DNA of 16,180 nt, taken from the IMG/VR virus record IMGVR_UViG_2529292886_000014, positions 1 through 16,180 of that record. One strand, 5' to 3'. Both the position numbers and the translations under genes were made by a program. This document shows positions 1-16,180 of this stretch, in pieces. Every line of letters starts with the position of its first letter. Positions within the stretch are counted from its first letter, which is position 1. This DNA is from a virus (lineage: Duplodnaviria; Heunggongvirae; Uroviricota; Caudoviricetes). The notes beneath the pieces are model-generated. The model had not been told where the DNA came from and ran no database searches. It saw only the letters and a list, made by a program, of their open reading frames with translations.

Positions 1-1230
1 ATGAGCAGATCACTTAACAAACTGAGCGATACACTGCTAAGGAAAATCAACGGCACACCCGCCCAAAAAACAGCCTTTCTTAATGACGGTGGAAACCTGA
101 GCGTCAGGCATTCAACCAGTGGCCTTTTAACCTGGTATTTCACTTACAGGGCCGGAACGGGAAGGGGGGCACCACCGGAACGCATTAAGCTGGGAAATTA
201 TCCTGATCTGAGCCTGAAATCAGCCAGGGAAAAAGCCGCCCAGTGTCGCGCATGGCTGGCTGAGGGGAAAAATCCACGTCATGAGATGAATTACACCGTA
301 CAGGAAGCGTTAAAGCCGGTAACGGTTGGCGATGCGCTCACCTACTGGCTTGAGTCGTACGCAAAGGAAAACCGTGTGGATTATGACCCACTGAAAAAGC
401 GGCTAAATAATCACGTAATACAGCACATTGGCCCTATGCCGCTGGATAAATGCGAGCTACGGCACTGGCTGGCCTGTTTTGATCGGGTGGCAAAGAAAGC
501 CCCTGTTTCCGCCGGGTTCCTGCTACAGACATGCAAGCAGGCGCTTAAGTTCTGCAGGAAGCGGCGCTATGCAATCAGCAACGTTCTTGATGATATGAGT
601 GTGGCGGACGTTGGGAAAAAACCGGATATAAGTGAGCGTGTCTTAAGTAACAAAGAACTTGGCGAATTATTGCAGGCACTGGACAAAAAAATATTTTCCC
701 CTTACTACGTCGCACTAATCCGCCTCCTGATTGTTTTCGGATGCCGGACAGTAGAACTGAGGTTATCGGAGAGCGGCGAGTGGGATTTTACCGAAATGCT
801 CTGGACCGTGCCGAAAGAACACAGCAAAACGAAGGTGGCAATATTCCGGCCCATACCGGAAGCAATACTGCCGTTCGTCACGCAGCTGGTGGAGCAGAAC
901 AGGCACACGGGCTTATTGCTGGGGGAAGTGAAACAGGAAACAAGCGTGTCGCAGTACGGCAGATTAGCGCACAGGAGGCTAAATCACCCTCACTGGTCAC
1001 TACATGACATCCGGCGCACCTTTACAACGATGCTGAACGATTTAGGCGTGGATCCTCACGTCGTGGAGCAGCTTACAGGCCACCAGATGCCAGGAATGCA
1101 GCGAGTTTATAATCATTCCCGTTATCTGGATGCTAAACGCAATGCGCTGGATATGTGGACGGAGTGGTTAGGGATACTGGCGGGAACACATGAAAACGTA
1201 ACCACGCTACCAGTAGCCAGAAGAAAATAA
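1..1230 (+). CDS. int: Site-specific tyrosine integrase (P4-type, N-terminal arm-binding domain)
   Basis: 409-aa ORF. N-terminus (LSDTLLRKINGTPAQKTAFLNDGGNLSV...YFTYR...IKLGNYPDLSLKSAREKA) resembles the arm-binding domain of P4-like integrases. C-terminus has HDIRRTF, LTGHQ and a Y in NHSRY, consistent with the R-H-R-Y catalytic set. Window starts exactly at its ATG. Confidence 0.9.
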   Translation: MSRSLNKLSDTLLRKINGTPAQKTAFLNDGGNLSVRHSTSGLLTWYFTYRAGTGRGAPPERIKLGNYPDLSLKSAREKAAQCRAWLAEGKNPRHEMNYTVQEALKPVTVGDALTYWLESYAKENRVDYDPLKKRLNNHVIQHIGPMPLDKCELRHWLACFDRVAKKAPVSAGFLLQTCKQALKFCRKRRYAISNVLDDMSVADVGKKPDISERVLSNKELGELLQALDKKIFSPYYVALIRLLIVFGCRTVELRLSESGEWDFTEMLWTVPKEHSKTKVAIFRPIPEAILPFVTQLVEQNRHTGLLLGEVKQETSVSQYGRLAHRRLNHPHWSLHDIRRTFTTMLNDLGVDPHVVEQLTGHQMPGMQRVYNHSRYLDAKRNALDMWTEWLGILAGTHENVTTLPVARRK

Positions 1231-1594
1231 TTTTTTTCGTGTTTTTTCAGTATGCGCATACTGGATATGCGAACAGATACAACGTGCAACAATGAGCAAC
1301 AATGTGGAACAACTACGAACAAGAGGCGAAAAAGCGTACGGATTTATAAGTGGCTGATTTTTAATGTGTTGCTGGTTTTTTATACACTAGCGAATCACTC
1401 TTTAAAGAGCGAGAAAAAAGGCATGAAACAATATTTTATGCCTTTGTATTAACATGAATTTAAAATATTTTATTCTTACTGTTTCATTTTCTGTAAATCA
1501 TACATCCTCAGTATTTGCCATTCATCACTCTAGCGGGAACAATACGACACAATAAGACACCTGATGACTCTTTAAGAAACGAAAGGGGGCAATA

Positions 1595-1783
1595 GTGTTA
1601 AGCACTGATCGGTTTATACGTGAAAAAGAATGCGAAAAACTAACCGGCCTTAGCCGTACGTGTCGCTACCGCCTGGAAAAGGCCGGACAATTCCCATCAC
1701 GTCGTAAACTTGGCGGTCGTTCCGTTGGCTGGTCTTTATCCGAGGTTCTGGCCTGGAAGGATAGCTGCAAGGCAGTTCATTAA
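1595..1783 (+). CDS. alpA: AlpA-family phage regulatory protein (excisionase-like HTH)
   Basis: 62-aa ORF with GTG start at 1595 preceded by SD AGGGGG (1584-1589). Sequence ...LTGLSRTCRYRLEKAGQFPSRRKLGGRSVGWSLSEVLAWK matches the AlpA/Xis-type HTH pattern (recalled, not searched). Position directly after int is typical of P4-like elements and PICIs. Confidence 0.8.
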   Translation: MLSTDRFIREKECEKLTGLSRTCRYRLEKAGQFPSRRKLGGRSVGWSLSEVLAWKDSCKAVH

Positions 1784-1929
1784 TCACGCTGGCGGCACGC
1801 AGCCGCCACACATCAATCATCTGAACACAGAGCTATAACCATGAAGATTGAATATACGCCAGAACGTGGGCGGGGATTCGTTCGCCCTGGTGAAACTGAA
1901 AAACAACAAAATTGGGGTTTTTCAGGCAT

Positions 1930-1957
1930 AAAAAAAGCGGCCCCGAAATGGAGCCGC
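1930..1957 (-). terminator. Rho-independent terminator for the minus-strand RHH operon
   Basis: Minus-strand RNA reads GCGGCUCC-AUUUC-GGGGCCGC (8-bp stem, one G-U wobble) followed by UUUUUUU (plus-strand A-run 1930-1936). It sits about 95 bp downstream of the minus-strand ORF ending at 2053 and before the converging alpA. Confidence 0.55.
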
Positions 1958-2052
1958 CTTTCTGAACAGATAACCCGCTGCGCCGTTTGTGTGTGTGATT
2001 CCAAACATAAGAACGGCAATGATAGCCGCTATCAGGCTGGTGGGCAATGCAA

Positions 2053-2226
2053 TCAGTCTGGTTCAGTTCGTTGCCATACCTGCAATGAGCGCGTTTCCCT
2101 GTACTCTTTAAGGAATTGCTCAAGGGCAAAAGCACATGGCGCGAATCTTTCTGATTCATGCTCTATCTTTCTGCGCCGTCTTTTCCGTGCCGGTGATAAT
2201 GTTTTGGTCAATTCTTTATCGGTCAT
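2053..2226 (-). CDS. Hypothetical small basic protein (57 aa), second gene of the RHH operon
   Basis: Minus-strand ORF MTDKELTKTLSPARKRRRRKIEHESERF... Start taken at the second ATG (2224-2226), preceded by AGGA at about 7 nt. Lies between the RHH gene and the minus-strand terminator. No recognisable family; could be non-coding. Confidence 0.3.
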   Translation of the reverse strand: MTDKELTKTLSPARKRRRRKIEHESERFAPCAFALEQFLKEYRETRSLQVWQRTEPD

Positions 2227-2283
2227 TGTGTTGTCCTGCATAGCAATGCGCCGTAATACCTTACACCACGGCGCTGATGGTGA

Positions 2284-2589
2284 TTACTCTGGTTCTTTGG
2301 TCTTGCGGCGCTGGAGTTCTTCACGTGCGACAGTGACGAGCTGCCCGATCTCCTCGGCGGCTTTGATTCCGAGTTTTTCCACCTGCGCCAGTGCATCGAG
2401 CGAAGAAACCAGGGGATTTTCTCCACTTCCTTCTGCCTGGCGCCGGGCGATCTCACCGCGTACAGCCGTAACTATAAAATTCGCTTTAGTTTCCCCTGGC
2501 TGTAGGGATGCCTCAATGCCACTCACTACTTCATGTGGAAATCTGGCATTCAGTTGCTGTGACTTATTGTTAACAGAACTCCTGGACAT
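2284..2589 (-). CDS. Arc/Mnt-like ribbon-helix-helix DNA-binding protein (putative satellite repressor)
   Basis: Start ATG at 2587-2589 (minus) preceded by SD GGAGGT with 6-nt spacing. 101-aa product MSRSSVNNKSQQLNARFPHEVVSGIEASLQPGETKANFIVTAVRGEIARRQ...; the LNARFPHEV...ANFIVTAVRGEI block parallels the Arc N-terminus (FNLRWPREV...). The track ORF (2284..2769) carries a 60-codon N-terminal extension judged spurious. Confidence 0.65.
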   Translation of the reverse strand: MSRSSVNNKSQQLNARFPHEVVSGIEASLQPGETKANFIVTAVRGEIARRQAEGSGENPLVSSLDALAQVEKLGIKAAEEIGQLVTVAREELQRRKTKEPE

Positions 2590-2632
2590 GTTTGCACCTC
2601 CCATTAATAACGGGATGCAGTGTAATACAAAA

Positions 2633-2686
2633 GTGAATACCAAAAAAGACTTGAAATGGTATTCACCTAAATGTAATGTGAATACC
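2633..2686. promoter_or_regulatory. Operator-like array of three 9-bp half-sites between divergent transcription units
   Basis: GTGAATACC at 2633-2641, its reverse complement GGTATTCAC at 2658-2666, and GTGAATACC again at 2678-2686. Located 44-97 bp upstream of the RHH start codon and about 110 bp upstream of the first plus-strand gene (2795). Confidence 0.45.
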
Positions 2687-2794
2687 ACAAGTGCTGATAC
2701 ATGCAATTCAGCAATTGAAACGACGAAGCCCCGCACTGTTGGAGCAGTAACGGGGCTTCTAACCACCAACGATAACGAGAGTATCGAGGTAGCT

Positions 2795-2998
2795 ATGAGA
2801 AATCATACCACACACCCGCAAGGGCGGGACCCGCACAACCTGAATAAATACATCTGGCGTTTTATCGCCCTGAGTACGGCACAACCGCGCGTGATTACCA
2901 TTGAGGCCAGCAGCGAACAGGAAGCACGCCAGCAATCCCCGGCTGGCTGCGTGATGGTATTCGCCGCCCGTATTCGTCAGGGGGTGTTCCATGCCTGA
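2795..2998 (+). CDS. Small protein (67 aa), possibly Icd-like cell-division inhibitor family
   Basis: ATG at 2795 with SD GAGG at 2786-2789. Product MRNHTTHPQGRDPHNLNKYIWRFIALSTAQPRV...VMVFAARIRQGVFHA. The THPQG and IWRF/FAARI motifs resemble my recollection of 'Icd-like' small proteins of P4-like prophages (unverified). Stop overlaps the next start (ATGCCTGA). Confidence 0.4.
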   Translation: MRNHTTHPQGRDPHNLNKYIWRFIALSTAQPRVITIEASSEQEARQQSPAGCVMVFAARIRQGVFHA

Positions 2999-3311
2999 CA
3001 TGACCAATTACCAGTACCTGATTAATCCGCATTTTAACTGTGAGCATGATATTGCTAAAAAGGTTTATTCCGCTGCTGATGGGGCTACTGACAATATATC
3101 AATGGCTGTTGCCTCAATTGGTAACCTGATGTGGTATGCGTCAGAAAATGAGGAATATGACGAAAAGGCCATGCGCATTGACATGGGGAATATTGGCTTG
3201 TTACTGGCAATGCTTGGGCAGTTTGATATTTCGTTACGGTGCACCATTGAAAATGCCGCAGATGCATTAAATGCCATAAAGAAAGCGAATACTGATTCAA
3301 ATCGGGGATAA
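2991..3311 (+). CDS. Hypothetical protein (106 aa)
   Basis: ORF with SD AGGGGG about 6 nt upstream; start/stop overlap with the preceding gene. No family recognised. Confidence 0.55.
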   Translation: MPDMTNYQYLINPHFNCEHDIAKKVYSAADGATDNISMAVASIGNLMWYASENEEYDEKAMRIDMGNIGLLLAMLGQFDISLRCTIENAADALNAIKKANTDSNRG

Positions 3312-3317
3312 ATAATC

Positions 3318-3617
3318 ATGAGAACATATTTATCTGGCTTGACTGCCAGCGGTTATGCACACCCTAAAATTATCCCCGGCGCTATTTATCTGGATAAGAA
3401 CGGTAACAGAGTAACGGTAAAAGAACTGATGTTTGACCGTGTGTATTTTATTCGTGATGGCTATTCATTTCATAGTTCGCTGAACGTGGAGATCTTTATT
3501 AGCAGATTCCGGCGGGAAATCCCGACTTCCAGAAATAACCATGTGTCACGTGTGGATGTGGATAAAAAACTACAGGAACTGAAAAACATGATTGCCTCGT
3601 GGAGAGAGCAGAAATGA
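3318..3617 (+). CDS. Hypothetical protein (99 aa)
   Basis: ORF starting 7 nt after the previous stop. Its stop overlaps the primase start (ATGA at 3614-3617). No family recognised. Confidence 0.55.
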   Translation: MRTYLSGLTASGYAHPKIIPGAIYLDKNGNRVTVKELMFDRVYFIRDGYSFHSSLNVEIFISRFRREIPTSRNNHVSRVDVDKKLQELKNMIASWREQK

Positions 3618-5431
3618 AAAAAGCGCCAAATTTAAAACACCAGCCACGTGACAAAATGACGGAAGTCATCATTTTTGCGGGTAGTGATGCGTGGGCACAT
3701 GCGAAGCAGTGGCAGGAACAGGACGGGCGACTGGCTGGCGATAACGTGCCACCTGTCTGGCTTGGAGAGCAACAACTTGCCGAACTGGACAACCTGCAAA
3801 TCGTACCGGACGGACGCTATCGCGTGCGTCTCTACCAGGCGGGGTTATTGCGTCCTGGGCTTGTTAATACCATCGGGCAGAAACTGGCAGCGGCAGGTGT
3901 CAGGGATGCTGATTATTATCCTGAAGGAATGCACAGCCAGAAACGGGAGAACTGGCGCGAATATCTGGAACGTGAGCGGGGAGAGCTGGCGGAAAAGAAA
4001 AAGGTAGTTGAACTGCCTGTAAAGAAAAAAGAGCGGGTAAAAGACGATAACGCTTCATCACTGGCGCTTAACCAGATGGGAGCAAGTCAACGCGGCGAAG
4101 TTCTCCTGGCACATTATGGCGGGGAACTGGCGATTCATGCCGACTCTGACACTGTTCACCATTACAACGGCGTTATATGGGAGCCGGTTCAGGATAAAGA
4201 ATTACAGCGAGCTATGGCACAGATTTTCATTGATGCGGAGATCAGCTATTCGCAGAACGCCATTAAATCGGCGGTCGATACCATGAAGTTAAGTTTGCCT
4301 GTAATGGGGAATACAGCCCGTAACCTGATTGGATTCAGTAACGGGGTATTTGATACCAGAACAGGTAATTTTCGGGAGCATAACAAAAACGACTGGTTGT
4401 TAATTGCCAGTGAATTACCTTTCAGCCCACCAGCAGAGGGGGAAACGCTGGCAACACATGCGCCGAATTTCTGGAAGTGGTTACGCCGTTCGGTGGCTGA
4501 GAATGACCGCAAGGCGGATCGCGTACTGGCTGCATTATTCATGGTGCTGGCGAACCGGTACGACTGGCAGTTATTCATTGAGGTAACAGGTCCAGGGGGA
4601 AGTGGTAAAAGCGTGATGGCGGAGATTTGCACCATGCTGGCGGGTAAGGCCAACACAGTATCGGCAAGCATGAAGGCGCTGGAAGATGCAAGGGAACGCG
4701 CGTTAGTGGTTGGCTTTTCGCTGATTATCATGCCGGATATGACCCGCTACGCTGGTGATGGGGCAGGGATTAAGGCTATTACAGGCGGTGACAAGGTGGC
4801 AATTGACCCGAAACACAAAGCCCCCTACTCAACGCGTATTCCGGCAGTAGTGCTGGCGGTTAACAATAACGCCATGTCATTCAGTGACCGCAGCGGGGGG
4901 ATCTCACGTCGTCGGGTGATATTCAATTTTTCGGAAGTTGTACCGGAGAACGAACGCGATCCAATGCTGGCGGAAAAAATAGAAGGTGAGCTGGCGGTAG
5001 TGATTCGCCATCTGCTTACACGGTTTGCTGACCAGGACGAAGCCAGACGCCTGTTATATGAGCAGCAGAAATCTGAAGAAGCACTGGCGATAAAGCGAGA
5101 GGGGGATTCGCTGGTGGACTTCTGCGGCTATCTCATGGCGTCGGTAATGTGTGATGGCCTGTTAGTGGGTAATGCTGAAATTGTACCATTCAGCCCACGC
5201 AGGTATCTCTATCATGCCTATCTGGCTTATATGCGGGCACATGGGTTTGGTAAACCTGTAACACTGACGCGCTTCGGTAAAGATATGCCGGGGGCAATGG
5301 CGGAATATGGCAGGGAGTATATGAAACGGAAAACGAAGCACGGTTTGCGTTCAAACGTGACACTGACGGAGGAATCAGAAGACTGGATGCCATCATGTGT
5401 ATCGGTCACTAATGACGATAGCAAAAATTAA
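3614..5431 (+). CDS. P4 alpha-like primase-helicase (replication initiator)
   Basis: About 605 aa from the ATG at 3614 (SD GGAGAGAG at 3601-3608); the track ORF begins at an upstream GTG (3599). Walker A motif GPGGSGKS in the C-terminal half, consistent with the P4-family primase C-terminal NTPase domain (recalled). Immediately followed by TGTTCACC iterons, the sequence bound by P4 alpha. Confidence 0.85.
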   Translation: MKKAPNLKHQPRDKMTEVIIFAGSDAWAHAKQWQEQDGRLAGDNVPPVWLGEQQLAELDNLQIVPDGRYRVRLYQAGLLRPGLVNTIGQKLAAAGVRDADYYPEGMHSQKRENWREYLERERGELAEKKKVVELPVKKKERVKDDNASSLALNQMGASQRGEVLLAHYGGELAIHADSDTVHHYNGVIWEPVQDKELQRAMAQIFIDAEISYSQNAIKSAVDTMKLSLPVMGNTARNLIGFSNGVFDTRTGNFREHNKNDWLLIASELPFSPPAEGETLATHAPNFWKWLRRSVAENDRKADRVLAALFMVLANRYDWQLFIEVTGPGGSGKSVMAEICTMLAGKANTVSASMKALEDARERALVVGFSLIIMPDMTRYAGDGAGIKAITGGDKVAIDPKHKAPYSTRIPAVVLAVNNNAMSFSDRSGGISRRRVIFNFSEVVPENERDPMLAEKIEGELAVVIRHLLTRFADQDEARRLLYEQQKSEEALAIKREGDSLVDFCGYLMASVMCDGLLVGNAEIVPFSPRRYLYHAYLAYMRAHGFGKPVTLTRFGKDMPGAMAEYGREYMKRKTKHGLRSNVTLTEESEDWMPSCVSVTNDDSKN

Positions 5432-5442
5432 ACTTATGGAAT

Positions 5443-5667
5443 AACTGTTCACCACTGTTCACCCTGTCATAAATATCTTTTATATCAGTATATTATAGGG
5501 TGAACAGTTATTTATGAACTGTTCACCAAACTATTCACTGTTCACCTTTTTGATTGTTTATTGAGCTTCAAGGGTGAACAGTGGTGAACAGTTGGTGAAT
5601 AGTTTTTGTGAAACTGTTCACCCATTAACATTATGAATTAAAAGATAAAATATCAAAAGGTGAACAG
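5443..5667. repeat. Iteron array, putative origin of replication (P4 ori/crr-like)
   Basis: About 10 copies of the core TGTTCACC / GGTGAACA (often extended to AACTGTTCACC) in both orientations within 225 bp of AT-rich DNA: 5443-5453, 5454-5463, 5499-5509, 5517-5527, 5536-5546, 5573-5582, 5583-5593, 5594-5604 (degenerate), 5612-5622, 5659-5667. Confidence 0.75.
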
Positions 5668-5718
5668 GTGAAGGGTTAAAACGCAAAAATTTTAATTTAC
5701 TGCTGTGAGATAAAGCCT

Positions 5719-5964
5719 ATGACAGCGAAGCACACAAAAAAATCACAATCGCACGCCCTTGATTTGACGGAACACTGGTTAAGGGTGTCGATAAAAATCA
5801 TCGACCGCAACGCCGGGGAAGGATATGCGAAAGCACATCCCGAACTAATAAGCGCATTCATGACCACGGCGGCGGCAAACTTTGCCACGCTGACGGAACG
5901 GGAGATTGCCGAAGCGGAACAGGTAACAACCATCAACGTTAAAACCGGAGAGGTGGAATCATGA
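5719..5964 (+). CDS. Hypothetical protein (81 aa)
   Basis: ORF between the iteron origin and ssb. Its stop overlaps the ssb start (ATGA), suggesting translational coupling. No family recognised. Confidence 0.5.
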   Translation: MTAKHTKKSQSHALDLTEHWLRVSIKIIDRNAGEGYAKAHPELISAFMTTAAANFATLTEREIAEAEQVTTINVKTGEVES

Positions 5965-6371
5965 CAGCACAGATAGCCGCTTACGGGCGGCTGGTGGACG
6001 ACCCGCAGGTAAAACAGACCAGCAAGGGCACACCGATGACGCTGGCGCGTATGGCGGTCCCCCCTCCGTGCAGCCAGGCAGATGACGGAACGGCGACGAT
6101 GTGGTTATCCGTCCTGGCATTTGGCAGACAGGCCGAAGCACTGGCAAGGCACCGCAAGGGTGAACTCCTGAGCGTGGCGGGTAACATGCAGATCAGCCAG
6201 TGGACCGGACAGAACGGGGAAACACTGCAGGGTTATCAGGTTATTGCAGACAGCGTAATCAGTGCCCGCGCGGCACGTCCTGGCGGGAACAGACGCAAAA
6301 CCACAGGCACACAGGGTAATCAGCCACCAGCGGGAGGCGATGACCCTTACGGTGACGGTATTCCGTTCTGA
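5961..6371 (+). CDS. ssb: Single-stranded DNA-binding protein (SSB-like)
   Basis: SD GGAGG at 5948-5952. OB-fold-like pattern G.L..DP.V...G...W..V..FG..AE.....RKG...G...W....G that parallels E. coli SSB, a Gly/Pro/Gln-rich linker, and the C-terminal tail ...DDPYGDGIPF (compare SSB ...DDDIPF). Confidence 0.75.
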   Translation: MTAQIAAYGRLVDDPQVKQTSKGTPMTLARMAVPPPCSQADDGTATMWLSVLAFGRQAEALARHRKGELLSVAGNMQISQWTGQNGETLQGYQVIADSVISARAARPGGNRRKTTGTQGNQPPAGGDDPYGDGIPF

Positions 6372-6381
6372 GGGGGTGACG

Positions 6382-6654
6382 ATGGTACATGACCGCATAG
6401 CGGAAGAACTCGAGGCGAAAGGCTTTTACCGGAGGGCGGCGGCGCGATGGGGTGAAGTCATGCAGCTGGTGGAGACAGACAAGGAACGGCATCACATCAC
6501 GATGCGACGGCTGGAATGTTGCAGGAAGGCACAGAGGCCACCGGAGCCACCGGATAATTACGGAGACCTGAAAAAGGCAGTCGATCGCACTTATGCCGAA
6601 ATGGGGATAGATGGTGCTGGTGATGAAATATGGCGCAATTACCAGGACAGCTAA
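6382..6654 (+). CDS. PerC-family-like small transcriptional regulator (90 aa)
   Basis: ATG at 6382 preceded by SD GAGGGGGTG. The N-terminal motif AEELEAKGFYRRAAARWGEVM resembles the PerC/Pch family signature as I recall it (unverified). The track ORF 6262..6654 overlaps ssb and is judged N-terminally over-extended. Confidence 0.5.
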   Translation: MVHDRIAEELEAKGFYRRAAARWGEVMQLVETDKERHHITMRRLECCRKAQRPPEPPDNYGDLKKAVDRTYAEMGIDGAGDEIWRNYQDS

Positions 6655-6660
6655 TCACAC

Positions 6661-6684
6661 AGCCGGAGAAATCCGGCTTTTTTT
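6661..6684 (+). terminator. Rho-independent terminator
   Basis: AGCCGGA-GAAA-TCCGGCT followed by TTTTTTT, directly after the stop at 6654. Confidence 0.7.
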
Positions 6685-6779
6685 GCACCAGTTGAAACGG
6701 TATGGCGCATTACCGGGTTTTCGTCACGGTCTGGCATAGTTACTATCTGAAACAAACAGACACAACAGAGGAAAAAACA

Positions 6780-7004
6780 ATGCCGATGAAATTTGATGAG
6801 ATATTAAAACAGCGTGATAAATACCATGCTGACAACATGGAGACGATGAGCATCAATGATTACCGCGCATTCCTGGAGACGGGCGCACTGATTGAAAAGG
6901 ATCAGCATGGTTTTGTTAGATGTGCTCTATCCGGTGAAATGCTGGCGGTAAATCCTGAACAGATAGATGCAATGATAGAATTTCTGAAAGGGATCAGGGA
7001 CTGA
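6780..7004 (+). CDS. Hypothetical small protein (74 aa) in a terminator-bracketed cassette
   Basis: ATG at 6780 preceded by SD GAGGAAAA. The track ORF begins at an upstream ATG (6702) with no SD. Flanked by the two near-identical terminators. Confidence 0.5.
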   Translation: MPMKFDEILKQRDKYHADNMETMSINDYRAFLETGALIEKDQHGFVRCALSGEMLAVNPEQIDAMIEFLKGIRD

Positions 7005-7013
7005 GCACGCATA

Positions 7014-7036
7014 CAGCCGGAGCAATCCGGCTTTTT
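7014..7036 (+). terminator. Rho-independent terminator (near-duplicate of 6661-6684)
   Basis: AGCCGGA-GCAA-TCCGGCT followed by TTTTTGTCATTTTTTG. Same stem as the upstream terminator, different loop. Confidence 0.7.
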
Positions 7037-7056
7037 GTCATTTTTTGTAAATTATT

Positions 7057-7083
7057 TGTTCGTGGTTGTTCCACGTTGTTCAC
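7057..7083. promoter_or_regulatory. Dyad element TTGTT-CGTGG-TTGTT-CCACG-TTGTT upstream of the head operon
   Basis: CGTGG (7061-7065) and CCACG (7071-7075) are reverse complements, separated and flanked by TTGTT. A half-copy TTGTTCCACGTTGTT recurs at 14581-14595. Confidence 0.35.
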
Positions 7084-7263
7084 TGACAGGATCGGCATAT
7101 TTTACCCGAACTGAATCATGATTATTCTCGCCCGTGGTGCCAGGACGCTGGGGCCATTTTTCCCGCCTGTTAATGTGTTCACCAATATTCATTCATTACC
7201 AGGCGGGAAAGCAATCGGTGCGTTTACTGATTTCCTTATGAAAAAGCGTTGAGTTTTTGCCGC

Positions 7264-7300
7264 GTCCTGGAGTTCCTTACTTAACCCCAGGACTTTTTTT
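7264..7300 (+). promoter_or_regulatory. Hairpin plus T-run abutting the capsid gene start (possible attenuator or RBS-sequestering structure)
   Basis: GTCCTGG (7264-7270) and CCAGGAC (7287-7293) form a 7-bp stem with a 16-nt loop, followed by TTTTTTT (7294-7300) and the capsid ATG at 7301. The only SD-like AGGA lies inside the right arm of the stem. Confidence 0.3.
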
Positions 7301-8458
7301 ATGCCGAGAATAATCGAATTACGCCAGCAGAAAACCGCCATTAAAAATCAGATGCGCGACATGCTGGAGAACGCGGAAAAAGAAAACCGCAGCCTTAACG
7401 ATGCAGAGGGCGCAAAATTTGACGAATTACGCGCTAAAGCTGAATCCCTCGATAAAGACATTTCCCGCCTTGAAGCCATTGCAGACGAAGAGCGCAGCAA
7501 GCCAGGTAAAAGCAGCCAGACCACTGACCCGGCAGAACTCCGCAACTACATCCTGACAGGTGAAACCCGCGCATTAAGTACAGGTGTCCCCGCTGATGGT
7601 GGTTATACCGTTATCCCTGAACTGAACACCGAAATCATGCGAATGCTGGCGGATGAGTCCACCATGCGCCGCATCTGTACCGTGAAAAAAATCAGCAGCA
7701 ACGAGTTTAAGCAGCTTGTTTCCGCTGGCGGTGCGGTCGTTAACCACGGTGAAGAGGGTAAGGCACGCGAACAGACCAGCACCCCGCAGATTAACGAGGT
7801 GAGCATTAAGCTGTATCCGGTCTATGCGTACCCGCGCACCACACAGGAAATCGTGGATTTTTCCGATGTGGACATCCTTTCATGGCTGACGGGCGAGATT
7901 GGCGACACCTTCACGGAAACCGAAGAAAGTGATCTGGTTGTGGGCGACGGTGACAAAAAAGCAAAAGGTTTTTTATCCGTACCCCGTGCAGAGAAGAACG
8001 ACAAAGAACGTGATTTCGGAACGTTGCAGGTTATCAAGCCCGTTGATGATCTTGCCTGGACATCTGCGGACCCGCTGATCGATCTGAAATTTGCATTACG
8101 TAAAAAATACCGCAAGAACGCGGTATGGGTGGTTAACTCCACGACGGCGGCAAAACTCCAGAAGGTGAAGAATGCGAACGGGGATTATATATGGCGTGAC
8201 CGTTTACAGGCGGGTGATCCTGACACATTGCTGGGCCTTCCGGTCGAATATCTGGAGTTTATGCCGGATAACGTTATTGCCCTGGGCGACTTTAAACGCG
8301 GTTACTACATCGTTGATCACGAAACAGGTGTTCGCACCAGACCGGACAACCTGACAGAACCAGGATTCATCAAAATTTTCACGCAAAAATATTTAGGCGG
8401 TGGCGTGGTGGATTCGAACGCGATCAAGATTCTGGAACTGCCACAGGACGACGATTAA
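7301..8458 (+). CDS. Major capsid protein, HK97 fold, with N-terminal coiled-coil delta/scaffold-like domain
   Basis: 385 aa. The N-terminal ~100 aa are charged and helical (RQQKTAIKNQMRDMLENAEKENRSLNDAEGAKFDELRAKAESLDKDISRLEAIADEE). The C-terminal part LLGLPVEYLEFMPDNVIALGDFKRGYYIVDHETGVRTRPDNLTEPGFIKIF fits the HK97-family capsid pattern (recalled). Confidence 0.9.
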   Translation: MPRIIELRQQKTAIKNQMRDMLENAEKENRSLNDAEGAKFDELRAKAESLDKDISRLEAIADEERSKPGKSSQTTDPAELRNYILTGETRALSTGVPADGGYTVIPELNTEIMRMLADESTMRRICTVKKISSNEFKQLVSAGGAVVNHGEEGKAREQTSTPQINEVSIKLYPVYAYPRTTQEIVDFSDVDILSWLTGEIGDTFTETEESDLVVGDGDKKAKGFLSVPRAEKNDKERDFGTLQVIKPVDDLAWTSADPLIDLKFALRKKYRKNAVWVVNSTTAAKLQKVKNANGDYIWRDRLQAGDPDTLLGLPVEYLEFMPDNVIALGDFKRGYYIVDHETGVRTRPDNLTEPGFIKIFTQKYLGGGVVDSNAIKILELPQDDD

Positions 8459-8468
8459 CAGCATACAG

Positions 8469-8497
8469 AAGGGGCTAAAAAGCCCCTTTAGTGTTTT
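8469..8497 (+). terminator. Intrinsic terminator/attenuator downstream of the capsid gene
   Basis: AAGGGGCT-AAAA-AGCCCCTT followed by the T-rich tail TAGTGTTTTATG, between the capsid stop (8458) and the protease start (8514). Confidence 0.55.
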
Positions 8498-8513
8498 ATG
8501 GGTGAAAAAAATT

Positions 8514-9071
8514 ATGAAGAGTATGGAAATCCGGTCATCGGAAATCACCACCAGCGCCAGCAACACGCTTACAGGCTACGTTGTTCGCTGGGATAACCTT
8601 TCGGAACTGTTATGGGGGGAGTTTTACGAAAAATTCCAGCGGGGGGCGTTTACTGAGTGGCTTGCGGCGGGTAATGACGTTCGCGGCCTGTATGAGCATG
8701 ACCACAGCATGTTACTGGGGCGCACCCGTTCCGGCACGCTGAAACTGGAAGAGGACGACACAGGGTTACGCTTTGAACTTACCCCACCGGATACCAGCAC
8801 AGGGCGTGACGTTATCGAACTGGTTAAACGTGGTGATATATCCGGCATGAGCTTTGGCTTTCGTTCCCGTAAGGATGTATGGGATACCACAACAGATCCA
8901 TGCGTGCGCACCGTGCTGGTGGCGGAACTGTACGAAATTACCGTTACATCCGTACCGGCTTACCCCGATTCCGGCGTGGAGCTGGCCCGCCGTTCCCTGT
9001 ATGAGCAGCACCCCGAAAAAATGCCGCGTGCGGATAATCGCCGCTGGTGGGCGGATTTAGCGGGGGTGTGA
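8514..9071 (+). CDS. Prohead maturation protease, HK97 family
   Basis: 185 aa from the ATG at 8514 (the track ORF is extended to 8400 across the terminator). Motifs TGYVVRWDN, GLYEHD and GMSFGF match the HK97 prohead protease family (recalled). Confidence 0.85.
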   Translation: MKSMEIRSSEITTSASNTLTGYVVRWDNLSELLWGEFYEKFQRGAFTEWLAAGNDVRGLYEHDHSMLLGRTRSGTLKLEEDDTGLRFELTPPDTSTGRDVIELVKRGDISGMSFGFRSRKDVWDTTTDPCVRTVLVAELYEITVTSVPAYPDSGVELARRSLYEQHPEKMPRADNRRWWADLAGV

Positions 9072-9072
9072 T

Positions 9073-10284
9073 ATGTGGCCTTTCAGAAGAAAAAAAGAGC
9101 AGCGCAGCATGACGCTTGATGAATTTATGGCGCTGGCTGGCACATCGAACACGGGGGCGGGTGAGTACGTATCATCGGGGACAGCGGAATCACTCCCCGC
9201 CGTCATGAACGCCGTCACGGTCATCTCTGAGGCGGTGGCTACTATGCCATGCTACCTGTACCTGGTACGCAATGAGAAGGGGAAGGAGGCCCGCGAGTGG
9301 CTTGATTCTCATCCGGTCGATCATATCCTCAACGAGCGCCCGAACGCATGGCAAACCCCCTACCAGTTTAAGCGAATGATGATCCGCCACTGCCTGTTAA
9401 ACGGTAATGCTTACGCGGTGATTCAGTGGGGGCGTGATGGTTTTCCGGCGGCTTTACATCCTTACCCGCCGCAGTCGGTGAACGTGGAGCAGACAGGAGA
9501 ACACAACTGGCGCTATTGCATCACTGACGCCTACACCGGAAACACCCGCAACTATTTACCGTGGGAAGTACTTCACCTTCGTTACTCCACGGATGACGGC
9601 TTTATGGGGCGCTCACCTGTAACCATCTGCCGCGAATCGCTGGGGCTTGGGCTGGCCCAACAACGCCACGGCGCGAGCGTGATGCGTGATGGCATGATGG
9701 CGGCAGGGGTTATCACGTCAGGCGAATGGCTGGACGGCGTGAAAGGCAAACAGGCATTAGCCGCACTGGAACGCTATAAAGGGGCCAAAAACGCCGGAAA
9801 AACGCCCATCCTTGAAGGGGGCATGAGTTACCAGCAGCTGGGCATGAGTAACCAGGACGCCGAATGGCTGGCCTCCCGTCGCTTCACCATTGAAGACATC
9901 GCCCGAATGTTCAACGTCTCGCCGATTTTTCTGCAGGAATACAGCAACAGCACCTACAGCAATTTCAGCGAGGCAAGCCGCGCATTTCTCACCATGACGA
10001 TGCGCCCGTGGCTGGCGAACTTTGAGCAGCAGATAAAAAACGCCTTGCTGGTGGTCTCGCCTGTACCTGGTATCCGGTATCAGGTGGAGTTTGACAGCGC
10101 GGACCTGTTACGGGCCACACCTGGCGAACGCTTTGCCACCTATGAGCGAGGCATCAAATCCGGTGTTATGTGCCCGAACGAAGCCCGCGAACGAGAAGGG
10201 TTGTCTCCGCGTGATGGTGGTGATGAGTTCAGCCAGGCATGGAAACAGGAAGTAAAAATCAGCGAGGGAGAAAAACCGGAATGA
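9073..10284 (+). CDS. Portal protein, HK97 family
   Basis: 403 aa. Motifs NERPNAWQTPYQF, LLNGNAYAVI, GRSPV, EDIARMFNVSPIFL and NEAREREGLSP...GGD follow the HK97-family portal pattern (recalled). Starts 2 nt after the protease stop. Confidence 0.85.
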   Translation: MWPFRRKKEQRSMTLDEFMALAGTSNTGAGEYVSSGTAESLPAVMNAVTVISEAVATMPCYLYLVRNEKGKEAREWLDSHPVDHILNERPNAWQTPYQFKRMMIRHCLLNGNAYAVIQWGRDGFPAALHPYPPQSVNVEQTGEHNWRYCITDAYTGNTRNYLPWEVLHLRYSTDDGFMGRSPVTICRESLGLGLAQQRHGASVMRDGMMAAGVITSGEWLDGVKGKQALAALERYKGAKNAGKTPILEGGMSYQQLGMSNQDAEWLASRRFTIEDIARMFNVSPIFLQEYSNSTYSNFSEASRAFLTMTMRPWLANFEQQIKNALLVVSPVPGIRYQVEFDSADLLRATPGERFATYERGIKSGVMCPNEAREREGLSPRDGGDEFSQAWKQEVKISEGEKPE

Positions 10285-10619
10285 ACATAGGGCGACTGCG
10301 TGACAGGGTAACGATTCAGACCCTGAAACAGACCAGAGCCATGACGGGCGAAATACTCGAAACGTGGGAGGACGGTCACACACTCTGGGCAAGCGTGAAC
10401 ATGGTCAGCAGCAAGGAGGCCATTTCATCGGGTGCAGAGCTGGCGATTGGTACCGTAAGGATCTGGATACGGTACCGGAAGGACATCAACGCCACCAGCC
10501 GGATAAAGGTCAATACGGGGCCGCTGGCGGGGCGTGTACTGAATATCATCGGGCAGCCGCTGCCGGATGCCGCCAGGACACGCCTTGAAATTCTTTGTCG
10601 TGAGGGCGCGGAAAAATGA
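10281..10619 (+). CDS. Head-closure / head-tail joining protein (HK97 gp7-like)
   Basis: 112 aa from the ATG at 10281 (SD GAGGGAG; ATGA overlap with the portal stop). The N-terminus MNIGRLRDRVTIQ matches the head-tail joining family motif (recalled). Confidence 0.75.
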   Translation: MNIGRLRDRVTIQTLKQTRAMTGEILETWEDGHTLWASVNMVSSKEAISSGAELAIGTVRIWIRYRKDINATSRIKVNTGPLAGRVLNIIGQPLPDAARTRLEILCREGAEK

Positions 10620-10912
10620 CAGAAGAACTTATCACCCTAGAAGAAGTGAAACTCCATTGCCGCATCGATGGCGACGAGGAAGACCAGTTAATCAGCGGAT
10701 ACATTGCCGCATCGCTTGAGGCGTGCCAGATACACATAGGCAGGCGCTTTGATGACGGGCTGGAGTTCACGCCAGCCATAAAGATTGGCTGCATGATGTT
10801 TATCGCTCACCTGTATGAGAATCGCCAGATTGTCGCGGATAACGCAAAAACACACGTACCCATGACGATTGGCGCACTCTGGACGGCTTACCGTGATGTG
10901 GGGGTGTACTGA
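10616..10912 (+). CDS. Head-tail connector protein (gp6-like)
   Basis: 98 aa. N-terminus MTEELITLEEVKLHCRIDGDEEDQLISGYIAASLEACQIHIGRRF matches the gp6-like connector signature (recalled). Confidence 0.8.
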   Translation: MTEELITLEEVKLHCRIDGDEEDQLISGYIAASLEACQIHIGRRFDDGLEFTPAIKIGCMMFIAHLYENRQIVADNAKTHVPMTIGALWTAYRDVGVY

Positions 10913-11352
10913 TGCCGTGGCAACCATTAAGACGATGTACAGAACCAGGCTGCAACAGGCGCGTGAAGTCCGGCAAGTGTGAGGAGCACAGACGCAGCGC
11001 ACGCCAGCAGCAGGACAGCCGGAGAGGCAGCAGCAGGGAGCGAGGGTATACGAGGCAGTGGGAGAAATACCGCGCCATGTATCTGAGTAAAAACCCGTTA
11101 TGTGCGCATTGCCTGGAAAAAGGAATATACACGCCCGCCGTGGTGGTGGATCACATTATCCCAATCGATGGCGGTAATGATGTTCTCTTCTGGCCTGAGT
11201 GGAATCATCAGCCATTGTGCCAGGCGTGTCATAACCAGAAAACGAAATGGCTTGATCCGTCCACAAAAAACAAGCGTGCTGCGGGTGGATTCCGTGAGGA
11301 GGAAGAACGGGCCGCTAACCGCAATAACTGGATGTATGGCGCTGATGAATGA
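10912..11352 (+). CDS. HNH endonuclease (terminase-associated)
   Basis: 146 aa. CxxC pairs (CTEPGC, CAHC) and the HNH core VVDHIIPIDGGNDV...NHQPLCQACHNQKT. Start overlaps the previous stop (TGATG). Sits directly upstream of terS/terL. Confidence 0.9.
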   Translation: MPWQPLRRCTEPGCNRRVKSGKCEEHRRSARQQQDSRRGSSRERGYTRQWEKYRAMYLSKNPLCAHCLEKGIYTPAVVVDHIIPIDGGNDVLFWPEWNHQPLCQACHNQKTKWLDPSTKNKRAAGGFREEEERAANRNNWMYGADE

Positions 11353-11518
11353 GCGGGAACAAAACCGCCTTATCCGTGGACTTATAAGGCAGCGTGACGC
11401 ATGGAAGGCACAGGAAACAGGGCATAAAGATAAAGCATCAGGACGCGCAGAACGCATCACAGCGACGCGATTAAACGACCGTGACCGCGAGGTTATGGAA
11501 TGTTTCCGCAATCGCTGA
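11345..11518 (+). CDS. Hypothetical small protein (57 aa)
   Basis: In-frame ATG at 11345 within track ORF 11102..11518, overlapping the HNH stop; product MNEREQNRLIRGLIRQRDAWKAQETGHKDKASGRAERITATRLNDRDREVMECFRNR. No clear SD and no family recognised. Confidence 0.3.
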   Translation: MNEREQNRLIRGLIRQRDAWKAQETGHKDKASGRAERITATRLNDRDREVMECFRNR

Positions 11519-11640
11519 TGAGGCAGCCGGACGGGGTGGGGGGAGTTTTCAGGACGAACCCGACCCCGCCCAGAACCGAACGCCTCCTCAAATTTTTATG
11601 CACGGGAATTTTTTGAAAAATAATCTGACGAAAAATAAGC

Positions 11641-11997
11641 ATGGCAAGACCACCGAAAGCCCCCGCCTACCTGGATGATATCGCCGTGAAGCAGTGGCGG
11701 GAAAAATCGCGGCAGCTTGCGGAGCGGGGAGACCTGACCCCCGCCGACTGGAGCAATCTGGAACTGTATTGCGTCAACTACTCCATTTACCGGAAAGCCG
11801 TTGCAGACCTTGCGGCGCGCGGGTTCAGCATTGTTAACAGTCAGGGCGGCGAGAGCAGAAACCCCGCATTAAGCGCAAAATCCGACGCTGAAAGGGTGAT
11901 GATAAAAATGGCCTCCTTGCTTGGTTTTGACCCGATAAGCCGCCGTAAAAATCCACCGGAAACAGAAGAAGAGGACGAGCTTGACCGCCTGGAATAA
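11641..11997 (+). CDS. terS: Terminase small subunit (P27-family-like)
   Basis: 118 aa. Pattern MARPPKAP.YLDD.A...W......L...G.LT.AD...LE.YC..Y..YRKA...L...G....N..G....NPA......A...M.K.A..LGF.P..R matches the P27-type small terminase (recalled). Confidence 0.9.
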   Translation: MARPPKAPAYLDDIAVKQWREKSRQLAERGDLTPADWSNLELYCVNYSIYRKAVADLAARGFSIVNSQGGESRNPALSAKSDAERVMIKMASLLGFDPISRRKNPPETEEEDELDRLE

Positions 11998-13642
11998 GTA
12001 CGCAGAAGACGTAAAAACGGGCAAAATTCCGGCCTGTAAACGGCTGAAACAGGCCGTTAAACGGTACTTTTCGGACCTTGAAAGCCCCCTTTACACGTTC
12101 GATCGTGAGGTTGTGGAGCGGTTTATTGCCTTTTCCAGGGTGTGCCCGCACGTAAAAGGGCCGATGCGTGGCAGACCCATTGAGCTGGAGCCGTGGCAGC
12201 AGTTCGCCTTTGCGTGCATCCTCGGCTTTAAGGTTAAGGCCACCGGACGGCGCAAATACACGAGCGCCTTTATCGAAGTGCCGCGCAAAAATGCGAAATC
12301 CACGACCGCCGCGATTCTGGCTAACTGGTTTCTGATTATGGAGAACGGTCAGCAGGATATCTACACCGCAGCGGTGAGCCGTGACCAGGCGCGGATCGTC
12401 TTTGATGATGCGCGTCAGATGTGCCTTTTATCCCGACCGTTACGCAGGCGGGTGAATATTCAGGCGCATAAGGTGATACACCCGAAAAGCAACAGCCTGT
12501 TAAAGCCGCTGACAGGAAAAGCGGCAACCATCGAGGGAACAAACCCCAGCCTTTCCATCGTGGACGAATACCACTTGCACCCCGATAACGGCGTTTATTC
12601 CGCGCTTGAGCTGGGGATGGGCGCACGTCCCGAAGGGCTGTTATTTGCCATTACCACATCAGGCAGCAACGTCGTTTCAGCCTGTAAGCAGCACTATGAT
12701 TATTGCTGTCAGATCCTGGACGGCGAAGAGGTCAACGATTCAATTTTTGTACTGATTTACGAACTGGACGACGAAAACGAGGTTGATGATCCGGCGATGT
12801 GGATAAAGGCTAACCCTAACATCGATGTTTCCGTGGATCGTGAAAAACTGGCCTCAACCATCCAGAAAGCGCGGGGTATTCCGTCGCAGTGGGTGGAGAT
12901 GATGACAAAGCGATTTAATATCTGGTGTCAGGGGACTACCCCGTGGATGGGTAATGGTGCATGGGCTGAGTGTGCCGGAACGTTCACGGAGGAAGATTTA
13001 CACGGTCAGGAGTGTTACGCGGGGCTGGACTTATCATCAACCAGCGATATTTCCAGCGTGTGCTATGCCTTTCCGGTCGGTAAAAATATCATGCTGGTTT
13101 CCCGTCATTATCTGCCGGAGTTCCAGCTACAGAACCCCGCCAATAAAAACCGCGCTGTCTATCGCCAGTGGGCTAAAGCGGGCTGGATACGCACAACGCC
13201 AGGTGACTGCATTGATTACGACCGGATCAGAGATGACATCATGCAGGACGCGGAGAAATTTAATATCAGGCTGGTGGGCTTTGATACGTGGAACGCCACG
13301 CATCTCAGGACGCAATTACAGGGGGCTGGTTTTGAGGTGGAGCCGTTCCCGCAAACCTACCTCAGATTCAGTCCGGCGGCGAAATCGTTCGAAGTTTTTG
13401 TTAACCGCAGGGTGATTGTGCATCGTGGCGATCCGGTGTTGTCCTGGTCGATGAGTAACGTCGTGATGCAGAGTGACGCGAATGCCAATATCAAGCCGAA
13501 CAAGAAAAAATCACCGAACAAGATAGACCCGGGCGTGGCGGCACTGATGGCGTTTGGTACATTCCAGGCAGAGCATGAGGATTTTGCTTTTGATATAAGC
13601 GACAGCCACCGCCAGAAACTGGAAGAATTTAGCGGGGTGTAA
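11981..13642 (+). CDS. terL: Terminase large subunit
   Basis: 553 aa. The track start is a TTG at 11981 preceded by GAGGA and overlapping the terS end; the true start is uncertain. Walker-A-like VPRKNAKST, an acidic ATPase motif SIVDEYH, and a C-terminal nuclease-like region fit large terminases. Confidence 0.9.
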   Translation: MTAWNKYAEDVKTGKIPACKRLKQAVKRYFSDLESPLYTFDREVVERFIAFSRVCPHVKGPMRGRPIELEPWQQFAFACILGFKVKATGRRKYTSAFIEVPRKNAKSTTAAILANWFLIMENGQQDIYTAAVSRDQARIVFDDARQMCLLSRPLRRRVNIQAHKVIHPKSNSLLKPLTGKAATIEGTNPSLSIVDEYHLHPDNGVYSALELGMGARPEGLLFAITTSGSNVVSACKQHYDYCCQILDGEEVNDSIFVLIYELDDENEVDDPAMWIKANPNIDVSVDREKLASTIQKARGIPSQWVEMMTKRFNIWCQGTTPWMGNGAWAECAGTFTEEDLHGQECYAGLDLSSTSDISSVCYAFPVGKNIMLVSRHYLPEFQLQNPANKNRAVYRQWAKAGWIRTTPGDCIDYDRIRDDIMQDAEKFNIRLVGFDTWNATHLRTQLQGAGFEVEPFPQTYLRFSPAAKSFEVFVNRRVIVHRGDPVLSWSMSNVVMQSDANANIKPNKKKSPNKIDPGVAALMAFGTFQAEHEDFAFDISDSHRQKLEEFSGV

Positions 13643-13655
13643 TGAGGTCAGCAGC

Positions 13656-13937
13656 ATGACAGAAGCCGAAATACTGCGATTAATCCGCCGCGTCTCTGGA
13701 ATCAGCCAGCAGGCTGACGAACAGACCACGCAGCCGGACAGCGTGACAGCCGAAAATTATGCGCGTGTTGTTGCTGAGGTGATGCGCCGTGATGGTATCC
13801 AGCTTAATGATGTGGATATGCGCGACATACGGATCCGCGTTCTGGAAATGCTGGCCTATCGTCGCCGCGTGGAGATGTATCGGGAGAAGGAAAAAATAAC
13901 GTACCACTGGAAGAAGCCGGAGCGCTTGCGGCGGTAA
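13656..13937 (+). CDS. Hypothetical protein (93 aa), last gene of the element
   Basis: ATG at 13656 with SD GAGGT about 7 nt upstream, 14 nt after the terL stop. Charged and helical; no family recognised. Confidence 0.5.
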   Translation: MTEAEILRLIRRVSGISQQADEQTTQPDSVTAENYARVVAEVMRRDGIQLNDVDMRDIRIRVLEMLAYRRRVEMYREKEKITYHWKKPERLRR

Positions 13938-14230
13938 CTGGTTGATATTCCCGACGGCCCAAAAATGGGTGGCTACATCCCTCGCTTCTGAGGACTGTTA
14001 ACAAGCTGCCTGAAAGACAGTCACAAACTACGAAATTTTCGCAGTTTAATTAATGGTCAGCTTAATCGCTAACCCGCTGATATTTTCGGAAACCTCAATT
14101 TGAGGAAGTCGGCGCGGTAACTCGCTGAACTTAAAGCAAAGCTCAAAATTGAGCTGGCTGAATAATCATTATGATTACGCAGATGATTAAGGAATGACCG
14201 AAGGCGGAAATTCGCCTGTGGTTGATGGGG

Positions 14231-14250
14231 GAGTTGCAGATCTGCAACTC
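14231..14250. repeat. 20-bp perfect palindrome GAGTTGCAGATCTGCAACTC
   Basis: Read directly; the reverse complement is identical. Embedded in an ORF-poor stretch with several other dyads. Confidence 0.8.
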
Positions 14251-14719
14251 GACCATGAAACTACGGAAACTACCCGTAGTTTGGGTAGTAAGAGTAACAC
14301 CCAGATTTTGGGGCTTACTCGTGATACCCAAATTTGGGGTATCGGTGGCAACCATAACGACTTTCGTTACGGTTGATGCTTTTACCCCATTGGGGGAAAG
14401 GTATTACGATAATCATAACACCTACCGAACAGGTAAAACCCACCAGCCTGATTAACAGTTAACCGGAAAAAAAACCAGGTGGCCCCGTTATGGGGATCCC
14501 CATATCGACATTAACGCCCCTCATGAATTGGTGTGCTTCCCCCTGGAAAGATTACCCGCCTGTATATTTCTTGTGTCTATTTGTTCCACGTTGTTTCATA
14601 CAGTGCACCGAACGGTGTAGTTAATGGTGTAGTTAATTTGCTGTTTTTAGCACTTTTTGTAGTGTGAGTTTTTTAATTAAATTAATGGGTTACTTTGCTG
14701 TGGTGATAAAAGGACATAT

Positions 14720-16180
14720 TTATTCATCTTTCGGCGTAGAATGCTGGCGACCAAAAATCACCTCCATCCGCGCACCGCCAAGCATGCTCTCTCCGGCGAC
14801 GATTTTACCCTCATATTGCTTGGTGATTTCGCGGGCTACCGCCAGCCCCACACCTTGCCCAGGGCGTAAAGTATCAACCCGTTGACCACGGTCGAAAATG
14901 ACCTCTCGCTTGCTTAATGGAATACCGGGGCCATCATCCTCGACCACAATATAGAGATGCTCGTCGGTTTGCCTTGCAGAAATTTCGACAAACTCGAGGC
15001 AATATTTACAGGCATTATCCAGTACATTGCCCATCACCTCGACAAAATCGTTCTGCTCACCGACAAAGCTGATCTCTGGCGAAATATCGAGAGAGATATT
15101 GACCCCTTTGCGTTGATACACTTTGTTCAGCGCCGAGGTGAGATTGTCCAGCAGTGGGGCGACCGGATGCAGCTCGCGGCTGAGCAATGTCCCGCCGTGC
15201 ATACTGGCACGATGCAGGTAGTAGCCAATTTGCTGTGAAATGCGGCTGATTTGCTCCAGCATTACCGGTTCAGCATCACTGACGCTCATCTTTTCACTAC
15301 GTAGAGAACGCAGCGTACTTTGCAGCACCGCCAGTGGCGTTTTCAGACTATGGGTCAGGTCGGTGAGCGTTGTACGATATTTGTCGTAACGTTCGCGTTC
15401 ACTTTTTAACAATCGGTTCAGGTTTCGTACCAGACTGGTCAGTTCTCGCGTTGTGGCTGGATTGAGCAATTCGCGGTTATGTTCTTCCAGTTCGCGGACT
15501 TCTTTTGCCAGGGCTTCGATGGGGCGTAAACTCCACCAGGCGGCGACCCACAGCAGCGGGATCACTAACAGCAGATTGGCTGAGAGCACATAGATAAACC
15601 AGCTCCAGACCATATAGGAACTTTTTAGCTCCACCGGAATGGTATCCACCACCACAATGGTTAACTTTGGCATCCGCGATGTTGCCGGGTAGACGTTTAC
15701 CGCCACCGAGTGGGTCATCTCCGCGTCGTCATCATCTTCCCGCACTTCCTGCAACTGTTGCTGTATCGAATGATCTCCACTCAGCAAGAGGCTGGTATCG
15801 TTAACATCCGCTTCAATTTCATGAAAACCATTCGATTTCAGCCAGTCAGGCTGGATCATCTTCATCAGCCAGGGCACGTCACGTTGCGCCCATAAAAGCT
15901 GCCCGTTCTCATCATAAATTAGCGTCATGGTGGGGCTTTGCTTGTCGATATTTTCGGGTAACTCGACATGCAACTTATTGTTTTCCCACTTCGCAAGGGT
16001 ATAGAACAGATTGCTCTCGCCACGTAACAGCCGAAACGTAGTTTTATCGAAACTGACGCTATAACCGATCAGCGCGACCATTCCGTAGGCAAGCGAAAGC
16101 ACCAGTACTACCGCTGCCGTTGCCAACAGAAAACGTACCCGCAGCGAGAGCGGGAAAAAAAGACGCAGTAATTTTTTCAT
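14720..16180 (-). CDS. phoQ: Sensor histidine kinase PhoQ (PhoP/PhoQ two-component system)
   Basis: 486-aa minus-strand ORF whose translation is near-identical to Escherichia coli PhoQ as I remember it: two transmembrane segments, periplasmic sensor with acidic patch EDDDDAE, HAMP, H-box LTHSLKTPL, ATPase G-boxes DDGPGI and GQGVGL. The window ends exactly at its start codon. Confidence 0.95.

Follow-up and report, generated by a model that had tools for sequence, protein, structure and literature searches.

Positions 1-14719 of the analyzed window, the whole 16,180-nucleotide stretch of IMG/VR record IMGVR_UViG_2529292886_000014, very probably represent an intact capsid-forming phage-inducible chromosomal island (cf-PICI), a close variant of EcCIEDL933, inserted in the roxA-phoQ spacer of the E. 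coli chromosome. Judged from its genes, this satellite would build its own small heads, with a helper phage supplying tails only. EcCIEDL933 from E. coli O157:H7 is the experimentally characterized cf-PICI prototype (Alqurainy et al., bioRxiv 10.1101/2022.09.08.507074); it forms its own small capsids, packages itself exclusively and requires only helper tails (bioRxiv 10.1101/2022.09.08.507074), and its capsid structure has been solved (PDB 9GYI; bioRxiv 10.1101/2025.02.11.637232). Contig L002 served as its O157:H7 copy, the L002 capsid protein being 100% identical to PDB 9GYI. The element is colinear with L002 over window positions 2-14692 at 94% nucleotide identity, with the same gene order from int to orf93, the same iteron origin and the same right-end hairpin region. 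Being a close variant of a well-studied satellite, it is real but not new, and is best regarded as a member of an already known kind, closely allelic to the family's published prototype.

Boundaries and insertion site

The features that delimit the right end of the element are as follows:

14581-14637, plus strand: attR arm, with one TTGTTCCACGTTGT box (14581-14594) and two tandem GGTGTAGTTAAT repeats (14614-14637)
14712-14721, strand not applicable: attR core GGACATATTT, identified against attL (L004 9820-9829) and the empty K-12 site GGGCATATTT
14720-16180, minus strand: phoQ (Pfam)

The insert of ~14.9 kb is a discrete element that lies between two 10-bp att cores, GGACATATTT, within the 75-nt roxA-phoQ spacer, which is empty in K-12, and host genes stand outside both of its ends. 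An insertion next to phoQ had been proposed by the sequence-only reading, made from the letters before this analysis, and the attR core indeed shares 2 nt with the phoQ stop codon. The attL core lies ~180 nt upstream of window position 1, outside the window, and was read from contig L004, which, like L005 and L006, is 100% identical to window positions 1-11230; the three contigs were used to read the upstream flank. That reading had named tail and lysis genes with a CI-type repressor just upstream of int as the mark of a complete prophage; in all three contigs int is directly preceded by roxA, pepT, potA and potB, and the extension contains no tail, lysis or repressor genes. The pair of GGTGTAGTTAAT repeats recurs in attL, 45 nt upstream of int, and these repeats are candidate Int arm-type sites. 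A scan of the window detected no tRNA; the island is thus not of the tRNA-site type.

An int junction at the roxA-phoQ site is present in 599 of 5426 complete E. coli genomes (~11%), only 64 genomes holding at least 80% of this particular mosaic. No mention of a phoQ/roxA att site was found in the PICI literature, in which the att-site tables are images.

Integrase, AlpA and the regulatory region

The left part of the element and its repeated boxes comprise:

1-1230, plus strand: int, tyrosine integrase of the P4-family type with an arm-binding domain (PF13356, Arm-DNA-bind_3; PF00589, Phage_integrase)
1279-1322, minus strand: four tandem TTGTTCCACGTTGT copies, 10 bp apart, between int and alpA (motif scan)
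1595-1783, plus strand: alpA, master activator/excisionase-type regulator (PF05930, E 5.4e-17; PHROG 2790, 'excisionase and transcriptional regulator')
2053-2241, minus strand: small ORF of 62 aa, downstream of the RHH gene (PHROG 21027, E 3e-16)
2284-2589, minus strand: ribbon-helix-helix (RHH, YlcI/YnfO-type) DNA-binding protein (full-length PHROG 6522 match, E 1.9e-45)
2795-2998, plus strand: Icd-like small protein, first gene of the replication operon (NCBIfam NF033153; PHROG 6196)
7056-7079, plus strand: two tandem TTGTTCCACGTTGT-type boxes, just past a terminator-like hairpin and ~220 nt upstream of the capsid gene

The integrase shares 95.8% amino acid identity with that of strain JNEC-KY177, which occupies the same site, and 89.2% with the EcCIEDL933 type, the substitutions relative to the latter being concentrated in the arm-binding and core-binding domains. 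The DNA sites differ as well: EcCIEDL933 resides at tqsA with the core ATAACAGCA and arm repeats GGTGTAGTCAC, whereas the window element uses the roxA-phoQ spacer, the core GGACATATTT and GGTGTAGTTAAT repeats. AlpA is 96.8% identical to the EcCIEDL933-type protein. The TTGTTCCACGTTGT motif has nine matches in the window against 1.65 expected, a number reached in none of 200 shuffles, and seven of the nine fall within three regulatory regions. The boxes between int and alpA are candidate AlpA (Xis/activator) boxes, and those at 7056-7079 may form an activator site for the packaging operon.

The RHH gene is oriented divergently from the icd-rep operon and has a GGAGG Shine-Dalgarno sequence upstream of its ATG; its homologue in L002 carries the PGAP label YlcI/YnfO. 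The protein is 72% identical to that of the prototype, the C-terminal half being identical to EcCIEDL933 and the N-terminal DNA-reading part diverged, and region 2300-2790, which covers this N-terminus and the sequence upstream, has been exchanged relative to EcCIEDL933. We consider it a candidate regulator, and with this minus-strand gene present the element is not regulator-free. The 62-aa minus-strand ORF is 98% identical in L001 and L002, and the Icd-like protein is 94% identical to its L002 counterpart. Scans with promoter and terminator consensus sequences returned sites no more frequently than in shuffled sequence.

An overlapping 385-aa ORF (1841-2998) is probably an annotation artefact, and its interpretation as a novel accessory gene was rejected. 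Its middle part runs antisense to the two PHROG-supported minus-strand genes, its family match (Icd-like) is limited to the last 67-90 aa, and a second gene caller predicts, on identical DNA, the minus-strand gene and a short icd instead. Homologues of this ORF are widely annotated, with open frames of 255-604 aa. The dN/dS values of the two frames (0.28 vs. 0.36) do not separate them, because the third codon positions of the 385-aa ORF coincide with those of the minus-strand genes.

Replication module

2991-3617, plus strand: orf106 and a DUF4222 protein, conserved PICI genes (PHROG 15327; Pfam PF13973)
3614-5431, plus strand: Rep, replication initiator, P4-alpha-like SF3 helicase with an origin-binding domain (Pfam D5_N, DUF5906, Pox_D5; PHROG 864)
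5443-5677, strand not applicable: replication origin in the AT-rich spacer right after rep, with the iteron GGTGAACAG (complement CTGTTCACC) present 10 times, in both orientations
5719-7004, plus strand: orf81-SSB-PerC-orf74 block, of which orf81 is the first gene (PHROGs 1231 and 1957)
5961-6371, plus strand: SSB (Pfam), 85% identical to the prototype
6382-6654, plus strand: PerC-family activator (Pfam)
6780-7004, plus strand: orf74

Rep is 97.7% identical to its L002 counterpart. The earlier label of a P4-type primase holds in part: residues 113-595 of Rep, comprising the helicase and origin-binding part, share 48% identity with residues 290-771 of P4 alpha, but the N-terminus consists of 112 unrelated amino acids where P4 has its primase domain, which has no counterpart here. 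A primase function, as the annotation would imply, is therefore unsupported. The ten iteron copies lie within 5445-5667, and the 14 matches found window-wide compare with 3.6 expected, a count that none of 200 shuffles reached; in P4 ori and crr, the octamer TGTTCACC of the iteron carries the annotation 'ori type 1 repeat'.

Head and packaging module

7301-8458, plus strand: major capsid protein, HK97-fold, with an N-terminal delta domain (PF05065, E 2e-61)
8514-9071, plus strand: prohead serine protease, S78 (PF04586, E 5.8e-48)
9073-10284, plus strand: portal (PF04860, E 3e-90), 99.3% identical to L002
10281-10619, plus strand: head closure, Hc1 (PF05521; PHROG 25), 95.5% identical to L002
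10616-10912, plus strand: gp6-type head-tail adaptor, Ad1 (PF05135; PHROG 40), 99% identical to L002
10912-11352, plus strand: HNH endonuclease, packaging cofactor (PF01844), 87.7% identical to L002
11336-11518, plus strand: orf60 (PHROG 3173), 93% identical to L002
11519-11640, strand not applicable: candidate cos region, G-rich spacer between orf60 and terS
11641-11997, plus strand: small terminase TerS, P27 family (PF05119), 100% identical to L002
11981-13642, plus strand: large terminase TerL (PF03354 and PF20441), 98.6% identical to L002

The capsid protein is identical to the solved EcCIEDL933 capsid (PDB 9GYI) at 379 of 385 positions (98.4%) and retains all five residues validated by mutagenesis (D257, K290, D295, E319 and R345); three of the six substitutions fall at 248-250, where the 227-248 connector loop ends. 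For the S78 protease, the 8514 start is in frame in L002 as well as in the window. None of the head and packaging genes contains a stop or a frameshift, all have the lengths of their EcCIEDL933 counterparts, and their products are 88-100% identical to those of L002. Start/stop overlaps (4-nt or similar) occur at eight junctions of the element: 2991/2998, 3614/3617, 5961/5964, 10281/10284, 10616/10619, 10912, 11336/11352 and 11981/11997.

By gene order, counted from capsid gene 1786, orf60 would correspond to EcCIEDL933 gene 1792, the loss of which severely reduced transfer (bioRxiv 10.1101/2022.09.08.507074). The cos site is probably located at 11519-11640: the linear record of vB_KppS-Ant, a related packaged element, ends at the equivalent of window position ~11556 and restarts 22 nt before terS.

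The assigned genes cover 82.5% of the element. For the remaining ORFs, no match to tail, tape measure, baseplate, holin, endolysin or CI/Cro proteins was obtained with PHROG, Pfam, NCBIfam or PADLOC, and PADLOC detected no defence genes among ten small or uncharacterized ORFs. These results agree with the sequence-only reading, which had listed int, alpA, an iteron origin and a full HK97-type head and packaging set (every listed gene class proved present and intact), had described the head genes as intact and translationally coupled, and had seen none of the missing phage functions; the RHH gene is nevertheless a candidate regulator inside the element.

Right end

13656-13937, plus strand: orf93, conserved last gene of E. 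coli PICIs and cf-PICIs (PHROG 1561, E 8e-56)
14069-14510 (~440 nt), strand not applicable: non-coding array of ~10 short hairpins or palindromes in three modular blocks (RNA folding)

The orf93 product, 90% identical to that of the prototype, is encoded by the last gene in classical PICIs as well. The array directly after it is common to classical PICIs and cf-PICIs in modular form, and its blocks occur modularly in 1498 E. coli genomes. Its RNA fold z-score is -7.4 for the plus strand and -9.3 for the minus strand, and its hairpins are preserved through compensatory changes. An orf93-anchored search of genome contigs yielded two loci only, too few for covariation analysis. No Rfam family matched the array at the gathering threshold; the lone match of the whole-window Rfam scan (E ≤ 0.1), to manA, scored 21.6 bits against a gathering score of 55.2 and was treated as chance.

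Matches to a lambda-type cosN occurred at chance level, none with two or fewer mismatches inside the element; the array is thus not a classical PICI cos. It may act as a structured RNA or, at the DNA level, as a signal involved in transfer, insulation or the sensing of a helper. We offer as a tentative suggestion, which could well prove wrong, that the array is an undescribed functional element of Enterobacterial PICIs and that, in parallel, the TTGTTCCACGTTGT boxes are an AlpA operator coupling excision to late-operon activation.

Class membership and alternative explanations

The SatelliteFinder model of cf-PICIs comprises 11 core and two forbidden components (PMC10085698), which were scored here by Pfam, PHROG and NCBIfam matches. 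All 11 core components are present, namely the integrase, the regulator (AlpA, MerR or Stl type in the model, AlpA here), capsid, S78 protease, portal, adaptor and head closure, HNH, TerS, TerL and the primase-replicase, of which only the helicase/origin-binding part is demonstrably homologous to P4 alpha. The forbidden components (tail and holin) had no match among the element's ORFs in Pfam, PHROGs or NCBIfam. The inventory given for cf-PICIs in the sequence-only reading, with a need for helper tails only, fits both this model and the EcCIEDL933 experiments. Other cf-PICIs at the roxA-phoQ site (e.g., in strains JNEC-KY177 and 00-3076) share the att site, an integrase 96-97% identical at the amino acid level and the head and packaging module; in 00-3076 a RepA-type helicase replaces the alpha-like Rep, and JNEC-KY177 lacks the segments equivalent to window 2315-2956 and 13975-14218.

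Decay of a complete HK97-like prophage, with loss of the tail and lysis genes and survival of the right arm, would account for the phage-derived head and packaging genes, and a lambdoid prophage does end ~5 kb away, at potB/potC, on the same contigs. As in HK97, there is an HK97-fold capsid with a delta domain, an S78 protease, a portal, a gp6-type adaptor and head closure, and HNH-dependent TerS/TerL cos packaging. Unlike HK97, the element spans only 14.9 kb without tail, lysis or immunity genes and orders capsid through HNH before terS-terL, and EcCIEDL933 shells are T=4 rather than T=7 and lack covalent crosslinks. The element is bounded by an attL and attR of its own, the empty site being a clean 75 nt, and between it and the neighboring prophage stand four intact host genes; all its genes are intact with the lengths seen in a functional satellite, int, alpA and rep are of the PICI type, and other att sites carry elements of the same architecture. 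The tail, lysis and CI/Cro modules expected within the att-bounded unit of a complete or defective temperate prophage are absent, and we regard such an origin, already largely refuted, as highly improbable; the earlier view of a satellite that builds its own capsids gains support from the colinearity with EcCIEDL933 and the near-identical capsid. Even less credit can be given to a P4-like satellite that remodels helper capsids, a reading refuted by gene content. The integrase (25%), AlpA/Vis homologue (45%), alpha-like Rep (48%) and identical TGTTCACC iterons are shared with P4, and the integrase is likewise an arm-type tyrosine integrase, but int, alpA and alpha were the only matches when all window proteins were compared with P4 by tblastn, which detected no counterpart of sid, psu, delta or epsilon. 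The element also supplies a capsid, portal, protease, HNH and terminase of its own, which P4 lacks. Gene content equally refutes a classical EcCICFT073-type PICI packaged by the helper terminase into helper capsids, which we consider scarcely conceivable in spite of the common left half (int-alpA-icd-DUF4222-rep-ssb-perC) and orf93/hairpin right end: classical Gram-negative PICIs have no structural genes and rely on a helper terminase and a lambda-like cos (Fillol-Salom 2018), whereas a full head and terminase set is present here, its portal, adaptor, head closure and TerL being SatelliteFinder exclusion markers for that class, and a lambda-type cosN is absent.

The element might also be an intact-looking cf-PICI that is functionally dead or immobile in its host, e.g., through regulatory changes or for want of a compatible helper tail. 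Region 2300-2790 and the RHH N-terminus are unlike the prototype, HNH and SSB are only 85-88% identical to it, and none of the 17 resident EDL933 prophages induces EcCIEDL933 (bioRxiv 10.1101/2022.09.08.507074). Every ORF is open, though, and the differences look less like decay than like an exchange of modules within the family; many assemblies contain the exact int allele (107 index blocks), and the adaptor (99%) and head closure (95.5%) closely match proteins shown to dock HK106 tails. We therefore hold an inert element to be unlikely. A mobile cf-PICI is the preferred reading, and, given 88-100% protein identity to EcCIEDL933, we infer that helper- and AlpA-dependent induction, own small capsids, exclusive self-packaging and helper-tail dependence would hold for it. 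Inducibility and helper range could differ from the prototype, owing to the divergence of HNH, SSB, orf93 and RHH and the swapped region 2300-2790.

Proposed life cycle

A helper phage would turn on alpA, as shown for EcCIEDL933 and suggested here by 97% AlpA identity. AlpA and Int would then excise the element, and AlpA would activate the replication and packaging operons, possibly through the TTGTTCCACGTTGT boxes in both att arms, the int-alpA spacer and the region upstream of the capsid operon. Homology and the identical iteron suggest that Rep fires the adjacent TGTTCACC iteron origin, assisted by the element's own SSB. An HK97-fold head would be built from the capsid protein, the S78 protease, which removes the delta domain, and the portal; the shell, T=4 and ~47 nm in the prototype, is predicted to be likewise sized for ~15 kb, since the capsid here is 98.4% identical with key residues kept. 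HNH, TerS and TerL would cut and package only element DNA, an exclusivity shown for the prototype, from the putative cos. The adaptor and head closure would complete tail-less heads, helper tails (HK106-type for the prototype) would join them, and the particles would be freed by helper lysis.

Implications

The family, its prototype, the capsid structure and the tail-borrowing mechanism of transfer are already published, and similar elements are common in Enterobacteriaceae. The present result confirms that a capsid-forming satellite was correctly recognizable from sequence alone, and shows that insertions make heavy use of the roxA-phoQ spacer in E. coli. It also provides a clean natural case of an integrase retargeted via changes in its arm- and core-binding domains, with the DNA sites changed to match. 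Finally, the hairpin array and the repeated 14-mer boxes emerge as two conserved non-coding features testable in the existing EcCIEDL933 genetic system.

Gene content and class of the element

A sequence-only reading had described the element (window 1-14719) as a satellite carrying int, alpA, a P4-type primase with an iteron origin, and a full set of head and packaging genes; the ORF map and Pfam scans recovered this gene inventory.

Features of the window (coordinates, strand, product, and evidence)
1-1230, plus strand, int (ORF map and Pfam)
1595-1783, plus strand, alpA (PF05930, E 5e-17)
2795-2998, plus strand, Icd-like gene (ORF map)
2991-3311, plus strand, orf106 (ORF map)
3318-3617, plus strand, DUF4222 protein (ORF map and Pfam)
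3614-5431, plus strand, Rep (D5_N, DUF5906, Pox_D5)
5719-5964, plus strand, orf81 (ORF map)
5961-6371, plus strand, SSB (Pfam)
6382-6654, plus strand, PerC (Pfam)
6780-7004, plus strand, orf74 (ORF map)
7301-8458, plus strand, HK97-type capsid (Pfam)
8514-9071, plus strand, S78 protease (Pfam)
9073-10284, plus strand, portal (Pfam)
10281-10619, plus strand, head closure (Pfam)
10616-10912, plus strand, gp6-type adaptor (Pfam)
10912-11352, plus strand, HNH (Pfam)
11336-11518, plus strand, orf60 (ORF map)
11641-11997, plus strand, P27-type TerS (Pfam)
11981-13642, plus strand, TerL (Pfam)
13656-13937, plus strand, orf93 (ORF map)
14720-16180, minus strand, phoQ (ORF map and Pfam)

As that reading had also claimed, the remaining ORFs matched no tail, tape-measure, baseplate, holin, endolysin, CI, or Cro family in Pfam, PHROGs, NCBIfam, or PADLOC; the tRNA scan found no tRNA genes in the window. 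The head genes are intact, every head and packaging protein being full length. An A7 run at 8497-8516, which is A6 in EcCIEDL933-type copies, places the protease start chosen by PGAP out of frame in the window; the downstream ATG at 8514, in frame both here and in EcCIEDL933-type copies, is probably the true start, and the protease is thus intact. Many adjacent genes share 1-17 nt, consistent with translational coupling. A terminator-like hairpin (8468-8492; GGGGCT-AAAA-AGCCCC followed by a T run) lies directly 3' of the capsid gene, and another (7016-7040; CAGCCGGAGCAATCCGGCTTTTT) precedes the promoter region of the capsid operon; these hairpins may determine the ratio of capsid to minor proteins and act as insulators of the operon.

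The SatelliteFinder model for capsid-forming satellites (cf-PICIs) comprises 11 core components, with tail and holin genes as forbidden ones. The element has all 11 and none of the forbidden genes, which makes a Type A call the expected result. The P4 hallmark genes sid, psu, delta, and epsilon are absent from the element, and its portal, adaptor, connector, and TerL rule out a classical PICI.

Likeness to EcCIEDL933

The element is colinear, with 94% nucleotide identity over window 2-14692, with an EcCIEDL933-type copy inserted in tqsA of E. coli O157:H7 PV15-279 (L002). Protein identities to this copy are 100% for TerS, 99.3% for portal, 99.0% for adaptor, 98.6% for TerL, 97.7% for Rep, 96.8% for AlpA, 95.8% for protease, 95.5% for head closure, and 87.7% for HNH. 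The capsid protein encoded by L002 has 100% identity to PDB 9GYI, which is the EcCIEDL933 capsid according to its depositors (bioRxiv 10.1101/2025.02.11.637232), and the window capsid differs from 9GYI at six residues (A117T, V146T, A155T, and VDD248-250SES; window residue first). Residues D257, K290, D295, E319, and R345, whose mutation in EcCIEDL933 abolished or reduced transfer (bioRxiv 10.1101/2025.02.11.637232), are all kept.

EcCIEDL933 is the experimentally characterized cf-PICI prototype, in which mutation of any head or packaging gene abolished transfer of the island without abolishing helper growth, except that loss of hypothetical gene 1792 only severely reduced transfer (bioRxiv 10.1101/2022.09.08.507074). 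It was still transferred by helper capsid mutants, its transfer was abolished by helper tail mutations, and its induction requires alpA (bioRxiv 10.1101/2022.09.08.507074). Its capsid has T=4 symmetry and measures 47.5 nm, and tail-less capsids can gain tails later from other lysates (bioRxiv 10.1101/2022.09.08.507074; bioRxiv 10.1101/2025.02.11.637232). By analogy with EcCIEDL933, the element would make its own capsids and use helper tails. The interpretation as a capsid-building satellite was correct; the element is an allele close to one already characterized in print, both structurally and genetically.

Replication module

Rep residues 113-595 share 48% identity with residues 290-771 of P4 alpha, comprising its helicase and origin-binding region. 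Immediately 3' of rep, GGTGAACAG occurs in 10 copies in both orientations (5445-5667); the window as a whole holds 14 matches vs 3.6 expected, a number reached in none of 200 shuffles. The complement of GGTGAACAG includes TGTTCACC, an octamer that the GenBank record of P4, with 11 exact copies of it, labels the "ori type 1 repeat" of ori and crr. The earlier description of a P4-type primase with an iteron origin is thus correct as to a P4-type replication initiator with P4-type iterons, but a primase was not demonstrated. The N-terminal primase domain of P4 has no counterpart in Rep: residues 1-112 (3614-3950) belong to PHROG 2850, of unknown function, and resemble neither the P4 alpha primase domain nor any family in Pfam. 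For this N-terminal part, the label "DNA primase" given to the PICI Rep family is unsupported.

Regulatory region and TTGTTCCACGTTGT boxes

Relative to EcCIEDL933, the regulatory module at 2300-2790 has been exchanged between flanks that are >95% identical. A ribbon-helix-helix gene (2284-2589, minus strand), with a GGAGG Shine-Dalgarno sequence and a full-length match to PHROG 6522, encodes a protein whose C-terminal half is identical to that of EcCIEDL933, whereas its N-terminal DNA-reading part has diverged; the divergent promoter/operator region also differs strongly. The exchange suggests a different regulatory specificity. A 385-aa ORF in this region (1841-2998, plus strand), widely annotated as "Icd-like," is called by some pipelines, with other callers differing on identical DNA. 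Except for the last 67 codons it is likely an artefact, because it runs antisense to the ribbon-helix-helix gene and to a PHROG-supported 62-aa ORF (2053-2241, minus strand).

The 14-mer TTGTTCCACGTTGT is found in four tandem copies with 10-bp spacing in the int-alpA spacer (1279-1322, minus strand), in two copies upstream of the capsid operon (7056-7079, plus strand), and once in each att arm (attR, 14581-14594, plus strand; attL, positions 9922-9935 of contig L004), with 9 matches vs 1.65 expected and no shuffle of 200 reaching 9. EcCIEDL933 keeps it despite having other Int arm repeats, and we infer that these boxes are candidate AlpA binding sites.

Possible packaging site and right-end hairpins

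The sole sizeable match in the phage database was vB_KppS-Ant (LR881103.1, "Escherichia phage vB_KppS-Ant," 16.5 kb), deposited as a phage in an "induced prophage" record. Its architecture is cf-PICI-like, with int, alpA, an alpha-like Rep, and a head and packaging set, and its only annotated tail gene is a 765-aa ORF 3' of terL named "tape measure." The linear record is broken between the equivalent of window ~11556, where it ends, and a point 22 nt 5' of terS, where it resumes, and these termini hint that a cos site may lie in the 122-nt orf60-terS spacer (11519-11640), an HK97-like position downstream of HNH and directly upstream of terS.

The right end comprises 780 non-coding nucleotides with ~10 consecutive hairpins or palindromes (14069-14510, between orf93 and the attR arm), whose fold z-scores are -7.4 (plus strand) and -9.3 (minus strand). 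At the gathering threshold the array matched no Rfam family, nor is it a cos of the lambda type. It consists of three blocks, and 1498 E. coli genomes contain these in differing combinations. Of six further loci inspected, five have the blocks 3' of an orf93-like gene that is the last of a classical PICI or cf-PICI, and the sixth (L011) has them 3' of a capsid gene; one more locus is a degenerate remnant. The hairpins are either retained by compensatory changes or swapped for different ones: across the blocks, 94-97% of cells are paired, with 5-7 pairs per block showing double changes, in a small sample of closely related sequences.

Insertion site and its occupancy

Because the window begins at the int ATG, attL lies outside it. 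The upstream extension proposed in the sequence-only reading was possible in three public contigs (L004, L005, and L006) that are 100% identical to window 1-11230, and here roxA, pepT, potA, and potB lie directly upstream of int, in place of the tail, lysis, or repressor genes expected of a complete prophage. Alignment of the empty site with both junctions defined a 10-bp att core, GGACATATTT (GGGCATATTT in K-12), located ~180 nt 5' of int at attL (L004 9820-9829) and at 14712-14721 at attR, where it shares 2 nt with the phoQ stop codon; two tandem copies of GGTGTAGTTAAT are present in each att arm. In the same contigs, a lambdoid prophage ends at potB/potC, ~5 kb upstream of the satellite (L004 1-5000; L006 1-456; L007 1-11715); in L004 it shows NleG effector genes plus an IS, and in strain 00-3076 full tail genes. 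Four intact host genes (potB-potA-pepT-roxA) separate this prophage from the element, with which it is not contiguous.

The integrase shares 89% identity with the tqsA-type EcCIEDL933 enzyme (comparison of window 1-600, int residues 1-200, and 14614-14721 with L002 5830-6000 and 20600-20680). Of its 44 substitutions, 37 fall in the arm-binding (21, residues 1-84) and core-binding (16, residues 119-200) domains and only seven in the catalytic domain, which matches the different arm repeats (GGTGTAGTTAAT vs GGTGTAGTCAC in the tqsA type) and cores (GGACATATTT vs ATAACAGCA).

At least 80% of the element's mosaic is held by 64 of 5426 complete E. coli genomes, and the roxA-attL-int junction by 599 (11%), at least some of which carry cf-PICIs with another replication module, e.g., RepA in strain 00-3076. 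At the empty K-12 site (L003 2242-2316), phoQ is followed on the same strand by roxA, which starts only 75 nt downstream. With the insertion (14712-14722), which adjoins the phoQ stop codon, the two genes stand ~14.9 kb apart, and any read-through from phoPQ into roxA would thus be cut off.

Follow-up and report, generated by a model that had tools for sequence, protein, structure and literature searches.

Induction of Gram-negative PICIs and of the capsid-forming kind (cf-PICIs) proceeds via AlpA, which the helper phage activates (PMC6092414; bioRxiv 2022.09.08.507074), and over-expression of AlpA by itself induces the prototype element EcCICFT073 (PMC6092414). The founding paper on Gram-negative PICIs left unsettled whether they possess a global repressor, the AlpA activator alone being known (PMC6092414). 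In the eta/kil paradigm of P4, upstream translation is expected to override immunity (PMC10111431). The E. coli K-12 proteins YlcI (DLP12) and YnfO (Qin), both short, belong to one NCBIfam family, and no function or operator of either was described in the literature searched. Their genes are presumably located in the late regions of lambdoid prophages. Ribbon-helix-helix (RHH) dimers of the Omega (pSM19035) and CopG type bind short non-palindromic direct or inverted repeats, and do so cooperatively along the DNA.

The 16,180 bp of DNA analysed here (the window) represent an E. coli capsid-forming PICI-type phage satellite, in which the rightward replication operon has the order icd-like, DUF4222, primase. 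The features between alpA and the end of the icd-like gene are listed in Table 1. A 101-aa minus-strand ORF with a Shine-Dalgarno sequence, proposed from the sequence alone in an earlier reading, is present, with GGGAGGTG (2595–2602) located 5 nt before the ATG. Its product matched the NCBIfam model NF041551 (YlcI_YnfO_N) over residues 9–50 (E = 9.6e-17; 60.8 bits, the cut-off being 30) and is thus a member of the same family as YlcI and YnfO. It scored below the Pfam DUF3950 cut-off of 25 bits, whereas the relatives L033 (29.9 bits) and P0147 (28.4 bits) exceeded it; relatives in a Klebsiella cf-PICI-like element score above this cut-off. In total, 128 homologues of the 101-aa protein were found in Enterobacterales, and a tblastn search of 50,697 phage records gave zero matches. 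Pfam, NCBIfam and PHROG scans detected no HTH or cI-like domain.

Table 1. Features of the alpA to icd-like region of the window
Feature	Coordinates	Strand	Basis or remark
alpA, activator gene	1595–1783	+	Pfam Phage_AlpA, 5.4e-17
eta-like long ORF, 385 codons	1841–2998	+	antisense through terminator, orf62, ylcI, operators and leader; in frame with icd-like
Intrinsic terminator of the ylcI-orf62 transcript	1930–1962	-	GC stem and U7; fold and sequence; plus-strand U tract poor
orf62, small basic protein, 62 aa	2053–2241	-	phrog_21027, 3e-16; downstream of ylcI, co-oriented
ylcI-like gene, 101 aa	2284–2589	-	NF041551 and phrog_6522 matches; N-domain ~10–52, C-terminal helix 59–98
Specificity module, operators and ylcI codons 1–45	2455–2718		sliding identity of window and L001 47–70%; flanks 93–100%
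Degenerate candidate operator O4 and predicted P_ylcI -10 TACACT (2619–2624, minus strand)	2612–2629		position equivalent in other loci
Candidate operator O3, GTGAATACCA	2633–2642	+	in predicted P_ylcI spacer
Predicted promoter P_icd of the icd-like/primase operon	2651–2679	+	-35 TTGAAA (2651–2656), 17-nt spacer, -10 TAATGT (2674–2679)
Candidate operator O2, plus-strand sequence TGGTATTCAC	2657–2666	-	inside predicted P_icd -35/-10 spacer
Candidate operator O1, GTGAATACCA	2678–2687	+	over last two bases of predicted -10 (2678–2679) and P_icd start site
10-nt inverted repeat, start of P_icd leader	2688–2717		equivalent ACCTTG-N6-7-CAAGGT in other operator types
Candidate cis-antisense RNA, ~80 nt	2715–2800	-	opposite icd-like ribosome-binding site and start codon
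icd-like, first gene of the replication operon	2795–2998	+	NF033153 phage_ICD_like, 1.7e-19; nested in frame in long ORF

The minus-strand intrinsic terminator noted in the sequence-only reading is real, with a predicted fold of -22.4 kcal/mol (z = -3.2) that was equalled by 0 of 200 shuffles. That reading took ylcI to be the only sizeable minus-strand gene, which has to be corrected, as a conserved second ORF, orf62, begins after a gap of 42 nt. Since orf62 is located between ylcI and the terminator, the cassette consists of two genes. Homologues of orf62 occupy the same position across the E. coli loci and are missing from most of the non-E. coli loci, and Pfam, NCBIfam and PADLOC searches gave no match to a recognised toxin family or to any other, PADLOC giving no hit of any kind. 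Neither orf62, nor the eta-like long ORF, nor the candidate antisense RNA had been mentioned in the sequence-only reading, though the hairpin of the last (2725–2759) falls within the coordinates it covered.

The protein had further been described as an Arc/Mnt-like RHH protein for which a profile search was proposed, and that search returned the NF041551 match and a sub-threshold match on the RHH side. No RHH family model (Arc PF03869, RHH_1, CopG and others) matched above its Pfam cut-off, and the sole Pfam match on the RHH side was to PSK_trans_fac, which we take to be an RHH-type family (17.5 bits; cut-off 28.3), a sub-threshold match that was seen in 21 of 30 members. In an hhalign comparison, the Arc alignment was matched in the correct register over 25 columns (P = 1.3e-4), with a sub-threshold probability of 54%. 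The likeness to Arc stands as regards register, and the formal family is YlcI/YnfO. PDB profile searches with full-length and N-domain alignments found no RHH match. The AF2 monomer has helices at residues 19–28, 35–52 and 59–98 and a strand region of low confidence, and fold searches with it returned coiled-coil matches only. A weak helix-hairpin-helix-like PDB match to Hef (E = 0.022) was set aside, being unsupported by the single helix in the AF2 model, and a natural tandem-domain relative (P0134), modelled as a possible pseudo-dimer, was uninformative (pLDDT 57). Within the predicted strand, residues 12, 14 and 16 are polar, with 12 and 14 variable, and residues 13, 15 and 17 are hydrophobic. 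R16-x-P18 is invariant among the homologues, and the turn before helix 2 reads G-E-T/S (G32-E33-T34 in the window protein). The strand motif Q-x-N-x-R-(F/W)-P-x-E-V resembles QFNLRWPREV of P22 Arc. The window protein differs from Arc in having an extra 40-residue C-terminal helix and no significant match to the Pfam Arc profile, but it is likely that its N-terminal part adopts an Arc-like RHH fold.

Upstream of ylcI, three 9-bp half-sites had been reported at 2633–2686. There are indeed three repeats, but they are exact 10-mers, two copies of GTGAATACCA and one of its reverse complement (O1 to O3), where ~0.03 would be expected on both strands, and no further exact copy of GTGAATACCA was found in the window. 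The fourth site, O4, is weak in the window, with ~5–6 of 10 positions matching, and in other loci the equivalent position is paired with a -10 of TATAAT or TATACT. The sites are spaced 21–24 bp apart, and their arrows alternate in most operator types and are arranged two-plus-two in others, patterns that would match the repeat arrangement of Omega and CopG. However, the Omega heptads are contiguous. A small protein with repeated operators at promoters and, as proposed here, autoregulation also recalls P22 Arc and Mnt, though Arc uses one 21-bp operator and not four sites about two helical turns apart. The hexamers of the predicted window-type promoters are weak (TTGAAA and TAATGT). A consensus scanner for sigma-70 promoters and terminators listed neither the divergent promoters nor the terminator at 1930, so the promoter positions rest on conservation across loci. 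Relative to the ylcI ATG, the predicted P_icd -35 is fixed at -66 in 12 of 14 loci, with TTGACA/G in most.

The region was compared across ~20 related loci (eight genera), from E. coli, Enterobacter, Phytobacter, Yersinia, Xenorhabdus, Photorhabdus, a Martelella-labelled contig and a metagenome contig. Repeats, which the sequence-only reading had expected in homologous elements, were found at fixed places over both divergent promoters, at approximately -100, -77, -53 and -30 relative to the ATG. The sequence of the repeats co-varied with that of the YlcI strand. Proteins with QQLNAR or QQINAR were found with (T/G)ATTCAC sites (E. coli, Phytobacter and Yersinia), QQIGAR with GGTTCAC, QSLTAR with TGTAAG (E. 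coli and Enterobacter) and QLTTVR with GTGTGTTTC (Xenorhabdus, Photorhabdus and E. coli), the remaining strand types having yet other site sequences. Within a type, identity was 0.77 in the operators and 0.60 in the spacers, whereas between types the values were 0.44 and 0.45. As operator and protein gene are physically linked, shared descent could explain part of this co-variation. A module swap was also observed between near-identical E. coli elements, restricted to the operators and ylcI codons 1–45; the AlpA and Icd-like proteins of the window and locus L001 are ~97–100% identical, whereas the operators differ completely. In IMG/VR, GTGAATACCA-N14-TGGTATTCAC was located 44 bp upstream of a gene for a YlcI-type protein in 13 of 13 occurrences. 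An occurrence of the repeats in helper phages was also considered and rejected, all 13 viral-contig matches being to satellite-sized contigs that carry the cognate gene. These comparisons indicate that the ylcI protein and the repeats are probably a cognate repressor-operator module of the icd-like/primase operon. Given the conserved site positions, the co-variation, the module swap and the 13/13 linkage, the autoregulated repressor of the replication operon put forward in the sequence-only reading is the best reading of this module.

The ylcI gene is divergent from its presumptive target operon and nested antisense within another ORF, which distinguishes it from P22 arc. In 12 of 14 loci, the frame of the long plus-strand ORF contains 0 stops over ~700 nt compared with 12–22 in each other frame, and the stop-free frame extends from the alpA stop codon to that of the icd-like gene. 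The long ORF starts 16–57 nt past alpA in the enterobacterial loci, and in locus L017 a single ORF encodes a Bro-N N-terminus and an Icd-like C-terminus. This arrangement resembles the immunity region of P4, where a long ORF coupled to alpA/vis, with an internal promoter and a short gene nested in frame, also precedes the primase operon. P4 further has a CI RNA and a late promoter, PLL, downstream of vis. However, the window has a candidate protein repressor gene embedded on the opposite strand, and its structured RNA would be antisense, not sense. With Rfam gathering thresholds, no family, including C4, isrK and CI, was found anywhere in the window, and a search of 1780–3050 at E <= 10 found neither C4 nor isrK; P4-type immunity RNA and seqA/seqC targets did not turn up in these searches. 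The Icd-like protein had a single match in the collection of 50,697 phage records, to a 'phage' of cf-PICI size, and no BLAST-level homology to P4 there.

Opposite the start of the icd-like gene, the minus strand gave the better fold of the region in 14 of 14 loci. The candidate RNA would comprise a 5' stem-loop (2771–2785), a terminator hairpin (2725–2759) and a T tract (2715–2724), and the T, A and T positions of a putative -10, TATGAT (2802–2807), are invariant in 13 sequences. RNAalifold found 25 pairs, with compensatory changes in 10. Pairing was retained in 96.9% of cells on the minus strand, compared with 85% in shuffles and 36–41% with slid partners, and in only 84.9% on the plus strand, with G-U cells numbering 41 on the minus strand versus 2. 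Its covariation marks the hairpin at 2725–2759 as a conserved RNA structure of the minus strand. A small antisense RNA that probably faces the next gene's ribosome-binding site is a feature shared with P22 sar.

Taken from sequence comparison, the mechanism that we consider reasonably probable is one in which a YlcI-type repressor, its gene nested antisense in an eta-like ORF, acts at P_icd and at its own promoter and is bypassed by AlpA-driven read-through. The N-terminal 50 residues of YlcI would form an Arc-like RHH dimer, with the long C-terminal helix probably linking dimers, and would bind three strong and one weak 10-bp sites. Occupancy of O1 and O2 would cover the rightward icd-like/DUF4222/primase promoter at its start site and -35/-10 spacer, and occupancy of O3 and O4 the core of the leftward promoter of ylcI; because the sites are so placed, YlcI would, in the integrated state, keep the replication operon repressed while restricting how much of itself is made, and the ylcI-orf62 transcript would end at the terminator. 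Specificity would reside in strand residues 12 and 14 together with the invariant R16, and would take the form of allelic types that can be exchanged together with their operators, in the style of phage immunity regions. Once the helper phage turns on alpA, transcription from the alpA promoter, accompanied by translation, would read through the cassette, counteract the expression of ylcI and carry RNA polymerase and ribosomes on to the replication operon, bypassing both the repressor and the candidate antisense RNA, which would mask the icd-like ribosome-binding site.

The conserved translated ORF from alpA to the icd-like gene suggests such a bypass rather than derepression of the repressor, and the proposal that the cassette is the likely target of helper-encoded derepression found no support, published induction being via AlpA. 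Since AlpA over-expression alone is enough for EcCICFT073, a YlcI repressor would not be the sole gate. The locus resembles Stl/Rpr of the SaPIs in that ylcI is divergent from the replication module, has a proposed role in quiescence and shows allelic diversity. However, its sequence is probably unrelated, and there is no sign of a helper anti-repressor. Stl is presumably also much larger than the ylcI protein.

The same AlpA result would fit a different role, in which YlcI binds its sites as a feedback limiter in the induced cycle, in the manner of P22 immI Arc or of a Cro-type protein, and quiescence arises from the absence of AlpA together with RNA-level control. P22 Arc, which is the nearest analogue in sequence, acts as a limiter during the induced cycle, and the weak P_icd hexamers of the window and the likely separate RNA layer also point this way. 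However, ylcI has its own divergent promoter and is outside the induced operon, and can therefore be made in the quiescent state, and its immunity-type allelic diversity is typical of maintenance repressors, which together make a limiter role rather unlikely. It is also improbable, more so than the limiter, that the repeats are read by another factor (for instance AlpA, the Icd-like protein or the middle portion of the eta-like product) and that ylcI has an unrelated role. PHROGs names the Icd-like families 'transcriptional repressor', and the DNA antisense to the ylcI N-domain swaps along with the operators, but AlpA and the Icd-like protein are nearly unchanged between the window and L001 despite the wholly different operators, and the antisense translation is rich in Cys, Ser and Arg and shows lower conservation than YlcI (BLOSUM 2.43 versus 3.12 per site).

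If ylcI and orf62 formed an autoregulated toxin-antitoxin or addiction pair, in which a small toxin comes after an RHH antitoxin, this would account for the gene order, the operator-bearing promoter and the weak matches to the Rv0623 antitoxin family. Such a pair is nevertheless very improbable, as orf62 lacks a toxin-family or PADLOC match, lies 42 nt away from ylcI and is missing from most non-E. coli loci, and two of the sites are on the divergent promoter of the replication operon, where a toxin-antitoxin system has no need of them. That the long plus-strand gene, the only one annotated by some gene callers, has ylcI as an unexpressed shadow ORF is scarcely credible given the match to a curated family model at 1e-16, the conserved Shine-Dalgarno sequence and ORF length, the better conservation of the YlcI frame and the occurrence of short family members elsewhere. 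Repression of the replication operon by YlcI with bypass by read-through is thus preferred. A broader and decidedly tentative extension of it is that Gram-negative PICIs and cf-PICIs share a three-layer immunity switch, made up of an allele-specific YlcI-type RHH repressor antisense in an eta-like ORF, with specificity types that would set the immunity groups of satellites, a cis-antisense RNA masking the icd-like ribosome-binding site and an overriding AlpA-driven translated read-through, with YlcI-type proteins as the missing master repressors; the switch would then have been overlooked because gene callers annotate one strand only.

The ylcI protein is a concrete candidate, the best so far, for a repressor in a class of satellites in which only the activator AlpA is known, and this would be the first function proposed for the YlcI/YnfO (DUF3950) family. 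The predicted operator sequences and specificity residues 12 and 14 lend themselves to experimental swapping. The EcCICFT073 slot contains the candidate, as do capsid-forming PICIs from no fewer than eight genera. Should the specificity types act as phage immunity types do, they would govern coexistence and superinfection of satellites, a point of relevance to engineering delivery vehicles based on PICIs.

The sequence-only reading regarded an Arc-type repressor as outside the textbook PICI layout, which agrees with the literature in that no repressor is known, but in EcCICFT073 the ylcI slot is filled, by a 59-aa form only. In O157:H7, the same slot carries a different Arc-like gene of 57 aa with its own palindromes. 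Of the long ORF and the small gene, annotation pipelines record one or the other, the former as an 'icd-like pseudogene', and some records lack the small gene entirely.

The repeats between ylcI and the rightward replication operon were compared across related loci from E. coli, Enterobacter, Phytobacter, Yersinia, Xenorhabdus, Photorhabdus, a Martelella-labelled contig, a metagenome contig and one Klebsiella element. The intergenic plan was found to be rigid, with sites near -100, -77, -53 and -30 relative to the ylcI ATG and a rightward-promoter -35 sequence, TTGAC(A/G), at -66 in 12 of 14 loci. O2 falls inside the spacer of this predicted promoter and O1 just past its -10, and a TATAAT-like leftward-promoter -10 lies between O3 and O4. 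The sequence-only reading had held that absence of the repeats from homologous elements would count against it; sites were found at equal positions there, with sequences specific to each type.

These sequences vary by locus and track the strand residues of YlcI: QQ(L/I)NAR occurs with (T/G)ATTCAC sites (three genera), QQIGAR with GGTTCAC, QSLTAR with TGTAAG, QLTTVR with GTGTGTTTC (three genera) and QALKAR with GGTGTGGCCCAC (CFT073). Within a type, the operators are more conserved than the intervening spacers (0.77 versus 0.60), and between types both are at background (0.44 and 0.45). The window and L001, a near-identical E. coli element, share 93-100% identity over flanks of ~900 bp, except in the segment 2455-2718, which consists of the operators and codons 1-45. 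The two elements have essentially identical AlpA and Icd-like proteins, and therefore neither of these can be the specificity partner. A search of 2.9 million viral contigs gave 13 occurrences of the pair GTGAATACCA-N14-TGGTATTCAC, each of them 44 bp upstream of a gene of the QQLNAR type. Judged from these comparisons, the repeats are most likely operators of the ylcI-type protein.

Features of the window around the ylcI cassette and in the wider element
Feature	Position	Strand	Remark
Integrase	1-1230	+	gene in window
alpA	1595-1783	+	gene in window
Long ORF	1841-2998	+	385 codons; antisense to terminator, orf62, ylcI and operators
Terminator	1930-1962	-	
orf62	2053-2241	-	62 aa; phrog_21027
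ylcI	2284-2589	-	101 aa
O4	2612-2629		degenerate fourth site
O3	2633-2642	+	exact 10-mer
O2	2657-2666	-	exact 10-mer, reverse complement
O1	2678-2687	+	exact 10-mer
Candidate antisense RNA	2715-2800	-	strand-specific conserved structure, terminator-like 3' end
icd-like gene	2795-2998	+	followed by DUF4222 gene
Primase	3599-5431	+	after DUF4222 gene
HK97-type capsid gene	downstream of primase	+	gene in window
Protease, portal, HNH, TerS, TerL	after capsid gene	+	our reading of ORF translations

The 101-aa minus-strand ORF, its ribosome-binding site (GGGAGGTG) and a minus-strand terminator were all present, as the sequence-only reading had claimed. No further exact copy of the 10-mer was found in the 16 kb (0.03 expected). 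A second minus-strand ORF, orf62, lies between ylcI and the terminator and encodes a basic protein with no toxin or defence match; its homologues occupy the equal position in other E. coli loci, where it is conserved, and it is missing from most other genera. The gene layout is, by predicted content, that of a capsid-forming PICI, with phoQ at the right end of the window. As roxA adjoins EcCICFT073, a published Gram-negative PICI, and presumably lies next to phoQ on the E. coli map, the two elements probably share a chromosomal site.

Copies of the 10-mer with one mismatch, of which about one is expected per window, were seen inside the icd-like gene (2891-2900 and 2955-2964), 200-280 bp from O1, and may be auxiliary sites or chance occurrences. 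A 10-nt inverted repeat (CAAGTGCTGA / TCAGCAATTG; 2688-2717) is located where the rightward transcript is predicted to begin, and ACCTTG-N6-7-CAAGGT occupies the same place in other operator types, overlapping O1; the repeat could serve as a protein site or as a 5' stem-loop. Over the terminator region (1876-1969, plus strand), the Salmonella sRNA STnc50/STnc40 gave a weak Rfam match below threshold (25 bits; gathering score, 55), which probably reflects the hairpin only.

The window protein is assigned to the YlcI/YnfO family by its match to the NCBIfam model YlcI_YnfO_N (60.8 bits, cut-off 30). Homologues with 50-100% identity (~128) were found in Enterobacterales. A search of 1.8 billion representative proteins gave only 31 clusters at 50% identity, and the window protein had no match among 50,697 phage records. 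No description of the family or its role was found in the searchable literature.

An Arc-like reading of YlcI is suggested by several features. Its strand motif, Q12-L-N14-A-R16-F-P-H-E-V, corresponds to Q9-F-N11-L-R13-W-P-R-E-V in Arc, and hhalign recovered this register with a single Arc sequence (P 5.6e-4) and with an Arc alignment (P 1.3e-4, probability 54%). Positions 12 and 14 are polar and variable and R16 is invariant, and these alternate with the hydrophobic positions 13, 15 and 17; a G-E-T turn is followed by a helix (AF2 helices 19-28 and 35-52). Sub-threshold matches to PSK_trans_fac, which we take to be an RHH-type family, recur in 21 of 30 family members. In O157:H7 elements the ylcI slot is filled by a different 57-aa gene, which encodes an Arc-type motif and is accompanied by GGTAATTACC palindromes of its own; its product and the YlcI N-domain could be aligned across 44 columns (P 2.2e-4). 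The earlier claim of an Arc/Mnt-like RHH protein is partly supported: no RHH model scored above its curated threshold with YlcI, and fold searches with it had no success. Overall, an RHH fold is likely for YlcI.

Residues 59-98 form a single long, coiled-coil-like helix that is missing in short family members, which carry a basic tail, KRRQRRK, in place of the C-terminal half. Residues 59-101 (window 2284-2415) have a weak likeness to the Hef helix-hairpin-helix (E 0.022), whereas AF2 models this half as a single 40-residue helix.

The region that separates the operators from the icd-like start codon has a conserved fold on the minus strand only, comprising a small stem-loop that faces the Shine-Dalgarno region of the icd-like gene, a GC hairpin (2725-2759) and then a T tract. 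Pairing was retained in 96.9% of cells on the minus strand, compared with 85% for shuffles and 36-41% when partners were slid, and compensatory changes were found in 10 pairs. The plus strand reached only 84.9%, because 41 G-U pairs turn into A-C mismatches, and the minus strand folded better in 14/14 loci. A -10-like hexamer ~7 nt upstream of the icd-like start codon has invariant T, A and T positions in 13 sequences, though constraint from encoding the icd-like N-terminus is another possible cause. The structure matched no Rfam family, and is a candidate antisense RNA of ~80 nt opposite the icd-like ribosome-binding site.

On the plus strand, the icd-like frame is free of stops from the alpA stop (1783) to its own (2998). 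Over about 700 nt, this frame contains no stops in 12/14 loci and each other frame contains 12-22, and the first ATG lies 16-57 nt past alpA in enterobacterial loci. In one Enterobacter locus, the long ORF has a genuine Bro-N domain at its start and an Icd-like domain at its end. The same arrangement is found in P4 eta/kil, where eta is coupled to an alpA homologue and has an internal constitutive promoter, and where immunity-specific termination is prevented when eta is translated from the upstream late promoter (PMC10111431). As the long frame is kept open, yet the YlcI frame is better conserved (per-site BLOSUM 3.12 versus 2.43), both strands of the cassette appear to be used. PGAP labels for equivalents of the long ORF are inconsistent ('icd-like pseudogene', long Icd-like protein, 'ash family' pseudogene).

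In the integrated state, YlcI dimers would occupy O1-O4 on one DNA face at sites two helical turns apart, with the C-terminal helix perhaps bridging them. Their binding would block the icd-like/primase promoter and restrain ylcI-orf62 transcription, which would stop at the terminator, and the antisense RNA would silence leaky rightward transcripts at the icd-like ribosome-binding site. In EcCICFT073 and EcCIEDL933, alpA is switched on by helper phage and AlpA activates its own promoter (PMC6092414; bioRxiv 2022.09.08.507074). On induction, transcripts would run on beyond alpA, translated along the long ORF; the 1930 hairpin has only a poor U tract when read on the plus strand. Transcription converging on ylcI would work against its expression, and RNA polymerase, together with ribosomes, would proceed in frame into icd-like and then primase. 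This translated read-through bypass would explain how AlpA alone can induce the island despite the repressor, and it argues against the earlier proposal that the helper targets the repressor.

In working mode the cassette resembles an Arc/Mnt- or omega-type RHH repressor-operator module, and the surroundings in which it sits resemble a P4-type eta/kil region; membership in Pfam Arc, P4 CI-RNA immunity, Stl/Rpr or toxin-antitoxin systems is not established. The repressor-operator assignment, a computational one, is new, as a later survey gives YlcI/YnfO merely as 'prophage-associated protein' and the zone is described elsewhere as Bro-network genes and immunity RNAs (PMC10111431).

In E. coli O157:H7 TX 376-2, the 57-aa Arc-like gene in the ylcI slot (L002; 3785-3958, minus strand) is unannotated, and ACATGGTAATTACC is repeated twice upstream of it. 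The C-terminal tail of its product, RKELQQRGIEPKG, agrees with the tail of some long YlcI forms, pointing to mosaic exchange. The record of Escherichia phage vB_KppS-Ant (16.5 kb), which was deposited as a phage, has the appearance of a cf-PICI-sized element. It carries an unannotated 67-aa YlcI/DUF3950 gene (2086-2289, minus strand) that lies, in antisense orientation, within an annotated 324-aa ORF with an Icd-like domain at its end.

Follow-up and report, generated by a model that had tools for sequence, protein, structure and literature searches.

The satellite P4 and phage P1 offer the closest described parallels to the early region analysed here. The left operon of P4 consists of eta/kil, epsilon, orf151, cnr, and alpha, together with CI/C4 RNA. 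In this operon, the 65-aa Kil frame makes up the C-terminal portion of the Eta frame, which is longer and follows the alpA homologue vis. The start of epsilon overlaps the Kil stop by 8 nt (GTGCGTAA), with its Shine-Dalgarno sequence lying inside the Icd-like gene; orf151 also has an 8-nt overlap and is followed by cnr and alpha. According to the summary of PMC10111431 which, with the P4 record, is our source for kil/eta, translation of Eta averts termination, and there is coupling between eta and the alpA homologue. In P1, the immI operon comprises c4 RNA, icd, and ant1/ant2; icd is the first cistron and overlaps ant1 by 4 nt, and the P1 record describes it as inhibiting cell division and as "apparently required for expression of ant". 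Inhibition of division or growth by proteins of this type is reported only for homologues, in the P1 record, in the P4 literature (PMC10111431), and in the work on ECOR61 (10.1101/2023.04.06.535777). In ECOR61 (Silas et al., bioRxiv 2023), a phage gene sets off growth arrest, which requires an Icd-like gene together with five genes linked to it, one of them for a primase; removal of the Icd-like gene abolishes the arrest, and the authors read the system as superinfection exclusion (10.1101/2023.04.06.535777).

Two further points of comparison come from E. coli PICIs, in which AlpA is the master activator (PMC6092414). The island EcCICFT073, which has been studied experimentally, carries, in the same order as the window, alpA, a minus-strand YlcI/YnfO pair, an Icd-like gene, small genes, a DUF4222 gene, a replicase, SSB, and PerC. 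Over-expression of AlpA in it leads to uncontrolled replication and lower viability (PMC6092414). The second is RgdR (ECs1581), encoded by Sakai Sp7 (EDL933 CP-933C, O-island 51). RgdR has been experimentally characterised as an activator of LEE type III secretion; it activates LEE1, represses motility, and binds DNA non-specifically, and sheep are colonised less well when OI-51 is deleted (PMC3378721). Activation of LEE1 and repression of motility are reported for RgdR and C1493 only (PMC3378721), and no role of RgdR in the life cycle of its own island is described in PMC3378721 or PMC6092414.

In the window (the whole stretch of 16,180 nucleotides that was analysed), three small plus-strand genes, ORF1 (2795-2998), ORF2 (2991-3311), and ORF3 (3318-3617), were recovered exactly where an earlier note on this DNA had placed them. 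Moreover, the NCBI PGAP annotation of relatives that are about 96% identical contains the same three genes with identical boundaries. The three ORFs are real genes and not chance ORFs, because ORF1 and ORF3 score against family models, ORF2 has full-length homologues, and the chain of overlaps recurs in relatives. The element itself is an allele of the O157 Sp7/CP-933C (EcCIEDL933-type) capsid-forming satellite adjoining phoQ, and RgdR is encoded in the same island type at the same site. The note had placed the genes in the early region of a satellite, running into a primase, and this was borne out: the block is the front of the satellite replication operon, and through an ATGA overlap the chain reaches a D5-type replicase (primase-helicase; 3614-5431, plus strand; D5_N, DUF5906, and Pox_D5). 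It is with this block that the early/replication operon of a phage-inducible, capsid-forming island of E. coli opens. Upstream of the chain lies alpA (1595-1783, plus strand), encoding an AlpA-family regulator (Pfam Phage_AlpA, 61.8 bits).

The replicase begins with an N-terminal domain (residues 1 to ~125; 3614 to ~3990) that is common to relatives with differing catalytic parts; in 10 loci this domain is 50-98% identical and is joined to primase, DUF927, or RepA modules. It gave no Pfam or PDB sequence hit, and DNA matching it was found in 1853 of 5426 complete E. coli genomes (about a third). In every E. coli/Shigella island examined in which the domain is at least 50% identical to that of the window, the gene order was Icd-like gene, between one and five small genes that vary and mostly encode acidic proteins, basic DUF4222 gene, and replicase. 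In two loci with an N-terminal domain 45% identical, a different 70-aa gene replaces DUF4222; the possibility that the 70-aa gene of L019 is a divergent DUF4222 was ruled out on comparison. ORF1 was present in 1401 of the 5426 genomes and all three genes together in only 465, and the break in homology between islands falls exactly at the end of ORF1. Substitutions in the three genes were few, with only a mild synonymous bias (synonymous to non-synonymous, 6:3 for ORF1, 3:4 for ORF2, and 4:5 for ORF3, compared with 55:14 for the replicase). The earlier note had asked how variable this slot is among related satellites, and had taken housekeeping replication homologues or a lack of conservation to speak against its reading; the Icd-like and DUF4222 positions are kept and the ORF2 slot is hypervariable, no homologues with housekeeping replication roles were found, and conservation was not lacking.

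The 67-aa product of ORF1 (pI 10.7) matched NCBIfam NF033153 over the entire model (positions 1-48 of 48) with 69.6 bits (cut-off 25; E 1.7e-19); the same model gives 52.6 bits for P1 Icd and 73.9 bits for P4 Kil. BLASTP aligned ORF1 with P1 Icd at 33% identity over 49 aa (E 2e-6), and a seven-sequence alignment shows a shared core. Judged from these matches, ORF1 is a genuine Icd-family member, homologous to P1 Icd and P4 Kil, so that a likeness the earlier note had described as weak proved to be a firm one. ORF1 is the first cistron, and the start of the next gene overlaps its stop.

The junctions between these genes can be compared with those of P4. ORF1 and ORF2 overlap by 8 nt (ATGCCTGA, 2991-2998), and the ORF2 ribosome-binding site lies inside the 3′ end of ORF1, as is the case for epsilon and Kil. 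ORF3 and the replicase overlap by 4 nt (ATGA, 3614-3617). ORF2 and ORF3, however, are separated by a 6-nt gap (TAA stop at 3309-3311, ATG at 3318), so the start/stop overlaps claimed for all neighbours hold at the first and last junctions but not at the middle one. Likewise, a Shine-Dalgarno sequence had been claimed for every ORF; this stands for ORF1 (GAGGT, 4 nt upstream of the start, -7.3 kcal/mol) and ORF2 (AGGGGGTG, -15.0 kcal/mol, beyond the 5th percentile of -10.3 among the 317 ATGs of the window), but the ORF3 site is weak (only GGGGA, 9 nt from the ATG, -5.7 kcal/mol, between the 25th percentile and the median). The replicase has GGAG (-6.4 kcal/mol). A chain of overlaps of 4, 8, or 11 nt recurs at all related loci examined, and in the distant satellite L013 an ORF2 homologue is found at the corresponding place, where it too overlaps its neighbour by 8 nt (ATGGCTGA). 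The block is laid out like the left operon of P4, the small gene just before the primase included, and like the P1 c4-icd-ant operon.

The region upstream of ORF1 is organised differently from that of P1 and P4. Three copies of the 10-mer GTGAATACCA lie within 2633-2687 (two direct, at 2633 and 2678, and one inverted, at 2657) and bracket a promoter-like TTGAAA (2651-2656) and TAATGT (2674-2679) with a 17-nt spacer. These hexamers were picked out by eye, and a consensus scan did not list them; the -35/-10 position is kept in the alignment of relatives, and the repeats differ by allele. Further downstream, a GC-rich leader hairpin with 9-bp perfect arms (2725-2759, plus strand) ends 35 nt before the ORF1 ATG. 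The leader fold was predicted at -37.6 kcal/mol (z -4.36), and in an alignment of nine sequences 88.9% of cells were paired, versus 31-48% when the structure was slid, with 3 compensatory pairs. The hairpin, which is conserved, stands where P1, P4, and two relatives have C4 antisense RNA. The two relatives (L005 and L011), which have the same ORF2, ORF3, and replicase as the window, gave C4 RNA hits of 82 and 77.7 bits directly upstream of the Icd-like gene. When the window was searched for C4, isrK, and c4-a1b1 RNA, no hit was obtained at E up to 1, nor was C4 RNA found in six other loci of the hairpin type; P1 and P4 served as positive controls. C4-type control of the window itself was thus rejected, and ORF1 must accordingly be regulated through another input than its P1 and P4 counterparts. 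Where P4 has C4/isrK, the window has instead the hairpin, the operator-like repeats, and an antisense YlcI/YnfO cassette.

This cassette lies inside a long open stretch that shares its reading frame with ORF1 and also with alpA. Starting at the base that follows the alpA stop, 404 codons are free of stops (1784-2998, plus strand); the first start codon, ATG at 1841, gives a 385-aa ORF (1841-2998) of which ORF1 is the 3′ end. There were 0 stops in the ORF1 frame and 18 and 26 in the other two, and none of 2000 shuffles was stop-free. In 12 of 16 loci the frame runs for at least 340 codons without a stop, and in 11 loci it has 0 stops whereas the other frames have 14-29. In EcCICFT073 it is open for 433 codons, and in L024 the Icd frame has one stop upstream of 433 open codons. 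On these grounds, the explanation that the 385-codon ORF is a shadow artefact antisense to minus-strand genes was rejected. Substitution counts cannot show translation of the long frame, because its third positions coincide with those of the antisense genes. In four loci, the start of the long frame overlaps the stop of the upstream gene by 8, 4, or 1 nt. Annotation of the Icd-like start is inconsistent (the annotated records examined give 65 to 157 aa, and calling the long frame gives 342-427 aa) because the gene is nested in the long frame.

Two minus-strand genes lie opposite the long frame. The first is a small gene of phrog_21027 (2053-2241; E 3e-16), 99% conserved in relatives. The second (2284-2589) encodes a YlcI/YnfO-family candidate ribbon-helix-helix regulator (NF041551, 60.8 bits; cut-off 30), is divergent from the ORF1 promoter region, and shows 29:4 synonymous to non-synonymous codon differences from the L002 gene; it is present in most relatives, with a HicB-family gene instead in two. 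The distance between the YlcI and Icd starts was 205, 196, 199, 196, or 187 nt, which is always 1 mod 3. The sole exception is L002 (197 nt), in which the long frame is broken. The frame is also broken in both O157:H7 alleles and in L022, and its extension is therefore dispensable at least for persistence. The N-terminal extension looks non-protein-like and matched no family, and the 385-aa ORF had no Pfam hit; Phage_ASH, which gives 59.7 bits with P4 Eta, was among the models that did not match. Given that the arrangement resembles that of P4, in which Kil ends the Eta frame, we propose that the long frame is an Eta-like long form within which ORF1 is nested as a Kil-like short form.

Taking this comparison as a guide, our best explanation of the locus is a P4/P1-like early operon in which ORF1 would act as a gate, ORF2 as a binder, and ORF3 as an aid to expression or replication of the island, and we consider the chances of this whole account to be about even. 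Upon AlpA-driven induction, ribosomes would translate the long frame (1841-2998), and translation of ORF1 would be the entry gate for all downstream expression, as reported for P1 icd/ant and P4 eta/kil. Since the long frame spans the antisense YlcI/YnfO cassette, transcripts begun near alpA could extend into the replicase without being terminated by Rho. A putative internal promoter would give rise to the short form, the Kil/Icd protein, which would slow host division or growth during the satellite cycle. There are also clear differences from the models. With respect to P4, the extension in the window lacks a Phage_ASH domain, neither ORF2 nor ORF3 is related by sequence to epsilon, orf151, or cnr (for both, the parallel is positional only), the replicase is of the D5 type with a different N-terminal domain, and the island makes its own capsid. 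P1, in turn, is a phage and not a satellite, it has the C4 RNA that the window lacks, and the genes downstream of ORF1 are not antirepressor homologues. EcCICFT073 shares the replicase N-terminal domain with the window but differs in having four slot genes, none of them ORF2, an RgdR-type DUF4222, and a P4-family primase module.

ORF2 encodes an acidic protein of 106 aa (pI 4.5) that matched phrog_15327 only. A search of 1.84 billion representatives yielded 17 hits, indicating a narrow orphan family whose full-length homologues (~100 aa) extend down to 25-41% identity. Homology search and structure prediction, the steps the earlier note had suggested for each protein, gave for ORF2 an orphan hairpin: the AlphaFold2 model (pLDDT 79) has helices at 19-51 and 58-105 that form an acidic two-helix hairpin. 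Fold matches were generic, and a viral structure library returned nothing below E 0.2 and no annotated viral structure. A match to a 1222-aa protein was set aside as helical-repeat bias, in that a kinesin-light-chain-type TPR protein had one helix pair matched 14 times. A relationship with P4 epsilon was also rejected (hhalign probability 0.1%); epsilon scores 170 bits on PF25738 (Derepression), whereas ORF2 hits nothing. The proteins of phrog_2196 and phrog_5796 that precede RgdR-type genes, which share by eye an 'MW..NE.DE' likeness with ORF2, gave a probability of 0.2%. ORF2 also lacked the features of a WXG100/EsxA hairpin (W-x-G in the turn, type VII secretion context). ORF2 is the only truly uncharacterised gene of the three.

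Between islands, the slot that ORF2 occupies holds one to five unrelated small genes, nearly all with a pI of 4.5-6.3 (one has a pI of 8.2) and all falling in PHROGs of unknown function. This hypervariability fits an adaptive, partner-binding role, and in the preferred account the acidic hairpin would act by binding another protein, which may be a helper or host regulator or ORF3. The helper-interference, anti-defence, or host-takeover functions that the earlier note suggested for the three genes are candidate functions. A more specific version holds that the slot genes are helper-specific antirepressors or interference/anti-defence proteins, that is, acidic binders of a helper repressor or of a host defence protein whose alleles track the helpers. 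In P1 this slot, which directly follows the Icd-like gene and overlaps it at the start, is taken by the antirepressor Ant, and in P4 by the helper derepressor epsilon; the unrelated, nearly all acidic contents, the homology break at the end of ORF1, and the G+C content of ORF2 (42%, compared with 51-57% in its neighbours) all point in this direction. However, ORF2 has no likeness to epsilon, to PADLOC models, or to annotated viral structures, the PHROGs give no function for any slot gene, and in the literature it is the helper that induces capsid-forming islands via alpA, with no report of the reverse. We regard this version as unlikely; the slot is nonetheless the place in which to seek helper- or host-directed inhibitors.

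The earlier note had found no match for either of the last two genes, which does not hold for ORF3. Its 99-aa product (pI 10.0) scored 61.1 bits (cut-off 27; E 7.2e-17) on Pfam DUF4222 (PF13973), and its predicted fold is a small Tudor/SH3-like barrel followed by a basic C-terminal helix. ORF3 and RgdR are both 99 aa long, belong to the same Pfam family, and align without gaps at 31% identity (E 1e-13); in each case the next gene is the replicase, the start of which overlaps the DUF4222 stop in an ATGA. ORF3 thus has its positional counterpart in RgdR/ECs1581 of this island's Sakai allele. The RGD tripeptide after which RgdR was named (residues 20-22) is absent from ORF3, which has P-G-A there, and K35 is common to both; the RGD motif is a trait of the RgdR allelic class and not of the Pfam family. 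From its sequence, ORF3 is best assigned to a second allelic class beside RgdR. A relationship with P4 Cnr (DUF5375), a regulator that binds the primase, was rejected (no BLASTP alignment; hhalign probability 0.07%). When 30 hits were sampled evenly from the 1853 genomes, a DUF4222 gene stood directly upstream of the replicase N-terminal domain in 29; a scan for DUF4222 across the genome collection yielded only two loci.

These findings bear on whether ORF3 works for the island or for the host. In the preferred account, ORF3 would be made together with the replicase and would aid expression or replication of the island by binding DNA, RNA polymerase, or a nucleoid protein, and what RgdR does to LEE, motility, and Congo-red binding would be a by-product of this activity. 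The alternative is that ORF3, like RgdR, is accessory cargo serving the host, mainly as a virulence/motility regulator beside a downstream PerC-like regulator. The phenotypes described for RgdR and OI-51 (PMC3378721) agree with this, as do the classing of RgdR and PerC as virulence regulators in PICI papers (PMC6092414) and the presence in relatives of a RefSeq PerC-family regulator at the corresponding position. But DUF4222 genes also occur in islands of commensal, UPEC, and Shigella strains without LEE, and they always come just before the replicase and overlap it in an ATGA, whichever catalytic module it has, a fixed and coupled position that is unusual for cargo; the missing RGD and the low identity of ORF3 to RgdR count against it as well. 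The cargo explanation is, in our estimate, unlikely.

In the preferred account, RgdR-type genes are placed in a conserved, P4-like, translationally coupled replication operon, and RgdR, known as a prophage virulence regulator, becomes a probable life-cycle gene. E. coli islands and P4 also have more in common than the three proteins previously stated (PMC6092414). These islands are widespread and move virulence regulators such as RgdR and PerC, and the operon placement makes the link between island induction and EHEC virulence regulation a testable question. A bolder extension can be formulated, although we think it quite unlikely: the plus strand from alpA to the replicase would be one ribosome-coupled chain, in which the long frame, selected only to stay open, would be a translation-driven switch that passes the antisense repressor cassette (YlcI/YnfO or HicB-like) and, once alpA is switched on by the helper, overrides both Rho and convergent transcription. 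The slot would then supply helper/host-specific inhibitors, and the Tudor-like protein of the RgdR family would act, as a factor linked to the replicase, on RNA polymerase or on H-NS-type silencing. If this were true, such a role of the RgdR-family protein would explain how islands of this type come to alter LEE, motility, and curli in EHEC.

The work on ECOR61 suggests yet another reading, namely that the block is a superinfection-exclusion or abortive-infection module in which an Icd-like growth-arrest effector is released when a phage protein is sensed, the other genes being needed for activation. The loss of arrest on removal of the Icd-like gene (10.1101/2023.04.06.535777), on which toxicity in that system depends, agrees with such a module, but ordinary satellite induction, itself toxic, explains the ECOR61 phenotype equally, and the ECOR61 locus was likened to ours by its published gene content and not by sequence. 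Moreover, PADLOC defence models did not match ORF1, ORF2, the replicase, or the minus-strand genes (5 of the 6 proteins scanned), and the best match overall, Cmr7 to ORF3 (E 0.018, 13.1 bits), was below significance; we therefore judge this reading very unlikely. Very unlikely, too, is a cognate acid-base pair in which ORF2 (pI 4.5) holds the basic ORF3 (pI 10.0), or ORF1 (pI 10.7), in the manner of an antitoxin or chaperone, since the near-constant company of ORF2 and window-type ORF3 (465 genomes with all three genes versus 470 with window-type ORF3 and the N-terminal domain; the pair also occurs in L012) may be mere linkage over 0.6 kb, L013 has an ORF2 homologue without DUF4222, and RgdR-type DUF4222 genes have unrelated upstream neighbours.

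PDB sequence searches with ORF1, ORF2, ORF3, and the replicase N-terminal domain returned nothing below E 0.09. When 50,697 phage records were searched by tblastn, ORF3 had no match and ORF1 matched only vB_KppS-Ant, the gene order of which is that of a capsid-forming island.

The region from 2795 to 3617 holds three open reading frames (ORF1, 2795-2998; ORF2, 2991-3311; ORF3, 3318-3617) that lead into a replicase gene. Our analyses show that this block comprises a leader of the Icd/Kil type, a single slot gene (a variable gene between the first and last members) that is truly uncharacterised, and a replicase-tied gene of the RgdR family, arranged as in the operons of P4 and P1. The earlier note, which had taken the block for three genes of unknown function with a first gene resembling Icd, was thus right about the first gene and wrong about three unknowns. 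How the block would work mechanistically we infer.

All three ORFs were confirmed in the window, and the same three are called by NCBI PGAP in relatives. The start/stop overlaps proposed for each junction were present between ORF1 and ORF2 (8 nt, ATGCCTGA) and between ORF3 and the replicase (ATGA); ORF2 and ORF3 are instead separated by a 6-nt gap. A Shine-Dalgarno sequence had likewise been claimed for every ORF. When all 317 ATGs of the window were used as a yardstick (5th, 25th, and 50th percentiles of -10.3, -6.3, and -4.0 kcal/mol), the site of ORF1 was good (GAGGT, -7.3 kcal/mol) and that of ORF2 very strong (AGGGGGTG, -15.0 kcal/mol), but that of ORF3 was weak (GGGGA, 9 nt from the ATG, -5.7 kcal/mol); the replicase site was moderate (GGAG, -6.4 kcal/mol). 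Relatives differ little, with ratios of synonymous to non-synonymous codon changes of 6:3, 3:4, and 4:5 for ORF1, ORF2, and ORF3, respectively, and 55:14 for the replicase. These counts, too small for more, suggest that ORF1-3 are under weaker constraint than the replicase; family membership (ORF1 and ORF3) and length-conserved distant syntenic homologues (ORF2) constitute stronger evidence of coding.

The resemblance of ORF1 to Icd was borne out both by a family model and by direct alignment. On the NCBIfam model 'host cell division inhibitor Icd-like' (NF033153, cut-off 25), ORF1 scored 69.6 bits and P1 Icd 52.6 bits; a direct alignment of these two proteins gave 33% identity and E 2e-6 across 49 aa. 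In the P1 record, icd, which overlaps ant1 by 4 nt, is entered as 'inhibitor of cell division; apparently required for expression of ant'. On the same model, the P4 record 'cI gene product (AA 1-137)' scored 73.9 bits over its final 48 residues. The C-terminal part of this P4 ORF, with first residues MATTLTPSHPEF, is 65 aa long, and we take it to be Kil, encoded in frame inside Eta. In P4, Kil 'functions in cell killing', and transcripts from a promoter inside eta end early under the control of CI RNA; translation of full-length Eta occurs from the upstream late promoter alone, is coupled to the alpA homologue, and prevents the termination (PMC10111431, summarising Forti et al. 1999). Start sites of Icd-like genes are inconsistently annotated in RefSeq, and other gene callers give a 427-aa long form.

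Window positions 1784-2998 (+) resemble these nested eta/kil genes of P4. From the base after the alpA stop codon, the ORF1 frame is free of stops for 404 codons (first ATG at 1841); it shares its reading frame with alpA (1595-1783) and runs antisense through two small minus-strand genes (2053-2241 and 2284-2589). In 11 loci, the stretch separating the upstream gene from the start of the Icd-like gene had no stop in this frame, compared with 14-29 in the other two frames, and in each of nine loci tested, 0 of 2000 shuffles were stop-free. In the related locus L024, a single stop precedes the 433 open codons of the Icd frame. Overall, 12 of 16 loci, EcCICFT073 and the distant locus L013 among them, keep at least 340 codons of the frame open; it is broken in L022, in the two O157:H7 alleles, and in L021, whose Icd-like gene is a pseudogene. 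The first start codon of the long frame overlaps the upstream stop by 8 nt (L020 and L023), 4 nt (L018), or 1 nt (L019). The YlcI/YnfO and Icd-like starts lie 205, 196, 199, 196, and 187 nt apart in five alleles, all 1 mod 3, and 197 nt apart in L002, where the frame is broken. The extension had no family match; its similarity between distant loci lies mostly in the stretch antisense to YlcI/YnfO, and its third codon positions, calculated from coordinates, are those of both minus-strand genes. We read this pattern as selection that keeps the frame open instead of acting on a protein sequence, which the P4 eta precedent would predict; translation of the frame is putative. Within the frame, at 1931-1965, lies a hairpin (AAAAAAAGCGGCCCCGAAATGGAGCCGCCTTTCT) flanked by an A-run and, on its other side, by a T-rich tail. 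Its appearance is that of a terminator serving the two minus-strand genes; plus-strand transcripts coming from alpA would need to read through it. In a 324-aa database sequence (P0162), ORF2 is joined to the Icd-like domain and the long frame in one ORF (..ARIRQGCAMPDMSNYQ..), implying a 1-nt change at the ATGCCTGA junction, whether by natural variation or through a sequencing error.

A C4 antisense RNA lies directly 5' of icd in P1 (68.8 bits) and of kil in P4 (74.9 bits). Such an RNA was also found 5' of the Icd-like gene in two relatives, L005 (3096-3297) and the E. albertii locus L011 (3353-3541), with scores of 82 and 77.7 bits, respectively; isrK also matched at both sites, and L005, which shares ORF2, ORF3, and replicase with the window at 96-98% identity, has a c4-a1b1 target element. 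No C4-type RNA was found in the window or in most other loci examined. In its place stands a conserved GC-rich hairpin at 2725-2759 (+), 35 nt before the ORF1 ATG. In nine sequences, 88.9% of cells pair in this hairpin, versus 31-48% with the partners slid; compensatory changes occur at three pairs, and the fold predicted for the 115-nt leader has an energy of -37.6 kcal/mol (z -4.36). In the literature searched, no description was found of C4 RNA giving way to a hairpin together with an antisense cassette that a long open frame spans. Weak minus-strand SymR-like matches (33-34 bits, below threshold) cover the hairpin in L003, L004, and L012. Further upstream, at 2633-2687, three copies of GTGAATACCA (two direct and one inverted) surround promoter-like TTGAAA and TAATGT hexamers; the hexamer position is kept among relatives, and the repeats there are allele-specific. 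We infer that these repeats are an operator for an island regulator, for which the divergent YlcI/YnfO protein is the obvious candidate. In two islands, a HicB-family antitoxin replaces YlcI/YnfO opposite the Icd-like gene (L019:2170-2361 (-) and L022:2167-2361 (-)), and the regulatory cassette is therefore exchangeable; in L022 a SWIM zinc-finger gene follows.

A fixed plan was seen in all opened E. coli and Shigella loci whose replicase shares 50% identity or more with that of the window in the N-domain, among them L021, in which the Icd-like gene is frameshifted. The first gene, divergent and on the minus strand, is YlcI/YnfO (or of the HicB family); it is followed by the Icd-like gene, by 1-5 small genes each starting 1, 4, 8, or 11 nt inside its predecessor, and, after a gap of a few nt, by a DUF4222 gene that overlaps the replicase by ATGA. 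Variability of the slot, which the earlier note had proposed to check, was evident: its genes fall into different phage protein families (PHROGs), none with an assigned function, and are mostly acidic; the Icd-like and DUF4222 proteins are basic. Blastn homology stops at the final bases of ORF1, which occurs in 1401 of 5426 complete E. coli genomes, with all three genes in only 465. The catalytic parts of the replicase also vary among loci (D5-type primase, P4-family primase, DUF927, or RepA/AAA_25 helicase). The N-domain (~125 aa; 3614 to ~3990 (+); MKKAPN..TEVIIFAGSDAWAHAKQWQ..) is 50-98% identical to the window's in ten loci, had no Pfam or PDB sequence match, and is present as DNA in 1853 of the 5426 genomes; in 29 of 30 evenly sampled matches, a DUF4222 gene is annotated directly upstream. 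Exceptions are L018 and L019 (N-domain 45% identical, preceded by an unrelated 70-aa gene), L013 (neither N-domain nor DUF4222), and L011 (a 39-nt gap before the DUF4222 gene). This DUF4222/N-domain module is likewise not described in the literature searched.

For ORF2, the statement that nothing recognisable matches it was upheld with regard to function: no Pfam, NCBIfam, or PADLOC model matched, and the sole family match was phrog_15327 (function unknown). A word-indexed search of 5.8 billion proteins returned 19 proteins, each at least 66% identical, and a full HMMER scan of 1.84 billion representatives returned 17 matches at E <=1e-3, five of them ~100-aa homologues at 25-41% identity. A strong match to a TPR repeat protein was discounted, one helix pair having been aligned 14 times. 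The homologue with 41% identity comes from a metagenomic satellite and overlaps the Icd-like gene there by 8 nt (ATGGCTGA); the gene order in that satellite is integrase, AlpA-like HTH gene, minus-strand YlcI/YnfO, Icd-like gene, ORF2 homologue, 122-aa protein, AAA_25 helicase, and capsid genes.

The same statement failed for ORF3, which scored 61.1 bits on Pfam DUF4222 (cut-off 27). The 99-aa protein encoded at the corresponding place in strain Sakai, ECs_1581, is RgdR, whose gene has an ATGA overlap with the primase; the two proteins align gap-free over all 99 residues (31% identity, E 1e-13) and represent two allelic classes, PGA (window) and RGD (RgdR), with K35 common to both. RgdR has been reported to activate LEE1 without requiring Ler, to repress motility, and to increase Congo-red binding; its DNA binding is non-specific, and its mechanism is described as unknown (PMC3378721). 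An AlphaFold2 model of ORF3 (mean pLDDT 74, core ~86) predicted that residues 23-56 form a small barrel of four strands, which is followed by a short helix and, at residues 78-98, by a long helix at the C terminus; such a Tudor-like predicted fold of the RgdR family is not described in the literature searched. The RgdR phenotypes (LEE up, motility down, curli up) look like loss of H-NS silencing; no link between RgdR and H-NS silencing was found in that literature.

The block sits in an island with the gene order of the E. coli O157:H7 Sakai prophage-like element Sp7, located between roxA and phoQ. An integrase (1-1230), alpA, the two minus-strand genes, and ORF1-3 are followed directly by the D5-type replicase (3614-5431) and then by SSB, a PerC-like regulator, HK97-type capsid, protease, portal, HNH endonuclease, and small and large terminase, with phoQ (minus strand) last. 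The counterpart of Sp7 in EDL933 is CP-933C/O-island 51, and from the strain and matching gene order we provisionally equate CP-933C with the prototype capsid-forming island EcCIEDL933. The closest E. coli matches to the region are ~96% identical and inserted at tqsA, so the window is an allele of a common island family. L018 (LR881103.1, 'Escherichia phage vB_KppS-Ant', 16.5 kb) was deposited as an induced phage, yet its genes are arranged as in a capsid-forming island (integrase, regulator, long Icd-like ORF, two small genes, primase, capsid, portal, terminase). The PerC-like regulator (~6380-6654 (+), 3' of SSB) was assigned by position, which is that of pchE in Sakai and of annotated PerC-family genes in relatives; it could either activate or repress LEE, both of which have been shown for other PerC homologues encoded by islands. 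Just 3' of the replicase, at 5516-5605, an AT-rich stretch that first surfaced as a spurious microRNA match lies between direct and inverted copies of CTGTTCACC / GGTGAACAG, and resembles the iteron-type origin reported for E. coli PICIs.

Follow-up and report, generated by a model that had tools for sequence, protein, structure and literature searches.

[quoted passage not shown] P4 alpha consists of a DnaG-type primase, an SF3 helicase and a winged helix (PMC2777425). For PICIs, the origin was defined as a site immediately 3' of the initiator gene in which two iteron sets flank A+T-rich DNA, and the pri-rep gene of EcCICFT073 together with its ori was found to drive plasmid replication, whereby loss of either part abolished replication (Fillol-Salom et al. 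2018, PMC6092414). Moreover, replication from ori was reported to require that the 'primase' be provided in trans (bioRxiv 10.1101/2022.09.30.509847). For the capsid-forming PICIs (cf-PICIs, prototype EcCIEDL933), the account of Alqurainy et al. 2023 given in 10.1101/2025.02.11.637232 names a size of ~14 kb, which the element described here has in common with them.

The window, meaning the whole stretch of 16,180 nt that was analysed, contains a cf-PICI of E. coli which is located between roxA and phoQ, and the gene set obtained by screening its ORFs against Pfam, NCBIfam and PHROGs matches the cf-PICI definition (Table 1). Transcription of the island runs in a single direction and its HK97-type head and terminase module, with TerS and TerL encoded on the island itself, is complete. 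The ~20 major plus-strand ORFs screened did not yield any match to the Psu, Sid or Delta families, but were assigned to other functions or remained unknowns. As family screens did not find psu, sid, delta and epsilon genes in the window, the element does not qualify as a P4-like satellite, and the satellite for which an earlier note on this DNA suggested a P4-like mode of replication is a cf-PICI, with the HK97-type head module taking the place of psu-delta-sid. Likewise, neither the 106-aa ORF nor the DUF4222 ORF could be aligned with P4 ORF106/Cnr by BLASTP, and an Rfam scan of the whole window returned no family. The DUF4222 gene was found upstream of each rep allele type examined and holds the same place in the relatives and in EcCICFT073, while the island-encoded SSB, whose gene lies just downstream of the repeat cluster, is likely an accessory replication factor. 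At the position of rep and ori, the sampled cf-PICI relatives of the O157 type possess a RepA/AAA_25-type initiator together with iterons (AAAGTGGGGAG-like) that are unrelated.

Table 1. Features of the cf-PICI in the 16,180-nt window.
Feature	Position	Strand	Remarks
int	1-1230		
alpA	1595-1783		
385-aa ORF	1841-2998		sole match: Icd-like C-terminus
106-aa ORF	2991-3311		tested as Cnr homologue
DUF4222 gene	3318-3617	+	Pfam; stop overlaps rep start (ATGA)
rep ('Pri-Rep')	3614-5431	+	ORF; ATG at 3614, stop 5429-5431; Pfam D5_N, DUF5906, Pox_D5
N-terminal module, aa 1-133	3614-4012	+	in place of P4 alpha primase domain
D5_N, aa 162-291	4097-4486	+	Pfam PF08706, E 5e-13
Isolated TGTTCACC inside rep	4153-4160	+	codons Thr-Val-His-His; judged a chance copy, outside origin
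SF3 helicase core, aa 325-449	4586-4960	+	Pfam DUF5906, PPV_E1_C; PDB 7OLA primase-helicase, E 2.6e-10
Walker A GPGGSGKS	4589-4612	+	in SF3 helicase core
Arginine cluster RRR	4907-4915	+	in SF3 helicase core
Winged-helix origin-binding domain, aa 496-593	5099-5392	+	PDB 1KA8, E 1.8e-24; Pfam Pox_D5
Exact TGTTCACC copies in cluster	5446, 5456, 5499(-), 5520, 5539, 5573(-), 5583(-), 5615, 5659(-)		
Left origin module, six iterons	5446-5546	+	5446(+), 5456(+), 5499(-), 5520(+), 5532(+, degenerate), 5539(+)
A+T-rich spacer in left module	5464-5498	.	80% A+T
Degenerate copy TATTCACT	5532-5539	+	two mismatches
Central spacer between mirror modules	5547-5572	.	73% A+T; axis of imperfect dyad
Right origin module, mirror of left	5573-5674	-	5573(-), 5583(-), 5594(-, 1 mismatch), 5615(+), 5659(-), 5667(-, degenerate)
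Degenerate copy TATTCACC	5594-5601	-	1 mismatch
A+T-rich spacer in right module	5623-5658	.	86% A+T
Degenerate copy CCTTCACC	5667-5674	-	two mismatches
ssb, island-encoded single-strand DNA-binding protein	5961-6371	+	Pfam SSB, E 5e-15; TIGR00621
Isolated TGTTCACC in loop of leader hairpin	7176-7183	+	118 nt upstream of capsid ATG; judged a chance copy
Capsid	7301-8458		
Protease	8400-9071		
Portal	9073-10284		
Head completion	10239-10619		
Connector	10616-10912		
HNH	10912-11352		
TerS	11641-11997		
TerL	11981-13642		phoQ next

The putative initiator Rep (605 aa) is composed of an N-terminal module, a D5_N domain, an SF3 helicase and an origin-binding domain, and its allele belongs to a 90%-identity protein cluster of ~3,000 sequences. 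Rep residues 145-595 share 50% identity with P4 alpha residues ~320-771, whereby identity amounts to 51% for the SF3 helicase (alpha residues 320-665) and to 49% for the origin-binding domain, with the match to the P4 alpha origin-binding domain structure (1KA8) spanning Rep residues 497-593. Within this domain, the wing motif KR.TK.G..(S/T)N.TL is common to Rep, alpha and the other aligned proteins of the TGTTCACC class, whereas the six aligned proteins of other iteron classes differ at this motif, five of them carrying a 5-residue insertion. Across alleles, the iteron sequence (TGTTCACC, TGTCTACC, TGTCCGCC, TGTCCACC) co-varies with the wing region of the origin-binding domain, and rep and ori are swapped as one cassette between conserved flanks.

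Exact copies of TGTTCACC or its counterpart GGTGAACA occur 11 times in the window as compared to 0.56 expected, the largest count in 200 dinucleotide shuffles being 3. Twelve sites (nine exact, three degenerate) are packed into 5446-5674, starting 15 nt past the rep stop codon, and the earlier description of about ten copies in both orientations within 5443-5667, right after the gene, was accurate. The proposal of an iteron-type origin is upheld as well, as the 8-mer is identical to the type-1 repeats of P4 (annotated 'ori type 1 repeat' in NC_001609) and the gene alongside encodes both an alpha-like origin-binding domain and an SF3 helicase. A literature search with the TGTTCACC string alone returned nothing but primer sequences. 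Among ten relatives sharing the window's iteron, the window's base is kept in 88% of cases at iteron columns versus 66% at the remaining origin columns. The iterons are arranged as two mirror-image modules of six each (2+1+3 | 3+1+2), with start-to-start spacings of 10, 43, 21, 12 and 7 in the left and 10, 11, 21, 44 and 8 in the right module; spacings thus range from 7 to 44 bp and are mostly 10-11, 21 or 43-44 bp, which is near whole helical turns. An inverted repeat (I1, 5474-5529 / 5592-5647) of 56 nt with 75% complementarity is found in the cluster, and the three origin spacers possess an A+T content of 73-86% versus 49% for the window. Hence the layout of PICI-type origins is present, namely two iteron sets around A+T-rich DNA that directly follow the initiator gene on its 3' side, and there is a high probability that the repeat cluster next to the helicase and origin-binding gene serves this capsid-forming satellite island as replication origin. 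More precisely, we assign with good confidence 5440-5677 as the vegetative replication origin of the cf-PICI and ORF 3614-5431 as its initiator gene.

The cluster that immediately follows alpha in P4 is crr, whereas ori is found 4.5 kb away, so position alone would suggest the window's cluster to be an auxiliary site. A crr-like enhancer with the true origin residing elsewhere in the island would also be in line with the first part of each module aligning with crr repeats; the modules of the window, vB_KppS-Ant, EcCICFT073, P4 ori and P4 crr are all mutually alignable. However, order and spacing within each window module are those of the P4 ori type-1 repeats (9310-9413; 10, 11, 22, 43, 10) and unlike those of crr (9, 43, 18, 14), and the left module can be aligned to the P4 ori module in reverse complement as well as to the left module of EcCICFT073. 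Furthermore, the window does not contain a second iteron cluster, as outside 5446-5674 just two isolated, unconserved copies were found, and the corresponding segment of EcCICFT073 suffices for replication when combined with Pri-Rep (PMC6092414). An enhancer role with initiation taking place elsewhere is therefore very unlikely.

Neither a sigma-70 promoter nor a terminator was identified between rep and the cluster, suggesting that the region is probably transcribed through, and the cluster could have a regulatory role too. In many plasmids, iteron-binding initiators autoregulate their own expression. Taken further, this would turn the repeats mainly into an operator array at which the initiator or another protein regulates transcription from rep into orf81-ssb-perC and the capsid genes, with no initiation occurring there, an idea with which the one-way transcription of the island and the lack of a terminator are compatible. 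Against this, a promoter scan found no sigma-70-like site anywhere in 5300-7400, leaving a promoter or operator role of the cluster without support, the architecture is homologous to that of two origins (the experimentally validated one of EcCICFT073 and the annotated P4 ori) and inheritance of the cluster follows that of the rep allele instead of that of the genes downstream. A mainly regulatory function is thus considered improbable. Repeat arrays can also be bound by TerS, and with TerS and TerL the island has terminase subunits of its own, so the cluster was also considered as the place where the small terminase recognises DNA for packaging (cos/pac). Yet the linear record of the related induced particle vB_KppS-Ant starts 22 nt upstream of terS, with its iteron cluster at 11721-11949 being far from the record start, and the repeats fit the specificity of a replication-initiator domain. 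Given that the related particle genome begins beside terS, a packaging role of the cluster was rejected and is hardly conceivable.

Single copies of the 8-mer had been noticed inside the gene and in the capsid-operon leader and both do exist (4153-4160 and 7176-7183, plus strand). Both are exact, the intragenic one is moreover preceded by the 'AC' favoured as 5' flank and the other one resides in the capsid-operon leader, which would be consistent with the suggestion that they serve as auxiliary sites tying replication to late gene expression. However, with 0.56 copies expected per window, the Poisson probability of two stray copies is ~0.11, so the outliers are not significant in themselves, and both are absent from relatives which are 89-95% identical across the region and keep the same origin iterons. 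At 4153, the relatives keep the amino acids but have changed synonymous third positions (ACTGTTCACT, ACCGTTCACC, ACGGTTCACC, ACGGTTCATC). In other relatives, the exact 8-mer is found elsewhere within the gene, at a site that carries one mismatch in the window. The 7176 copy is confined to the window and one relative with 99% identity over that region; it falls into a variable hairpin loop that reads TTCTCGCC in relatives of the same rep/iteron type and TGCTCGCC in one with a RepA-type initiator, and the sequence of this site does not track the rep type. Judged from these comparisons, variation at both sites has the pattern of neutral change and the copies look like chance, so a functional role of the outlying iterons was not sustained and appears highly unlikely.

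The designation of the gene product as a P4 alpha-type primase holds for the SF3 helicase and the origin-binding winged helix, which are shared with alpha, but not for the zinc ribbon and Toprim domains. Rep residues 1-160 did not match any Pfam family even at E<=10, whereas the same search with P4 alpha residues 1-320 identified Zn_Ribbon_Prim (7e-19) and Toprim_3 (1e-13). Ahead of residue 145, Rep could not be aligned to P4 alpha, hhalign of the N-terminal family with the P4-type Toprim profile was negative (probability 0.2%) and so was a Foldseek comparison of the N-terminal module with the PDB. In the family-wide N-terminal alignment, the canonical acidic positions read A-G and (Y/F/C/I)-x-(A/L)-G and primase motifs were not found. 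The module bears only a weak resemblance to the four-stranded alpha/beta Toprim fold and may represent a degenerate Toprim-like fold. A separate primase gene was not identified either, as the plus-strand ORFs were screened without a match to a primase, Toprim or AEP family. A homologue search using the Haemophilus N-terminal domain alone gave just 3 matches. A further-reaching and rather doubtful possibility is that the 'primase' of the whole PICI and cf-PICI initiator class is no primase, its N-terminal 130 residues being a catalytically dead, Toprim-derived module that was recombined onto three unrelated helicase cores. These cores would be SF3/D5-like, RepA/AAA_25 and DUF927, and the module would have other jobs such as host DnaG recruitment, ssDNA handling or action together with the upstream DUF4222 protein. 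In metazoan Twinkle helicase, an inactive primase-like domain is fused to a replicative helicase; the comparison is one of analogy only, as Twinkle possesses an SF4 and Rep an SF3 helicase, and the fold resemblance is weak with Foldseek and hhalign being negative. The widespread 'DNA primase' annotation is to be corrected, since no primase signature is present, a point that matters wherever engineered phage particles are equipped with 'primase-ori' pairs of PICIs as conditional replicons.

From what was observed directly, namely the statistics of the repeats, the homologies, the architecture in common with other origins and the degree of conservation, we infer for this allele how the initiator would bind, with which hexamer stoichiometry, where the DNA would be melted and where the primers would come from. 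Considering its homology to the P4 alpha origin-binding domain, the C-terminal winged helix is predicted to recognise the TGTTCACC iterons, whereby one SF3 helicase hexamer would assemble per module, with six origin-binding domains facing six iterons. This match of six iterons per hexamer depends on counting the weak sites 5532 and 5667 (two mismatches each). Each module encloses a 35-36-bp A+T-rich spacer (80-86%) and a 26-bp A+T-rich centre parts the modules; two hexamers positioned head-to-head would melt A+T-rich DNA and subsequently unwind it in both directions, with the second module presumably standing in for the distant crr of P4. As Rep is devoid of the zinc ribbon and the Toprim catalytic motifs, primers would most likely be made by host DnaG. 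Rep-dependent autonomous replication would apply to the window by analogy, having been shown for the 49%-identical homologue pair of EcCICFT073 only.

With these findings, origin and initiator are placed at base-pair resolution for a cf-PICI lineage that is common in E. coli, and the identification of the P4 ori iteron module as a mirror pair allows the loading of a double hexamer by an SF3 initiator to be pictured in concrete and testable terms. The iteron specificity classes TGTTCACC, TGTCTACC and TGTCCGCC/TGTCCACC, which co-vary with the wing, could supply orthogonal conditional origins. Considering the exact P4 type-1 iteron, the 49%-identical binding domain and the conserved wing motif, cross-talk with P4-like satellites is predicted to be possible, and both elements in one cell could cross-activate or compete at each other's origins.

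When compared to the known systems, the window's rep and ori belong to an already known kind of replicon and leave the general understanding of PICI replication unchanged. EcCICFT073 resides at the same roxA/phoQ site and has the order DUF4222, pri-rep, iteron cluster, small orf, ssb and perC as in the window, but belongs to the classical PICIs and carries capsid and decoration genes of the lambda type as opposed to the full HK97-type head and terminase module found here. Its Pri-Rep has the same protein architecture with an overall identity of 49% (66% for the N-terminal module, 35% for the origin-binding domain), and its origin shows the same 2+1+3 | mirror layout immediately 3' of rep, yet with TGTCTACC iterons instead of TGTTCACC. 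Compared to P4, with which the 8-bp iteron is shared, the window is without type-2 repeats and possesses one composite dyad cluster where P4 has the pair of ori and crr. The double-hexamer loading proposed here would resemble that of P4 alpha at ori and of other SF3 initiators at dyad-symmetric origins.

Exact copies of the iteron TGTTCACC/GGTGAACA occur 11 times in the window, compared with 0.56 expected from 200 dinucleotide shuffles (maximum 3 copies), and nine of them, in both orientations, are packed into 5446-5666, the first iteron starting 15 nt after the stop of the putative replication initiator gene rep. Together with three degenerate copies (Table) they make up the cluster that the earlier note had correctly placed and described. 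The resulting 12 iteron sites form two modules which are mirror images of each other, a dyad that is confirmed by an imperfect inverted repeat of 56 nt with 75% complementarity. The spacer within each module (35-36 bp) is 80-86% A+T and the cluster centre 73%, as compared to a window average of 49%. Among ten relatives with initiators 75-95% identical to the window Rep, 88% of the window bases are kept in iteron columns versus 66% in other origin columns. The cluster is very probably an origin of the Pri-Rep/ori kind already known from phage-inducible chromosomal islands (PICIs), equipped with P4-type iterons; the iteron origin spotted earlier is hence of a known kind, its architecture matching that of the P4 ori. 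A crr-like auxiliary site is unlikely, because a single cluster is present whose architecture fits the P4 ori and not crr, which lies directly 3' of alpha and whose second half (9, 43, 18, 14) is unlike the window module. Likewise, an operator array is improbable since a promoter scan of 5300-7400 gave no promoter-like site, and so is a packaging site, as the genome ends of the related induced particle vB_KppS-Ant adjoin terS.

Coordinates of the features discussed (iteron orientation as + or -, distances in bp)
Feature	Position	Remark
Left iteron module	5446-5546	+ + (10 bp), 43, -, 21, + + + (12, 7)
Right iteron module	5573-5674	- - - (10, 11), 21, +, 44, - - (8)
Inverted repeat	5474-5529 / 5592-5647	
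Cluster centre	5547-5572	
Degenerate iteron	5594-5601	one mismatch
Degenerate iteron	5532-5539	two mismatches
Degenerate iteron	5667-5674	two mismatches
rep	3614-5431	605 aa
N-terminal module	3614-4012	Rep aa 1-133
D5_N	Rep aa 162-291	Pfam
SF3 helicase core, DUF5906/PPV_E1_C	Rep aa 325-449	Pfam
Pox_D5	Rep aa 496-591	Pfam
Wing comparison segment	5324-5365	
DUF4222-ssb slot	3614-5718	
Single iteron inside rep	4153-4160	
Single iteron in leader	7176-7183	
Long ORF	1841-2998 (+)	385 aa
Terminator-like hairpins	6661-6678, 7015-7032 (+)	nearly identical
ORF	6702-7004	100 aa
Capsid-operon leader	7125-7300 (+)	
CCAGGACGC	7141-7149	
Long leader hairpin	7158-7211	
Capsid ATG	7301	

The two single iterons reported outside the cluster are real; the role proposed for them found no support, and a function was rejected, as the copies are lost in close relatives and their number fits the chance expectation derived from the shuffles (p about 0.11). 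The copy inside rep encodes Thr-Val-His-His, whereby relatives keep the amino acids and synonymous positions vary, with the motif no longer intact in relatives at 95% and 89% identity over this region; other relatives carry an exact copy elsewhere in rep, at a site where the window sequence is one mismatch away from the iteron. The leader copy, located in the loop of a conserved hairpin, was found only in the window and in one relative 99% identical over the region, TTCTCGCC standing at this site in islands with the same rep/iteron type. The RNA of the capsid-operon leader itself is strongly structured (-62.6 kcal/mol, z = -4.9), has a long hairpin and matches no Rfam family, and a terminator-like hairpin with U7 runs right up to the capsid ATG. 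As the 5' arm of this terminator-like hairpin has its complement in the upstream CCAGGACGC, the head genes may be switched by antitermination or attenuation. Two further terminator-like hairpins (AGCCGGAG[A/C]AATCCGGCT, then a T run) come after perC and the 100-aa ORF.

P4 alpha consists of a DnaG-type primase, an SF3 helicase and a winged helix (PMC2777425), and two of these three functional parts are present in Rep, the primase part being absent. Over its last 100 residues Rep matches the origin-binding winged helix of alpha as solved by crystallography (1KA8, E 1.8e-24), and residues 145-595 are 50% identical to alpha, which could not be aligned before residue 145 (tblastn, phage genomes). 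Identity to alpha and to the Pri-Rep of the PICI EcCICFT073 amounts to 51% and 46% in the helicase region and to 49% and 35% in the origin-binding domain, respectively; over the first 144 residues Rep shares 66% identity with EcCICFT073 Pri-Rep and is unrelated to alpha. While the first 320 residues of alpha carry Zn_Ribbon_Prim and Toprim_3, no Pfam family was returned for the first 160 of Rep with the cut-off relaxed to E<=10, hence the former label of a P4 alpha-type primase is unsupported and Rep is, from its sequence, unlikely to be a primase. A confident AlphaFold2 model of the N-terminal module (29 homologues; pLDDT 84.7, pTM 0.78) revealed a beta-alpha repeat fold for which Foldseek returned nothing significant, and profile-profile comparison with the P4-type Toprim gave a probability of 0.2%. 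Among 1.84 billion cluster representatives, searched exhaustively with a profile, the module makes up a small separate family of only 149 clusters at 50% identity, the match beginning at or near the N-terminus in nearly all of them; in the full-length members tested the module is joined to three core types (D5_N/DUF5906/Pox_D5, RepA-like AAA_25 and DUF927), and its invariant residues include A4, P5, E17, A22, G23 and G77. In Enterobacter hormaechei (CP169086, locus L011) the N-terminus fused to an 89%-identical helicase core is a genuine Toprim (IIAEG … AADND), which documents that N-terminal domains are exchanged on an almost unchanged helicase. The corresponding strands of the window family end in IIFAG and LYQAG, neither acidic Toprim position being conserved in any member of the family alignment, and a degenerate Toprim is a possible identity of the module. 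In some E. coli genomes, a Rep N-terminus 99% identical to that of the window is fused to SSB (233 aa), or most of Rep to a portal domain (793 aa); these proteins (P0124, P0126, P0007, P0008) resemble what deletions within such islands would leave, the helicase and origin or the middle of the element having been lost.

Judged by its sequence, the element is a capsid-forming PICI (cf-PICI), every feature of the published definition having been found in it. Its left part reads int, alpA, Icd-like ORF, DUF4222, rep, ori, orf81, ssb and perC, its right part HK97-type capsid, protease, portal, head completion, connector, HNH, TerS and TerL, followed by the chromosomal phoQ; in the closest complete E. 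coli genome (96% identity) the island sits between roxA and phoQ, the integration site also of EcCICFT073. The long ORF before DUF4222 matches known families in its last ~90 residues only (Icd-like cell-division inhibitor; PHROG 'transcriptional repressor'); relatives possess a separate Icd-like gene, a ~66-aa ORF, preceded by minus-strand YlcI/YnfO genes. A fusion or an artefact may account for the long ORF. Between DUF4222 and ssb lies a swap site for replication cassettes with conserved flanking genes: in other E. coli islands (loci L077, L078 and L079, match H98) it holds a Pri-Rep allele of 584 aa paired with TGTCTACC iterons, a RepA/AAA_25 helicase with unrelated AAAGTGGGGAG-like repeats, or a protein of the DUF927 type. 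The RepA- and DUF927-type proteins recovered in protein searches start with the ~130-aa N-terminal module that is also present in Rep. Such modularity fits a published account in which primase-replicase genes flow between PICIs and cf-PICIs (PMC10085698). As the DUF4222 gene overlaps the rep start (ATGA) and is present with all three initiator types, its product may act together with Rep.

Repeated 8-mers 3' of homologous initiators define iteron classes, with TGTTCACC in the window, E. coli O26 and other E. coli, Klebsiella, Raoultella, Kluyvera, Pluralibacter and P4, TGTCTACC in EcCICFT073, E. ruysiae, K. georgiana and E. hormaechei, and TGTCCGCC or TGTCCACC in Serratia. Most of the difference between the origin-binding domains falls in the segment KRKTKHG-LRSNVTL, common to the window Rep and P4 alpha, in which five of six aligned proteins from other iteron classes carry a 5-residue insertion; the EcCICFT073 TGTCTACC initiator is divergent there without insertion. 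This wing-region insertion (…CTRGPDKGR… / …KKKATRGR…; compared at L006, L010, L011, L013 and L015) goes along with the switch from TGTTCACC to TGTCTACC or TGTCCGCC, a co-variation which supports the pairing of binding domain and iteron. For EcCICFT073, a ts plasmid with pri-rep-ori was kept at restrictive temperature only with both parts intact (PMC6092414), and its 'primase' was necessary in trans for replication of a cosmid with the EcCICFT073 ori (10.1101/2022.09.30.509847). In the window, a Rep hexamer would dock on each module, six winged helices to six iterons, and the two hexamers, placed head to head, would melt the A+T-rich DNA prior to bidirectional unwinding, whereby host DnaG, with help of the island SSB, could provide priming. 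The modules of the window, the Klebsiella-type particle vB_KppS-Ant, EcCICFT073, P4 ori and P4 crr are alignable with one another. The P4 ori, for which six 'ori type 1 repeats' identical in sequence to the window iteron are annotated in the RefSeq record, follows the pattern - - - (10, 11), 22, +, 43, - - (10) and corresponds to a single copy of the window module, the mirror module presumably taking the place of P4 crr.

What the first reader, a model, noticed from the sequence alone, without database searches (positions are those of the whole stretch)
6382..7047. PerC-like regulator and a small gene in a cassette bracketed by near-identical terminators
Seen in sequence: the 90-aa ORF at 6382-6654 has an N-terminal motif (AEELEAKGFYRRAAARWGEVM) that I recall as typical of PerC/Pch-family activators. 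It is followed by terminator AGCCGGA-GAAA-TCCGGCT-T7, a 74-aa ORF with its own SD (6780-7004), and a second terminator with the same stem (AGCCGGA-GCAA-TCCGGCT). Established knowledge: PerC/Pch proteins are horizontally acquired activators of virulence loci in pathogenic E. coli. Inference: the duplicated terminator marks a moron-like cargo insertion, and the element may carry regulators that act on host genes.
Basis: partly seen in the sequence, partly recalled or inferred. Interest (0 to 1): 0.5.

Follow-up and report, generated by a model that had tools for sequence, protein, structure and literature searches.

The report
PchE regulator and conserved satellite gene
This stretch of an E. coli phage satellite (a capsid-forming PICI like EcCIEDL933) carries the already-known PerC-family regulator PchE. 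Next to it is a small, uncharacterised gene that sits between two copies of one terminator, and related satellites have or lack that gene through recombination at the repeated terminator.

Summary
ORF 6382-6654 is a full-length PerC-family protein (Pfam PF06069, 147 bits). Two GNRA-loop terminators (6661-6678, 7015-7032) lie inside a 27-nt direct repeat (25/27 identical, 354 bp apart) that brackets a 74-aa ORF with its own SD.

The window is an EcCIEDL933 / O-island 51 (CP-933C)-type capsid-forming PICI beside phoQ, and the PerC gene is the orthologue of pchE. The literature reports that PchE represses csgD/curli and has little effect on LEE, so this part is known.

The 354-bp unit is a real presence/absence polymorphism. 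Six related E. coli elements keep one hybrid terminator and lack the ORF. One of them has a PerC protein identical to that of the cassette-bearing EDL933 element.

The "foreign moron cargo" reading is not supported. The 74-aa protein belongs to a family (PHROG 1957; no Pfam; confident AF2 model with no fold match). That family sits just upstream of a capsid gene in the satellites of at least six other genera sampled and in all 78 informative IMG/VR loci.

In E. coli the variable slot is the one that holds PerC (PerC, ProQ/FinO or nothing). The terminator also marks the junction to alternative right arms. The function of the small protein is unknown.

The parts
5719..6371 (+). Upstream genes that appear to form one operon with perC: an 81-aa PHROG 1231 protein (5719-5964) and an SSB (5961-6371).
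   Evidence: PHROG 1231 E=5e-50 and PF00436 SSB E=5e-15. The SSB stop lies 10 nt before the perC ATG.
6382..6654 (+). PerC-family regulator, PchE orthologue (90 aa, pI 5.9).
   Evidence: PF06069 at 147 bits over the full length. It differs from the EDL933 O-island 51 copy at 10 of 90 residues (~89% identity) and sits in the same synteny and the same roxA-phoQ site. A database member is named PchE (P0051). dN/dS is 0.15-0.46 for most pairs.
6656..6685 (+). Direct-repeat copy 1 (6656-6682), containing intrinsic terminator T1: stem-loop 6661-6678 with a GAAA loop, then a U7 tract.
   Evidence: D10; -12.6 kcal/mol.
6686..6779 (+). 94-nt leader of the small ORF with SD GAGG at 6768-6771. No convincing sigma-70 promoter.
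   Evidence: Sequence. The promoter scan found 0 sites in 5400-7400. The leader is 44.7% GC against 50.8% for the element.
6780..7004 (+). 74-aa acidic protein (pI 4.9) of the PHROG 1957 family. This is a conserved gene of capsid-forming PICIs with unknown function.
   Evidence: PHROG 1957 E=9e-42 and no Pfam match. Homologues at 38-50% identity occur across Enterobacterales, always upstream of the capsid gene. The AF2 model has pLDDT 93 and topology H-H-H-E-E-E-H. No fold relative was found in PDB or BFVD. dN/dS is 0.08-0.24.
7010..7037 (+). Direct-repeat copy 2 (7010-7036), containing intrinsic terminator T2: stem-loop 7015-7032 with a GCAA loop, then U5. It is also the breakpoint to alternative right-arm modules.
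   Evidence: -13.9 kcal/mol. In L004/L023 homology to the window ends right after this terminator, and a lambda-like capsid module follows.
7046..7300 (+). Leader of the packaging operon. It holds a conserved 25-35-nt motif (7046-7080), a 17-nt inverted repeat (7159-7175 / 7194-7210), and a terminator-like hairpin plus U7 (7264-7300) that abuts the capsid ATG at 7301.
   Evidence: (D7, I3, I18). The leader is conserved in both cassette-bearing and cassette-free elements.

Best explanation
The segment is the junction between the replication-side arm and the packaging arm of an EcCIEDL933 / O-island 51-type capsid-forming PICI inserted beside phoQ.

(1) perC. The gene at 6382-6654 is the pchE orthologue. 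It is the last gene of a PHROG 1231 - SSB - perC block. Per the literature, this small PerC-family regulator is expressed from the uninduced island and modulates host genes: csgD/curli go down, flhDC goes up, and there is little effect on LEE. It occupies an accessory slot that holds PerC, a ProQ/FinO protein or nothing in other E. coli capsid-forming PICIs. Terminator T1 ends its transcript (inferred).

(2) The 354-bp unit. It consists of a 94-nt leader, a 74-aa ORF and a second copy of the same terminator. The ORF is a backbone gene of capsid-forming PICIs, not foreign cargo. Its family sits directly upstream of the capsid gene (with an accessory slot in between) in satellites of at least six other enterobacterial genera.

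(3) The terminator. The 23-27-nt terminator sequence acts as a shared module-boundary linker. Recombination within it deletes or transfers the small-ORF unit; cassette-free elements keep one hybrid copy. It also joins the left arm to alternative right arms (inferred from breakpoints).

(4) The small protein. The 74-aa protein is acidic and has no DNA-binding signature. It most likely works by protein-protein contact during the satellite's induced cycle, in control of the packaging operon or in exploiting the helper phage. This last step is inference only.
For: Identity of the element:
- int, alpA, DUF4222, D5-type primase, SSB, HK97 capsid, S78 protease, portal, head completion protein, connector, HNH, TerS and TerL are present, with phoQ at the right end.
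- The order matches EDL933 between roxA and phoQ. That locus is O-island 51 / CP-933C, which carries pchE (PMC3378721), and is the capsid-forming PICI prototype (bioRxiv 10.1101/2022.09.08.507074).

PerC:
- Pfam match and the database name PchE.
- Phenotypes are in PMC6265319 and PMC7369912.
- Phage-borne PerC homologues are only 33-42% identical.

Indel polymorphism:
- Alignment A1 and the junction sequences show six cassette-free elements. Each has the T1-type left flank, the GCAA loop and the T2-type right flank.
- Cassette-free L020 differs from cassette-bearing EDL933 by one synonymous site in perC.
- Cassette state is interleaved in the identity matrix of the flanking leader.
- Counts: the cassette is in 538 of 5426 E. 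coli genomes. This capsid leader is in 418 genomes. The cassette is contiguous with that leader in 215 genomes.

Backbone status of the small ORF:
- Ten full-length loci from five other genera, plus L016 (carrying the Kosakonia-named protein P0177), show replicase/ori, then the small ORF, then 0-2 variable genes, then the capsid, with no PerC on record.
- In IMG/VR, 78 of 80 loci have a capsid gene downstream. The other two are cut short or have no hit.
- A second E. coli allele of 82 aa (45% identical) lies after PerC, after ProQ/FinO, or directly after SSB.

Module boundary:
- In L004/L023, homology ends immediately after T2.
Against: - The small-ORF unit is AT-richer (43-45% GC) than perC (55%), SSB (61%) and the element as a whole (51%). 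This is a classic moron signature.
- Roughly a third to a half of elements with this capsid leader lack the unit, so it is dispensable at least for maintenance.
- The E. coli 74-aa allele is an outlier, only 38-43% identical to the homologues in other genera. This could reflect replacement rather than vertical descent.
- The direction of the event (loss or gain) cannot be decided from these data.
- No promoter was found for the small ORF.
- No function could be assigned by Pfam, PADLOC, PDB or BFVD.
- EcCIEDL933 is reported not to interfere with its helper phages (10.1101/2022.09.08.507074), which argues against an interference role.
- The genome counts are inflated by clonal O157:H7 sampling.
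Confidence: 0.75

Rival explanations
1. One reading: the 354-bp unit is a moron. A foreign gene with its own terminator was inserted downstream of perC, duplicating the terminator, and it serves the host or virulence rather than the satellite.
For: The unit is a presence/absence polymorphism bounded by repeats. Its GC content is lower than its neighbours'. It has its own SD and terminator. Within E. coli the cassette is less diverged (dS 0.02-0.07) than the adjacent perC (dS 0.09-0.19) between the same elements, which fits recent spread.
Against: The protein family sits at the same position in capsid-forming PICIs of at least six other genera, and in 78 of 80 IMG/VR loci, all next to a capsid gene. 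It was found in no phage record. A second E. coli allele is translationally coupled to, or directly follows, the upstream gene with no terminator between them. No promoter was detected.
Confidence: 0.15
2. PerC/PchE is primarily the satellite's own regulator, for example an activator of the adjacent packaging operon, and its effects on host genes are side effects.
For: It lies immediately upstream of the late operon in hundreds of E. coli elements. PHROG relatives are annotated as transcriptional activators. The capsid leader contains conserved repeats that could be operators.
Against: PerC is absent from every non-E. coli capsid-forming PICI examined and from some E. coli ones with the same kind of packaging module. 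It is found with two unrelated right arms whose leaders differ. pchE is expressed in uninduced cells and falls on SOS induction (PMC6265319), the opposite of a late activator.
Confidence: 0.07
3. The 74-aa ORF is not a real gene, and the region between the terminators is a non-coding leader or small RNA.
For: It is short, has no Pfam family, and no promoter was found.
Against: dN/dS is 0.08-0.24. Protein-level homologues at 38-50% identity exist in many genera. AF2 gives pLDDT 93 from a 49-sequence alignment. There is no Rfam match.
Confidence: 0.02

Closest known systems
PchE (group 3 PerC homologue) of E. coli O157:H7, on O-island 51 / CP-933C = EcCIEDL933
   Same: Same Pfam family over the full length. 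The proteins differ at 10 of 90 residues (~89% identity). Same neighbours (SSB upstream; small ORF and capsid downstream) and same chromosomal site beside phoQ.
   Different: There are ten amino-acid differences, and the window's element has a D5-type primase where EDL933 has a DUF927 replicase. No function was tested here. The published phenotypes (csgD/curli repression, flagellar up-regulation, little LEE effect) come from strain PA20 and from over-expression (PMC6265319, PMC7369912).
EPEC PerC and EHEC PchA/B/C (LEE1/ler activators)
   Same: Same Pfam family, with the conserved N-terminal AEELEAKG.YRRAA.RW motif. All are horizontally acquired.
   Different: PerC is plasmid-borne (pEAF) and PchA/B/C are on lambdoid prophages, not on a satellite. 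Phage-borne relatives are only 33-42% identical over about 50-85 residues. PchE-type proteins are reported not to activate LEE1 (Porter 2005, as cited in PMC11773190 and PMC6265319). The related EcCIMP1_025 represses LEE (PMC11773190).
Capsid-forming PICIs (prototype EcCIEDL933)
   Same: Integrase, alpA, a replication module, an HK97-type capsid/protease/portal/adaptor/HNH/TerS/TerL operon, no tail or lysis genes, and a size of about 14.5 kb.
   Different: The papers read here do not discuss perC, the 74-aa gene or the duplicated terminator. An unnamed 'hypothetical gene 1792' of the packaging module could not be mapped to any gene here.
Phage morons (Hendrix: a gene with its own promoter and terminator inserted between conserved genes)
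   Same: A short unit with its own terminator, lower GC, and presence/absence between close relatives.
   Different: No promoter was found. The gene family is conserved and syntenic in the satellite lineage across genera, so it behaves as backbone. The repeat is a shared boundary sequence that is also used at other module junctions.
Conserved boundary or linker sequences proposed to guide modular exchange in lambdoid phages (from general knowledge, not checked in a paper here)
   Same: The same 23-27-nt sequence lies at several alternative junctions: perC|small ORF, perC|capsid leader, small ORF|HK97 leader and small ORF|lambda-like module. The breakpoints fall within it or at its edge.
   Different: Here the linker is also a functional-looking intrinsic terminator. 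Recombination at it has not been shown experimentally.

Membership tests
PerC family (Pfam PF06069) | Sequence match to the family HMM above the curated threshold, over the whole ~90-aa protein | tested here: met
   147.3 bits against a cutoff of 22.6, residues 1-89 on profile positions 1-89 of 90. PHROG 994 E=9e-47.
PerC family (Pfam PF06069) | Transcriptional activation of LEE1/ler, the activity that named the family | not testable with these tools
   The literature reports little or no LEE effect for PchE-type proteins (PMC6265319; PMC11773190 citing Porter 2005). This feature does not hold for the subgroup.
PchE orthologue group (O157:H7 group 3 perC homologue) | Orthology by identity, synteny and insertion site with the O-island 51 gene | tested here: met
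   10 differences in 90 residues from the EDL933 copy. Same SSB-perC-small ORF-capsid order and phoQ flank. pchE is assigned to OI-51 in PMC3378721. A database member is named PchE.
Capsid-forming PICI | Integrase, alpA-type regulator and replication module, plus its own capsid, protease, portal, adaptors, HNH, TerS and TerL | tested here: met
   Pfam hits for every one of these genes.
Capsid-forming PICI | No tail or lysis genes; size about 10-18 kb | tested here: met
   The ORF list and Pfam show none between int (position 1) and phoQ (14720), and the element is about 14.5 kb. Small ORFs of unknown function were not excluded individually.
Capsid-forming PICI | Helper-phage induction and packaging into its own small capsids | not testable with these tools
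   Shown for EcCIEDL933 only (10.1101/2022.09.08.507074).
Moron | Present or absent between otherwise closely related elements | tested here: met
   Six cassette-free and seven cassette-bearing loci were compared. L020 against EDL933 differ by one synonymous site in perC.
Moron | Own promoter and own terminator | tested here: inconclusive
   The terminator is present. No sigma-70-like promoter was found in 5400-7400. Candidate -10 hexamers are weak, and one is not conserved.
Moron | Base composition distinct from neighbouring genes | tested here: met
   43.1% GC against perC 54.9%, SSB 60.8% and the element at 50.8%. The adjacent capsid leader is also 43.9%.
Moron | Foreign to the backbone of the element family | tested here: not met
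   The family is syntenic in capsid-forming PICIs of at least six other genera and in 78 of 80 IMG/VR loci.
Rho-independent terminator | GC-rich hairpin followed directly by a U tract | tested here: met
   7-bp stems with 5 G-C pairs, GNRA loops, then U7 or U5; -12.6 and -13.9 kcal/mol. Termination in vivo was not tested.

The most novel reading that the evidence does not exclude
The 74-82-aa PHROG 1957 protein may be a hallmark factor of enterobacterial capsid-forming PICIs with a previously unseen fold. It would act in the satellite's induced cycle, for example by switching on or timing the packaging operon or by engaging a helper-phage protein. The GNRA-loop terminator next to it would double as a conserved recombination linker that lets co-resident satellites swap or drop modules.
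Probability: 0.35. Interest if true: 0.5.

Novelty: new member of a known kind. Interest (0 to 1): 0.3.

Why it matters
The headline feature, a PerC-like regulator on a satellite, is already described. It is pchE on O-island 51 / EcCIEDL933, so this window adds only a variant allele.

Two modest points are new.
- The small gene next to pchE is a conserved, uncharacterised signature gene of capsid-forming PICIs across Enterobacterales. It is an obvious knockout target in a well-developed experimental system.
- A single short terminator sequence recurs at alternative module junctions and brackets a unit that comes and goes. This gives a concrete, testable picture of how these satellites reshuffle. 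It also suggests how a regulator expressed in the uninduced state (pchE) is kept insulated from the packaging operon.

Tried and rejected
- Nucleotide search of 5700-7300 and protein search of the small ORF against 50,697 phage records found no match. The block is specific to satellites.
- A genome-contig scan with the single PerC protein found nothing. I did not repeat it with an alignment.
- Rfam gave no hit at gathering scores, and only chance-level hits at E<=1 in 6300-7400.
- The single-sequence AF2 model of the small protein was unusable (pLDDT 51). The 49-sequence alignment gave pLDDT 93.
- PADLOC gave no hit for PerC, the small ORF or two neighbouring accessory genes.
- The 1383-aa repeat protein P0066, which hit the small ORF in the representative search, was judged a spurious repeat match.
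- Porter et al. 2005 (PMC543544) is not held. Its results are quoted second-hand from PMC11773190 and PMC6265319.
- 'Hypothetical gene 1792' of the EcCIEDL933 packaging module could not be mapped to any gene here because figures are not held.
- I considered an extended -10 promoter (TGgCATAGT, 6732-6740) for the small ORF and rejected it. The TG and the hexamer vary among otherwise conserved copies.
- I considered whether loop identity in the cassette-free elements (always GCAA) settles insertion against deletion. It does not: with about three independent events the probability under random crossover is roughly 8%.

Full report

Yes. The sequence shows an ATG at 6382 and a stop at 6652-6654 (90 aa). 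It then shows AGCCGGAGAAATCCGGCT at 6661-6678 followed by seven T, an ATG at 6780 preceded by GAGG, a stop at 7002-7004 (74 aa), and AGCCGGAGCAATCCGGCT at 7015-7032 followed by five T.

- The terminator scan reports both hairpins. They fold at -12.6 and -13.9 kcal/mol, with z-scores of -4.1 and -4.7. Both loops are GNRA tetraloops.
- The similarity reaches beyond the hairpin. A 27-nt direct repeat at 6656-6682 and 7010-7036 is 25/27 identical, with the copies 354 bp apart.
- The 18-nt pattern is expected 0.01 times in a shuffled window, and none of 200 shuffles gave two copies.
- The 90-aa protein matches Pfam PerC end to end at 147 bits.

**2. What is the element?**

The window encodes the following, in order:
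- a P4-type integrase (1-1230), AlpA, a DUF4222 protein and a D5-type primase;
- an iteron-rich origin (about 5430-5650);
- a PHROG 1231 protein, an SSB, PerC and the small ORF;
- an HK97 capsid, S78 protease, portal, head-completion and connector proteins, HNH, TerS and TerL;
- phoQ on the opposite strand.

E. coli O157:H7 EDL933 has the same order between roxA and phoQ. That locus is O-island 51 / CP-933C, said to carry pchE (PMC3378721). It is also EcCIEDL933, the prototype capsid-forming PICI (bioRxiv 10.1101/2022.09.08.507074). The window's PerC differs from the EDL933 protein at 10 of 90 residues, and one database member of the cluster is named PchE. No phage record holds this DNA. Phage PerC homologues are only 33-42% identical.

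**3. What is known about this PerC subgroup?**

- PerC-family genes are a recognised feature of Gram-negative PICIs (PMC6092414, PMC11773190).
- In strain PA20, pchE (the 'group 3' perC homologue) is expressed without induction and falls 6-7-fold on SOS induction. Over-expressed, it represses csgD, curli and biofilm independently of ler (PMC6265319). It also raises flhDC and, about two-fold, ler (PMC7369912).
- pchD and pchE have little effect on LEE (PMC6265319). The EcCIEDL933 and EcCICFT073 PerC homologues had no effect on LEE1 fusions (Porter 2005, quoted in PMC11773190).
- The regulator is therefore known. 'Activator of virulence loci' is not the best description of this subgroup.

**4. 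Is the unit between the terminators variable?**

Yes.
- In the alignment of five E. coli loci, strain WP3-W18-CRE-03 goes directly from the perC stop codon into a single terminator and then the capsid leader.
- Six cassette-free loci (L002, L017-L020, L022) all have the same structure. It consists of the left flank of T1, AGCCGGAG, the GCAA loop and the right flank of T2. Seven cassette-bearing loci have both copies.
- Cassette-free L020 encodes a PerC protein identical to that of cassette-bearing EDL933, with one synonymous difference.
- Cassette-free L019 has the same capsid protein accession as EDL933.
- In the capsid-leader identity matrix the two states are interleaved, for example L020 (free) against L021 (bearing) at 98.9%, and L018 (free) against L013 (bearing) at 98.9%.
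- So the state has changed more than once, or it is moved by recombination between co-resident elements. O157 genomes carry up to three such loci.

Counts among 5426 complete E. coli genomes:
- the unit is in 538 genomes, at 591 places;
- this capsid leader is in 418 genomes;
- the unit is contiguous with that leader in 215 genomes.

The remaining copies of the unit precede a different right arm. These counts are descriptive only, because O157:H7 clones dominate the collection.

**5. Is the unit foreign cargo?**

The evidence says no.
- The 74-aa protein has only near-identical E. coli relatives in a word-indexed search. An exhaustive HMMER search and a profile search found a family of 75-105-aa proteins, 38-50% identical. 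It occurs in Klebsiella, Raoultella, Citrobacter, Enterobacter, Serratia, Pectobacterium, Erwinia, Kosakonia and others. None of them has a Pfam domain or a name.
- In every full-length genomic context read, the gene follows the replicase and origin. These contexts were Klebsiella, Serratia, Citrobacter, Pectobacterium, one unnamed assembly, and a contig carrying the Kosakonia-named protein. After the gene come 0-2 variable genes on either strand, then an HK97 capsid operon. None of these elements has a PerC gene on record.
- Among 80 IMG/VR loci, 78 have a capsid gene downstream and the other two are truncated or have no hit. The 40 E. coli-type copies always have PerC 127-130 bp upstream wherever upstream sequence exists. 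The 40 copies of other types never have PerC, and they lie 256-2240 bp before the capsid gene.
- E. coli also has a second allele of 82 aa, 45% identical, in 135 genomes. It follows PerC with no terminator between them (L104), follows SSB directly (L105), or overlaps the end of a ProQ/FinO-family gene (L106).
- The slot between SSB and the small gene is therefore the accessory slot, and PerC is one of its occupants. The small gene is part of the backbone.
- The E. coli 74-aa allele is the most divergent member, but so are the E. coli capsid and portal proteins. This fits descent with the lineage.

**6. What supports the moron reading?**

- The unit is AT-richer than its upstream neighbours: 43% against 55-61%.
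- It is dispensable for maintenance.
- It is less diverged between elements than the adjacent perC. This could mean recent spread.

I keep this reading as a rival at about 15%.

**7. What does the terminator do?**

Its sequence predicts an efficient intrinsic terminator. pchE is expressed from the uninduced island, so a terminator right after it would keep that transcription out of the packaging genes. This is inference.

The same 23-27-nt sequence lies at four kinds of junction:
- perC | small-ORF leader;
- perC | capsid leader (cassette-free elements);
- small ORF | HK97 leader;
- small ORF | a lambda-like capsid / decoration / TerS module, in O145 and O157 elements at the same roxA-phoQ site.

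In the last case homology to the window stops immediately after the terminator. I therefore read the terminator as a shared boundary sequence at which modules are exchanged or lost. The direction of the original event, duplication by insertion or by unequal exchange, cannot be recovered from these data.

**8. What is the small protein?**

- With a 49-sequence alignment AlphaFold2 gives a confident model: pLDDT 93, pTM 0.76, three short helices, a three-stranded sheet and a C-terminal helix.
- The protein is acidic (pI 4.9) and shows no DNA-binding motif.
- My best guess is a protein-binding factor that acts in the induced cycle. I hold this at about even odds.
- The published statement that EcCIEDL933 does not reduce helper titres argues against a role in interference.

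**9. Verdict**

- The PerC call is right, and it is already known as pchE.
- The presence/absence prediction is right.
- The interpretation of which gene is cargo is most likely reversed.
- Novelty is low to moderate. This is a new allele of a known regulator on a known satellite type. It comes with an uncharacterised but conserved satellite gene and a recurring terminator-linker that merit a simple knockout and Term-seq experiment.

Noticed in passing
window 1298-1322 (-), 7056-7080 (+), 14571-14595 (+): A 25-nt motif (TTGTTCGTGGTTGTTCCACGTTGTT) occurs three times: between int and alpA (inverted, 2 mismatches), immediately after terminator 2 at the head of the capsid leader, and near the right end beside phoQ (5 mismatches). 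EDL933 has copies at the same three relative positions. The divergent E. coli elements L104 and L105 also have it right after the terminator of their small ORF. Serratia L009 (about 6620-6660) has a related TTTTGTAAATTATTTGTCCG... stretch. It may be a binding site for Int, AlpA or another regulator that links att, alpA and the packaging operon.
   Followed up: partly
window 7150-7300: The capsid leader holds a 17-nt inverted repeat (7159-7175 / 7194-7210; the fold is -25.4 kcal/mol, z = -3.6). It also holds a terminator-like hairpin, GUCCUGG...CCAGGAC plus U7 (7264-7300, -14.1 kcal/mol), that ends at the capsid ATG, and its 3' arm contains the only SD-like AGGA. That makes three terminator-like hairpins within 640 bp upstream of the capsid gene, which suggests attenuation, antitermination or translational control of the packaging operon.
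   Followed up: partly
window 3318-3617 (+): The DUF4222 protein (99 aa) belongs to the family of RgdR (ECs1581), the LEE/T3S regulator of O-island 51. The EDL933 copy has the RGD motif at residues 20-22. The window's copy is only 31% identical and has PGA there, so RgdR-like activity cannot be assumed.
   Followed up: partly
L104 3403-3978; L105 3291-3979; L106 1518-2749: In other E. coli capsid-forming PICIs the slot between SSB and the small ORF holds a 93-aa PerC (61% identical to the window's), nothing, or a 176-aa ProQ/FinO-family protein whose end overlaps the small ORF. A satellite-borne ProQ/FinO RNA chaperone may be of interest in itself.
   Followed up: partly
L006 6299-7072 (-); L009 6302-6529 (-); L014 6269-6610; L015 6449-7051 (-); L016 6404-8027: In capsid-forming PICIs from other genera, a variable accessory slot lies between the small ORF and the capsid gene (256-2240 bp in the IMG/VR loci). 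Examples are a very AT-rich 257-aa gene on the opposite strand in Klebsiella, and a DUF4365 protein plus a 373-aa protein in the contig that carries the Kosakonia-named protein P0177. The two that were tested had no PADLOC match.
   Followed up: partly
window 6611-6739 (+): RefSeq annotates a 42-aa ORF that overlaps the end of perC and spans terminator 1. It appears as 'hypothetical protein' or as a 'trigger factor' pseudogene in many genomes. It is probably a spurious call.
   Followed up: no
L001 (E. coli 90-3040) compared with the window: The 5700-7300 block is 99.7% identical in an element inserted at a different site (between cspD/yljB and clpS). That element has a different integrase and a longer alpA-like gene, which indicates a swap of the int-alpA module. 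In that copy the primase and TerL are annotated as frameshifted.
   Followed up: no
window 5430-5650: This is a replication-origin-like region between the primase and the PHROG 1231 gene. It has multiple GGTGAACAG iterons arranged as direct and inverted repeats around an AT-rich core. Klebsiella and Serratia elements have the analogous iteron field directly upstream of their small ORF.
   Followed up: no

Follow-up and report, generated by a model that had tools for sequence, protein, structure and literature searches.

The capsid operon and the interval in front of it

The window, by which we mean the whole stretch of 16,180 nucleotides analysed here, is an EcCIEDL933-like capsid-forming PICI (cf-PICI), as judged by gene content and profile matches. 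Its genes follow the cf-PICI order, in which int, alpA and a gene for a D5-type primase lead to those for capsid, protease, portal, HNH, TerS and TerL, with connectors also encoded downstream of the capsid gene; the AlpA-family protein matches PF05930 (E = 5e-17). cf-PICIs are unusual among satellites in that they assemble and fill capsids of their own, for which phages of several species then supply the tails. Reportedly, they need no helper phage to make tail-less capsids filled with DNA (10.1101/2025.02.11.637232). How their packaging operon is turned on is so far undescribed, and no comparable control element has been reported for these satellites. We compared the region directly upstream of the capsid gene with more than 200 related loci. 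The following features run from the end of the upstream operon to the promoter, and are listed together with the gene that they precede.

7015-7037, + strand: intrinsic terminator at the end of the upstream (replication/regulatory) operon, AGCCGGAGCAATCCGGCT followed by a T-run
7043-7056, + strand: AT-rich box TTTTGTAAATTATT, at about -92 to -79 from the presumed transcription start, kept in diverged cf-PICI loci
7056-7081, + strand: direct repeat of three TTGTTC units (period 10 bp) at -78 to -53, the probable operator of an island-encoded DNA-binding protein
7101-7106, + strand: -35 element TTTACC, conserved at a fixed distance from the first leader hairpin (P1)
7123-7128, + strand: -10 element TATTCT, after a 16-bp spacer, likewise conserved at a fixed distance from P1
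7301-8458, + strand: HK97-type major capsid gene (Pfam Phage_capsid, E = 2e-61), which opens the packaging operon that the leader would control

In the terminator scan, the upstream terminator has a 7-bp stem with five GC pairs, followed by TTTTGTC. A further terminator at 6661-6678 is nearly its twin. The AT-rich box TTTTGTAAATTATT occurs only once in the window, and it is not a shared feature of the regions upstream of alpA in other loci (2 of 40).

A probable capsid-operon promoter and its repeat array

Judged by its conservation, a sigma-70 promoter of the capsid operon, here called Pcap, sits between the TTGTTC repeats and P1. The -35 region, at -33 to -28 relative to P1, reads TTT(A/T)CT, its T positions being kept in 97-99% of 89 sequences and in 59-60 of the 61 sequences of a second set that was found via capsid homology alone. 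At -11 to -6, the -10 region of the 89 sequences has T in 100%, A in 100%, T in 93%, any base, T in 90% and T in 100%, and this pattern is replicated in the capsid-retrieved set (60, 60, 57, n, 53 and 61 of 61). Pcap therefore shows T1, A2 and T6 of a sigma-70 -10 element and a TTGACA-like -35 element, within the usual 16-18 bp of each other. As its match to the consensus is weak (8/12), the promoter scan missed it. From the spacing we infer that transcription starts at about 7134-7136. Where the upstream gene is divergent, as it is in some relatives, the capsid operon needs a promoter of its own. Pcap had been overlooked in the original prediction.

With P4/P2 Delta/Ogr late promoters, Pcap shares the setting of a satellite morphogenesis operon behind a weak promoter that needs activation. 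Unlike these, Pcap carries no TGT-N12-ACA site near -55; all six matches in the window lie outside 7000-7140, in agreement with the original prediction, which had also failed to find such a site. That prediction had further proposed a helper-encoded late activator as one possibility, for which we found no support, and that capsid production is timed by helper induction, which in a strict form is not supported either, given the reported helper-free formation of cf-PICI capsids (10.1101/2025.02.11.637232).

The TTGTTC repeats recur elsewhere in the island: TTGTTC-N4-TTGTTC has 13 matches in the window where 1.9 are expected. A 23/25 copy of the repeat element lies upstream of alpA (1298-1322, - strand) and one of 15/15 near the island's right end (14581-14595); TTGTTC arrays occupy 1271-1323, 1536-1560 and 14571-14600. 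In related loci, T-rich conservation is in phase at -65/-64 and -55/-54. Sites of RDF (excisionase-type) proteins are direct repeats spaced one helical turn apart, and RDFs also regulate transcription (PMC7498355). The TTGTTC arrays have this layout, with helical-turn direct repeats at both att-proximal and promoter sites. Moreover, PICI lytic gene expression requires AlpA, which autoregulates (PMC11773190). The repeats thus probably bind an island-encoded activator, for which AlpA, an excisionase-type master regulator, would be the leading candidate, given a repeat layout typical of such regulators and the extra copies near alpA and at the right end. The link to AlpA is confined to the lineage of the window, as a second copy of the island's own repeats near alpA or att is lacking in other cf-PICIs. 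Pooled words are only weakly enriched upstream of alpA (106 vs 69), with AT-richness as a confounder, and repeat class correlates only loosely with AlpA clade. The TGTAAAT box, considered as a motif common to alpA promoters, was found in 2 of 40 loci (background 0.07 per region) and was discarded.

The original prediction had placed the activator site in a dyad, TTGTT-CGTGG-TTGTT-CCACG-TTGTT. The dyad is present, at 7056-7080 and thus one base to the left of where it had been put, but its palindromic symmetry is not conserved. A reading as a conserved palindrome or hairpin was rejected, since changes are one-sided and the spacers of the paralogous copy are non-complementary; in relatives the spacers read CCAGG, TCTGG, CGCGG or GTGG/GTGG, and it is the TTGTT(C) period that is kept instead. 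What stands of the proposed activator site is hence a direct-repeat array with extra copies near alpA and the right end, not the dyad, and AlpA as its ligand is a suggestion. Similar helical-turn direct repeats near att and promoters are used by phage 186 Apl, P2 Cox and P4 Vis (PMC7498355). These proteins, however, mostly repress at their promoters, whereas we propose that the cf-PICI arrays would serve activation.

Predicted structure of the capsid leader

Downstream of Pcap, the predicted leader of about 167 nt consists of the hairpins P1, P2 and P3 followed by a terminator hairpin:

7134-7157, + strand: P1, GUGGU-G-CCAG-GACG-CUGG-G-GCCAU, at the 5' end of the presumed transcript, predicted dG -14.3 kcal/mol
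7159-7210, + strand: P2, long central stem, 17 nt at 94% complementarity (7159-7175 / 7194-7210), with a variable loop
7213-7232, + strand: P3, small hairpin of type A leaders only, a predicted fold of dG -5.5 kcal/mol
7262-7270, + strand: 3' box GCGUCCUGG, putative partner of the P1 apex at 7140-7148 (antiterminator, ON) or, via 7264-7270, of 7287-7293 (terminator, OFF)
7264-7300, + strand: predicted intrinsic terminator and SD-sequestering hairpin, stem GTCCTGGAGTT 7264-7274 / AACCCCAGGAC 7283-7293, U7 at 7294-7300

The region folds better than all of 200 shuffled sequences on either strand (z = -4.2 and -5.0). Across 42 sequences, 100% of the cells in P1 are paired, with three compensatory pairs, and both stems show further compensatory changes in a third lineage. 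In P2, 90% of cells are paired and 10 of 11 pairs have changed on both sides; for P1 and P2 together this is true of 13 of 20 pairs. P3, which is missing from types B and C, maintains its pairing in variants through G-U pairs. It is followed by an A/U-rich linker with a 4-codon mini-ORF (7238-7252), which has no SD and is also absent from types B and C. Two long inverted repeats, 7120-7130/7305-7315 and 7092-7099/7300-7307, show no covariation.

In the leader hairpins G-U cells outnumber A-C cells by 20:3, which indicates plus-strand RNA as the paired form. This finding bears on the idea that the repeats act in DNA, as a cruciform, a packaging or recombination site or iterons, or that a leader peptide is translated from 7118-7252 or 7238-7252. 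The sequence TGTTCACC in the P2 loop (7176-7183) is indeed identical to nine origin iterons at 5446-5666, and a 44-aa ORF that includes a Pro-rich stretch begins with the ATG at 7118. Yet the loop iteron, to which the original prediction had drawn attention and which is present as described, occurs in the variant of the window only, while relatives carry GTGCTCGCC, so that we dismissed it as a functional element; the likely cos (HNH-terS interval) and ori (5446-5666) both lie outside the capsid leader. The 44-aa ORF was likewise rejected as a gene or leader peptide: 1-nt and 4-nt indels break it in close variants, its ATG is missing in several relatives and lies upstream of the presumed transcription start, and no conserved translated short ORF overlaps the alternative structures, as a leader-peptide attenuator would have it. 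Both the DNA-level and the peptide versions of this idea are, in our view, highly improbable.

The hairpin at 7264-7300 is G+C-rich and followed by a U-run, as is typical of intrinsic terminators, with a predicted dG of -14.1 kcal/mol and pair probabilities >0.99. The SD, AGGA at 7289-7292, lies inside its 3' arm, and the hairpin directly adjoins the capsid ATG at 7301. Twenty-nine type A variants keep the terminator with T7-T8, as does L060, a 69%-capsid relative, and a CC-to-UU variant maintains pairing in plus-strand RNA only. Folding predictions thus suggest that 7264-7300 terminates transcription and buries the SD. The sister leaders, types B and C, retain the promoter as well as P1 and the 3' box, and in them a hairpin without a U-run sequesters the SD.

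Two mutually exclusive pairings of the 3' box

The inverted repeat CCAGGACGC (7140-7148) / GCGTCCTGG (7262-7270) is complementary at 9/9 positions, its 5' strand being the P1 apex, which would form one side of an alternative long-range helix. Complementarity between the apex and the 3' box holds in every lineage, and the core GACG:CGUC is paired in 30/30 sequences. Alignment column 18 has two partners, with each of which it is paired in 30/30 sequences: column 13 within P1 (AU, GC or CG) and column 156 of the 3' box (UA, CG or GC, depending on which of three lineages is considered). One P1 position that covaries with both of its partners in three lineages argues for two mutually exclusive folds. 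The covariation of P1 and the long-range helix amounts to about three lineage splits, P1 and the 3' box of type B being almost invariant.

Several elements of the original prediction are borne out by these comparisons. The 9-bp inverted repeat, the nested repeat (which had been given as 11 bp and extends to 17 nt at 94%) and the hairpin with T7 before the capsid ATG and AGGA in its stem are all present, and all are kept with compensatory changes in relatives. Its proposal that head-gene expression is gated by attenuation or RBS sequestration agrees with the SD-containing terminator, the competing 9-bp antiterminator, the covariation in three lineages and the SD-only hairpins of the sister leaders. 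As far as sequence comparison can tell, a view of the cf-PICI capsid leader as a switch combining attenuation and SD sequestration is supported.

The same observations weigh on a different role for AlpA, which might act like P. aeruginosa AlpA or lambda Q by loading onto RNA polymerase at a promoter further upstream and taking it past the terminators on the way, such that the operon is expressed mainly by antiterminated read-through and the RNA structures are just terminators. In P. aeruginosa, AlpA acts as an antiterminator on a terminator directly upstream of the first gene (PMC7969949). The island, too, has an AlpA-family gene and a terminator that ends at 7300, with the capsid ATG at 7301; AlpA overexpression serves to drive EcCIEDL933 reproduction, and three canonical co-oriented terminators (6661-6678, 7015-7032 and 7264-7300) stand in the co-directional gene array. 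With PalpB-tB of P. aeruginosa and PR'-tR' of lambda Q, the locus moreover shares the order of promoter, leader and terminator just before a lysis or late operon. However, the cf-PICI has no Q gene and no site resembling the AlpA-binding element between -35 and -10: GGGACG-N5-GGTA is absent from 7000-7140 and occurs 9 times in the window against 11.4 expected, although this motif is that of P. aeruginosa and may not be that of E. coli AlpA. In types B and C, which have no terminator, the promoter is nonetheless present together with P1 and the 3' box, and read-through is ruled out where the upstream gene is divergent. It would also leave the three-way covariation unexplained, and SD sequestration would outlast it; a conserved RNA switch and terminator-less sister leaders are foreign to the AlpA/Q mechanism. 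We therefore regard this role of AlpA as rather unlikely.

P1 and P2 could instead be constitutive elements. The HK022 put site consists of two adjacent stem-loops just after a promoter, in outline like P1 and P2. That likeness, the position of P1 at the presumed 5' end, a classic site of stabilising hairpins, and a long operon with a terminator-like hairpin after the capsid gene would fit a 5' mRNA stabiliser or put/EAR-like termination resistance, with the complementarity to the 3' box a by-product. Against this, compensatory changes in three lineages uphold precisely the complementarity of P1 apex and 3' box, and the 3' box is common to the terminator and the sequestering hairpin. A cis antiterminator right before a terminator would, besides, render the latter pointless. 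There is, we believe, only a small chance that P1 and P2 act constitutively.

Predicted energies indicate which of the two folds would prevail. For the window, OFF scores -60.9 and ON -55.5 kcal/mol, so that OFF is favoured by 5.4 kcal/mol, whereas in an RNA ending at 7272 or 7282 ON is the minimum-energy fold. Among 141 unique leaders, the median excess of ON over OFF is 6 to 9.5 kcal/mol, the window being at the favourable end; OFF is predicted as the minimum-energy fold in about 99% of them, and ON in 17-50% of the truncated RNAs, depending on leader type. Given that OFF is thermodynamically favoured, ON would have to be reached kinetically during transcription or via a factor. The antiterminator and the central stem are predicted to be nearly coaxial in type B, while in the window P2 is separated from the 3' strand by P3 and a 51-nt linker, giving a three-way junction.

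A default fold that is the terminated one would also suit a trans-acting small RNA: in uninduced cells Pcap would give a transcript of about 167 nt, comparable to the short PR' transcripts of lambdoid prophages, with read-through into the capsid gene being secondary. Promoter, structured RNA and strong terminator with U7 make up a complete small-RNA gene. Types B and C, however, lack the terminator and hence yield no discrete small RNA, yet the elements are conserved in them. No target complementarity was found for such an RNA, and the covariance models of Rfam 15 gave no match at the gathering score for the window and five related loci, nor anything but sub-threshold noise at E up to 10. We thus think it very unlikely that a small RNA is the main product.

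A proposed zipper-type attenuator in a phage satellite

Altogether, the explanation that we favour, and consider reasonably probable, is that the interval comprises an upstream terminator, a sigma-70 promoter with activator repeats, and a two-state attenuator of the zipper type of about 167 nt. An island-encoded activator, AlpA foremost, would bind the conserved AT-rich box and the TTGTTC repeats, the latter on one face of the helix, upstream of Pcap. In the OFF state P1, P2 and P3 would form and the 3' box (7262-7270) would pair downstream into the terminator hairpin with its U7, so that transcripts stop at the capsid start codon with the SD buried. In the ON state the P1 apex (7140-7148) would pair with the 3' box, removing the terminator and freeing the SD, a fold attained kinetically in the course of transcription or with the help of some factor.

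By architecture, the closest known system is cATTpLS20, the zipper-type transcriptional attenuator of pLS20-family conjugative plasmids of Bacillus (PMC13401043, NAR 2026). Both leaders precede the first gene of a long mobile-element operon and have the same three parts in the same order: a stem-loop, a long central stem-loop and a terminator. In each, complementarity of the first stem-loop to the terminator 5' arm makes the folds mutually exclusive; this stem-loop is also the best conserved part of each leader, and neither has a known effector. The window shows the defining three-part order, P1-P2-terminator, and the complementarity of P1 to the terminator 5' arm. The two systems have no sequence relation, one belonging to a Bacillus plasmid and the other to the capsid operon of a Gram-negative phage satellite. 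They also differ in energetics, as the upstream hairpin is predicted at -14 kcal/mol in the cf-PICI against -6.4 in pLS20, and as pLS20 adopts the antiterminator by default, with similar energies for both folds, whereas for the cf-PICI the terminator fold is the predicted default. Furthermore, unlike pLS20, the cf-PICI leader has its SD within the terminator, and the platform of its sister lineages is purely translational. The design of the zipper-type attenuator would thereby extend from Gram-positive conjugative plasmids to Gram-negative phage satellites.

The leaders of Mu Com-mom and of the MS2 maturation gene are instances of translational control by alternative or delayed RNA folding. 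As in the cf-PICI, a hairpin closes the SD or start there and alternative pairing or upstream binding opens it; in contrast to Mu Com-mom, the cf-PICI has no identified Com-like protein or site, and its type A leader adds transcription termination.

Across leader types, one sensor appears to drive either termination or SD masking. A broader reading, which we put forward tentatively and hold to be possible rather than probable, is that the cf-PICI leader is an unrecognised family of cis-regulatory RNAs with a conserved sensor and interchangeable outputs, responding to a signal and timing helper-independent capsid production. The sensor would be P1, with its G-R-Y-G loop, together with the 3' box; as output, types A/A2 would use the terminator and types B/C SD sequestration; and the signal might be an island or host protein, an RNA, the transcription rate or the start site. 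A search elsewhere in the island for a trans-acting complement to the leader gave none that was convincing. As universal partners of the leader, an adjacent 74-aa ORF (phrog_1957; 38/61 loci by tblastn), PerC (3/61) and AlpA (46/61) were considered and rejected, none being universal.

The analysis yields a conserved promoter with a repeat array, a two-state leader whose alternative pairing is backed by covariation, and the exact nucleotides at which mutations would bear on them. If the trigger of the leader were found, this would explain how capsid production is set without a helper and would give a handle for engineering PICI-based delivery particles. With the type A leader as query, a phage database returned no match; the type B leader matched three records, and at least one of these looks like a cf-PICI, namely an induced 'phage' of 16.5 kb.

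Setting and conservation of the capsid leader

The 16.2-kb window represents an EcCIEDL933-type capsid-forming phage-inducible chromosomal island (cf-PICI) that adjoins phoQ, with the following gene order:

1-1230, integrase
1595-1783, AlpA (PF05930)
3599-5431, D5-type primase
after the primase and before the region under study, SSB gene and PerC-family gene
7301-8458, HK97-type capsid gene, after the region under study
after the capsid gene, in order, prohead protease, portal, connectors, HNH, TerS and TerL

As judged from sequence comparison, the leader in front of the capsid gene appears to be a two-state attenuator of zipper type, conserved across Enterobacterales cf-PICIs. Zipper-type two-state attenuators are a known kind of regulator, here found in these islands, where such a leader was not annotated before; packaging-operon regulation is not described in the cf-PICI literature searched, and Rfam returned zero family matches.

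The observation behind the original prediction is real. The 9-bp inverted repeat is present as CCAGGACGC (7140-7148) and GCGTCCTGG (7262-7270), complementary at 9/9 positions. The repeat nested inside it was put at 11 bp, but really spans 17 nt with 94% complementarity (7159-7175 / 7194-7210), and TGTTCACC sits in its loop as described. The hairpin is there as well: its stem (7264-7274 / 7283-7293) holds the Shine-Dalgarno (SD) AGGA in the 3' arm, and T7 (7294-7300) and the capsid ATG (7301) come directly after it. Compared with shuffled sequence, either strand of the region folds much more stably (z = -4.2 and -5.0). We designate the leader hairpins P1 (7134-7157), P2 (7159-7210) and P3 (7213-7232), upstream of this terminator.

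Relatives were gathered by DNA similarity in E. coli genomes together with one DNA pattern search, and further by capsid homology in species genomes, viral contigs and metagenomes. Among 5426 complete E. coli genomes, 443 carry the 306-bp region, 359 of them almost in full; it always lies just upstream of 'phage major capsid protein'. Leaders sort into three main types: A, that of the window, with a diverged form A2 in the related locus L060 (capsid 69% identical); B, the most common, hosted by E. coli, Citrobacter, Erwinia and Rosenbergiella; and C, from metagenomes. Such a leader occurs in 75 of the 80 metagenomic loci, a set retrieved by capsid homology alone. Since a few capsid homologues of 67-72% identity have unrelated upstream leaders, for example in the Gilliamella loci L007/L062 (2700-3000) and in L215 (400-700), a P1-type leader is not obligatory for the capsid family. 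The L215 homologue has a TTG start. The immediate upstream neighbours of the control region are the PerC-family gene (6262-6654) and a 74-aa ORF (phrog_1957; 6780-7004); tblastn among 61 related loci finds them in 3 and 38 loci, respectively, so neither accompanies the leader universally.

Proposed two-state folding of the leader RNA

Paired cells make up 100% in P1 and 90% in P2, where 10/11 pairs have changed on both sides. Three compensatory pairs in P1 stem 2 separate type A from type B, and in type C, further, a G-C pair of P1 stem 1 has become A-U and an A-U pair of stem 2 has become C-G. With 20 G-U pairs against 3 A-C mismatches, it is the plus-strand RNA that carries the structure; in a CC-to-UU variant of the terminator 3' arm, too, pairing survives only in plus-strand RNA. 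A 44-codon ORF over P1 and P2 was rejected as not real, given 1-nt and 4-nt indels among close variants, an ATG missing from several relatives and an opening upstream of the inferred transcription start. A four-codon mini-ORF (AUG AAA AAG CGU UGA, 7238-7252) ends 9 nt before the segment 7262-7270, hereafter the 3' box; it reads MKNG-stop in other type A variants, lacks an SD and is absent from types B and C.

The 3' box can form a long-range 9-bp helix with the P1 apex (the putative antiterminator, ON) and is also the 5' arm of the terminator (OFF). The helix core, GACG loop:CGUC, is pairable in 30/30 sequences, and the sole loop changes, A to G and C to U, still permit G-U pairs. Column 18 of the alignment has two partners: column 13 in P1 (AU, GC or CG) and column 156 in the 3' box (UA, CG or GC). 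Across the three lineages, each of the two pairings holds in 100% of sequences. A position covarying in this double way marks helices that exclude each other, although for P1 and the long-range helix the covariation rests on about three lineage splits and is thus good rather than overwhelming.

For the full window leader, the predicted energy of P1, P2, P3 and terminator together is -60.9 kcal/mol, as against -55.5 kcal/mol for the alternative fold with 7140-7148:7262-7270. When the RNA ends at 7272 or 7282, before the terminator 3' arm is made, the alternative becomes the minimum-energy fold. Among 141 unique leaders OFF is the minimum-energy fold in ~99%; ON is less stable by a median of 6 to 9.5 kcal/mol, and in truncated RNA it is the preferred fold of just 17-50% of sequences, according to leader type. 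These predictions argue for a default OFF state, from which something would have to promote ON.

The terminator with T7-T8 is kept in 29/29 type A variants and in L060. Types B and C keep the same logic with a downstream hairpin that has no U-run and encloses the SD only, which suggests one sensor with two outputs: termination and SD masking in A/A2, SD masking alone in B/C. Altogether, the proposed attenuation and RBS sequestration are well supported by the two-partner covariation, the SD inside the terminator and the SD-enclosing hairpins of types B and C.

As to what promotes ON, the leader types differ in the arm of P1 stem 2 that the 3' box invades, the 5' arm in type A and the 3' arm in types B and C, which argues against a single strand-specific trans factor. 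No trans-acting complement of the leader was found in the island, and no protein gene is universally linked to it. More compatible with the arm difference would be loop-nucleated strand displacement racing the polymerase, a general destabilisation of P1, or a choice of start site that leaves stem 1 of P1 shorter.

Among known systems, the nearest in design comes from pLS20-family conjugative plasmids: their zipper-type attenuator combines a conserved upstream stem-loop, a long central stem-loop and, downstream, a terminator with a 5' arm complementary to the first of these (PMC13401043). The window leader has no sequence relation to it; its upstream hairpin is stronger, its predicted default is OFF, its SD lies inside the terminator, and translational variants exist among its relatives.

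Promoter and candidate activator

Aligning upstream sequences on the first base of P1 (89 non-redundant sequences) reveals what has the form of a textbook sigma-70 promoter at a fixed distance from P1: a -10 region (-11 to -6) with T 100%, A 100%, T 93%, n, T 90%, T 100%, a -35 region (-33 to -28) of TTT(A/T)CT with T at 97-99%, and a 16-bp spacer. The capsid-retrieved set repeats this signature (-10: 60, 60, 57, n, 53, 61 of 61; TTT: 59-60 of 61). In the window, the elements are:

7101-7106, -35 TTTACC
7123-7128, -10 TATTCT

We infer a transcription start at ~7134, the first base of P1. The promoter matches only 8/12 consensus positions, which is why a generic scan is blind to it and why it probably requires activation. 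An upstream operon terminator at 7015-7032 and a divergent neighbouring gene in some relatives fit with an autonomous promoter.

This terminator follows the 74-aa ORF and is nearly identical to that at 6661-6678 behind the PerC-family gene (AGCCGGAG(A/C)AATCCGGCT plus T-run), which suggests a duplicated terminator module. Two perfect inverted repeats link the promoter region to the capsid start codon region (7120-7130 / 7305-7315, 11 nt; 7092-7099 / 7300-7307, 8 nt); because the inferred start comes after both 5' arms, the repeats would need read-through RNA to act at all, and they show no compensatory changes among variants.

The original prediction proposed gating by an activator, citing a dyad. 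The string TTGTT-CGTGG-TTGTT-CCACG-TTGTT is present at 7056-7080, but is ruled out as a conserved palindrome: one arm is CCAGG, TCTGG or CGCGG in relatives, L060 carries GTGGTTGTTC twice in direct orientation, and a 23/25 paralogous copy in the same island (1298-1322, minus strand) has non-complementary spacers. Conserved instead is the TTGTT(C) word with a 10-bp period, centred near -75, -65 and -55, within phased T-rich conservation upstream of the promoter in all lineages. TTGTTC-N4-TTGTTC occurs 13 times in the window versus 1.9 expected, and GAACAA/TTGTTC arrays of 10-bp period recur at:

1271-1323, between int and alpA, upstream of alpA
1536-1560, across a promoter-like site immediately ahead of alpA
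14571-14600, near the island right end

These arrays are probable sites for an excisionase-type regulator; regulators of this class are known to use direct repeats spaced by one helical turn, both near att and at promoters (PMC7498355). AlpA is the PICI master regulator, needed for excision and lytic gene expression and activating its own gene (PMC11773190; 10.1101/2022.09.08.507074). From this role and the repeat pattern we infer that AlpA is the best candidate binder. An activator is thus plausible, on the strength of the phased repeats and shared arrays, yet unproven, and the palindrome does not stand. Other cf-PICIs have no second copy of their own repeat array, and repeat class corresponds only loosely to AlpA clade. 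A search ahead of alpA did not find the universal box TTTTGTAAATTATT (7043-7056).

A promoter-leader-terminator layout before the first gene is also found in the schemes of P. aeruginosa AlpA and lambda Q, but these leave the conserved RNA switch and the terminator-less sister leaders unexplained, and the AlpA-binding-element motif of P. aeruginosa has no match in 7000-7140. The absence of a TGT-N12-ACA site from the region was confirmed. Helper-timed capsid expression, also proposed, is not supported: cf-PICIs yield filled tail-less capsids without any helper phage (10.1101/2025.02.11.637232), and a helper-encoded late activator is therefore unlikely to be needed.

Further features of the island

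Downstream of alpA, a 385-aa ORF (1841-2998) has matches to PHROG 'transcriptional repressor' families over its C-terminal 90 residues (phrog_6196, E = 3e-54), while the remainder has no family match. Just past the primase lies an iteron field (5446-5666) with nine TGTTCACC copies in both orientations around an AT-rich core, probably the island replication origin; the window holds 11 copies versus 0.56 expected. A perfect tandem duplication of GGTGTAGTTAAT (14614-14637) adjoins the right junction with phoQ and possibly represents arm-type integrase sites. CCAGGAC/GTCCTGG occurs 11 times in the window and the full leader-repeat 9-mer once more per strand, in the primase and portal genes (e.g. 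3850-3858, 9852-9860), which may reflect codon or Dcm-site bias. A G+C-rich hairpin of 9 bp, trailed by T-rich sequence (8468-8489), comes directly after the stop codon of the capsid gene (8458) and is likely a partial terminator or 3' stabiliser, which would set capsid protein above protease and portal.

Follow-up and report, generated by a model that had tools for sequence, protein, structure and literature searches.

The RDFs Cox of P2 and Apl of 186 are small winged-helix proteins that bind cooperatively to five to seven direct repeats spaced 10–11 bp apart, and they serve a dual purpose, with sites both in attP and at promoters (PMC7498355, PMC3936717). RDFs bind head to tail on repeats that lie one helical turn apart (PMC7498355, PMC3936717), and RdfS is spaced along DNA at roughly one protomer every 10 bp (PMC11963761). 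A satellite promoter, P_LL of P4, is also activated by P2 Cox, which binds 10-bp phased boxes upstream of it (three CCACTTAAAG boxes; PMC3936717), and RdfS binds as oligomers to attP directly upstream of int and to its own promoter (PMC11963761). In the Gram-negative PICIs (EcCICFT073, EcCIEDL933, EcCIMP1 and PICMI115), AlpA is induced by the helper, activates its own expression, and is both required and sufficient for excision and replication (PMC6092414, PMC11773190, PMC10803314). Proteins near-identical to the AlpA studied here activate a P_alpA fusion and, on their own, cause int-dependent excision without raising int transcription; mutation of alpA abolishes cf-PICI induction (PMC6092414; 10.1101/2022.09.08.507074). 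Neither an AlpA binding site nor control of the cf-PICI packaging operon is defined in the PICI literature that we searched.

We analysed a window of 16,180 nucleotides. Judged by sequence, the element within it is a capsid-forming PICI that adjoins phoQ and is close kin of EcCIEDL933 and EcCICFT073. The int gene (1–1230, + strand) encodes a tyrosine integrase of the P4 family, which begins with an arm-DNA-binding domain (Pfam Arm-DNA-bind_3, 5.6e-17, and Phage_integrase) and aligns with P4 Int over its full length (E = 2e-15). A dense cluster of TGTTCACC at 5443–5666, directly 3′ of the helicase gene, forms the ori; small conserved proteins are encoded by orf81 (5719–5964) and orf93 (13656–13937). 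The head/packaging operon (7301–13642, + strand) contains, according to Pfam, genes for an HK97-type capsid, protease, portal, head completion protein, connector, HNH, TerS and TerL.

Phased TTGTN arrays in the window

The original prediction singled out a 15-bp motif, TTGTTCCACGTTGTT, at 7066–7080 and 14581–14595. Both copies are present, on the + strand, and their contexts are indeed similar (35 nt in register at 77% identity, 7046–7080 versus 14561–14595). They are not the only copies in the window, as had been claimed: the minus strand carries others at 1298–1312 (one mismatch) and 1278–1292 (two mismatches). Each exact 15-mer is a piece of an array of TTGTN pentamers with 10-bp spacing, far above chance expectation. 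With up to two mismatches, TTGTTCCACGTTGTT has 4 matches against 0.03 expected; TTGTTN5TTGTT occurs 6 times against 0.07 expected; and the window has 3 arrays in which three or more TTGTN units follow one another at 9–11 bp, against 0.04 (300 shuffles). Nor is the motif frequent by chance, with 0 occurrences in 83.5 kb of E. coli DNA outside islands and 4–6 per island.

The 15-mer covers one unit and half of the next in a 10-bp repeat with the consensus TTGTTCCACG, in which TTGT is invariant. Units run head to tail, three to six per array, at a spacing of one helical turn; the TTGTT core pentamers are invariant and the spacers between them vary. An unbiased scan for any pentamer present at least three times at 10–11 bp picked out nothing in the window besides the TTGTT arrays and the iterons of the ori. 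The same de novo scan of L109 recovered the Apl operators of its 186-like prophage, which have been mapped experimentally at att and between the early promoters (PMC7498355). The window holds three arrays (A, B and C), relatives have a fourth (L) immediately 5′ of int, and these four sites keep their positions in more than 100 related islands.

Array A (1278–1322, minus strand) comprises five TTGTN units at 10-bp spacing, TTGTTCGTAG TTGTTCCACA TTGTTGCTCA TTGTTGCACG TTGTATCTGT, which include the two additional 15-mer copies. It lies 48–92 bp 3′ of int and is found in 46 of 58 distinct int–alpA spacers; in relatives, its AACAA cores recur invariantly every 10 bp between variable spacers, with six units in EcCICFT073. 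A tentative further part, A2 (1538–1552, minus strand), is a TTGTN pair (TTGTG TCGTA TTGTT) that overlaps the −10 of the best candidate for a sigma70-like promoter of alpA (TTGCCA-17-AACAAT, 1515–1543) and is partly conserved, with CFT073 carrying TTGTG twice at the same place. Array A is ~270 bp 5′ of alpA and points away from that gene, both of which count against reading it as an AlpA operator.

The att arms and their counterpart in P4

Array C (14571–14595, + strand), on the right att arm, consists of three phased units, TTGTGTCTAT TTGTTCCACG TTGTTTCATA, that include the second exact 15-mer. It lies 117–141 bp from the att core GGACATATTTAT (14712–14723), which is at the phoQ stop codon and forms the right end of the island; homology with empty-site genomes begins at 14712, and L001 provides the attL counterpart. 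Array L, outside the window, is the mirror-image partner of C on the left att arm and is present in 12 of 12 distinct sequences of relatives. Both arrays are 80–140 bp from the core, and each adjoins a 12-bp tandem duplex, GGTGTAGTTAAT twice (14614–14637, + strand, beside array C), that is probably an Int arm-type site. This array–duplex arrangement recurs on both att arms across three different integration sites, and array C with its duplex occurs in 934 of 5426 E. coli genomes. Variants of the duplex (TTAAT, TCACT or GGTCAGT) change on the two arms in step with the N-terminal allele of Int and track Int residues 1–42, including in the recombinant L017, whereas the TTGTT arrays are constant across Int alleles of 65–97% identity.

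The att region of P4 is built in a similar way. Each arm has a 12-bp tandem duplex as its Int arm site, annotated as attP arm repeats, and directly beside the int-proximal duplex is a phased 10–11-bp run (TCCG three times), the position that array L takes in the island relatives; we infer that this run is a Vis site. P4 Vis (ORF88) is a homologue of the island AlpA (45% identical, E = 1e-16; both Pfam PF05930), the integrases are both of the P4 family, and the P4 record annotates Vis as 'excisionase and transcriptional regulator'. Vis reportedly acts at attP and at late promoters, in work attributed to Polo in 1996 and Cali in 2004. The motif differs, with TTGTT in the island and a TCCG-type run in P4; the island type, unlike P4, has arrays on both arms; and an extra array stands ahead of the island's own capsid/terminase operon, whereas P4, whose late genes are sid, delta and psu, has no such operon.

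Two observations on the arms count against AlpA as the binder. Arrays occupy both att arms here, compared with usually one arm for classical RDF sites, and in EcCICFT073 a Pint fusion is unaffected by AlpA (PMC6092414), although array L is just upstream of int.

AlpA and the control region of the head operon

The alpA gene (1595–1783, + strand) encodes a 62-aa protein of the AlpA/Vis family (Pfam Phage_AlpA, 5.4e-17; PHROG 'excisionase and transcriptional regulator'), which we propose as the binder of the arrays. Its AF2 model (pLDDT 86.5) predicts an excisionase-type winged helix, with the GIsul2 excisionase (8c3t, TM 0.79) and then RdfS of ICEMlSymR7A (TM 0.68) as the closest solved folds, followed by Pukovnik Xis. 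RdfS has no consensus motif and carries an extra N-terminal oligomerisation helix, in contrast to the sharp motif and short AlpA of the island. By sequence, neither Cox nor Apl belongs to the AlpA family, and an apl-like ORF gives only weak HTH matches. The island AlpA is identical at 58 of 62 positions to that of EcCICFT073 and at 61 of 62 to that of the O157:H7 cf-PICI, and both of these E. coli prototypes carry the same arrays. The two array-associated AlpA alleles have the recognition helix SRtcRYrLEK and the wing LGGRSVGW in common, whereas AlpA alleles at 40–52% identity differ in these segments and their elements have no arrays. Of the 126 arm units that go with AlpA allele 1, 70% have C at position 7, compared with G in 15 of 15 for allele 2; this allele-specific consensus could also track Int, because Int and AlpA alleles are partly linked.

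Array B (7035–7080, + strand) has five phased units, TTGTCATTTT TTGTAAATTAT TTGTTCGTGG TTGTTCCACG TTGTTCACTG, with the first exact 15-mer among them. The full dyad predicted for this copy exists (segment TTGTTCGTGGTTGTTCCACGTTGTT, with CGTGG/CCACG); however, it is not the conserved feature. In a second capsid lineage, CCAGG replaces CCACG with no compensating change, and the TTGTT phasing is invariant. Capsid lineages of 64–75% identity have in common an invariant 44-bp footprint at array B, set in diverged flanks. The array travels with the head module and occurs in 412 of 5426 E. coli genomes. It is present in 26 of 26 distinct sequences with the TTGTT-type AlpA recognition helix and in 0 of 3 with other helix types, the latter a small and phylogenetically clustered class. 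Its first units, TTTGTAAATTAT, are conserved even in cf-PICIs with unrelated AlpA, so part of the array may serve another factor.

Array B sits between a terminator and a candidate promoter that has no recognisable −35 element. The intrinsic terminator (7015–7036, + strand) closes the upstream operon and is duplicated at 6661–6682. The putative −10, TGATTATTCT (7119–7128, + strand), is part of a conserved segment homologous to TGATTATAAT in EcCICFT073, and no sigma70 consensus promoter was found at 6950–7350. Downstream is a structured leader (7134–7300, + strand; RNA fold −62.8 kcal/mol, z = −4.4) with hairpins at 7134–7161, 7162–7207 and 7264–7300, the last with U7 after it, directly ahead of the capsid start codon AUG (7301). 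Array B would act here as an activator rather than a repressor; Cox and Apl promoter sites, in contrast, mainly repress a lysis–lysogeny switch. The terminator-like hairpins of the leader, together with a name in common, recall the Q-like antiterminator AlpA of Pseudomonas aeruginosa. That protein has more than 140 residues in eight helices, and a single molecule occupies 6 bp lying between the −35 and the −10 and inserts into the RNA exit channel (PMC9371919). The 62-aa AlpA of the island cannot act in this way, and the PDB search gave no sequence match.

Alternative explanations and a proposed mechanism

The original prediction offered two readings of the repeated motif, a recombination remnant or binding sites for one regulator. 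The first holds that the two copies are scars or substrates of the insertion of the 7.5-kb head module into a PICI/P4-like backbone. Comparison with capsid-less relatives places the exchange at ~7037 to ~13655. The terminator is the left junction, because homology with capsid-less PICIs stops there; array B begins 1–2 bp past this junction at the terminator T-run, and capsid-less relatives have no array at this position. The left copy therefore does mark a border, and B and C are direct repeats of which only C is kept by capsid-less relatives, EcCICFT073 among them. The right copy, however, is ~925 bp past its junction, so array C, ~0.9 kb outside, is not a module border. Satellites without the module do keep a single copy, as had been anticipated, but for a different reason: what they retain is a conserved att-arm site with a mirror-image partner. 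Islands that never had the module carry C, L and A; phased cores with free spacers are the signature of protein binding, not of a junction relic; and the operator block at array B is itself exchanged among capsid modules of 98–99% identity. Junction mapping thus largely refutes the scar reading, which we regard as very improbable. We give still less credence to a role in replication, in which the primase-helicase would bind the arrays as iterons of a P4-like ori/crr pair. The resemblance of TGTTCCAC to the P4 type I iteron TGTTCACC and the two distant iteron clusters of P4 speak for it, but the island has its own iteron cluster, and the comparison of swapped replicons refutes it: the arrays are unchanged beside unrelated replication modules (a RepA-type helicase in L001; other helicases at 44–49% identity).

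The phasing of the direct repeats, their four-site set and the invariant cores between variable spacers support binding sites for one regulator. Int, which has an arm-binding domain, might recognize TTGTT through its N-terminal domain, as the position of arrays on both attP arms and the phasing also possible in lambda-type arm sites would allow, with A and B being autoregulatory or fortuitous. This is improbable: the separate 12-bp duplex already has the architecture of P4 Int arm repeats and covaries with Int, which the arrays do not, A and B are 1.4 and 7.6 kb from the core, and array B is under strong purifying selection ahead of the capsid operon. A different factor, namely orf81, orf93, a helper-phage protein or a host nucleoid protein, is unlikely but carries more weight. 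Both orf81 and orf93 occur in every array-bearing element tested and are absent from array-negative ones, the P_LL boxes show that a helper RDF can act at the promoter of a satellite, and TTTGTAAATTAT is conserved whatever the AlpA type. Against this, Pfam and PHROGs reveal no DNA-binding signature in orf81 or orf93, and orf81 is 100% identical between the AlpA allele groups that differ in arm-unit consensus. EcCICFT073 AlpA triggers excision without a helper (PMC6092414), so the att-arm factor must be island-encoded, and among island-encoded candidates only AlpA has an excisionase fold. A host factor would also leave unexplained the absence of arrays from related islands with other AlpA types.

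We assign a probability of roughly 60% to the arrays being operators for the island's own AlpA that couple excision, autoregulation and head-operon expression, a model that resembles the action of P2 Cox, 186 Apl and P4 Vis and that the published PICI AlpA phenotypes fit. The operator, its four locations and its copy at the capsid promoter appear to be undescribed in the PICI literature searched. In the proposed sequence of events, the helper phage induces alpA, as published for EcCICFT073 and EcCIEDL933, and AlpA most likely binds the arrays cooperatively. Occupying C on the right arm and L on the left, each beside Int arm-site duplexes, AlpA would bend the att arms and promote Int-dependent excision, and at array A and A2 in the int–alpA spacer it would mediate autoregulation. 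In capsid-forming islands, AlpA at array B would switch on the head/packaging operon, and satellite capsids would therefore be made only after induction.

The island and its phased repeats

The element in the window is a capsid-forming PICI (cf-PICI). It encodes an integrase with an N-terminal arm-binding domain (int, 1–1230), the 62-amino-acid P4 Vis homologue AlpA (1595–1783; PF05930), a D5-type primase–helicase (3599–5431), Ssb and PerC, and it carries an origin of replication together with its own head and packaging genes (7301–13642; HK97-type capsid, protease, portal, two connector proteins, HNH, TerS and TerL). It lacks tail and lysis genes, falls in the size range of about 10–15 kb and occupies a dedicated att site. 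Empty-site genomes align with the window from position 14712 onward; the island therefore ends on the right, with its att core GGACATATTTAT (14712–23), at the stop codon of the host gene phoQ (14720–16180). EcCICFT073, the prototype Gram-negative PICI, sits at the same roxA/phoQ site and has 94% identical Int and AlpA identical at 58 of 62 residues. The O157:H7 cf-PICI in tqsA, a match to the published prototype EcCIEDL933, shares 61 of 62 AlpA residues with the window, and its helicase and capsid proteins are 97% and 98% identical.

The origin lies directly after the helicase gene (5443–5666) and consists of eleven TGTTCACC octamers in both orientations, with stray copies at 4153–4160 and 7176–7183. 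This octamer is the P4 type I ori/crr iteron sequence and is distinct from the TTGTT motif described below; the iteron is identical to that of P4, but the helicase does not have the architecture of P4 alpha. A 385-amino-acid ORF after alpA (1841–2998) has an N-terminal part that varies among relatives (35–94% identity) and a conserved C-terminal 90 residues that match PHROG 6196 ‘transcriptional repressor’; the region carries the RefSeq label Icd-like in relatives. One distant cf-PICI has three tandem AlpA-family genes between int and the replication genes (L108, 3606–4405).

The 15-mer TTGTTCCACGTTGTT is present exactly at 7066–7080 and 14581–14595, both on the plus strand, as the original prediction had reported. 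With up to two mismatches there are four sites in the window, whereas shuffled sequence predicts 0.03. The other two are on the minus strand (1278–1292 and 1298–1312), so the statement that the window holds no other copy was wrong. The true repeat unit is a TTGTN pentamer with a period of 10 bp; TTGTTN5TTGTT occurs six times, compared with 0.07 expected. Defining an array as a chain of at least three TTGTN units at 9–11 bp, we found array A (1278–1322, minus strand, five units), array B (7035–7080, plus strand, five units) and array C (14571–14595, plus strand, three units), all head-to-tail direct repeats of at least three units spaced by 10 bp, and once by 11 bp. Shuffled windows yield 0.04 arrays compared with the three observed, and when all pentamers were screened without bias for three or more repeats at 10–11 bp, the window yielded only the arrays and the replication iterons. 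The initial observation is thus real and non-random, although it was incompletely described. Rfam and tRNA scans of the window found nothing.

The 15-mer (up to two mismatches) is absent from 83.5 kb of non-island E. coli DNA and occurs 4–6 times per island; a scan of viral contigs for TTGTTN5TTGTTN5TTGTT was uninformative, as chance matches to its 15 specified bases saturate at that scale. Relatives that include DNA upstream of int have a fourth array, array L, with four units located 55–90 bp before the int start codon. Among distinct sequences from elements with the same AlpA recognition helix and wing, array L is present in 12 of 12, array A in 46 of 58 and array B in 26 of 26. The invariant columns of the int–alpA spacer are AACAA at exact 10-bp intervals, with variable sequence between them. 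Similarly, the 44-bp block TTTTGTAAATTATTTGTTCGTGGTTGTTCCAsGTTGTTC is invariant between two capsid-module lineages whose capsid proteins are 64–75% identical and whose leader DNA is about 56% identical. The CGTGG/CCACG dyad, to which the original prediction drew attention, is broken without compensation in the second of these lineages. The conserved feature is therefore the direct phasing and not the dyad, and we rejected a hairpin or palindromic operator.

Attachment arms and the borders of the head module

Eight base pairs after array L is a tandem duplex of a 12-bp sequence, GGTGTAGTTAAT x2 (in L001, a related island, CFT073 and O157), and the same duplex follows array C after 18 bp (14614–14637). 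Both attP arms therefore consist of a 10-bp phased TTGTT array followed by a 12-bp tandem duplex in direct orientation, and this organization occurs with at least three different att cores. The GenBank record of P4 annotates exactly such 12-bp tandem duplexes as the attP arm repeats on both arms, and a phased TCCG x3 run adjoins its int-proximal duplex.

The duplexes and arrays can be assigned to different proteins by how they vary. Duplex GTAGTTAAT goes with Int N-terminal type 1 and duplex GTAGTCACT with type 2, on both arms, including in the recombinant L017, in which Int is exchanged at residues 1–42 only; TGTGTGGTCAGT goes with Int alleles that are 65–67% identical, and more distant islands show further variants. 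The TTGTT arrays are constant across all three of these Int groups. Given this covariation, we conclude that the 12-bp duplexes are the predicted Int arm sites and that the TTGTT arrays belong to another protein. Integrase arm-type sites of the P4 or lambda kind were rejected as an explanation of the arrays, which do not covary with the arm-binding domain of Int and are not confined to the arms (arrays A and B are about 1.4 and 7.6 kb from the core). More generally, every Int allele is paired with a particular 12-bp tandem duplex, located immediately before int and, where visible, also in the other arm (GGTGTAGTTAAT, GGTGTAGTCACT, TGTGTGGTCAGT, TGTGTATTGCAG, TTTAGTTATACG and TGTATAAACATT; window 14614–14637, L001 2755–2778, L088 about 620–645, L108 about 2310–2335, L113 about 767–790 and L098 about 7262–7286). 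The AGTCACT within GTAGTCACT resembles the lambda arm-type consensus.

The original prediction held that the motif marks both borders of the head module and offered capture of the module by recombination as one explanation. We mapped the junctions by comparing the window with the capsid-less PICIs EcCICFT073, L014, L015 and L025. Homology is lost at the T-run of a terminator (6683/7037) and picks up again at 13656, where a conserved 93-amino-acid ORF begins (orf93, 13656–13937). The break at the T-run places array B at the extreme left edge of the exchanged head module, with which it moves. Array B thus abuts the left junction, as proposed, but array C lies 925 bp beyond the right junction (about 13655), within the conserved att arm. 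Array B is missing from capsid-less islands, which do carry L, A and C; of 5,426 complete E. coli genomes, 934 contain the arm with array C and its duplex, and 412 contain the array B region. The junction position, the retention of L, A and C by capsid-less islands and the genome counts together refute the capture scar, and the arrays were rejected as junction repeats because the copies do not coincide with both exchange junctions. The interval between orf93 and array C (13938–14570, about 630 bp) has no convincing ORF and contains several palindromes, for example ACCCAAATTTGGGGT and AAACTACCCGTAGTTTGGGTAGT, and parts of it are common to capsid-less PICIs. At the left border, the intrinsic terminator AGCCGGAG(A/C)AATCCGGCTTTTT is duplicated (6656–6682 and 7010–7036; 27 nt, 93%), and the copies bracket an accessory ORF (6702–7004; PHROG 1957). 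Relatives without this ORF have a single terminator, so the arrangement looks like a small cassette insertion.

AlpA as the candidate array-binding protein

The alternative offered in the original prediction, that one regulator binds both sites, is supported and can be sharpened to operator arrays of the AlpA/Vis type. We consider it very probable that the arrays are operators of a single island-family-specific protein and, at a probability of roughly 0.6, that this predicted protein is AlpA. Direct repeats that run head to tail with a period of one helical turn, and that occur at att as well as at promoters, are the hallmark of winged-helix recombination directionality factors (RDFs) such as lambda Xis, P2 Cox, 186 Apl and P4 Vis (PMC7498355, PMC3936717); RdfS binds attP upstream of int and also the promoter of its own gene, with a protomer for every 10 bp (PMC11963761). 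The window has the same combination: phased direct repeats, an att-arm site next to the predicted Int arm sites, and a gene for one such small winged-helix protein as the candidate partner. AlpA is 45% identical to P4 Vis (E = 1e-16), belongs to Pfam PF05930 and to a PHROG annotated ‘excisionase and transcriptional regulator’, and its AF2 model (pLDDT 86.5) best matches the GIsul2 excisionase (TM 0.79), RdfS (0.68) and Pukovnik Xis in the PDB. As a positive control, the de novo phased-repeat search re-found the published Apl operators in a 186-like prophage adjoining the cf-PICI in L109, as TTTGCCA repeats at 10–11 bp flanking the int–cI region: four at att (14395–14431, plus strand) and six between the early promoters pR and pL (16084–16140, minus strand). 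We had considered these runs as a variant of the TTGTT system and rejected this in favour of their assignment to the prophage.

Variation among AlpA alleles was compared with the presence and type of the arrays. Both alleles found with TTGTT arrays have SRtcRYrLEK in the recognition helix and LGGRSVGW in the wing; alleles at 40–52% identity differ at these positions and occur in islands without arrays (array B in 0 of 3, a small class). Arm arrays come in a TTGTTCCAC and a TTGTTCGT type, and their units differ slightly between the two AlpA alleles. At position 7, 70% of the 126 units found with allele 1 have C and all 15 units found with allele 2 have G, a contrast to be read with the partial linkage of Int alleles to AlpA alleles. 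Published genetics with near-identical proteins fit an AlpA-operator model: a P_alpA fusion is activated by AlpA, AlpA on its own causes int-dependent excision and replication with int transcription unchanged, and cf-PICI induction requires AlpA (PMC6092414; 10.1101/2022.09.08.507074; also PMC11773190, PMC10803314). The literature searched contains no report of an AlpA binding site or of control of the packaging operon.

Two observations sit less easily with AlpA. Arrays on both arms are unusual against the norm for RDFs, and AlpA of EcCICFT073 has no effect on a Pint fusion (PMC6092414), although array L precedes int. The binder may instead be the product of orf81 (5719–5964; PHROG 1231) or orf93 (PHROG 1561), each of which is present in every array-bearing island, capsid-forming or not, and absent from array-negative ones; however, neither has a DNA-binding signature in Pfam or PHROGs. 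The orf81 product is 100% identical across the divide between AlpA alleles 1 and 2. PerC was rejected because array B occurs in elements without detectable PerC (L055, L056 and L058). The arrays are also not P4-type iterons of ori or crr, given that the true TGTTCACC cluster is elsewhere (5443–5666) and that islands whose replication modules are unrelated still have the TTGTT arrays. Finally, they do not resemble the loading site of the AlpA antiterminator of Pseudomonas aeruginosa, where a large AlpA with an N-terminal ring at the RNA-exit channel recognizes just one 6-bp element, located between −35 and −10 (PMC9371919). That protein is different, Q-like and much larger, whereas the window protein has 62 residues and its candidate sites are multi-unit arrays upstream of a promoter; we therefore rejected antitermination by the window AlpA as a claim of membership in this group.

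Under the AlpA reading, the sequence of events would begin with the induction of alpA by helper infection, which is published (PMC6092414). AlpA would then polymerize on the two att-arm arrays, C and L, next to the duplexes assigned to Int, and drive excisive recombination. On array A and a tentative pair of TTGTN units at the alpA promoter candidate (A2; 1538–1552, minus strand), it would be autoregulatory; the effect of the fragment is published and the site is our assignment. In cf-PICIs, AlpA would also act on array B, with either sign of regulation allowed.

Array B and possible control of the head operon

Array B directly follows an intrinsic terminator (7015–7036). The region downstream has no sigma70 consensus promoter, but a conserved −10-like element, TGATTATTCT (7119–7128), is homologous to TGATTATAAT in EcCICFT073. 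This order of terminator, array B and −10-like element, with no sigma70 consensus, matches the arrangement of a promoter that depends on an activator. The leader RNA of the head operon (170 nt, about 7130–7300) is strongly structured (z = −4.4), with a hairpin followed by U5, a long hairpin, and a hairpin followed by U7 that abuts the capsid AUG. This structure makes a second, post-initiation layer of control possible, and the leader may be an attenuator or an antitermination target. The late (capsid-redirection) operon of EcCICFT073 has a near-consensus promoter, TTGCTC-16-TATAAT (L124, about 15380–15450), immediately followed by a perfect 14-bp hairpin and T6, which suggests terminator/antiterminator control and not an AlpA array.

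Array B holds one unit of each AlpA-allele-specific type, TTGTTCGTGG and TTGTTCCACG. Its first units, TTTGTAAATTAT, are conserved even in cf-PICIs with unrelated AlpA and are found upstream of every enterobacterial cf-PICI capsid operon examined (L105, L106, L107, L108, L109, L112 and L113). The block after TTTGTAAATTAT is exchanged, even among capsid modules that are 98–99% identical: it is TTACCC x3 in L106 and L112 and a degenerate TTGTN run in L105 and L108. Arrays matching TTACCC x3 were not found near int or alpA in L106 and L112, and a search of L105, L108, L112 and L113 for a replacement phased motif common to the att arms and the capsid promoter gave no clean specificity swap; L112 has a different regulatory set, with AAGTACTT palindromes. 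In the distant cf-PICIs (L105–L112), GTGGCACTCAGACGTGAGCCGCCAC is conserved about 120 nt upstream of the capsid genes, a position equivalent to that of the structured leader. It is a tentative and rather doubtful suggestion that array B is a portable regulatory ‘plug’ that wires a self-contained head and packaging module to any AlpA-type master switch that an island may have. If so, one protein of the excisionase family would have taken on late-gene activation for a virus-like morphogenesis operon, and exchange of its operator cassette would be the step that turns a classical PICI into a capsid-forming one.

The use of one RDF for both recombination and regulation is well established for P2 Cox, 186 Apl and P4 Vis. 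The arrays extend this principle and do not represent a new mechanism; what is new relative to known RDF systems is the copy in front of the satellite’s own capsid operon. For annotation, 12-bp tandem duplexes can be taken as Int arm sites and 10-bp phased arrays as RDF or regulator sites, a rule useful for delimiting att arms and spotting module swaps. Genetic work has identified AlpA as the master switch of phage satellites in Gram-negative bacteria, and the literature searched neither defines its DNA target nor describes how cf-PICIs time the expression of their own capsid and terminase. The proposed operator is sharply defined, with TTGTTCCACG units spaced by a helical turn, and its four locations can be predicted. 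It provides a directly testable model in which a single protein of the excisionase type, induced by the helper, would link excision to its own amplification and to the making of heads.

Follow-up and report, generated by a model that had tools for sequence, protein, structure and literature searches.

An HK97-type head and packaging operon with capsid-first gene order, assigned to the EcCIEDL933 family of capsid-forming PICIs

Proteobacterial capsid-forming PICIs (cf-PICIs) carry a conserved gene order in which capsid, protease, portal and head connector genes are followed by hnh, terS and terL (Alqurainy et al., bioRxiv 10.1101/2022.09.08.507074), and their conserved organisation was also remarked on in the SatelliteFinder study, which gives cf-PICIs a median size of 14 kb. 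For EcCIEDL933, published genetics established that each head and packaging gene, HNH included, is needed for transfer of the island and dispensable for transfer of phage, and that transfer is abolished by helper tail-gene mutations. A mutant of its gene 1792 is severely impaired in transfer, and an alpA mutant loses both induction and transfer. The published structure of the EcCIEDL933 capsid is a T=4 shell of 47.5 nm with 240 subunits, in which the mature protein begins at residue 93, the N-terminal 92 residues (delta domain) being cleaved off (He et al., bioRxiv 10.1101/2025.02.11.637232).

We analysed a window of 16,180 nt (IMGVR_UViG_2529292886_000014:1-16180), in which the region 7301-13642 is almost certainly the operon with which a gammaproteobacterial cf-PICI of the EcCIEDL933 family, inserted in an Escherichia-type chromosome at the roxA|phoQ site, builds and packages its heads. 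The window matches the O157:H7 island at 94.8% identity across 89% of its length and has the same gene list. Its first gene, at the left end of the island with attL upstream and outside the window, encodes a P4-type tyrosine integrase (1..1230, + strand; PF13356, PF00589) that is 96% identical to the integrases of two related loci at roxA|phoQ, L006 and L008. Together with alpA (1595..1783, +; PF05930, E 5e-17; phrog_2790), which encodes an AlpA/Vis-type excisionase/regulator and is the PICI induction gene, and a D5-type primase/helicase gene (pri-rep; 3599..5431, +; PF08706, PF19263, PF03288), it forms the left module of a cf-PICI. At the right end, beside phoQ, attR (14564..14638, no strand; core CGGTGTAGTTAATGGTGTAGT at 14613-14633) was read in the window from a 75-nt imperfect direct repeat that flanks the island in the same-site L006. 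From the int start (position 1) to attR the island measures about 14.6 kb, within the size of an att-bounded cf-PICI (about 14-16 kb). Tail or holin genes are the 'forbidden components' of SatelliteFinder, and family profile searches (not SatelliteFinder's own) returned no tail, holin or lysin family among the scanned + strand ORFs from int to attR. Several small ORFs in this interval have no assigned function. The cf-PICI module was found at a coverage of at least 80% in 403 of 5426 complete E. coli genomes, chromosomal every time.

The cf-PICI head and packaging gene set is complete and intact in the window, and all of it lies on the + strand. The operon opens with the gene for an HK97-fold major capsid protein of 385 aa (7301..8458; PF05065 over residues 100-379, TIGR01554 major_cap_HK97 over 8-379), followed by genes for an HK97-family prohead serine protease (S78) of 185 aa (8514..9071; PF04586, TIGR01543 proheadase_HK97) and a portal protein (9073..10284; PF04860, E 3e-90; TIGR01537). 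The protease start is most likely ATG 8514, as annotated in the 99% identical locus L001, and not GTG 8400, a choice that would make the gene overlap both the capsid gene and the hairpin behind it. A head closure protein (Hc) of the HK97 gp7 / SPP1 gp16 type (10281..10619; PF05521, phrog_25 Hc1, TIGR01563), whose start overlaps the portal stop (ATGA) and which is 48% identical to HK97 gp7 (tblastn), precedes a head-tail adaptor (Ad) of the HK97 gp6 type (10616..10912; PF05135, phrog_40 Ad1, TIGR01560). Next come the HNH endonuclease, a packaging cofactor (10912..11352; PF01844), the P27-family small terminase (11641..11997; PF05119, TIGR01558) and the large terminase (11981..13642; PF03354, PF20441), a protein of 553 aa with a TTG start that PGAP places identically in L005 and L006. 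The operon ends with a conserved 93-aa gene of unassigned function (13656..13937, +; phrog_1561, E 8e-56), also found in L001, L005, L006 and L008. Profile searches against Pfam, NCBIfam and PHROGs confirm every gene call and with them the families that had been proposed from the sequence alone.

The resulting order (capsid, protease, portal, Hc, Ad, HNH, TerS, TerL) is neither a rotation of the canonical HK97 order nor a rotation of its reversal in a scripted test, in which the only directed adjacencies retained were HNH>terS and terS>terL; the earlier description of the order as neither a simple inversion nor a circular permutation is therefore correct. That description had also put the HNH gene of HK97 at the opposite end of the genome. 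The circular genome reads HNH-cos-terS, so the HNH-terS-terL block of the window is canonical and the reordering is limited to the head genes. The same order was present in 10 of 10 related loci with a capsid identity of at least 58%, spread over eight genera (Escherichia, Shigella, Klebsiella, Citrobacter, Erwinia, Rosenbergiella, Gilliamella and Pasteurella), and the window is no exception among these relatives. Capsid relatives at 33% identity or less have the canonical terL..portal..protease..capsid..Ad..Hc. Capsid and TerL form a discrete group, with 58-82% identity to satellite-sized records and then a fall to 40% or less for true phages. This satellite clade has inherited its capsid-first order, which is no peculiarity of the window. 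As a lineage signature, the use proposed for it in the sequence-only reading, it serves for the proteobacterial clade but is not new, having already been described as a hallmark of this cf-PICI satellite family, and it does not extend to capsid-forming satellites in general, as the Firmicutes groups have other orders.

The capsid protein is about 98% identical to that of PDB 9gyi, the T=4 capsid of EcCIEDL933. Its residues 1-92 (7301-7576) are the delta/scaffolding domain and the mature protein starts at S93 (7577) in the motif S-T-G-V-P-A-D. The N-terminal ~92-100 aa lie outside the Pfam capsid domain and are 39% charged, and two long helices are predicted in the delta region by a low-confidence structure model. 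The ORF layout of the operon has no unassigned gene between the capsid and portal genes. An N-terminal domain of ~100 aa, the S93 motif and the lack of a scaffold gene together correspond to an HK97-type delta domain; the N-terminal region noted in the sequence-only reading is thus present, but it is no departure from HK97, of which it is the defining condition. Cryo-EM, listed there as an open check of capsid size, had already been answered by the published 47.5-nm T=4 structure of EcCIEDL933.

Between HNH and terS lie two features that were absent from the first gene list. One is a conserved 60-aa gene (11336-11518, +; phrog_3173, E 1e-34), the counterpart of EcCIEDL933 gene 1792, which is annotated in L001, L005 and L006. 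The other is the probable cos region (11519..11640, no strand), which at 122 nt is the sole other gap in the operon besides the one behind the capsid gene. The position of cos was taken from this gap and from the termini of a single related record, LR881103, a linear Klebsiella cf-PICI sequence derived from particles, which starts 22 nt before terS and ends just past the HNH-proximal small ORF. In the window, these termini map to about 11554 and 11601 and leave an unaligned stretch of about 46 nt, which suggests that cos probably lies in 11519..11640.

Head proteins and terminases are 96-100% identical to their O157:H7 island counterparts, with HNH at 88%, and from this identity to an EcCIEDL933-type island, together with the ~98% identity of the capsid to PDB 9gyi, we infer that the element may form its own small capsids, package only itself and use helper tails. 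By homology to the near-identical, tested EcCIEDL933, induction by a helper phage through alpA would lead to excision and replication of the island. The 385-aa capsid protein would assemble round the portal with its own N-terminal delta domain as scaffold, and the S78 protease would strip residues 1-92, leaving a small HK97-fold shell of T=4 geometry with room for about 15 kb. HNH, TerS and TerL would then cut the island at its own cos, in the HNH-terS interval, and package it into the shell, and the head closure and adaptor proteins would complete a neck on which helper-phage tails could dock.

The transcription signals around the capsid gene lend themselves to more than one reading. Upstream of the operon, a small gene (6780-7004) is ended by a terminator-like hairpin (7015..7032, +), the twin of another at 6661-6678 (repeat family D6). 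Alignment, folding and repeat counts define a structured capsid leader of about 270 nt (7033..7300, +; MFE -80 kcal/mol, z = -3.4) with no match to an Rfam family, which opens with phased TTGTTN hexamers (7045-7081) and the conserved motif TTTTGTAAATTATTTGT (7043-7059) and ends in a hairpin with a T7 run overlapping the capsid ribosome-binding site. A scan of the + strand over 6500-14700 gave no sigma-70-like promoter, and the operon may be switched on through this leader. Behind the capsid gene, 10 nt past its stop, a GC-rich terminator-like hairpin (8468..8489, +; GAAGGGGCT-AAAA-AGCCCCTTT, then AGTGTTTTAT) has a 9-bp stem, an interrupted T tail, an MFE of -17.6 kcal/mol and a z of -3.1, and occupies the sole intergenic gap within the head-gene block. 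The hairpin reported in the sequence-only reading therefore exists and is stable, and it is kept in 11 of 11 cf-PICI sequences compared (window included) despite diverged flanks. HK97 also has an annotated putative terminator directly 3' of its capsid gene, which indicates that the hairpin travels with the capsid gene.

This hairpin may modulate the ratio of capsid to downstream products. On one account, it acts as a leaky intrinsic terminator, so that transcripts of the first-placed capsid gene would be abundant and those for protease, portal and the other genes scarce. Assembly calls for about 235 capsid subunits to 12 portal subunits. The hairpin itself is real and stable, it follows the capsid stop in every one of the 11 cf-PICI sequences compared although the flanks are unalignable, it fills the lone gap while the other head genes overlap, and short or interrupted T tails fit partial termination. 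However, the annotated terminator of HK97 sits behind a capsid gene that is third in the head series, so the hairpin does not depend on the capsid gene being first; the stem GGGGC/GCCCC is conserved and not covarying, and so offers no compensatory changes in favour of the hairpin; and antitermination of the transcript would carry it through the hairpin. Leaky termination is accordingly a tentative reading to which we give somewhat less than an even chance.

Such hairpins are assumed in lambdoid late operons to act as 3' stabilisers or processing sites. The alternative account is that the operon is transcribed by a terminator-resistant polymerase, loaded by AlpA or a Q-like protein, and that the hairpin mainly stabilises the 3' end of the capsid message or marks where it is processed. 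Three further terminator-like hairpins lie ahead of the capsid gene (at 6661-6678, at 7015-7032 and, immediately 5' of the ATG, the one with the T7 run). In Klebsiella-type elements a strong terminator follows the conserved leader motif at a distance of about 30 nt, and such a pattern is characteristic of control by antitermination. In addition, alpA is needed for cf-PICI induction, and antitermination has been proven for AlpA of Pseudomonas aeruginosa (PMC7969949, PMC9371919). Nevertheless, a literature search turned up no paper tying PICI AlpA to antitermination, and the comparison of the window AlpA with that of Pseudomonas covers their common Pfam family. We regard antitermination as possible but falling short of probable.

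Only one observation made here had not previously been reported: phased TTGTTN hexamers, spaced by 10 nt, recur in three places, namely the att arms, the spacer that separates int from alpA (five units, 1270-1322) and the very beginning of the capsid leader. One protein could therefore couple excision and head-gene expression. In an undescribed circuit of this kind, an AlpA/Vis-like excisionase or the arm domain of the integrase would act on TTGTTN to couple excision with the switch-on of head genes or with antitermination in the leader, and the hairpin would set roughly 20:1 capsid to portal. We consider this circuit unlikely.

That the region is instead a decayed HK97-like prophage, stripped of tail and lysis genes, scrambled by rearrangement and left as a remnant without its own life cycle, is highly improbable: all head and packaging proteins do belong to HK97-type families and the primase and TerL genes are frameshifted in some of the copies from other strains, but 11 of 11 genes in 7301-13937 are intact in the window, the same content and order recur over 8 genera at 58-99% protein identity, the left arm is of PICI type and not lambdoid, the nearest true phages are at most 40% identical, and the near-identical EcCIEDL933 was mobile in experiments, with published transfer data that contradict a remnant.

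As a cf-PICI, the window is closest to EcCIEDL933, with which it shares gene content and order, including the small genes before capsid, between HNH and terS and after terL, as well as the delta cleavage motif at S93, with protein identities of about 98% for capsid, 99% for portal, 99% for TerL and 100% for TerS. Identities to the O157:H7 island are lower for integrase (89%), HNH (88%) and SSB (85%), about 1 kb around 1841-2998 of the window is not common to that island, and the integration site is roxA|phoQ in the window versus tqsA in the O157:H7 genome examined. The capsid differs from that of EcCIEDL933 by six substitutions, three of them at residues 248-250, the end of the published 'connector loop' 227-248. 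HK97 (gp1-gp7, HNH gp74) has the same protein families in its head and packaging genes, likewise lacks a scaffold gene, and makes a capsid protein also of 385 aa, from which a delta domain of about 100 aa is cleaved; its HNH, cos, terS and terL are adjacent once the genome is circular. The two capsid proteins have no pairwise BLASTP similarity (E 0.096), the HK97 shell is T=7 versus the T=4 of the window's type (EcCIEDL933 structure), and the head genes run portal-protease-capsid-Ad-Hc in HK97 versus capsid-protease-portal-Hc-Ad in the window, with no change of strand. The element also differs from a complete HK97-like prophage in its order, in having no tail or lysis genes, and in size (about 15 kb versus 39.7 kb for HK97).

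According to their published description, the two groups of Firmicutes cf-PICIs carry the same minimal head and packaging functions on a PICI backbone but place portal-protease-capsid first in one group and HNH-TerS-TerL first in the other; trees of capsid and TerL point to independent origins. Classical E. coli PICIs (EcCICFT073, EcCIED1a) share with the window the int, alpA and pri-rep left arm and alpA-dependent helper induction, but are without capsid, portal, connector and terL genes and repackage into helper-made capsids. The Rhodobacter capsulatus GTA, rather than being an integrative satellite, is domesticated and packages DNA of its host. Its capsid (PDB 6tb9, 6tba) is the next-closest solved capsid (E about 1e-46, residues 73-380) and its particle is likewise small and of HK97 fold, whereas the one GTA-like locus compared (Rhodovulum, L019) has the canonical terL-portal-protease-capsid order, unlike the window.

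Searches against Pfam, NCBIfam and PHROGs upheld all eight family assignments that an earlier sequence-only reading had made for the head and packaging region at 7301-13642: an HK97-family capsid, prohead protease and portal, an SPP1-gp16/HK97-gp7-type head closure protein (Hc), an HK97-gp6-type adaptor (Ad), HNH, a P27-family TerS, and TerL. All eight genes are intact and lie on a single strand, with neighbours from protease through HNH abutting or overlapping by 1-4 nt, and the operon has only two gaps, 55 nt 3' of the capsid gene and 122 nt 5' of terS. A conserved 60-aa gene between HNH and terS (11336-11518; phrog_3173) had been overlooked. For the protease, ATG 8514 is the most likely start and not the one first given, as this start is annotated in a 99% identical E. 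coli-type island (L001) and GTG 8400 would overlap both the capsid gene and the hairpin that follows it.

The order of these genes (capsid, protease, portal, Hc, Ad, HNH, terS, terL) was compared by script with that of HK97, whose linear genome has the series terS, terL, portal, protease, capsid, Ad (gp6), Hc (gp7) and carries HNH at its right end. As had been claimed, the order is non-canonical, being neither a rotation of the HK97 order nor of its reverse. The only directed adjacencies kept are HNH to terS and terS to terL; capsid/protease, protease/portal and Ad/Hc are still adjacent but swapped, with the strand unchanged. A single inversion or rotation is ruled out as the origin, since neither yields the observed order, and a duplication model in its simple form was also rejected; that two rounds of tandem duplication and random loss could produce this order is speculation. 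Since HNH beside terS is the canonical arrangement across cos, the reordering is confined to the head genes. The linear record of vB_KppS-Ant (LR881103), a Klebsiella capsid-forming PICI (cf-PICI) from an induced prophage, starts 22 nt before terS and ends just past the small ORF following HNH, and these ends align to ~11554 and ~11601 here. Judging from this one record, the packaged order would be terS-terL ... capsid-protease-portal-Hc-Ad-HNH, so that, like HK97, it would start on the left with the terminase genes and finish on the right with HNH. Directly 3' of terL the Klebsiella element has a 765-aa gene (2036-4333), a 'tail length tape measure protein' by annotation only, whereas the window has just a 93-aa gene there.

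The whole window aligns across 89% of its length, at 94.8% identity, with a tqsA-located island of an O157:H7 genome whose gene list is the same, and the window capsid protein is ~98% identical (six substitutions) to PDB 9gyi, which is cited by the paper solving the EcCIEDL933 capsid (He et al., bioRxiv 10.1101/2025.02.11.637232). Together these matches make the element a close relative of EcCIEDL933, the prototype cf-PICI; decayed-prophage and GTA-like readings of the region were weighed and rejected. The module is present at a coverage of at least 80% in 403 of 5426 complete E. coli genomes, and every copy is chromosomal. In EcCIEDL933, mutating each head or packaging gene abolished the element's own transfer and left that of the helper phage unaffected, except that mutating the small gene 1792 severely impaired transfer without abolishing it, while mutations in two tail genes of the helper left neither phage nor EcCIEDL933 able to transfer.

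The plus strand carries a continuous series of genes by Pfam and PHROGs searches, beginning with a P4-type integrase (1-1230) and an AlpA-family regulator (1595-1783; PF05930), followed by a DUF4222 gene, a D5-type primase/helicase (3599-5431), an SSB gene and a PerC-family regulator gene; phoQ, on the minus strand, is the last gene of the window (14720-16180). E. coli JNEC-KY177 has the identical roxA|phoQ site, with a 75-nt imperfect direct repeat flanking the same island. The right copy of this repeat (attR) lies at 14564-14638 here, giving an element of ~14.6 kb from integrase start to attR, and attL falls just beyond the window edge. Near-identical terminator-like hairpins (AGCCGGAG[A/C]AATCCGGCT then a T run) at 6661-6678 and 7015-7032, 354 nt apart, bracket a conserved 74-aa gene (6780-7004, plus strand; phrog_1957, no assigned function), a layout that looks like an insulated moron-like cassette with perC on one side and the capsid leader on the other. 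A 385-aa ORF at 1841-2998 has matches limited to its last ~50-90 residues (an Icd-like cell division inhibitor and a phrog 'transcriptional repressor'). This ~1 kb is absent from other E. coli cf-PICIs, where its counterpart is a pseudogene, a minus-strand YlcI/YnfO gene and a short Icd-like gene. PADLOC found no defence-system match among six small or unassigned ORFs, this one included, and an Rfam scan of the whole window (E up to 1) gave chance-level matches only.

The fused delta domain and the lack of a scaffold gene, offered as unusual, are present and are the HK97 rule. The Pfam fold domain of the capsid begins at residue 100, and the HK97 capsid equivalog profile spans residues 8-379, so the N-terminal extension is the family's normal architecture; HK97 gp5 is also 385 aa long, like the window capsid, with which it shares no pairwise BLASTP similarity. 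Residues 1-92 are 39% charged, with two Pro/Gly within the first 65, and a low-confidence, single-sequence AlphaFold2 model (mean pLDDT 36.5) with helices at 2-31 and 38-66 gives a weak hint that residues 2-66 might form two long helices. Delta cleavage has been demonstrated experimentally on the near-identical EcCIEDL933 protein, where proteolysis at an SxGxxAD motif makes residue 93 the first of the mature form (bioRxiv 10.1101/2025.02.11.637232); the window capsid carries the matching S93-T-G-V-P-A-D. Cryo-EM of capsid size, proposed as a check, is already published for EcCIEDL933, and the particle is a T=4 shell of 47.5 nm with 240 HK97-fold subunits (He et al., bioRxiv 10.1101/2025.02.11.637232). 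Three of the six differences from EcCIEDL933 cluster at residues 248-250 (8042-8050; VDD here, SES there), where the published 'connector loop' (residues 227-248) ends; this loop has been proposed to affect capsid size.

A hairpin with a stem of 9 bp follows the capsid gene at 8468-8489 (-17.6 kcal/mol, z = -3.1), as first reported. Each of the 11 cf-PICI sequences compared (window included) has a GGGGC-loop-GCCCC hairpin and a short run of T 3' of the capsid stop; that it persists although the flanks are unalignable argues for function. The suggestion that a leaky terminator here sets capsid-high, downstream-low stoichiometry is a doubtful one: the stem is conserved but not covarying, so compensatory changes lend it no support, and HK97 has an annotated putative terminator at the same place, so that the hairpin travels with the capsid gene and not with the capsid-first order. 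It is also conceivable, and we hold this just as tentatively, that a terminator-resistant polymerase reads the operon and that the hairpin acts as a 3' stabiliser. Such resistance would fit three observations: the capsid gene is preceded by three further terminator-like hairpins, the leaders of Klebsiella-type elements have a strong terminator in their early part, and Pseudomonas AlpA is an antiterminator (PMC7969949, PMC9371919). A literature search, however, found no paper tying PICI AlpA to antitermination.

The capsid leader (7033-7300), which spans ~270 nt between the 7015-7032 hairpin and the capsid start codon, exceeds shuffled controls in predicted structure (z = -3.4), and a hairpin with T7 at ~7266-7300 overlaps the capsid ribosome-binding site. 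Neither the leader nor the probable cos region matches an Rfam family, and the leader has no sigma-70-like promoter on the plus strand. It opens with TTTTGTAAATTATTTGT at 7043-7059, conserved in aligned Enterobacterales elements and partly in Gilliamella, and in E. coli-type elements this motif continues into phased TTGTTN hexamers at 10-nt spacing. Arrays of this kind occur at the start of the leader (7045-7081, plus strand), in the int-alpA spacer (1270-1322, minus strand, five units) and in the attR arm (14571-14596, plus strand). The paired hexamer occurs four times against 0.01 expected, and the 15-mer TTGTTCCACGTTGTT four times against 0.03. The O157:H7 island at tqsA (L005) has arrays at 2410-2434, 3797-3821, 9552-9576 and 17065-17079; both there and in an island at the roxA|phoQ site (L006), attL carries one. 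L001, with a different integrase and att site, retains the leader array and, in comparisons that included a search for leader k-mers across the E. coli-type loci, showed a related copy close to where its own island ends on the right. The Klebsiella-type leader motif, searched for elsewhere in the vB_KppS-Ant locus, was found in the leader copy only, which gave no basis for carrying the link between leader and att repeats over to that lineage. The array may be bound by the integrase arm domain or by the excisionase-regulator of AlpA/Vis type; in either case, excision would be coupled to head-gene expression.

Synteny across relatives was assessed by tblastn of window proteins against fetched loci, together with locus annotations. 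Capsid-first order was found in all capsid relatives of at least 58% identity (three E. coli genomes, Shigella, Klebsiella vB_KppS-Ant, Citrobacter, Erwinia, Gilliamella, a degraded Rosenbergiella copy and Pasteurella Pmp8), and canonical order in those of at most 33% (Yersinia phage YeP1, HK97, Bacillota MAGs and a GTA-like Rhodovulum locus). In the Erwinia psidii locus, tblastn with the window Hc gave no match, and the portal and adaptor genes are only 10 nt apart (12992-13003); this cf-PICI relative may be without a gp7-like gene, or have it at another place. An island in a Bartonella MAG (L016, 1900-17682; also in locus L018) has a P4-type integrase, Prim-Pol, portal, a 523-aa protease::capsid fusion, HNH, an HK97-gp10-like gene, terS, terL and a 773-aa TMP_3 protein. 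Its head genes likewise stand ahead of HNH-terS-terL, but the portal precedes the protease/capsid gene, and it may be a cf-PICI-like element of Alphaproteobacteria. In the phage collection, close matches were confined to satellite-sized records of ~10-16 kb and one 106-kb record, and identity beyond them falls to at most 40% (capsid) and 35% (TerL), bearing out the proposed satellite-specific clade. That larger record, Klebsiella phage P12620-1 (PQ569648, 106.5 kb), carries a cf-PICI-like TerL (82% identical), capsid (64% identical), protease and portal at 90984-105292, laid out like a cf-PICI after circular permutation; either a co-assembly or a satellite lying within a larger record could account for this.

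The sequence-only observation was thus correct and its satellite interpretation right, and the order does track the close capsid relatives as a lineage signature would, but the signature is not new. This same gene order is already published for proteobacterial cf-PICIs, Firmicutes cf-PICI groups have other orders, and in capsid and TerL trees cf-PICIs form three clades apart from phages (Alqurainy et al., bioRxiv 10.1101/2022.09.08.507074). Because cf-PICIs are widespread and shuttle genes between species on borrowed phage tails, their recognition matters for annotation; tools that detect them by gene content exist already, and the SatelliteFinder paper, which takes this approach, reported 969 cfPICI, described the organisation of their core components as very conserved, and put cf-PICIs in ~13% of Enterobacteriaceae genomes. 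Anything that the element might add is regulatory: a possible role for the post-capsid hairpin, and a candidate switch for the operon in the long structured leader and its repeats. The gene order, the satellite-specific capsid/TerL clade, the cleaved delta domain and the T=4 capsid are all already known, and what was offered as unusual is either ordinary for HK97 or a hallmark already described for proteobacterial cf-PICIs.

Follow-up and report, generated by a model that had tools for sequence, protein, structure and literature searches.

Roi/rha-operator-like units, a conserved hairpin block and a predicted attP arm make up the non-coding right end of a capsid-forming PICI at phoQ

In this article, I describe the right end of a phage satellite of Escherichia coli, a non-coding arm in which a tandem array of short units resembling the operators of the phage roi and rha genes is interrupted by a very common hairpin module and followed by a predicted attP arm; the array and the hairpin module are what is new here. 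The window, by which I mean the whole 16,180-nt stretch of DNA that was analysed, is a capsid-forming PICI (cf-PICI) that has integrated at the 3' end of phoQ; positions 13938-14719 are its non-coding right arm. The explanation that I favour, tentatively and at a strength that stops a little short of probable, is that this arm is mainly protein-bound DNA composed of an array of operator mimics, a hairpin block (module D) and an attP arm. PICIs and cf-PICIs are very common in E. coli, and the ways in which they sense and manipulate helper phages are only partly known; if the units do bind Roi or Rha together with IHF, then satellites would be copying a phage regulatory DNA site and not a protein or a packaging signal, and this would also provide a function for the poorly understood Rha/Roi family. 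In addition, module D is an element of 130 nt that is strongly conserved and carries no annotation, and a map in which the right border is fixed and the attP arm, the origin and the probable cos are separated from one another is useful for PICI-based delivery vehicles.

The island is about 15 kb long and has int, alpA, a primase and origin, and capsid and packaging genes of its own. It opens with the gene for a tyrosine integrase (1-1230), carries genes for AlpA, DUF4222, a P4-type primase, SSB and PerC together with head and packaging genes (major capsid, prohead protease, portal, head-completion, HNH, TerS and TerL), and closes with ORF93, a 93-aa ORF (13656-13937) belonging to phrog_1561, after which the arm runs up to the convergent phoQ gene on the minus strand (14720-16180). 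Pfam matches among the ORFs of the window were to Terminase_4, HNH, AlpA, SSB and PerC. The same gene organisation has been described for the capsid-forming PICI EcCIEDL933, and the gene set of the window is that of the EcCIEDL933 family. A homologous island lies between roxA and phoQ in STEC299, with a right arm 97% identical to that of the window; its annotation comprises integrase, AlpA, primase, SSB, PerC, capsid, protease, portal, HNH, TerS and TerL and includes neither tail nor lysis genes. In other E. coli PICIs the arm likewise comes after the conserved 93-aa ORF, in a region that is a known hotspot for accessory genes, and the cf-PICI and PICI papers (EcCIEDL933, EcCICFT073) give no account of this arm, of the unit array or of module D. 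As for ORF93 itself, a protein search gave close E. coli relatives only, among the 120 matches listed, and a scan of genome contigs for distant relatives returned one locus.

The original prediction had called this interval ORF-poor and packed with dyads, and both descriptions hold. The only ORFs are of 54-77 aa without a Pfam or PHROGs match, and an excess of third-position or synonymous change was absent in every frame when the clades were compared and codon positions tested. A count of perfect stems (6 bp or longer, loop no longer than 8) gave 21 for 13938-14719, covering 161 nt and lying far above chance, given that 500 mononucleotide shuffles had 1.8 +/- 1.6 (maximum 8) and the 34 remaining 782-nt windows of the island had 0-8. 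All of the motifs that had been singled out were recovered, namely the near-palindromes CCTCAATTTGAGG (14093-14105) and GCTCAAAATTGAGC (14141-14154), the 20-bp palindrome GAGTTGCAGATCTGCAACTC (14231-14250), the interleaved CTACGG/CCGTAG and ACTACCC/GGGTAGT arms (14261-14289), the GAGTAA..TTACTC hairpin (14293-14320), the near-palindrome ATACCCAAATTTGGGGTAT (14324-14342), GGGGATCCCC (14492-14501), the border motif TTGTTCCACGTTGTT (14581-14595), which has a second copy at 7066, and two tandem copies of GGTGTAGTTAAT (14614-14637). Some part of the interval is present in 1,385-1,579 of 5,426 complete E. coli genomes (about 29%), only about 180 of which have at least 80% of it, and the arm is a mosaic of 40-130-bp pieces that can be found apart from one another in other islands.

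The array consists of units of about 48 bp, arranged in tandem at 13935-14192 and again at about 14385-14396, and each unit has an IHF-consensus-like box followed at a fixed distance of about 17 bp by a palindrome that varies. From the ORF93 stop onward the repeated pattern reads TAACnnGyTGATATTyyCG and then a short palindrome; it has 2 exact matches in the arm and, with up to 3 mismatches allowed, 5 in the whole window against 0.15 expected. Unit 1 (13935-13969, plus strand) is formed by the IHF box TAACTGGTTGATA (13935-13947), which overlaps the TAA stop of ORF93 and matches both the IHF consensus YAANNNNTTGATW and the unit pattern exactly, and by the dyad CCCAAAAATGGG (13958-13969), at a box-to-dyad distance in the 16.5-17.5 bp class. 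On the same strand there follow a short fragment with the dyad CGAAATTTTCG (14026-14058); unit 2 (14070-14112), an antisense roi/Ant copy in which the box TAACCCGCTGATA (14070-14082) precedes the palindrome CCTCAATTTGAGG; unit 3 (14118-14155), which has a degenerate box TAACTCGCTGAAC and the palindrome AGCTCAAAATTGAGCT (14140-14155) and is a direct repeat of unit 2 with 48-bp spacing and 72% identity; and a flank piece of the roi-like fragment family (14156-14192), made up of CTGAAT, the dyad AATCATTATGATT and ACGCAGATGATTAAGG. This flank piece is contiguous with CAACCATAACGA in L244, an island without module D, and its equivalent in two further loci (L245 and L242) translates to Roi residues 57-68. 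Beyond module D the array resumes at 14349-14396 (plus strand) with the hairpin CAACCATAACGA-CTT-TCGTTACGGTTG, inverted repeat I2, and the dyad CCCCATTGGGGG, which by reading appears akin to the dyads CCCCCATTGGGGG and TTTCCACCATTGGTGGAAA of EcCICFT073, and these match roi/anti-repressor and SSU5 Ant genes (E 3e-5 and 1e-5). EcCICFT073 is a classical PICI that has units and lacks module D; three perfect IHF consensus matches lie in its arm, and its locus has 6 against 1.2 expected. Across unique PICI units, the dyad stands 16.5-17.5 bp from the box (IHF consensus WATCAANNNNTTR) in 38 of 41, a statistic biased towards box-containing units since the catalogue was gathered by box pattern. The dyads contain both G.T and A.C mismatches, which fits DNA sites and, equally, weak constraint.

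When the units were searched against a phage collection, different units matched one gene family, in the antisense orientation every time. For unit 2 (14078-14112) the match is to roi/anti-repressor/KilA genes from 40 phage records, at 91% identity over 35 nt (E 5e-4); the phages include HK620, H-19B, HK75, HK140 and Stx phages, and in tblastn the unit reads RLPQIEVSE(N/R)I. Several other matches are individually weak, with E of up to about 1: unit 3 is 82% identical over 39 nt to the Rha genes of Sf101, 720R6 and phiKp_30 (E 0.9), the fragment at 14026-14058 is 88-96% identical over 24-33 nt to KilAC-antirepressor/DNA-binding genes in phages of Hafnia, Salmonella and Klebsiella (E 0.07-0.9, weak alone), and the classical H0 dyad matches rha of HK639 at 19/19 nt (E 1). 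A unit from the 75% clade, which is introduced below with module D, matches a Rha regulator at E 1e-3, and altogether four unit types match pRha-domain genes at E 1e-5 to 1e-3. The matched phage proteins have the Phage_pRha domain in common, and in five proteins the matched segments coincide in their position within the pRha domain, every allele having its own dyad; in roi of HK022, HK620 and phi330, the IHF consensus lies at nt 153 and different dyads are centred 17.0 bp off. In the PICI copies, the reading frame is broken and the box and dyad persist. Rha/Roi remnants of at least 45 aa were found in none of about 245 loci, the island ORFs scanned contained no Phage_pRha or ANT domain, and the units are non-coding and lie outside any regulator gene, that is, away from the autoregulatory location of a Roi/Rha operator.

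In hosts deficient for IHF, Rha and Roi keep phages from growing. HK022 Roi reportedly binds inside its own gene, beside an IHF site, and phi80 and P22 are said to have related rha genes. The site matched by the units would, to judge from the sequence, be the intragenic location of the HK022 Roi operator, and it is because the dyad in the phage genes lies 17 bp from an IHF consensus, as reported for HK022 Roi, that the units are read as operator mimics. The HK022 roi operator and the related rha genes of phi80/P22 have the same arrangement of a dyad 17 bp from an IHF consensus, and roi/rha/ant alleles reach up to 91% identity over 35 nt to PICI units, with dyads that are allele-specific. Unlike the HK022 Roi operator, however, the PICI units are placed outside a pRha gene and antisense to the island operon, and several alleles stand in tandem on a satellite whose scanned ORFs include no pRha protein. 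The favoured explanation would then run as follows: each unit would be an antisense copy of one internal segment of a different roi/rha/antirepressor (Phage_pRha) allele, IHF and the Roi/Rha-type regulators of incoming phages would bind the units as operator mimics, and the units may, speculatively, form a multi-allele decoy or sensor between the late operon of the island and attP, with the attP arm at 14581-14719 serving integration and excision. The earlier notion of protein-binding-type dyads fits the left half of the arm best, where the two related near-palindromes are copies of roi/rha intragenic dyads. A bolder proposal, which I consider unlikely, is that satellites keep a tandem 'library' of operator mimics and that amplified island DNA titrates or senses phage regulators; this would amount to a DNA-decoy layer in the conflict between satellites and phages, evolving by swaps of 48-bp units, and module D would then belong to that interface as one more cis element or ncRNA. 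Mobile elements can carry decoy or titration sites, as satellites with a helper cos do, and these too are copies of helper-phage cis sites, but those serve packaging whereas the site copied here is predicted to be the operator of a regulator.

Module D occupies 14193-14348, with a conserved core of 130 nt (14219-14348), and comprises H0 (14199-14224), the 20-bp palindrome (14231-14250), the interleaved ACTAC/GTAGT arms (14260-14289), the GAGTAA..TTACTC hairpin (14293-14320) and an ATACCC..GGGTAT stem (14324-14342). Its core is about 90-95% identical in many complete E. coli genomes (put at >1,000), and a second clade is about 75% identical. The sequence from 14185 to 14400 folds with z of -7.8 on the plus strand and -8.4 on the minus strand, no dinucleotide shuffle folding as well, and in the 75% clade module D has z of about -3.5 on both strands. 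It is confined to PICI right ends, just downstream of an ORF93 homologue, and is found in cf-PICIs as well as in classical PICIs of the Rpp or TerS type; the islands that share it have three different packaging systems. Among plasmid records it was seen in Escherichia only, it had no match in the phage collection, and it is without annotation in the records examined. Some islands have two copies flanking an iteron-rich, ori-like cassette. Module D is also an indel, in that L244 joins its flanks CATCAAGG and CAACCATAACGA directly, and EcCICFT073, which has no copy, is reported to transfer. It is a separate, widely conserved hairpin/dyad block inserted into the unit array.

The right border had been predicted correctly, as seen when the window and both junctions (attL and attR) of the STEC299 island were aligned with the empty roxA-phoQ site of K-12. 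In this alignment the crossover core of attR falls at about 14712-14719 (GGACATAT; GG(A/G)CATA at 14712-14718), abutting the phoQ stop codon (14720-14722), and a short core is common to attB, attL and attR at the junction. Arm-type repeats are found on both arms: the block at 14581-14637 (plus strand) contains TTGTTCCACGTTGTT and the tandem GGTGTAGTTAAT pair, and in two other islands (L001 and L002) a 58-bp copy with 76-84% identity is situated at the left end, upstream of int; the islands with such a left-end copy occupy two different attB sites, and the block also occurs in a clpS-site island. Judged by their sequence, the repeats at 14581-14637 are probable integrase arm-type (and/or AlpA) sites, and 14581-14719 as a whole is a predicted attP arm of integrase-type repeats and core that would be used in integration and excision. 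The attP sites of P4-like and PICI tyrosine integrases offer the obvious comparison, since here too the core matches attB/attL and the same repeated arm-type motifs flank the core, near int in the circular form. However, such a site explains no more than about 140 of the 782 bp, and the remainder is too distant from the core for an intasome. The original prediction, which offered a recombination site or a packaging site for the whole interval, stands as to recombination for the last 140 bp or so, with their core and their arm block recurring at the left end, but not for the rest, and its packaging site is not borne out.

Several other explanations of the array deserve to be weighed against operator mimicry. 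The units could be functionless recombination debris of phage roi/rha/ant genes, with dyads that only promote breakage or template switching, and it is the mosaic nature of the arm, with its 40-130-bp modules found separately in other islands, the indel behaviour of module D and the loss of the reading frame in the PICI copies that make this attractive. The same can be said of helpers of the lambda and HK106 types, which are without roi: the nin region of HK106 contains neither roi nor rha and lambda is not known to have either gene, which means that mobilisation by those phages cannot depend on the array and which also weighs against operator mimicry. HK106 has been described as the helper of the prototype cf-PICI. 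Nevertheless, I think debris an unlikely answer, given that only a single gene segment of about 45 nt is ever found, in one orientation and with a tandem period of about 48 bp, that at least 4 different alleles are represented with box, dyad and 17-bp spacing intact, and that longer remnants are missing from the roughly 245 loci. One might also see in the units fossil or secondary att sequences, left by past integration into prophage roi/rha genes or acting as targets for other elements: their length of about 40-50 bp is that of att identity segments, the att end is not far off, and like attP they pair a dyad with an IHF site. This is very unlikely, because islands integrated in a roi/rha gene were not observed, because the real core and arm repeats are 500-780 bp away and unrelated in sequence, and because the overlap of unit 1 with the stop codon of ORF93 recurs in islands that occupy different attB sites.

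For the hairpins, chiefly those of module D, the main competitor to a DNA element is an RNA, namely a structured 3' end of the late-operon transcript that could be a stabiliser, a processing site, an insulator or a 3'-UTR-derived ncRNA and would be upstream of attP/int when the island is circular. The structured non-coding RNA that had been proposed can point to the extreme folding of the plus strand, to the lack of a terminator between the ORF93 stop and module D, to alternative pairings between two TACCC and two GGGTA motifs, to a weak match to the manA RNA, and to a precedent in the phage-satellite sRNA of Vibrio PLE. Yet the folding is as strong on the minus strand, the RNAalifold covariation term is only -0.55 kcal/mol (41 unique module D sequences, which say little on this point since the core is nearly invariant), most predicted pairs are invariant and only 4 of 46 show any double change, and the frequent variants read as G.U on one of the strands but as A.C on its complement, with conflict over which strand is favoured; assigning a strand from these mismatches gave contradictory results between sites and clades and was given up. 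The stems of H0 differ between units, which fits DNA dyads as well. An Rfam scan gave no family at threshold, and the weak match to the manA RNA (RF01745; 21.6 bits against a gathering score of 55.2, E 0.008), which has the same multi-hairpin layout with a CUGAAUAA stretch aligned over 14140-14309, is not a membership, the pseudoknot arms being missing there. Add to this that the arm contains no promoter consensus, that EcCICFT073 does without module D, and that no Hfq-bound sRNA is entered for the O157 phoQ-site island in the portion of the Hfq-CRAC table that was covered, and an RNA role appears rather unlikely. A small protein read from the minus strand through module D (MRNDISSTD...ELQICN, 49-72 aa) is extremely unlikely: both the main and the 75% clade keep the frame open and the ATG conserved, and an indel of 9 nt stays in frame, but no Shine-Dalgarno sequence is seen upstream of the ATG on reading, the C-terminus varies with the flank, the variable sites are spread 12/6/10 over the codon positions with synonymous and non-synonymous counts equal to those of other frames, no Pfam or PHROGs match was found, and the records examined carry no annotation for module D itself. 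Finally, a packaging (cos/pac) site or a replication element is barely credible for an interval that is nonetheless non-coding, dyad-rich, next to the terminase genes and supplied with IHF-like boxes, as is lambda cosB. The window has no lambda-type cosN (GGGCGGCGACC), the arm lies downstream of terL, and the HK97-like HNH/TerS/TerL module has a G/C-rich gap of its own upstream of terS (11519-11640) which, going by position, is the probable cos, the gap between HNH and TerS being the usual cos position in HK97-like modules. EcCICFT073 has a lambda-like cosN upstream of its ORF93 homologue and not in the arm, and an Rpp-type island has a cos-like sequence upstream of rpp; the hairpin block, for its part, is common to three packaging types and absent from EcCICFT073. 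The cos sites of EcCICFT073 have been shown to be functional. As to replication, a cluster of P4-type TGTTCACC iterons (5446-5666) marks the origin of the island, at about 5440-5680, by its sequence, and an ori/crr in the right arm was rejected, 13938-14719 having no such iterons.

A number of further candidates for the arm were also set aside. A type I toxin on the plus strand (MKLRKL...) would rest on an ORF that is cut short in the 75% clade and that has no ATG left in one variant; a Fur box at 14160-14178, Dam-site-centred palindromes, CsrA-type GGA motifs, boxB/nut-like hairpins, MITE-like ends of module D, and dif/cer or oriT nic motifs showed a poor match or no enrichment when the sequence was read for them. 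No tRNA or tmRNA was found, a search for intrinsic terminators gave one weak site, on the minus strand only and fewer than in shuffles, and a literature search for the palindrome sequences found none of them. Between the resumed array and the attP arm block lies a segment common with EcCICFT073 (14433-14580), an island that uses the same attB and is 91% identical over query positions 496-782, so that 14433-14719 is shared. This segment contains an A8 run and the 22-bp dyad CGTTATGGGGATCCCCATATCG (14486-14507), inverted repeat I8, and has a 23-nt match in the non-coding DNA of a few phages (E 0.07).

The island carries its replication origin at 5440-5680 of the window, where 11 P4-type iterons (TGTTCACC) lie in both orientations around AT-rich DNA immediately 3' of the primase gene, and the iteron is identical to that of the phage P4 ori/crr. 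Elsewhere, module D, the hairpin block common in PICI right ends, occurs twice in L133 (4520-5083), the copies lying approximately 434 bp apart on either side of a cassette, and the same paired arrangement is seen in L012, L032, L052, L084 and L224. The cassette contains three copies of TTGCGGGTTAT, an AT-rich stretch and three copies of ATAACCCGC, and looks like a PICI-type origin. Module D is also found at 10299-10418 of NZ_CP148328.1, an E. coli "plasmid" record of PICI size (10,790 bp), possibly the circular form of an excised island that was assembled as a replicon.

Module D is itself crossed by a minus-strand ORF (14143-14355 in the window, with counterparts at 8931-9149 of L003 and 9008-9157 of L004) containing LGI(A/T)SKPQNLGVTLTTQTTGSFRSFMVELQICN; it shows no coding signature, and the frame is open in both sequence clades, with an ATG shortly upstream in three distinct flank contexts.

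Upstream of the capsid gene, at 7040-7110, the att-arm block (the putative integrase arm-type repeats) recurs as a third but incomplete copy, here TTGTTC...TTGTTCCACGTTGT; this copy may be where a regulator common to the att arms and the late promoter, AlpA or Int, binds. Judged by position, the HK97-like packaging module probably has as its cos site the G/C-rich gap at 11519-11640, which separates the HNH gene and a small ORF from terS. Nearer phoQ, an A8 run (T8 on the minus strand) adjoining the dyad CGTTATGGGGATCCCCATATCG at 14467-14507 could act as a stop for phoQ transcripts that now enter the island; the dyad is also present in other PICI arms and, within non-coding DNA, in a few phages.

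Among the roi regulator genes of HK022 (L254, 3656-4378), HK620 (L247, 335-1057) and phi330 (L250), the IHF consensus at nt 153 is kept, whereas the dyad 17 bp from it varies (CTGCAATGCAG versus CCTCAATTTGAGG), as do residues of the adjacent helix, such that regulator and operator appear to co-vary. Pieces of the window's right arm, the gene-free island end, also flank the Q gene on both sides in L252 (NZ_CM143728.1, 1-9829), a satellite-like island of a distinct type that encodes an AntA/AntB antirepressor, a ProQ/FinO protein, three PerC proteins and its own Q antiterminator.
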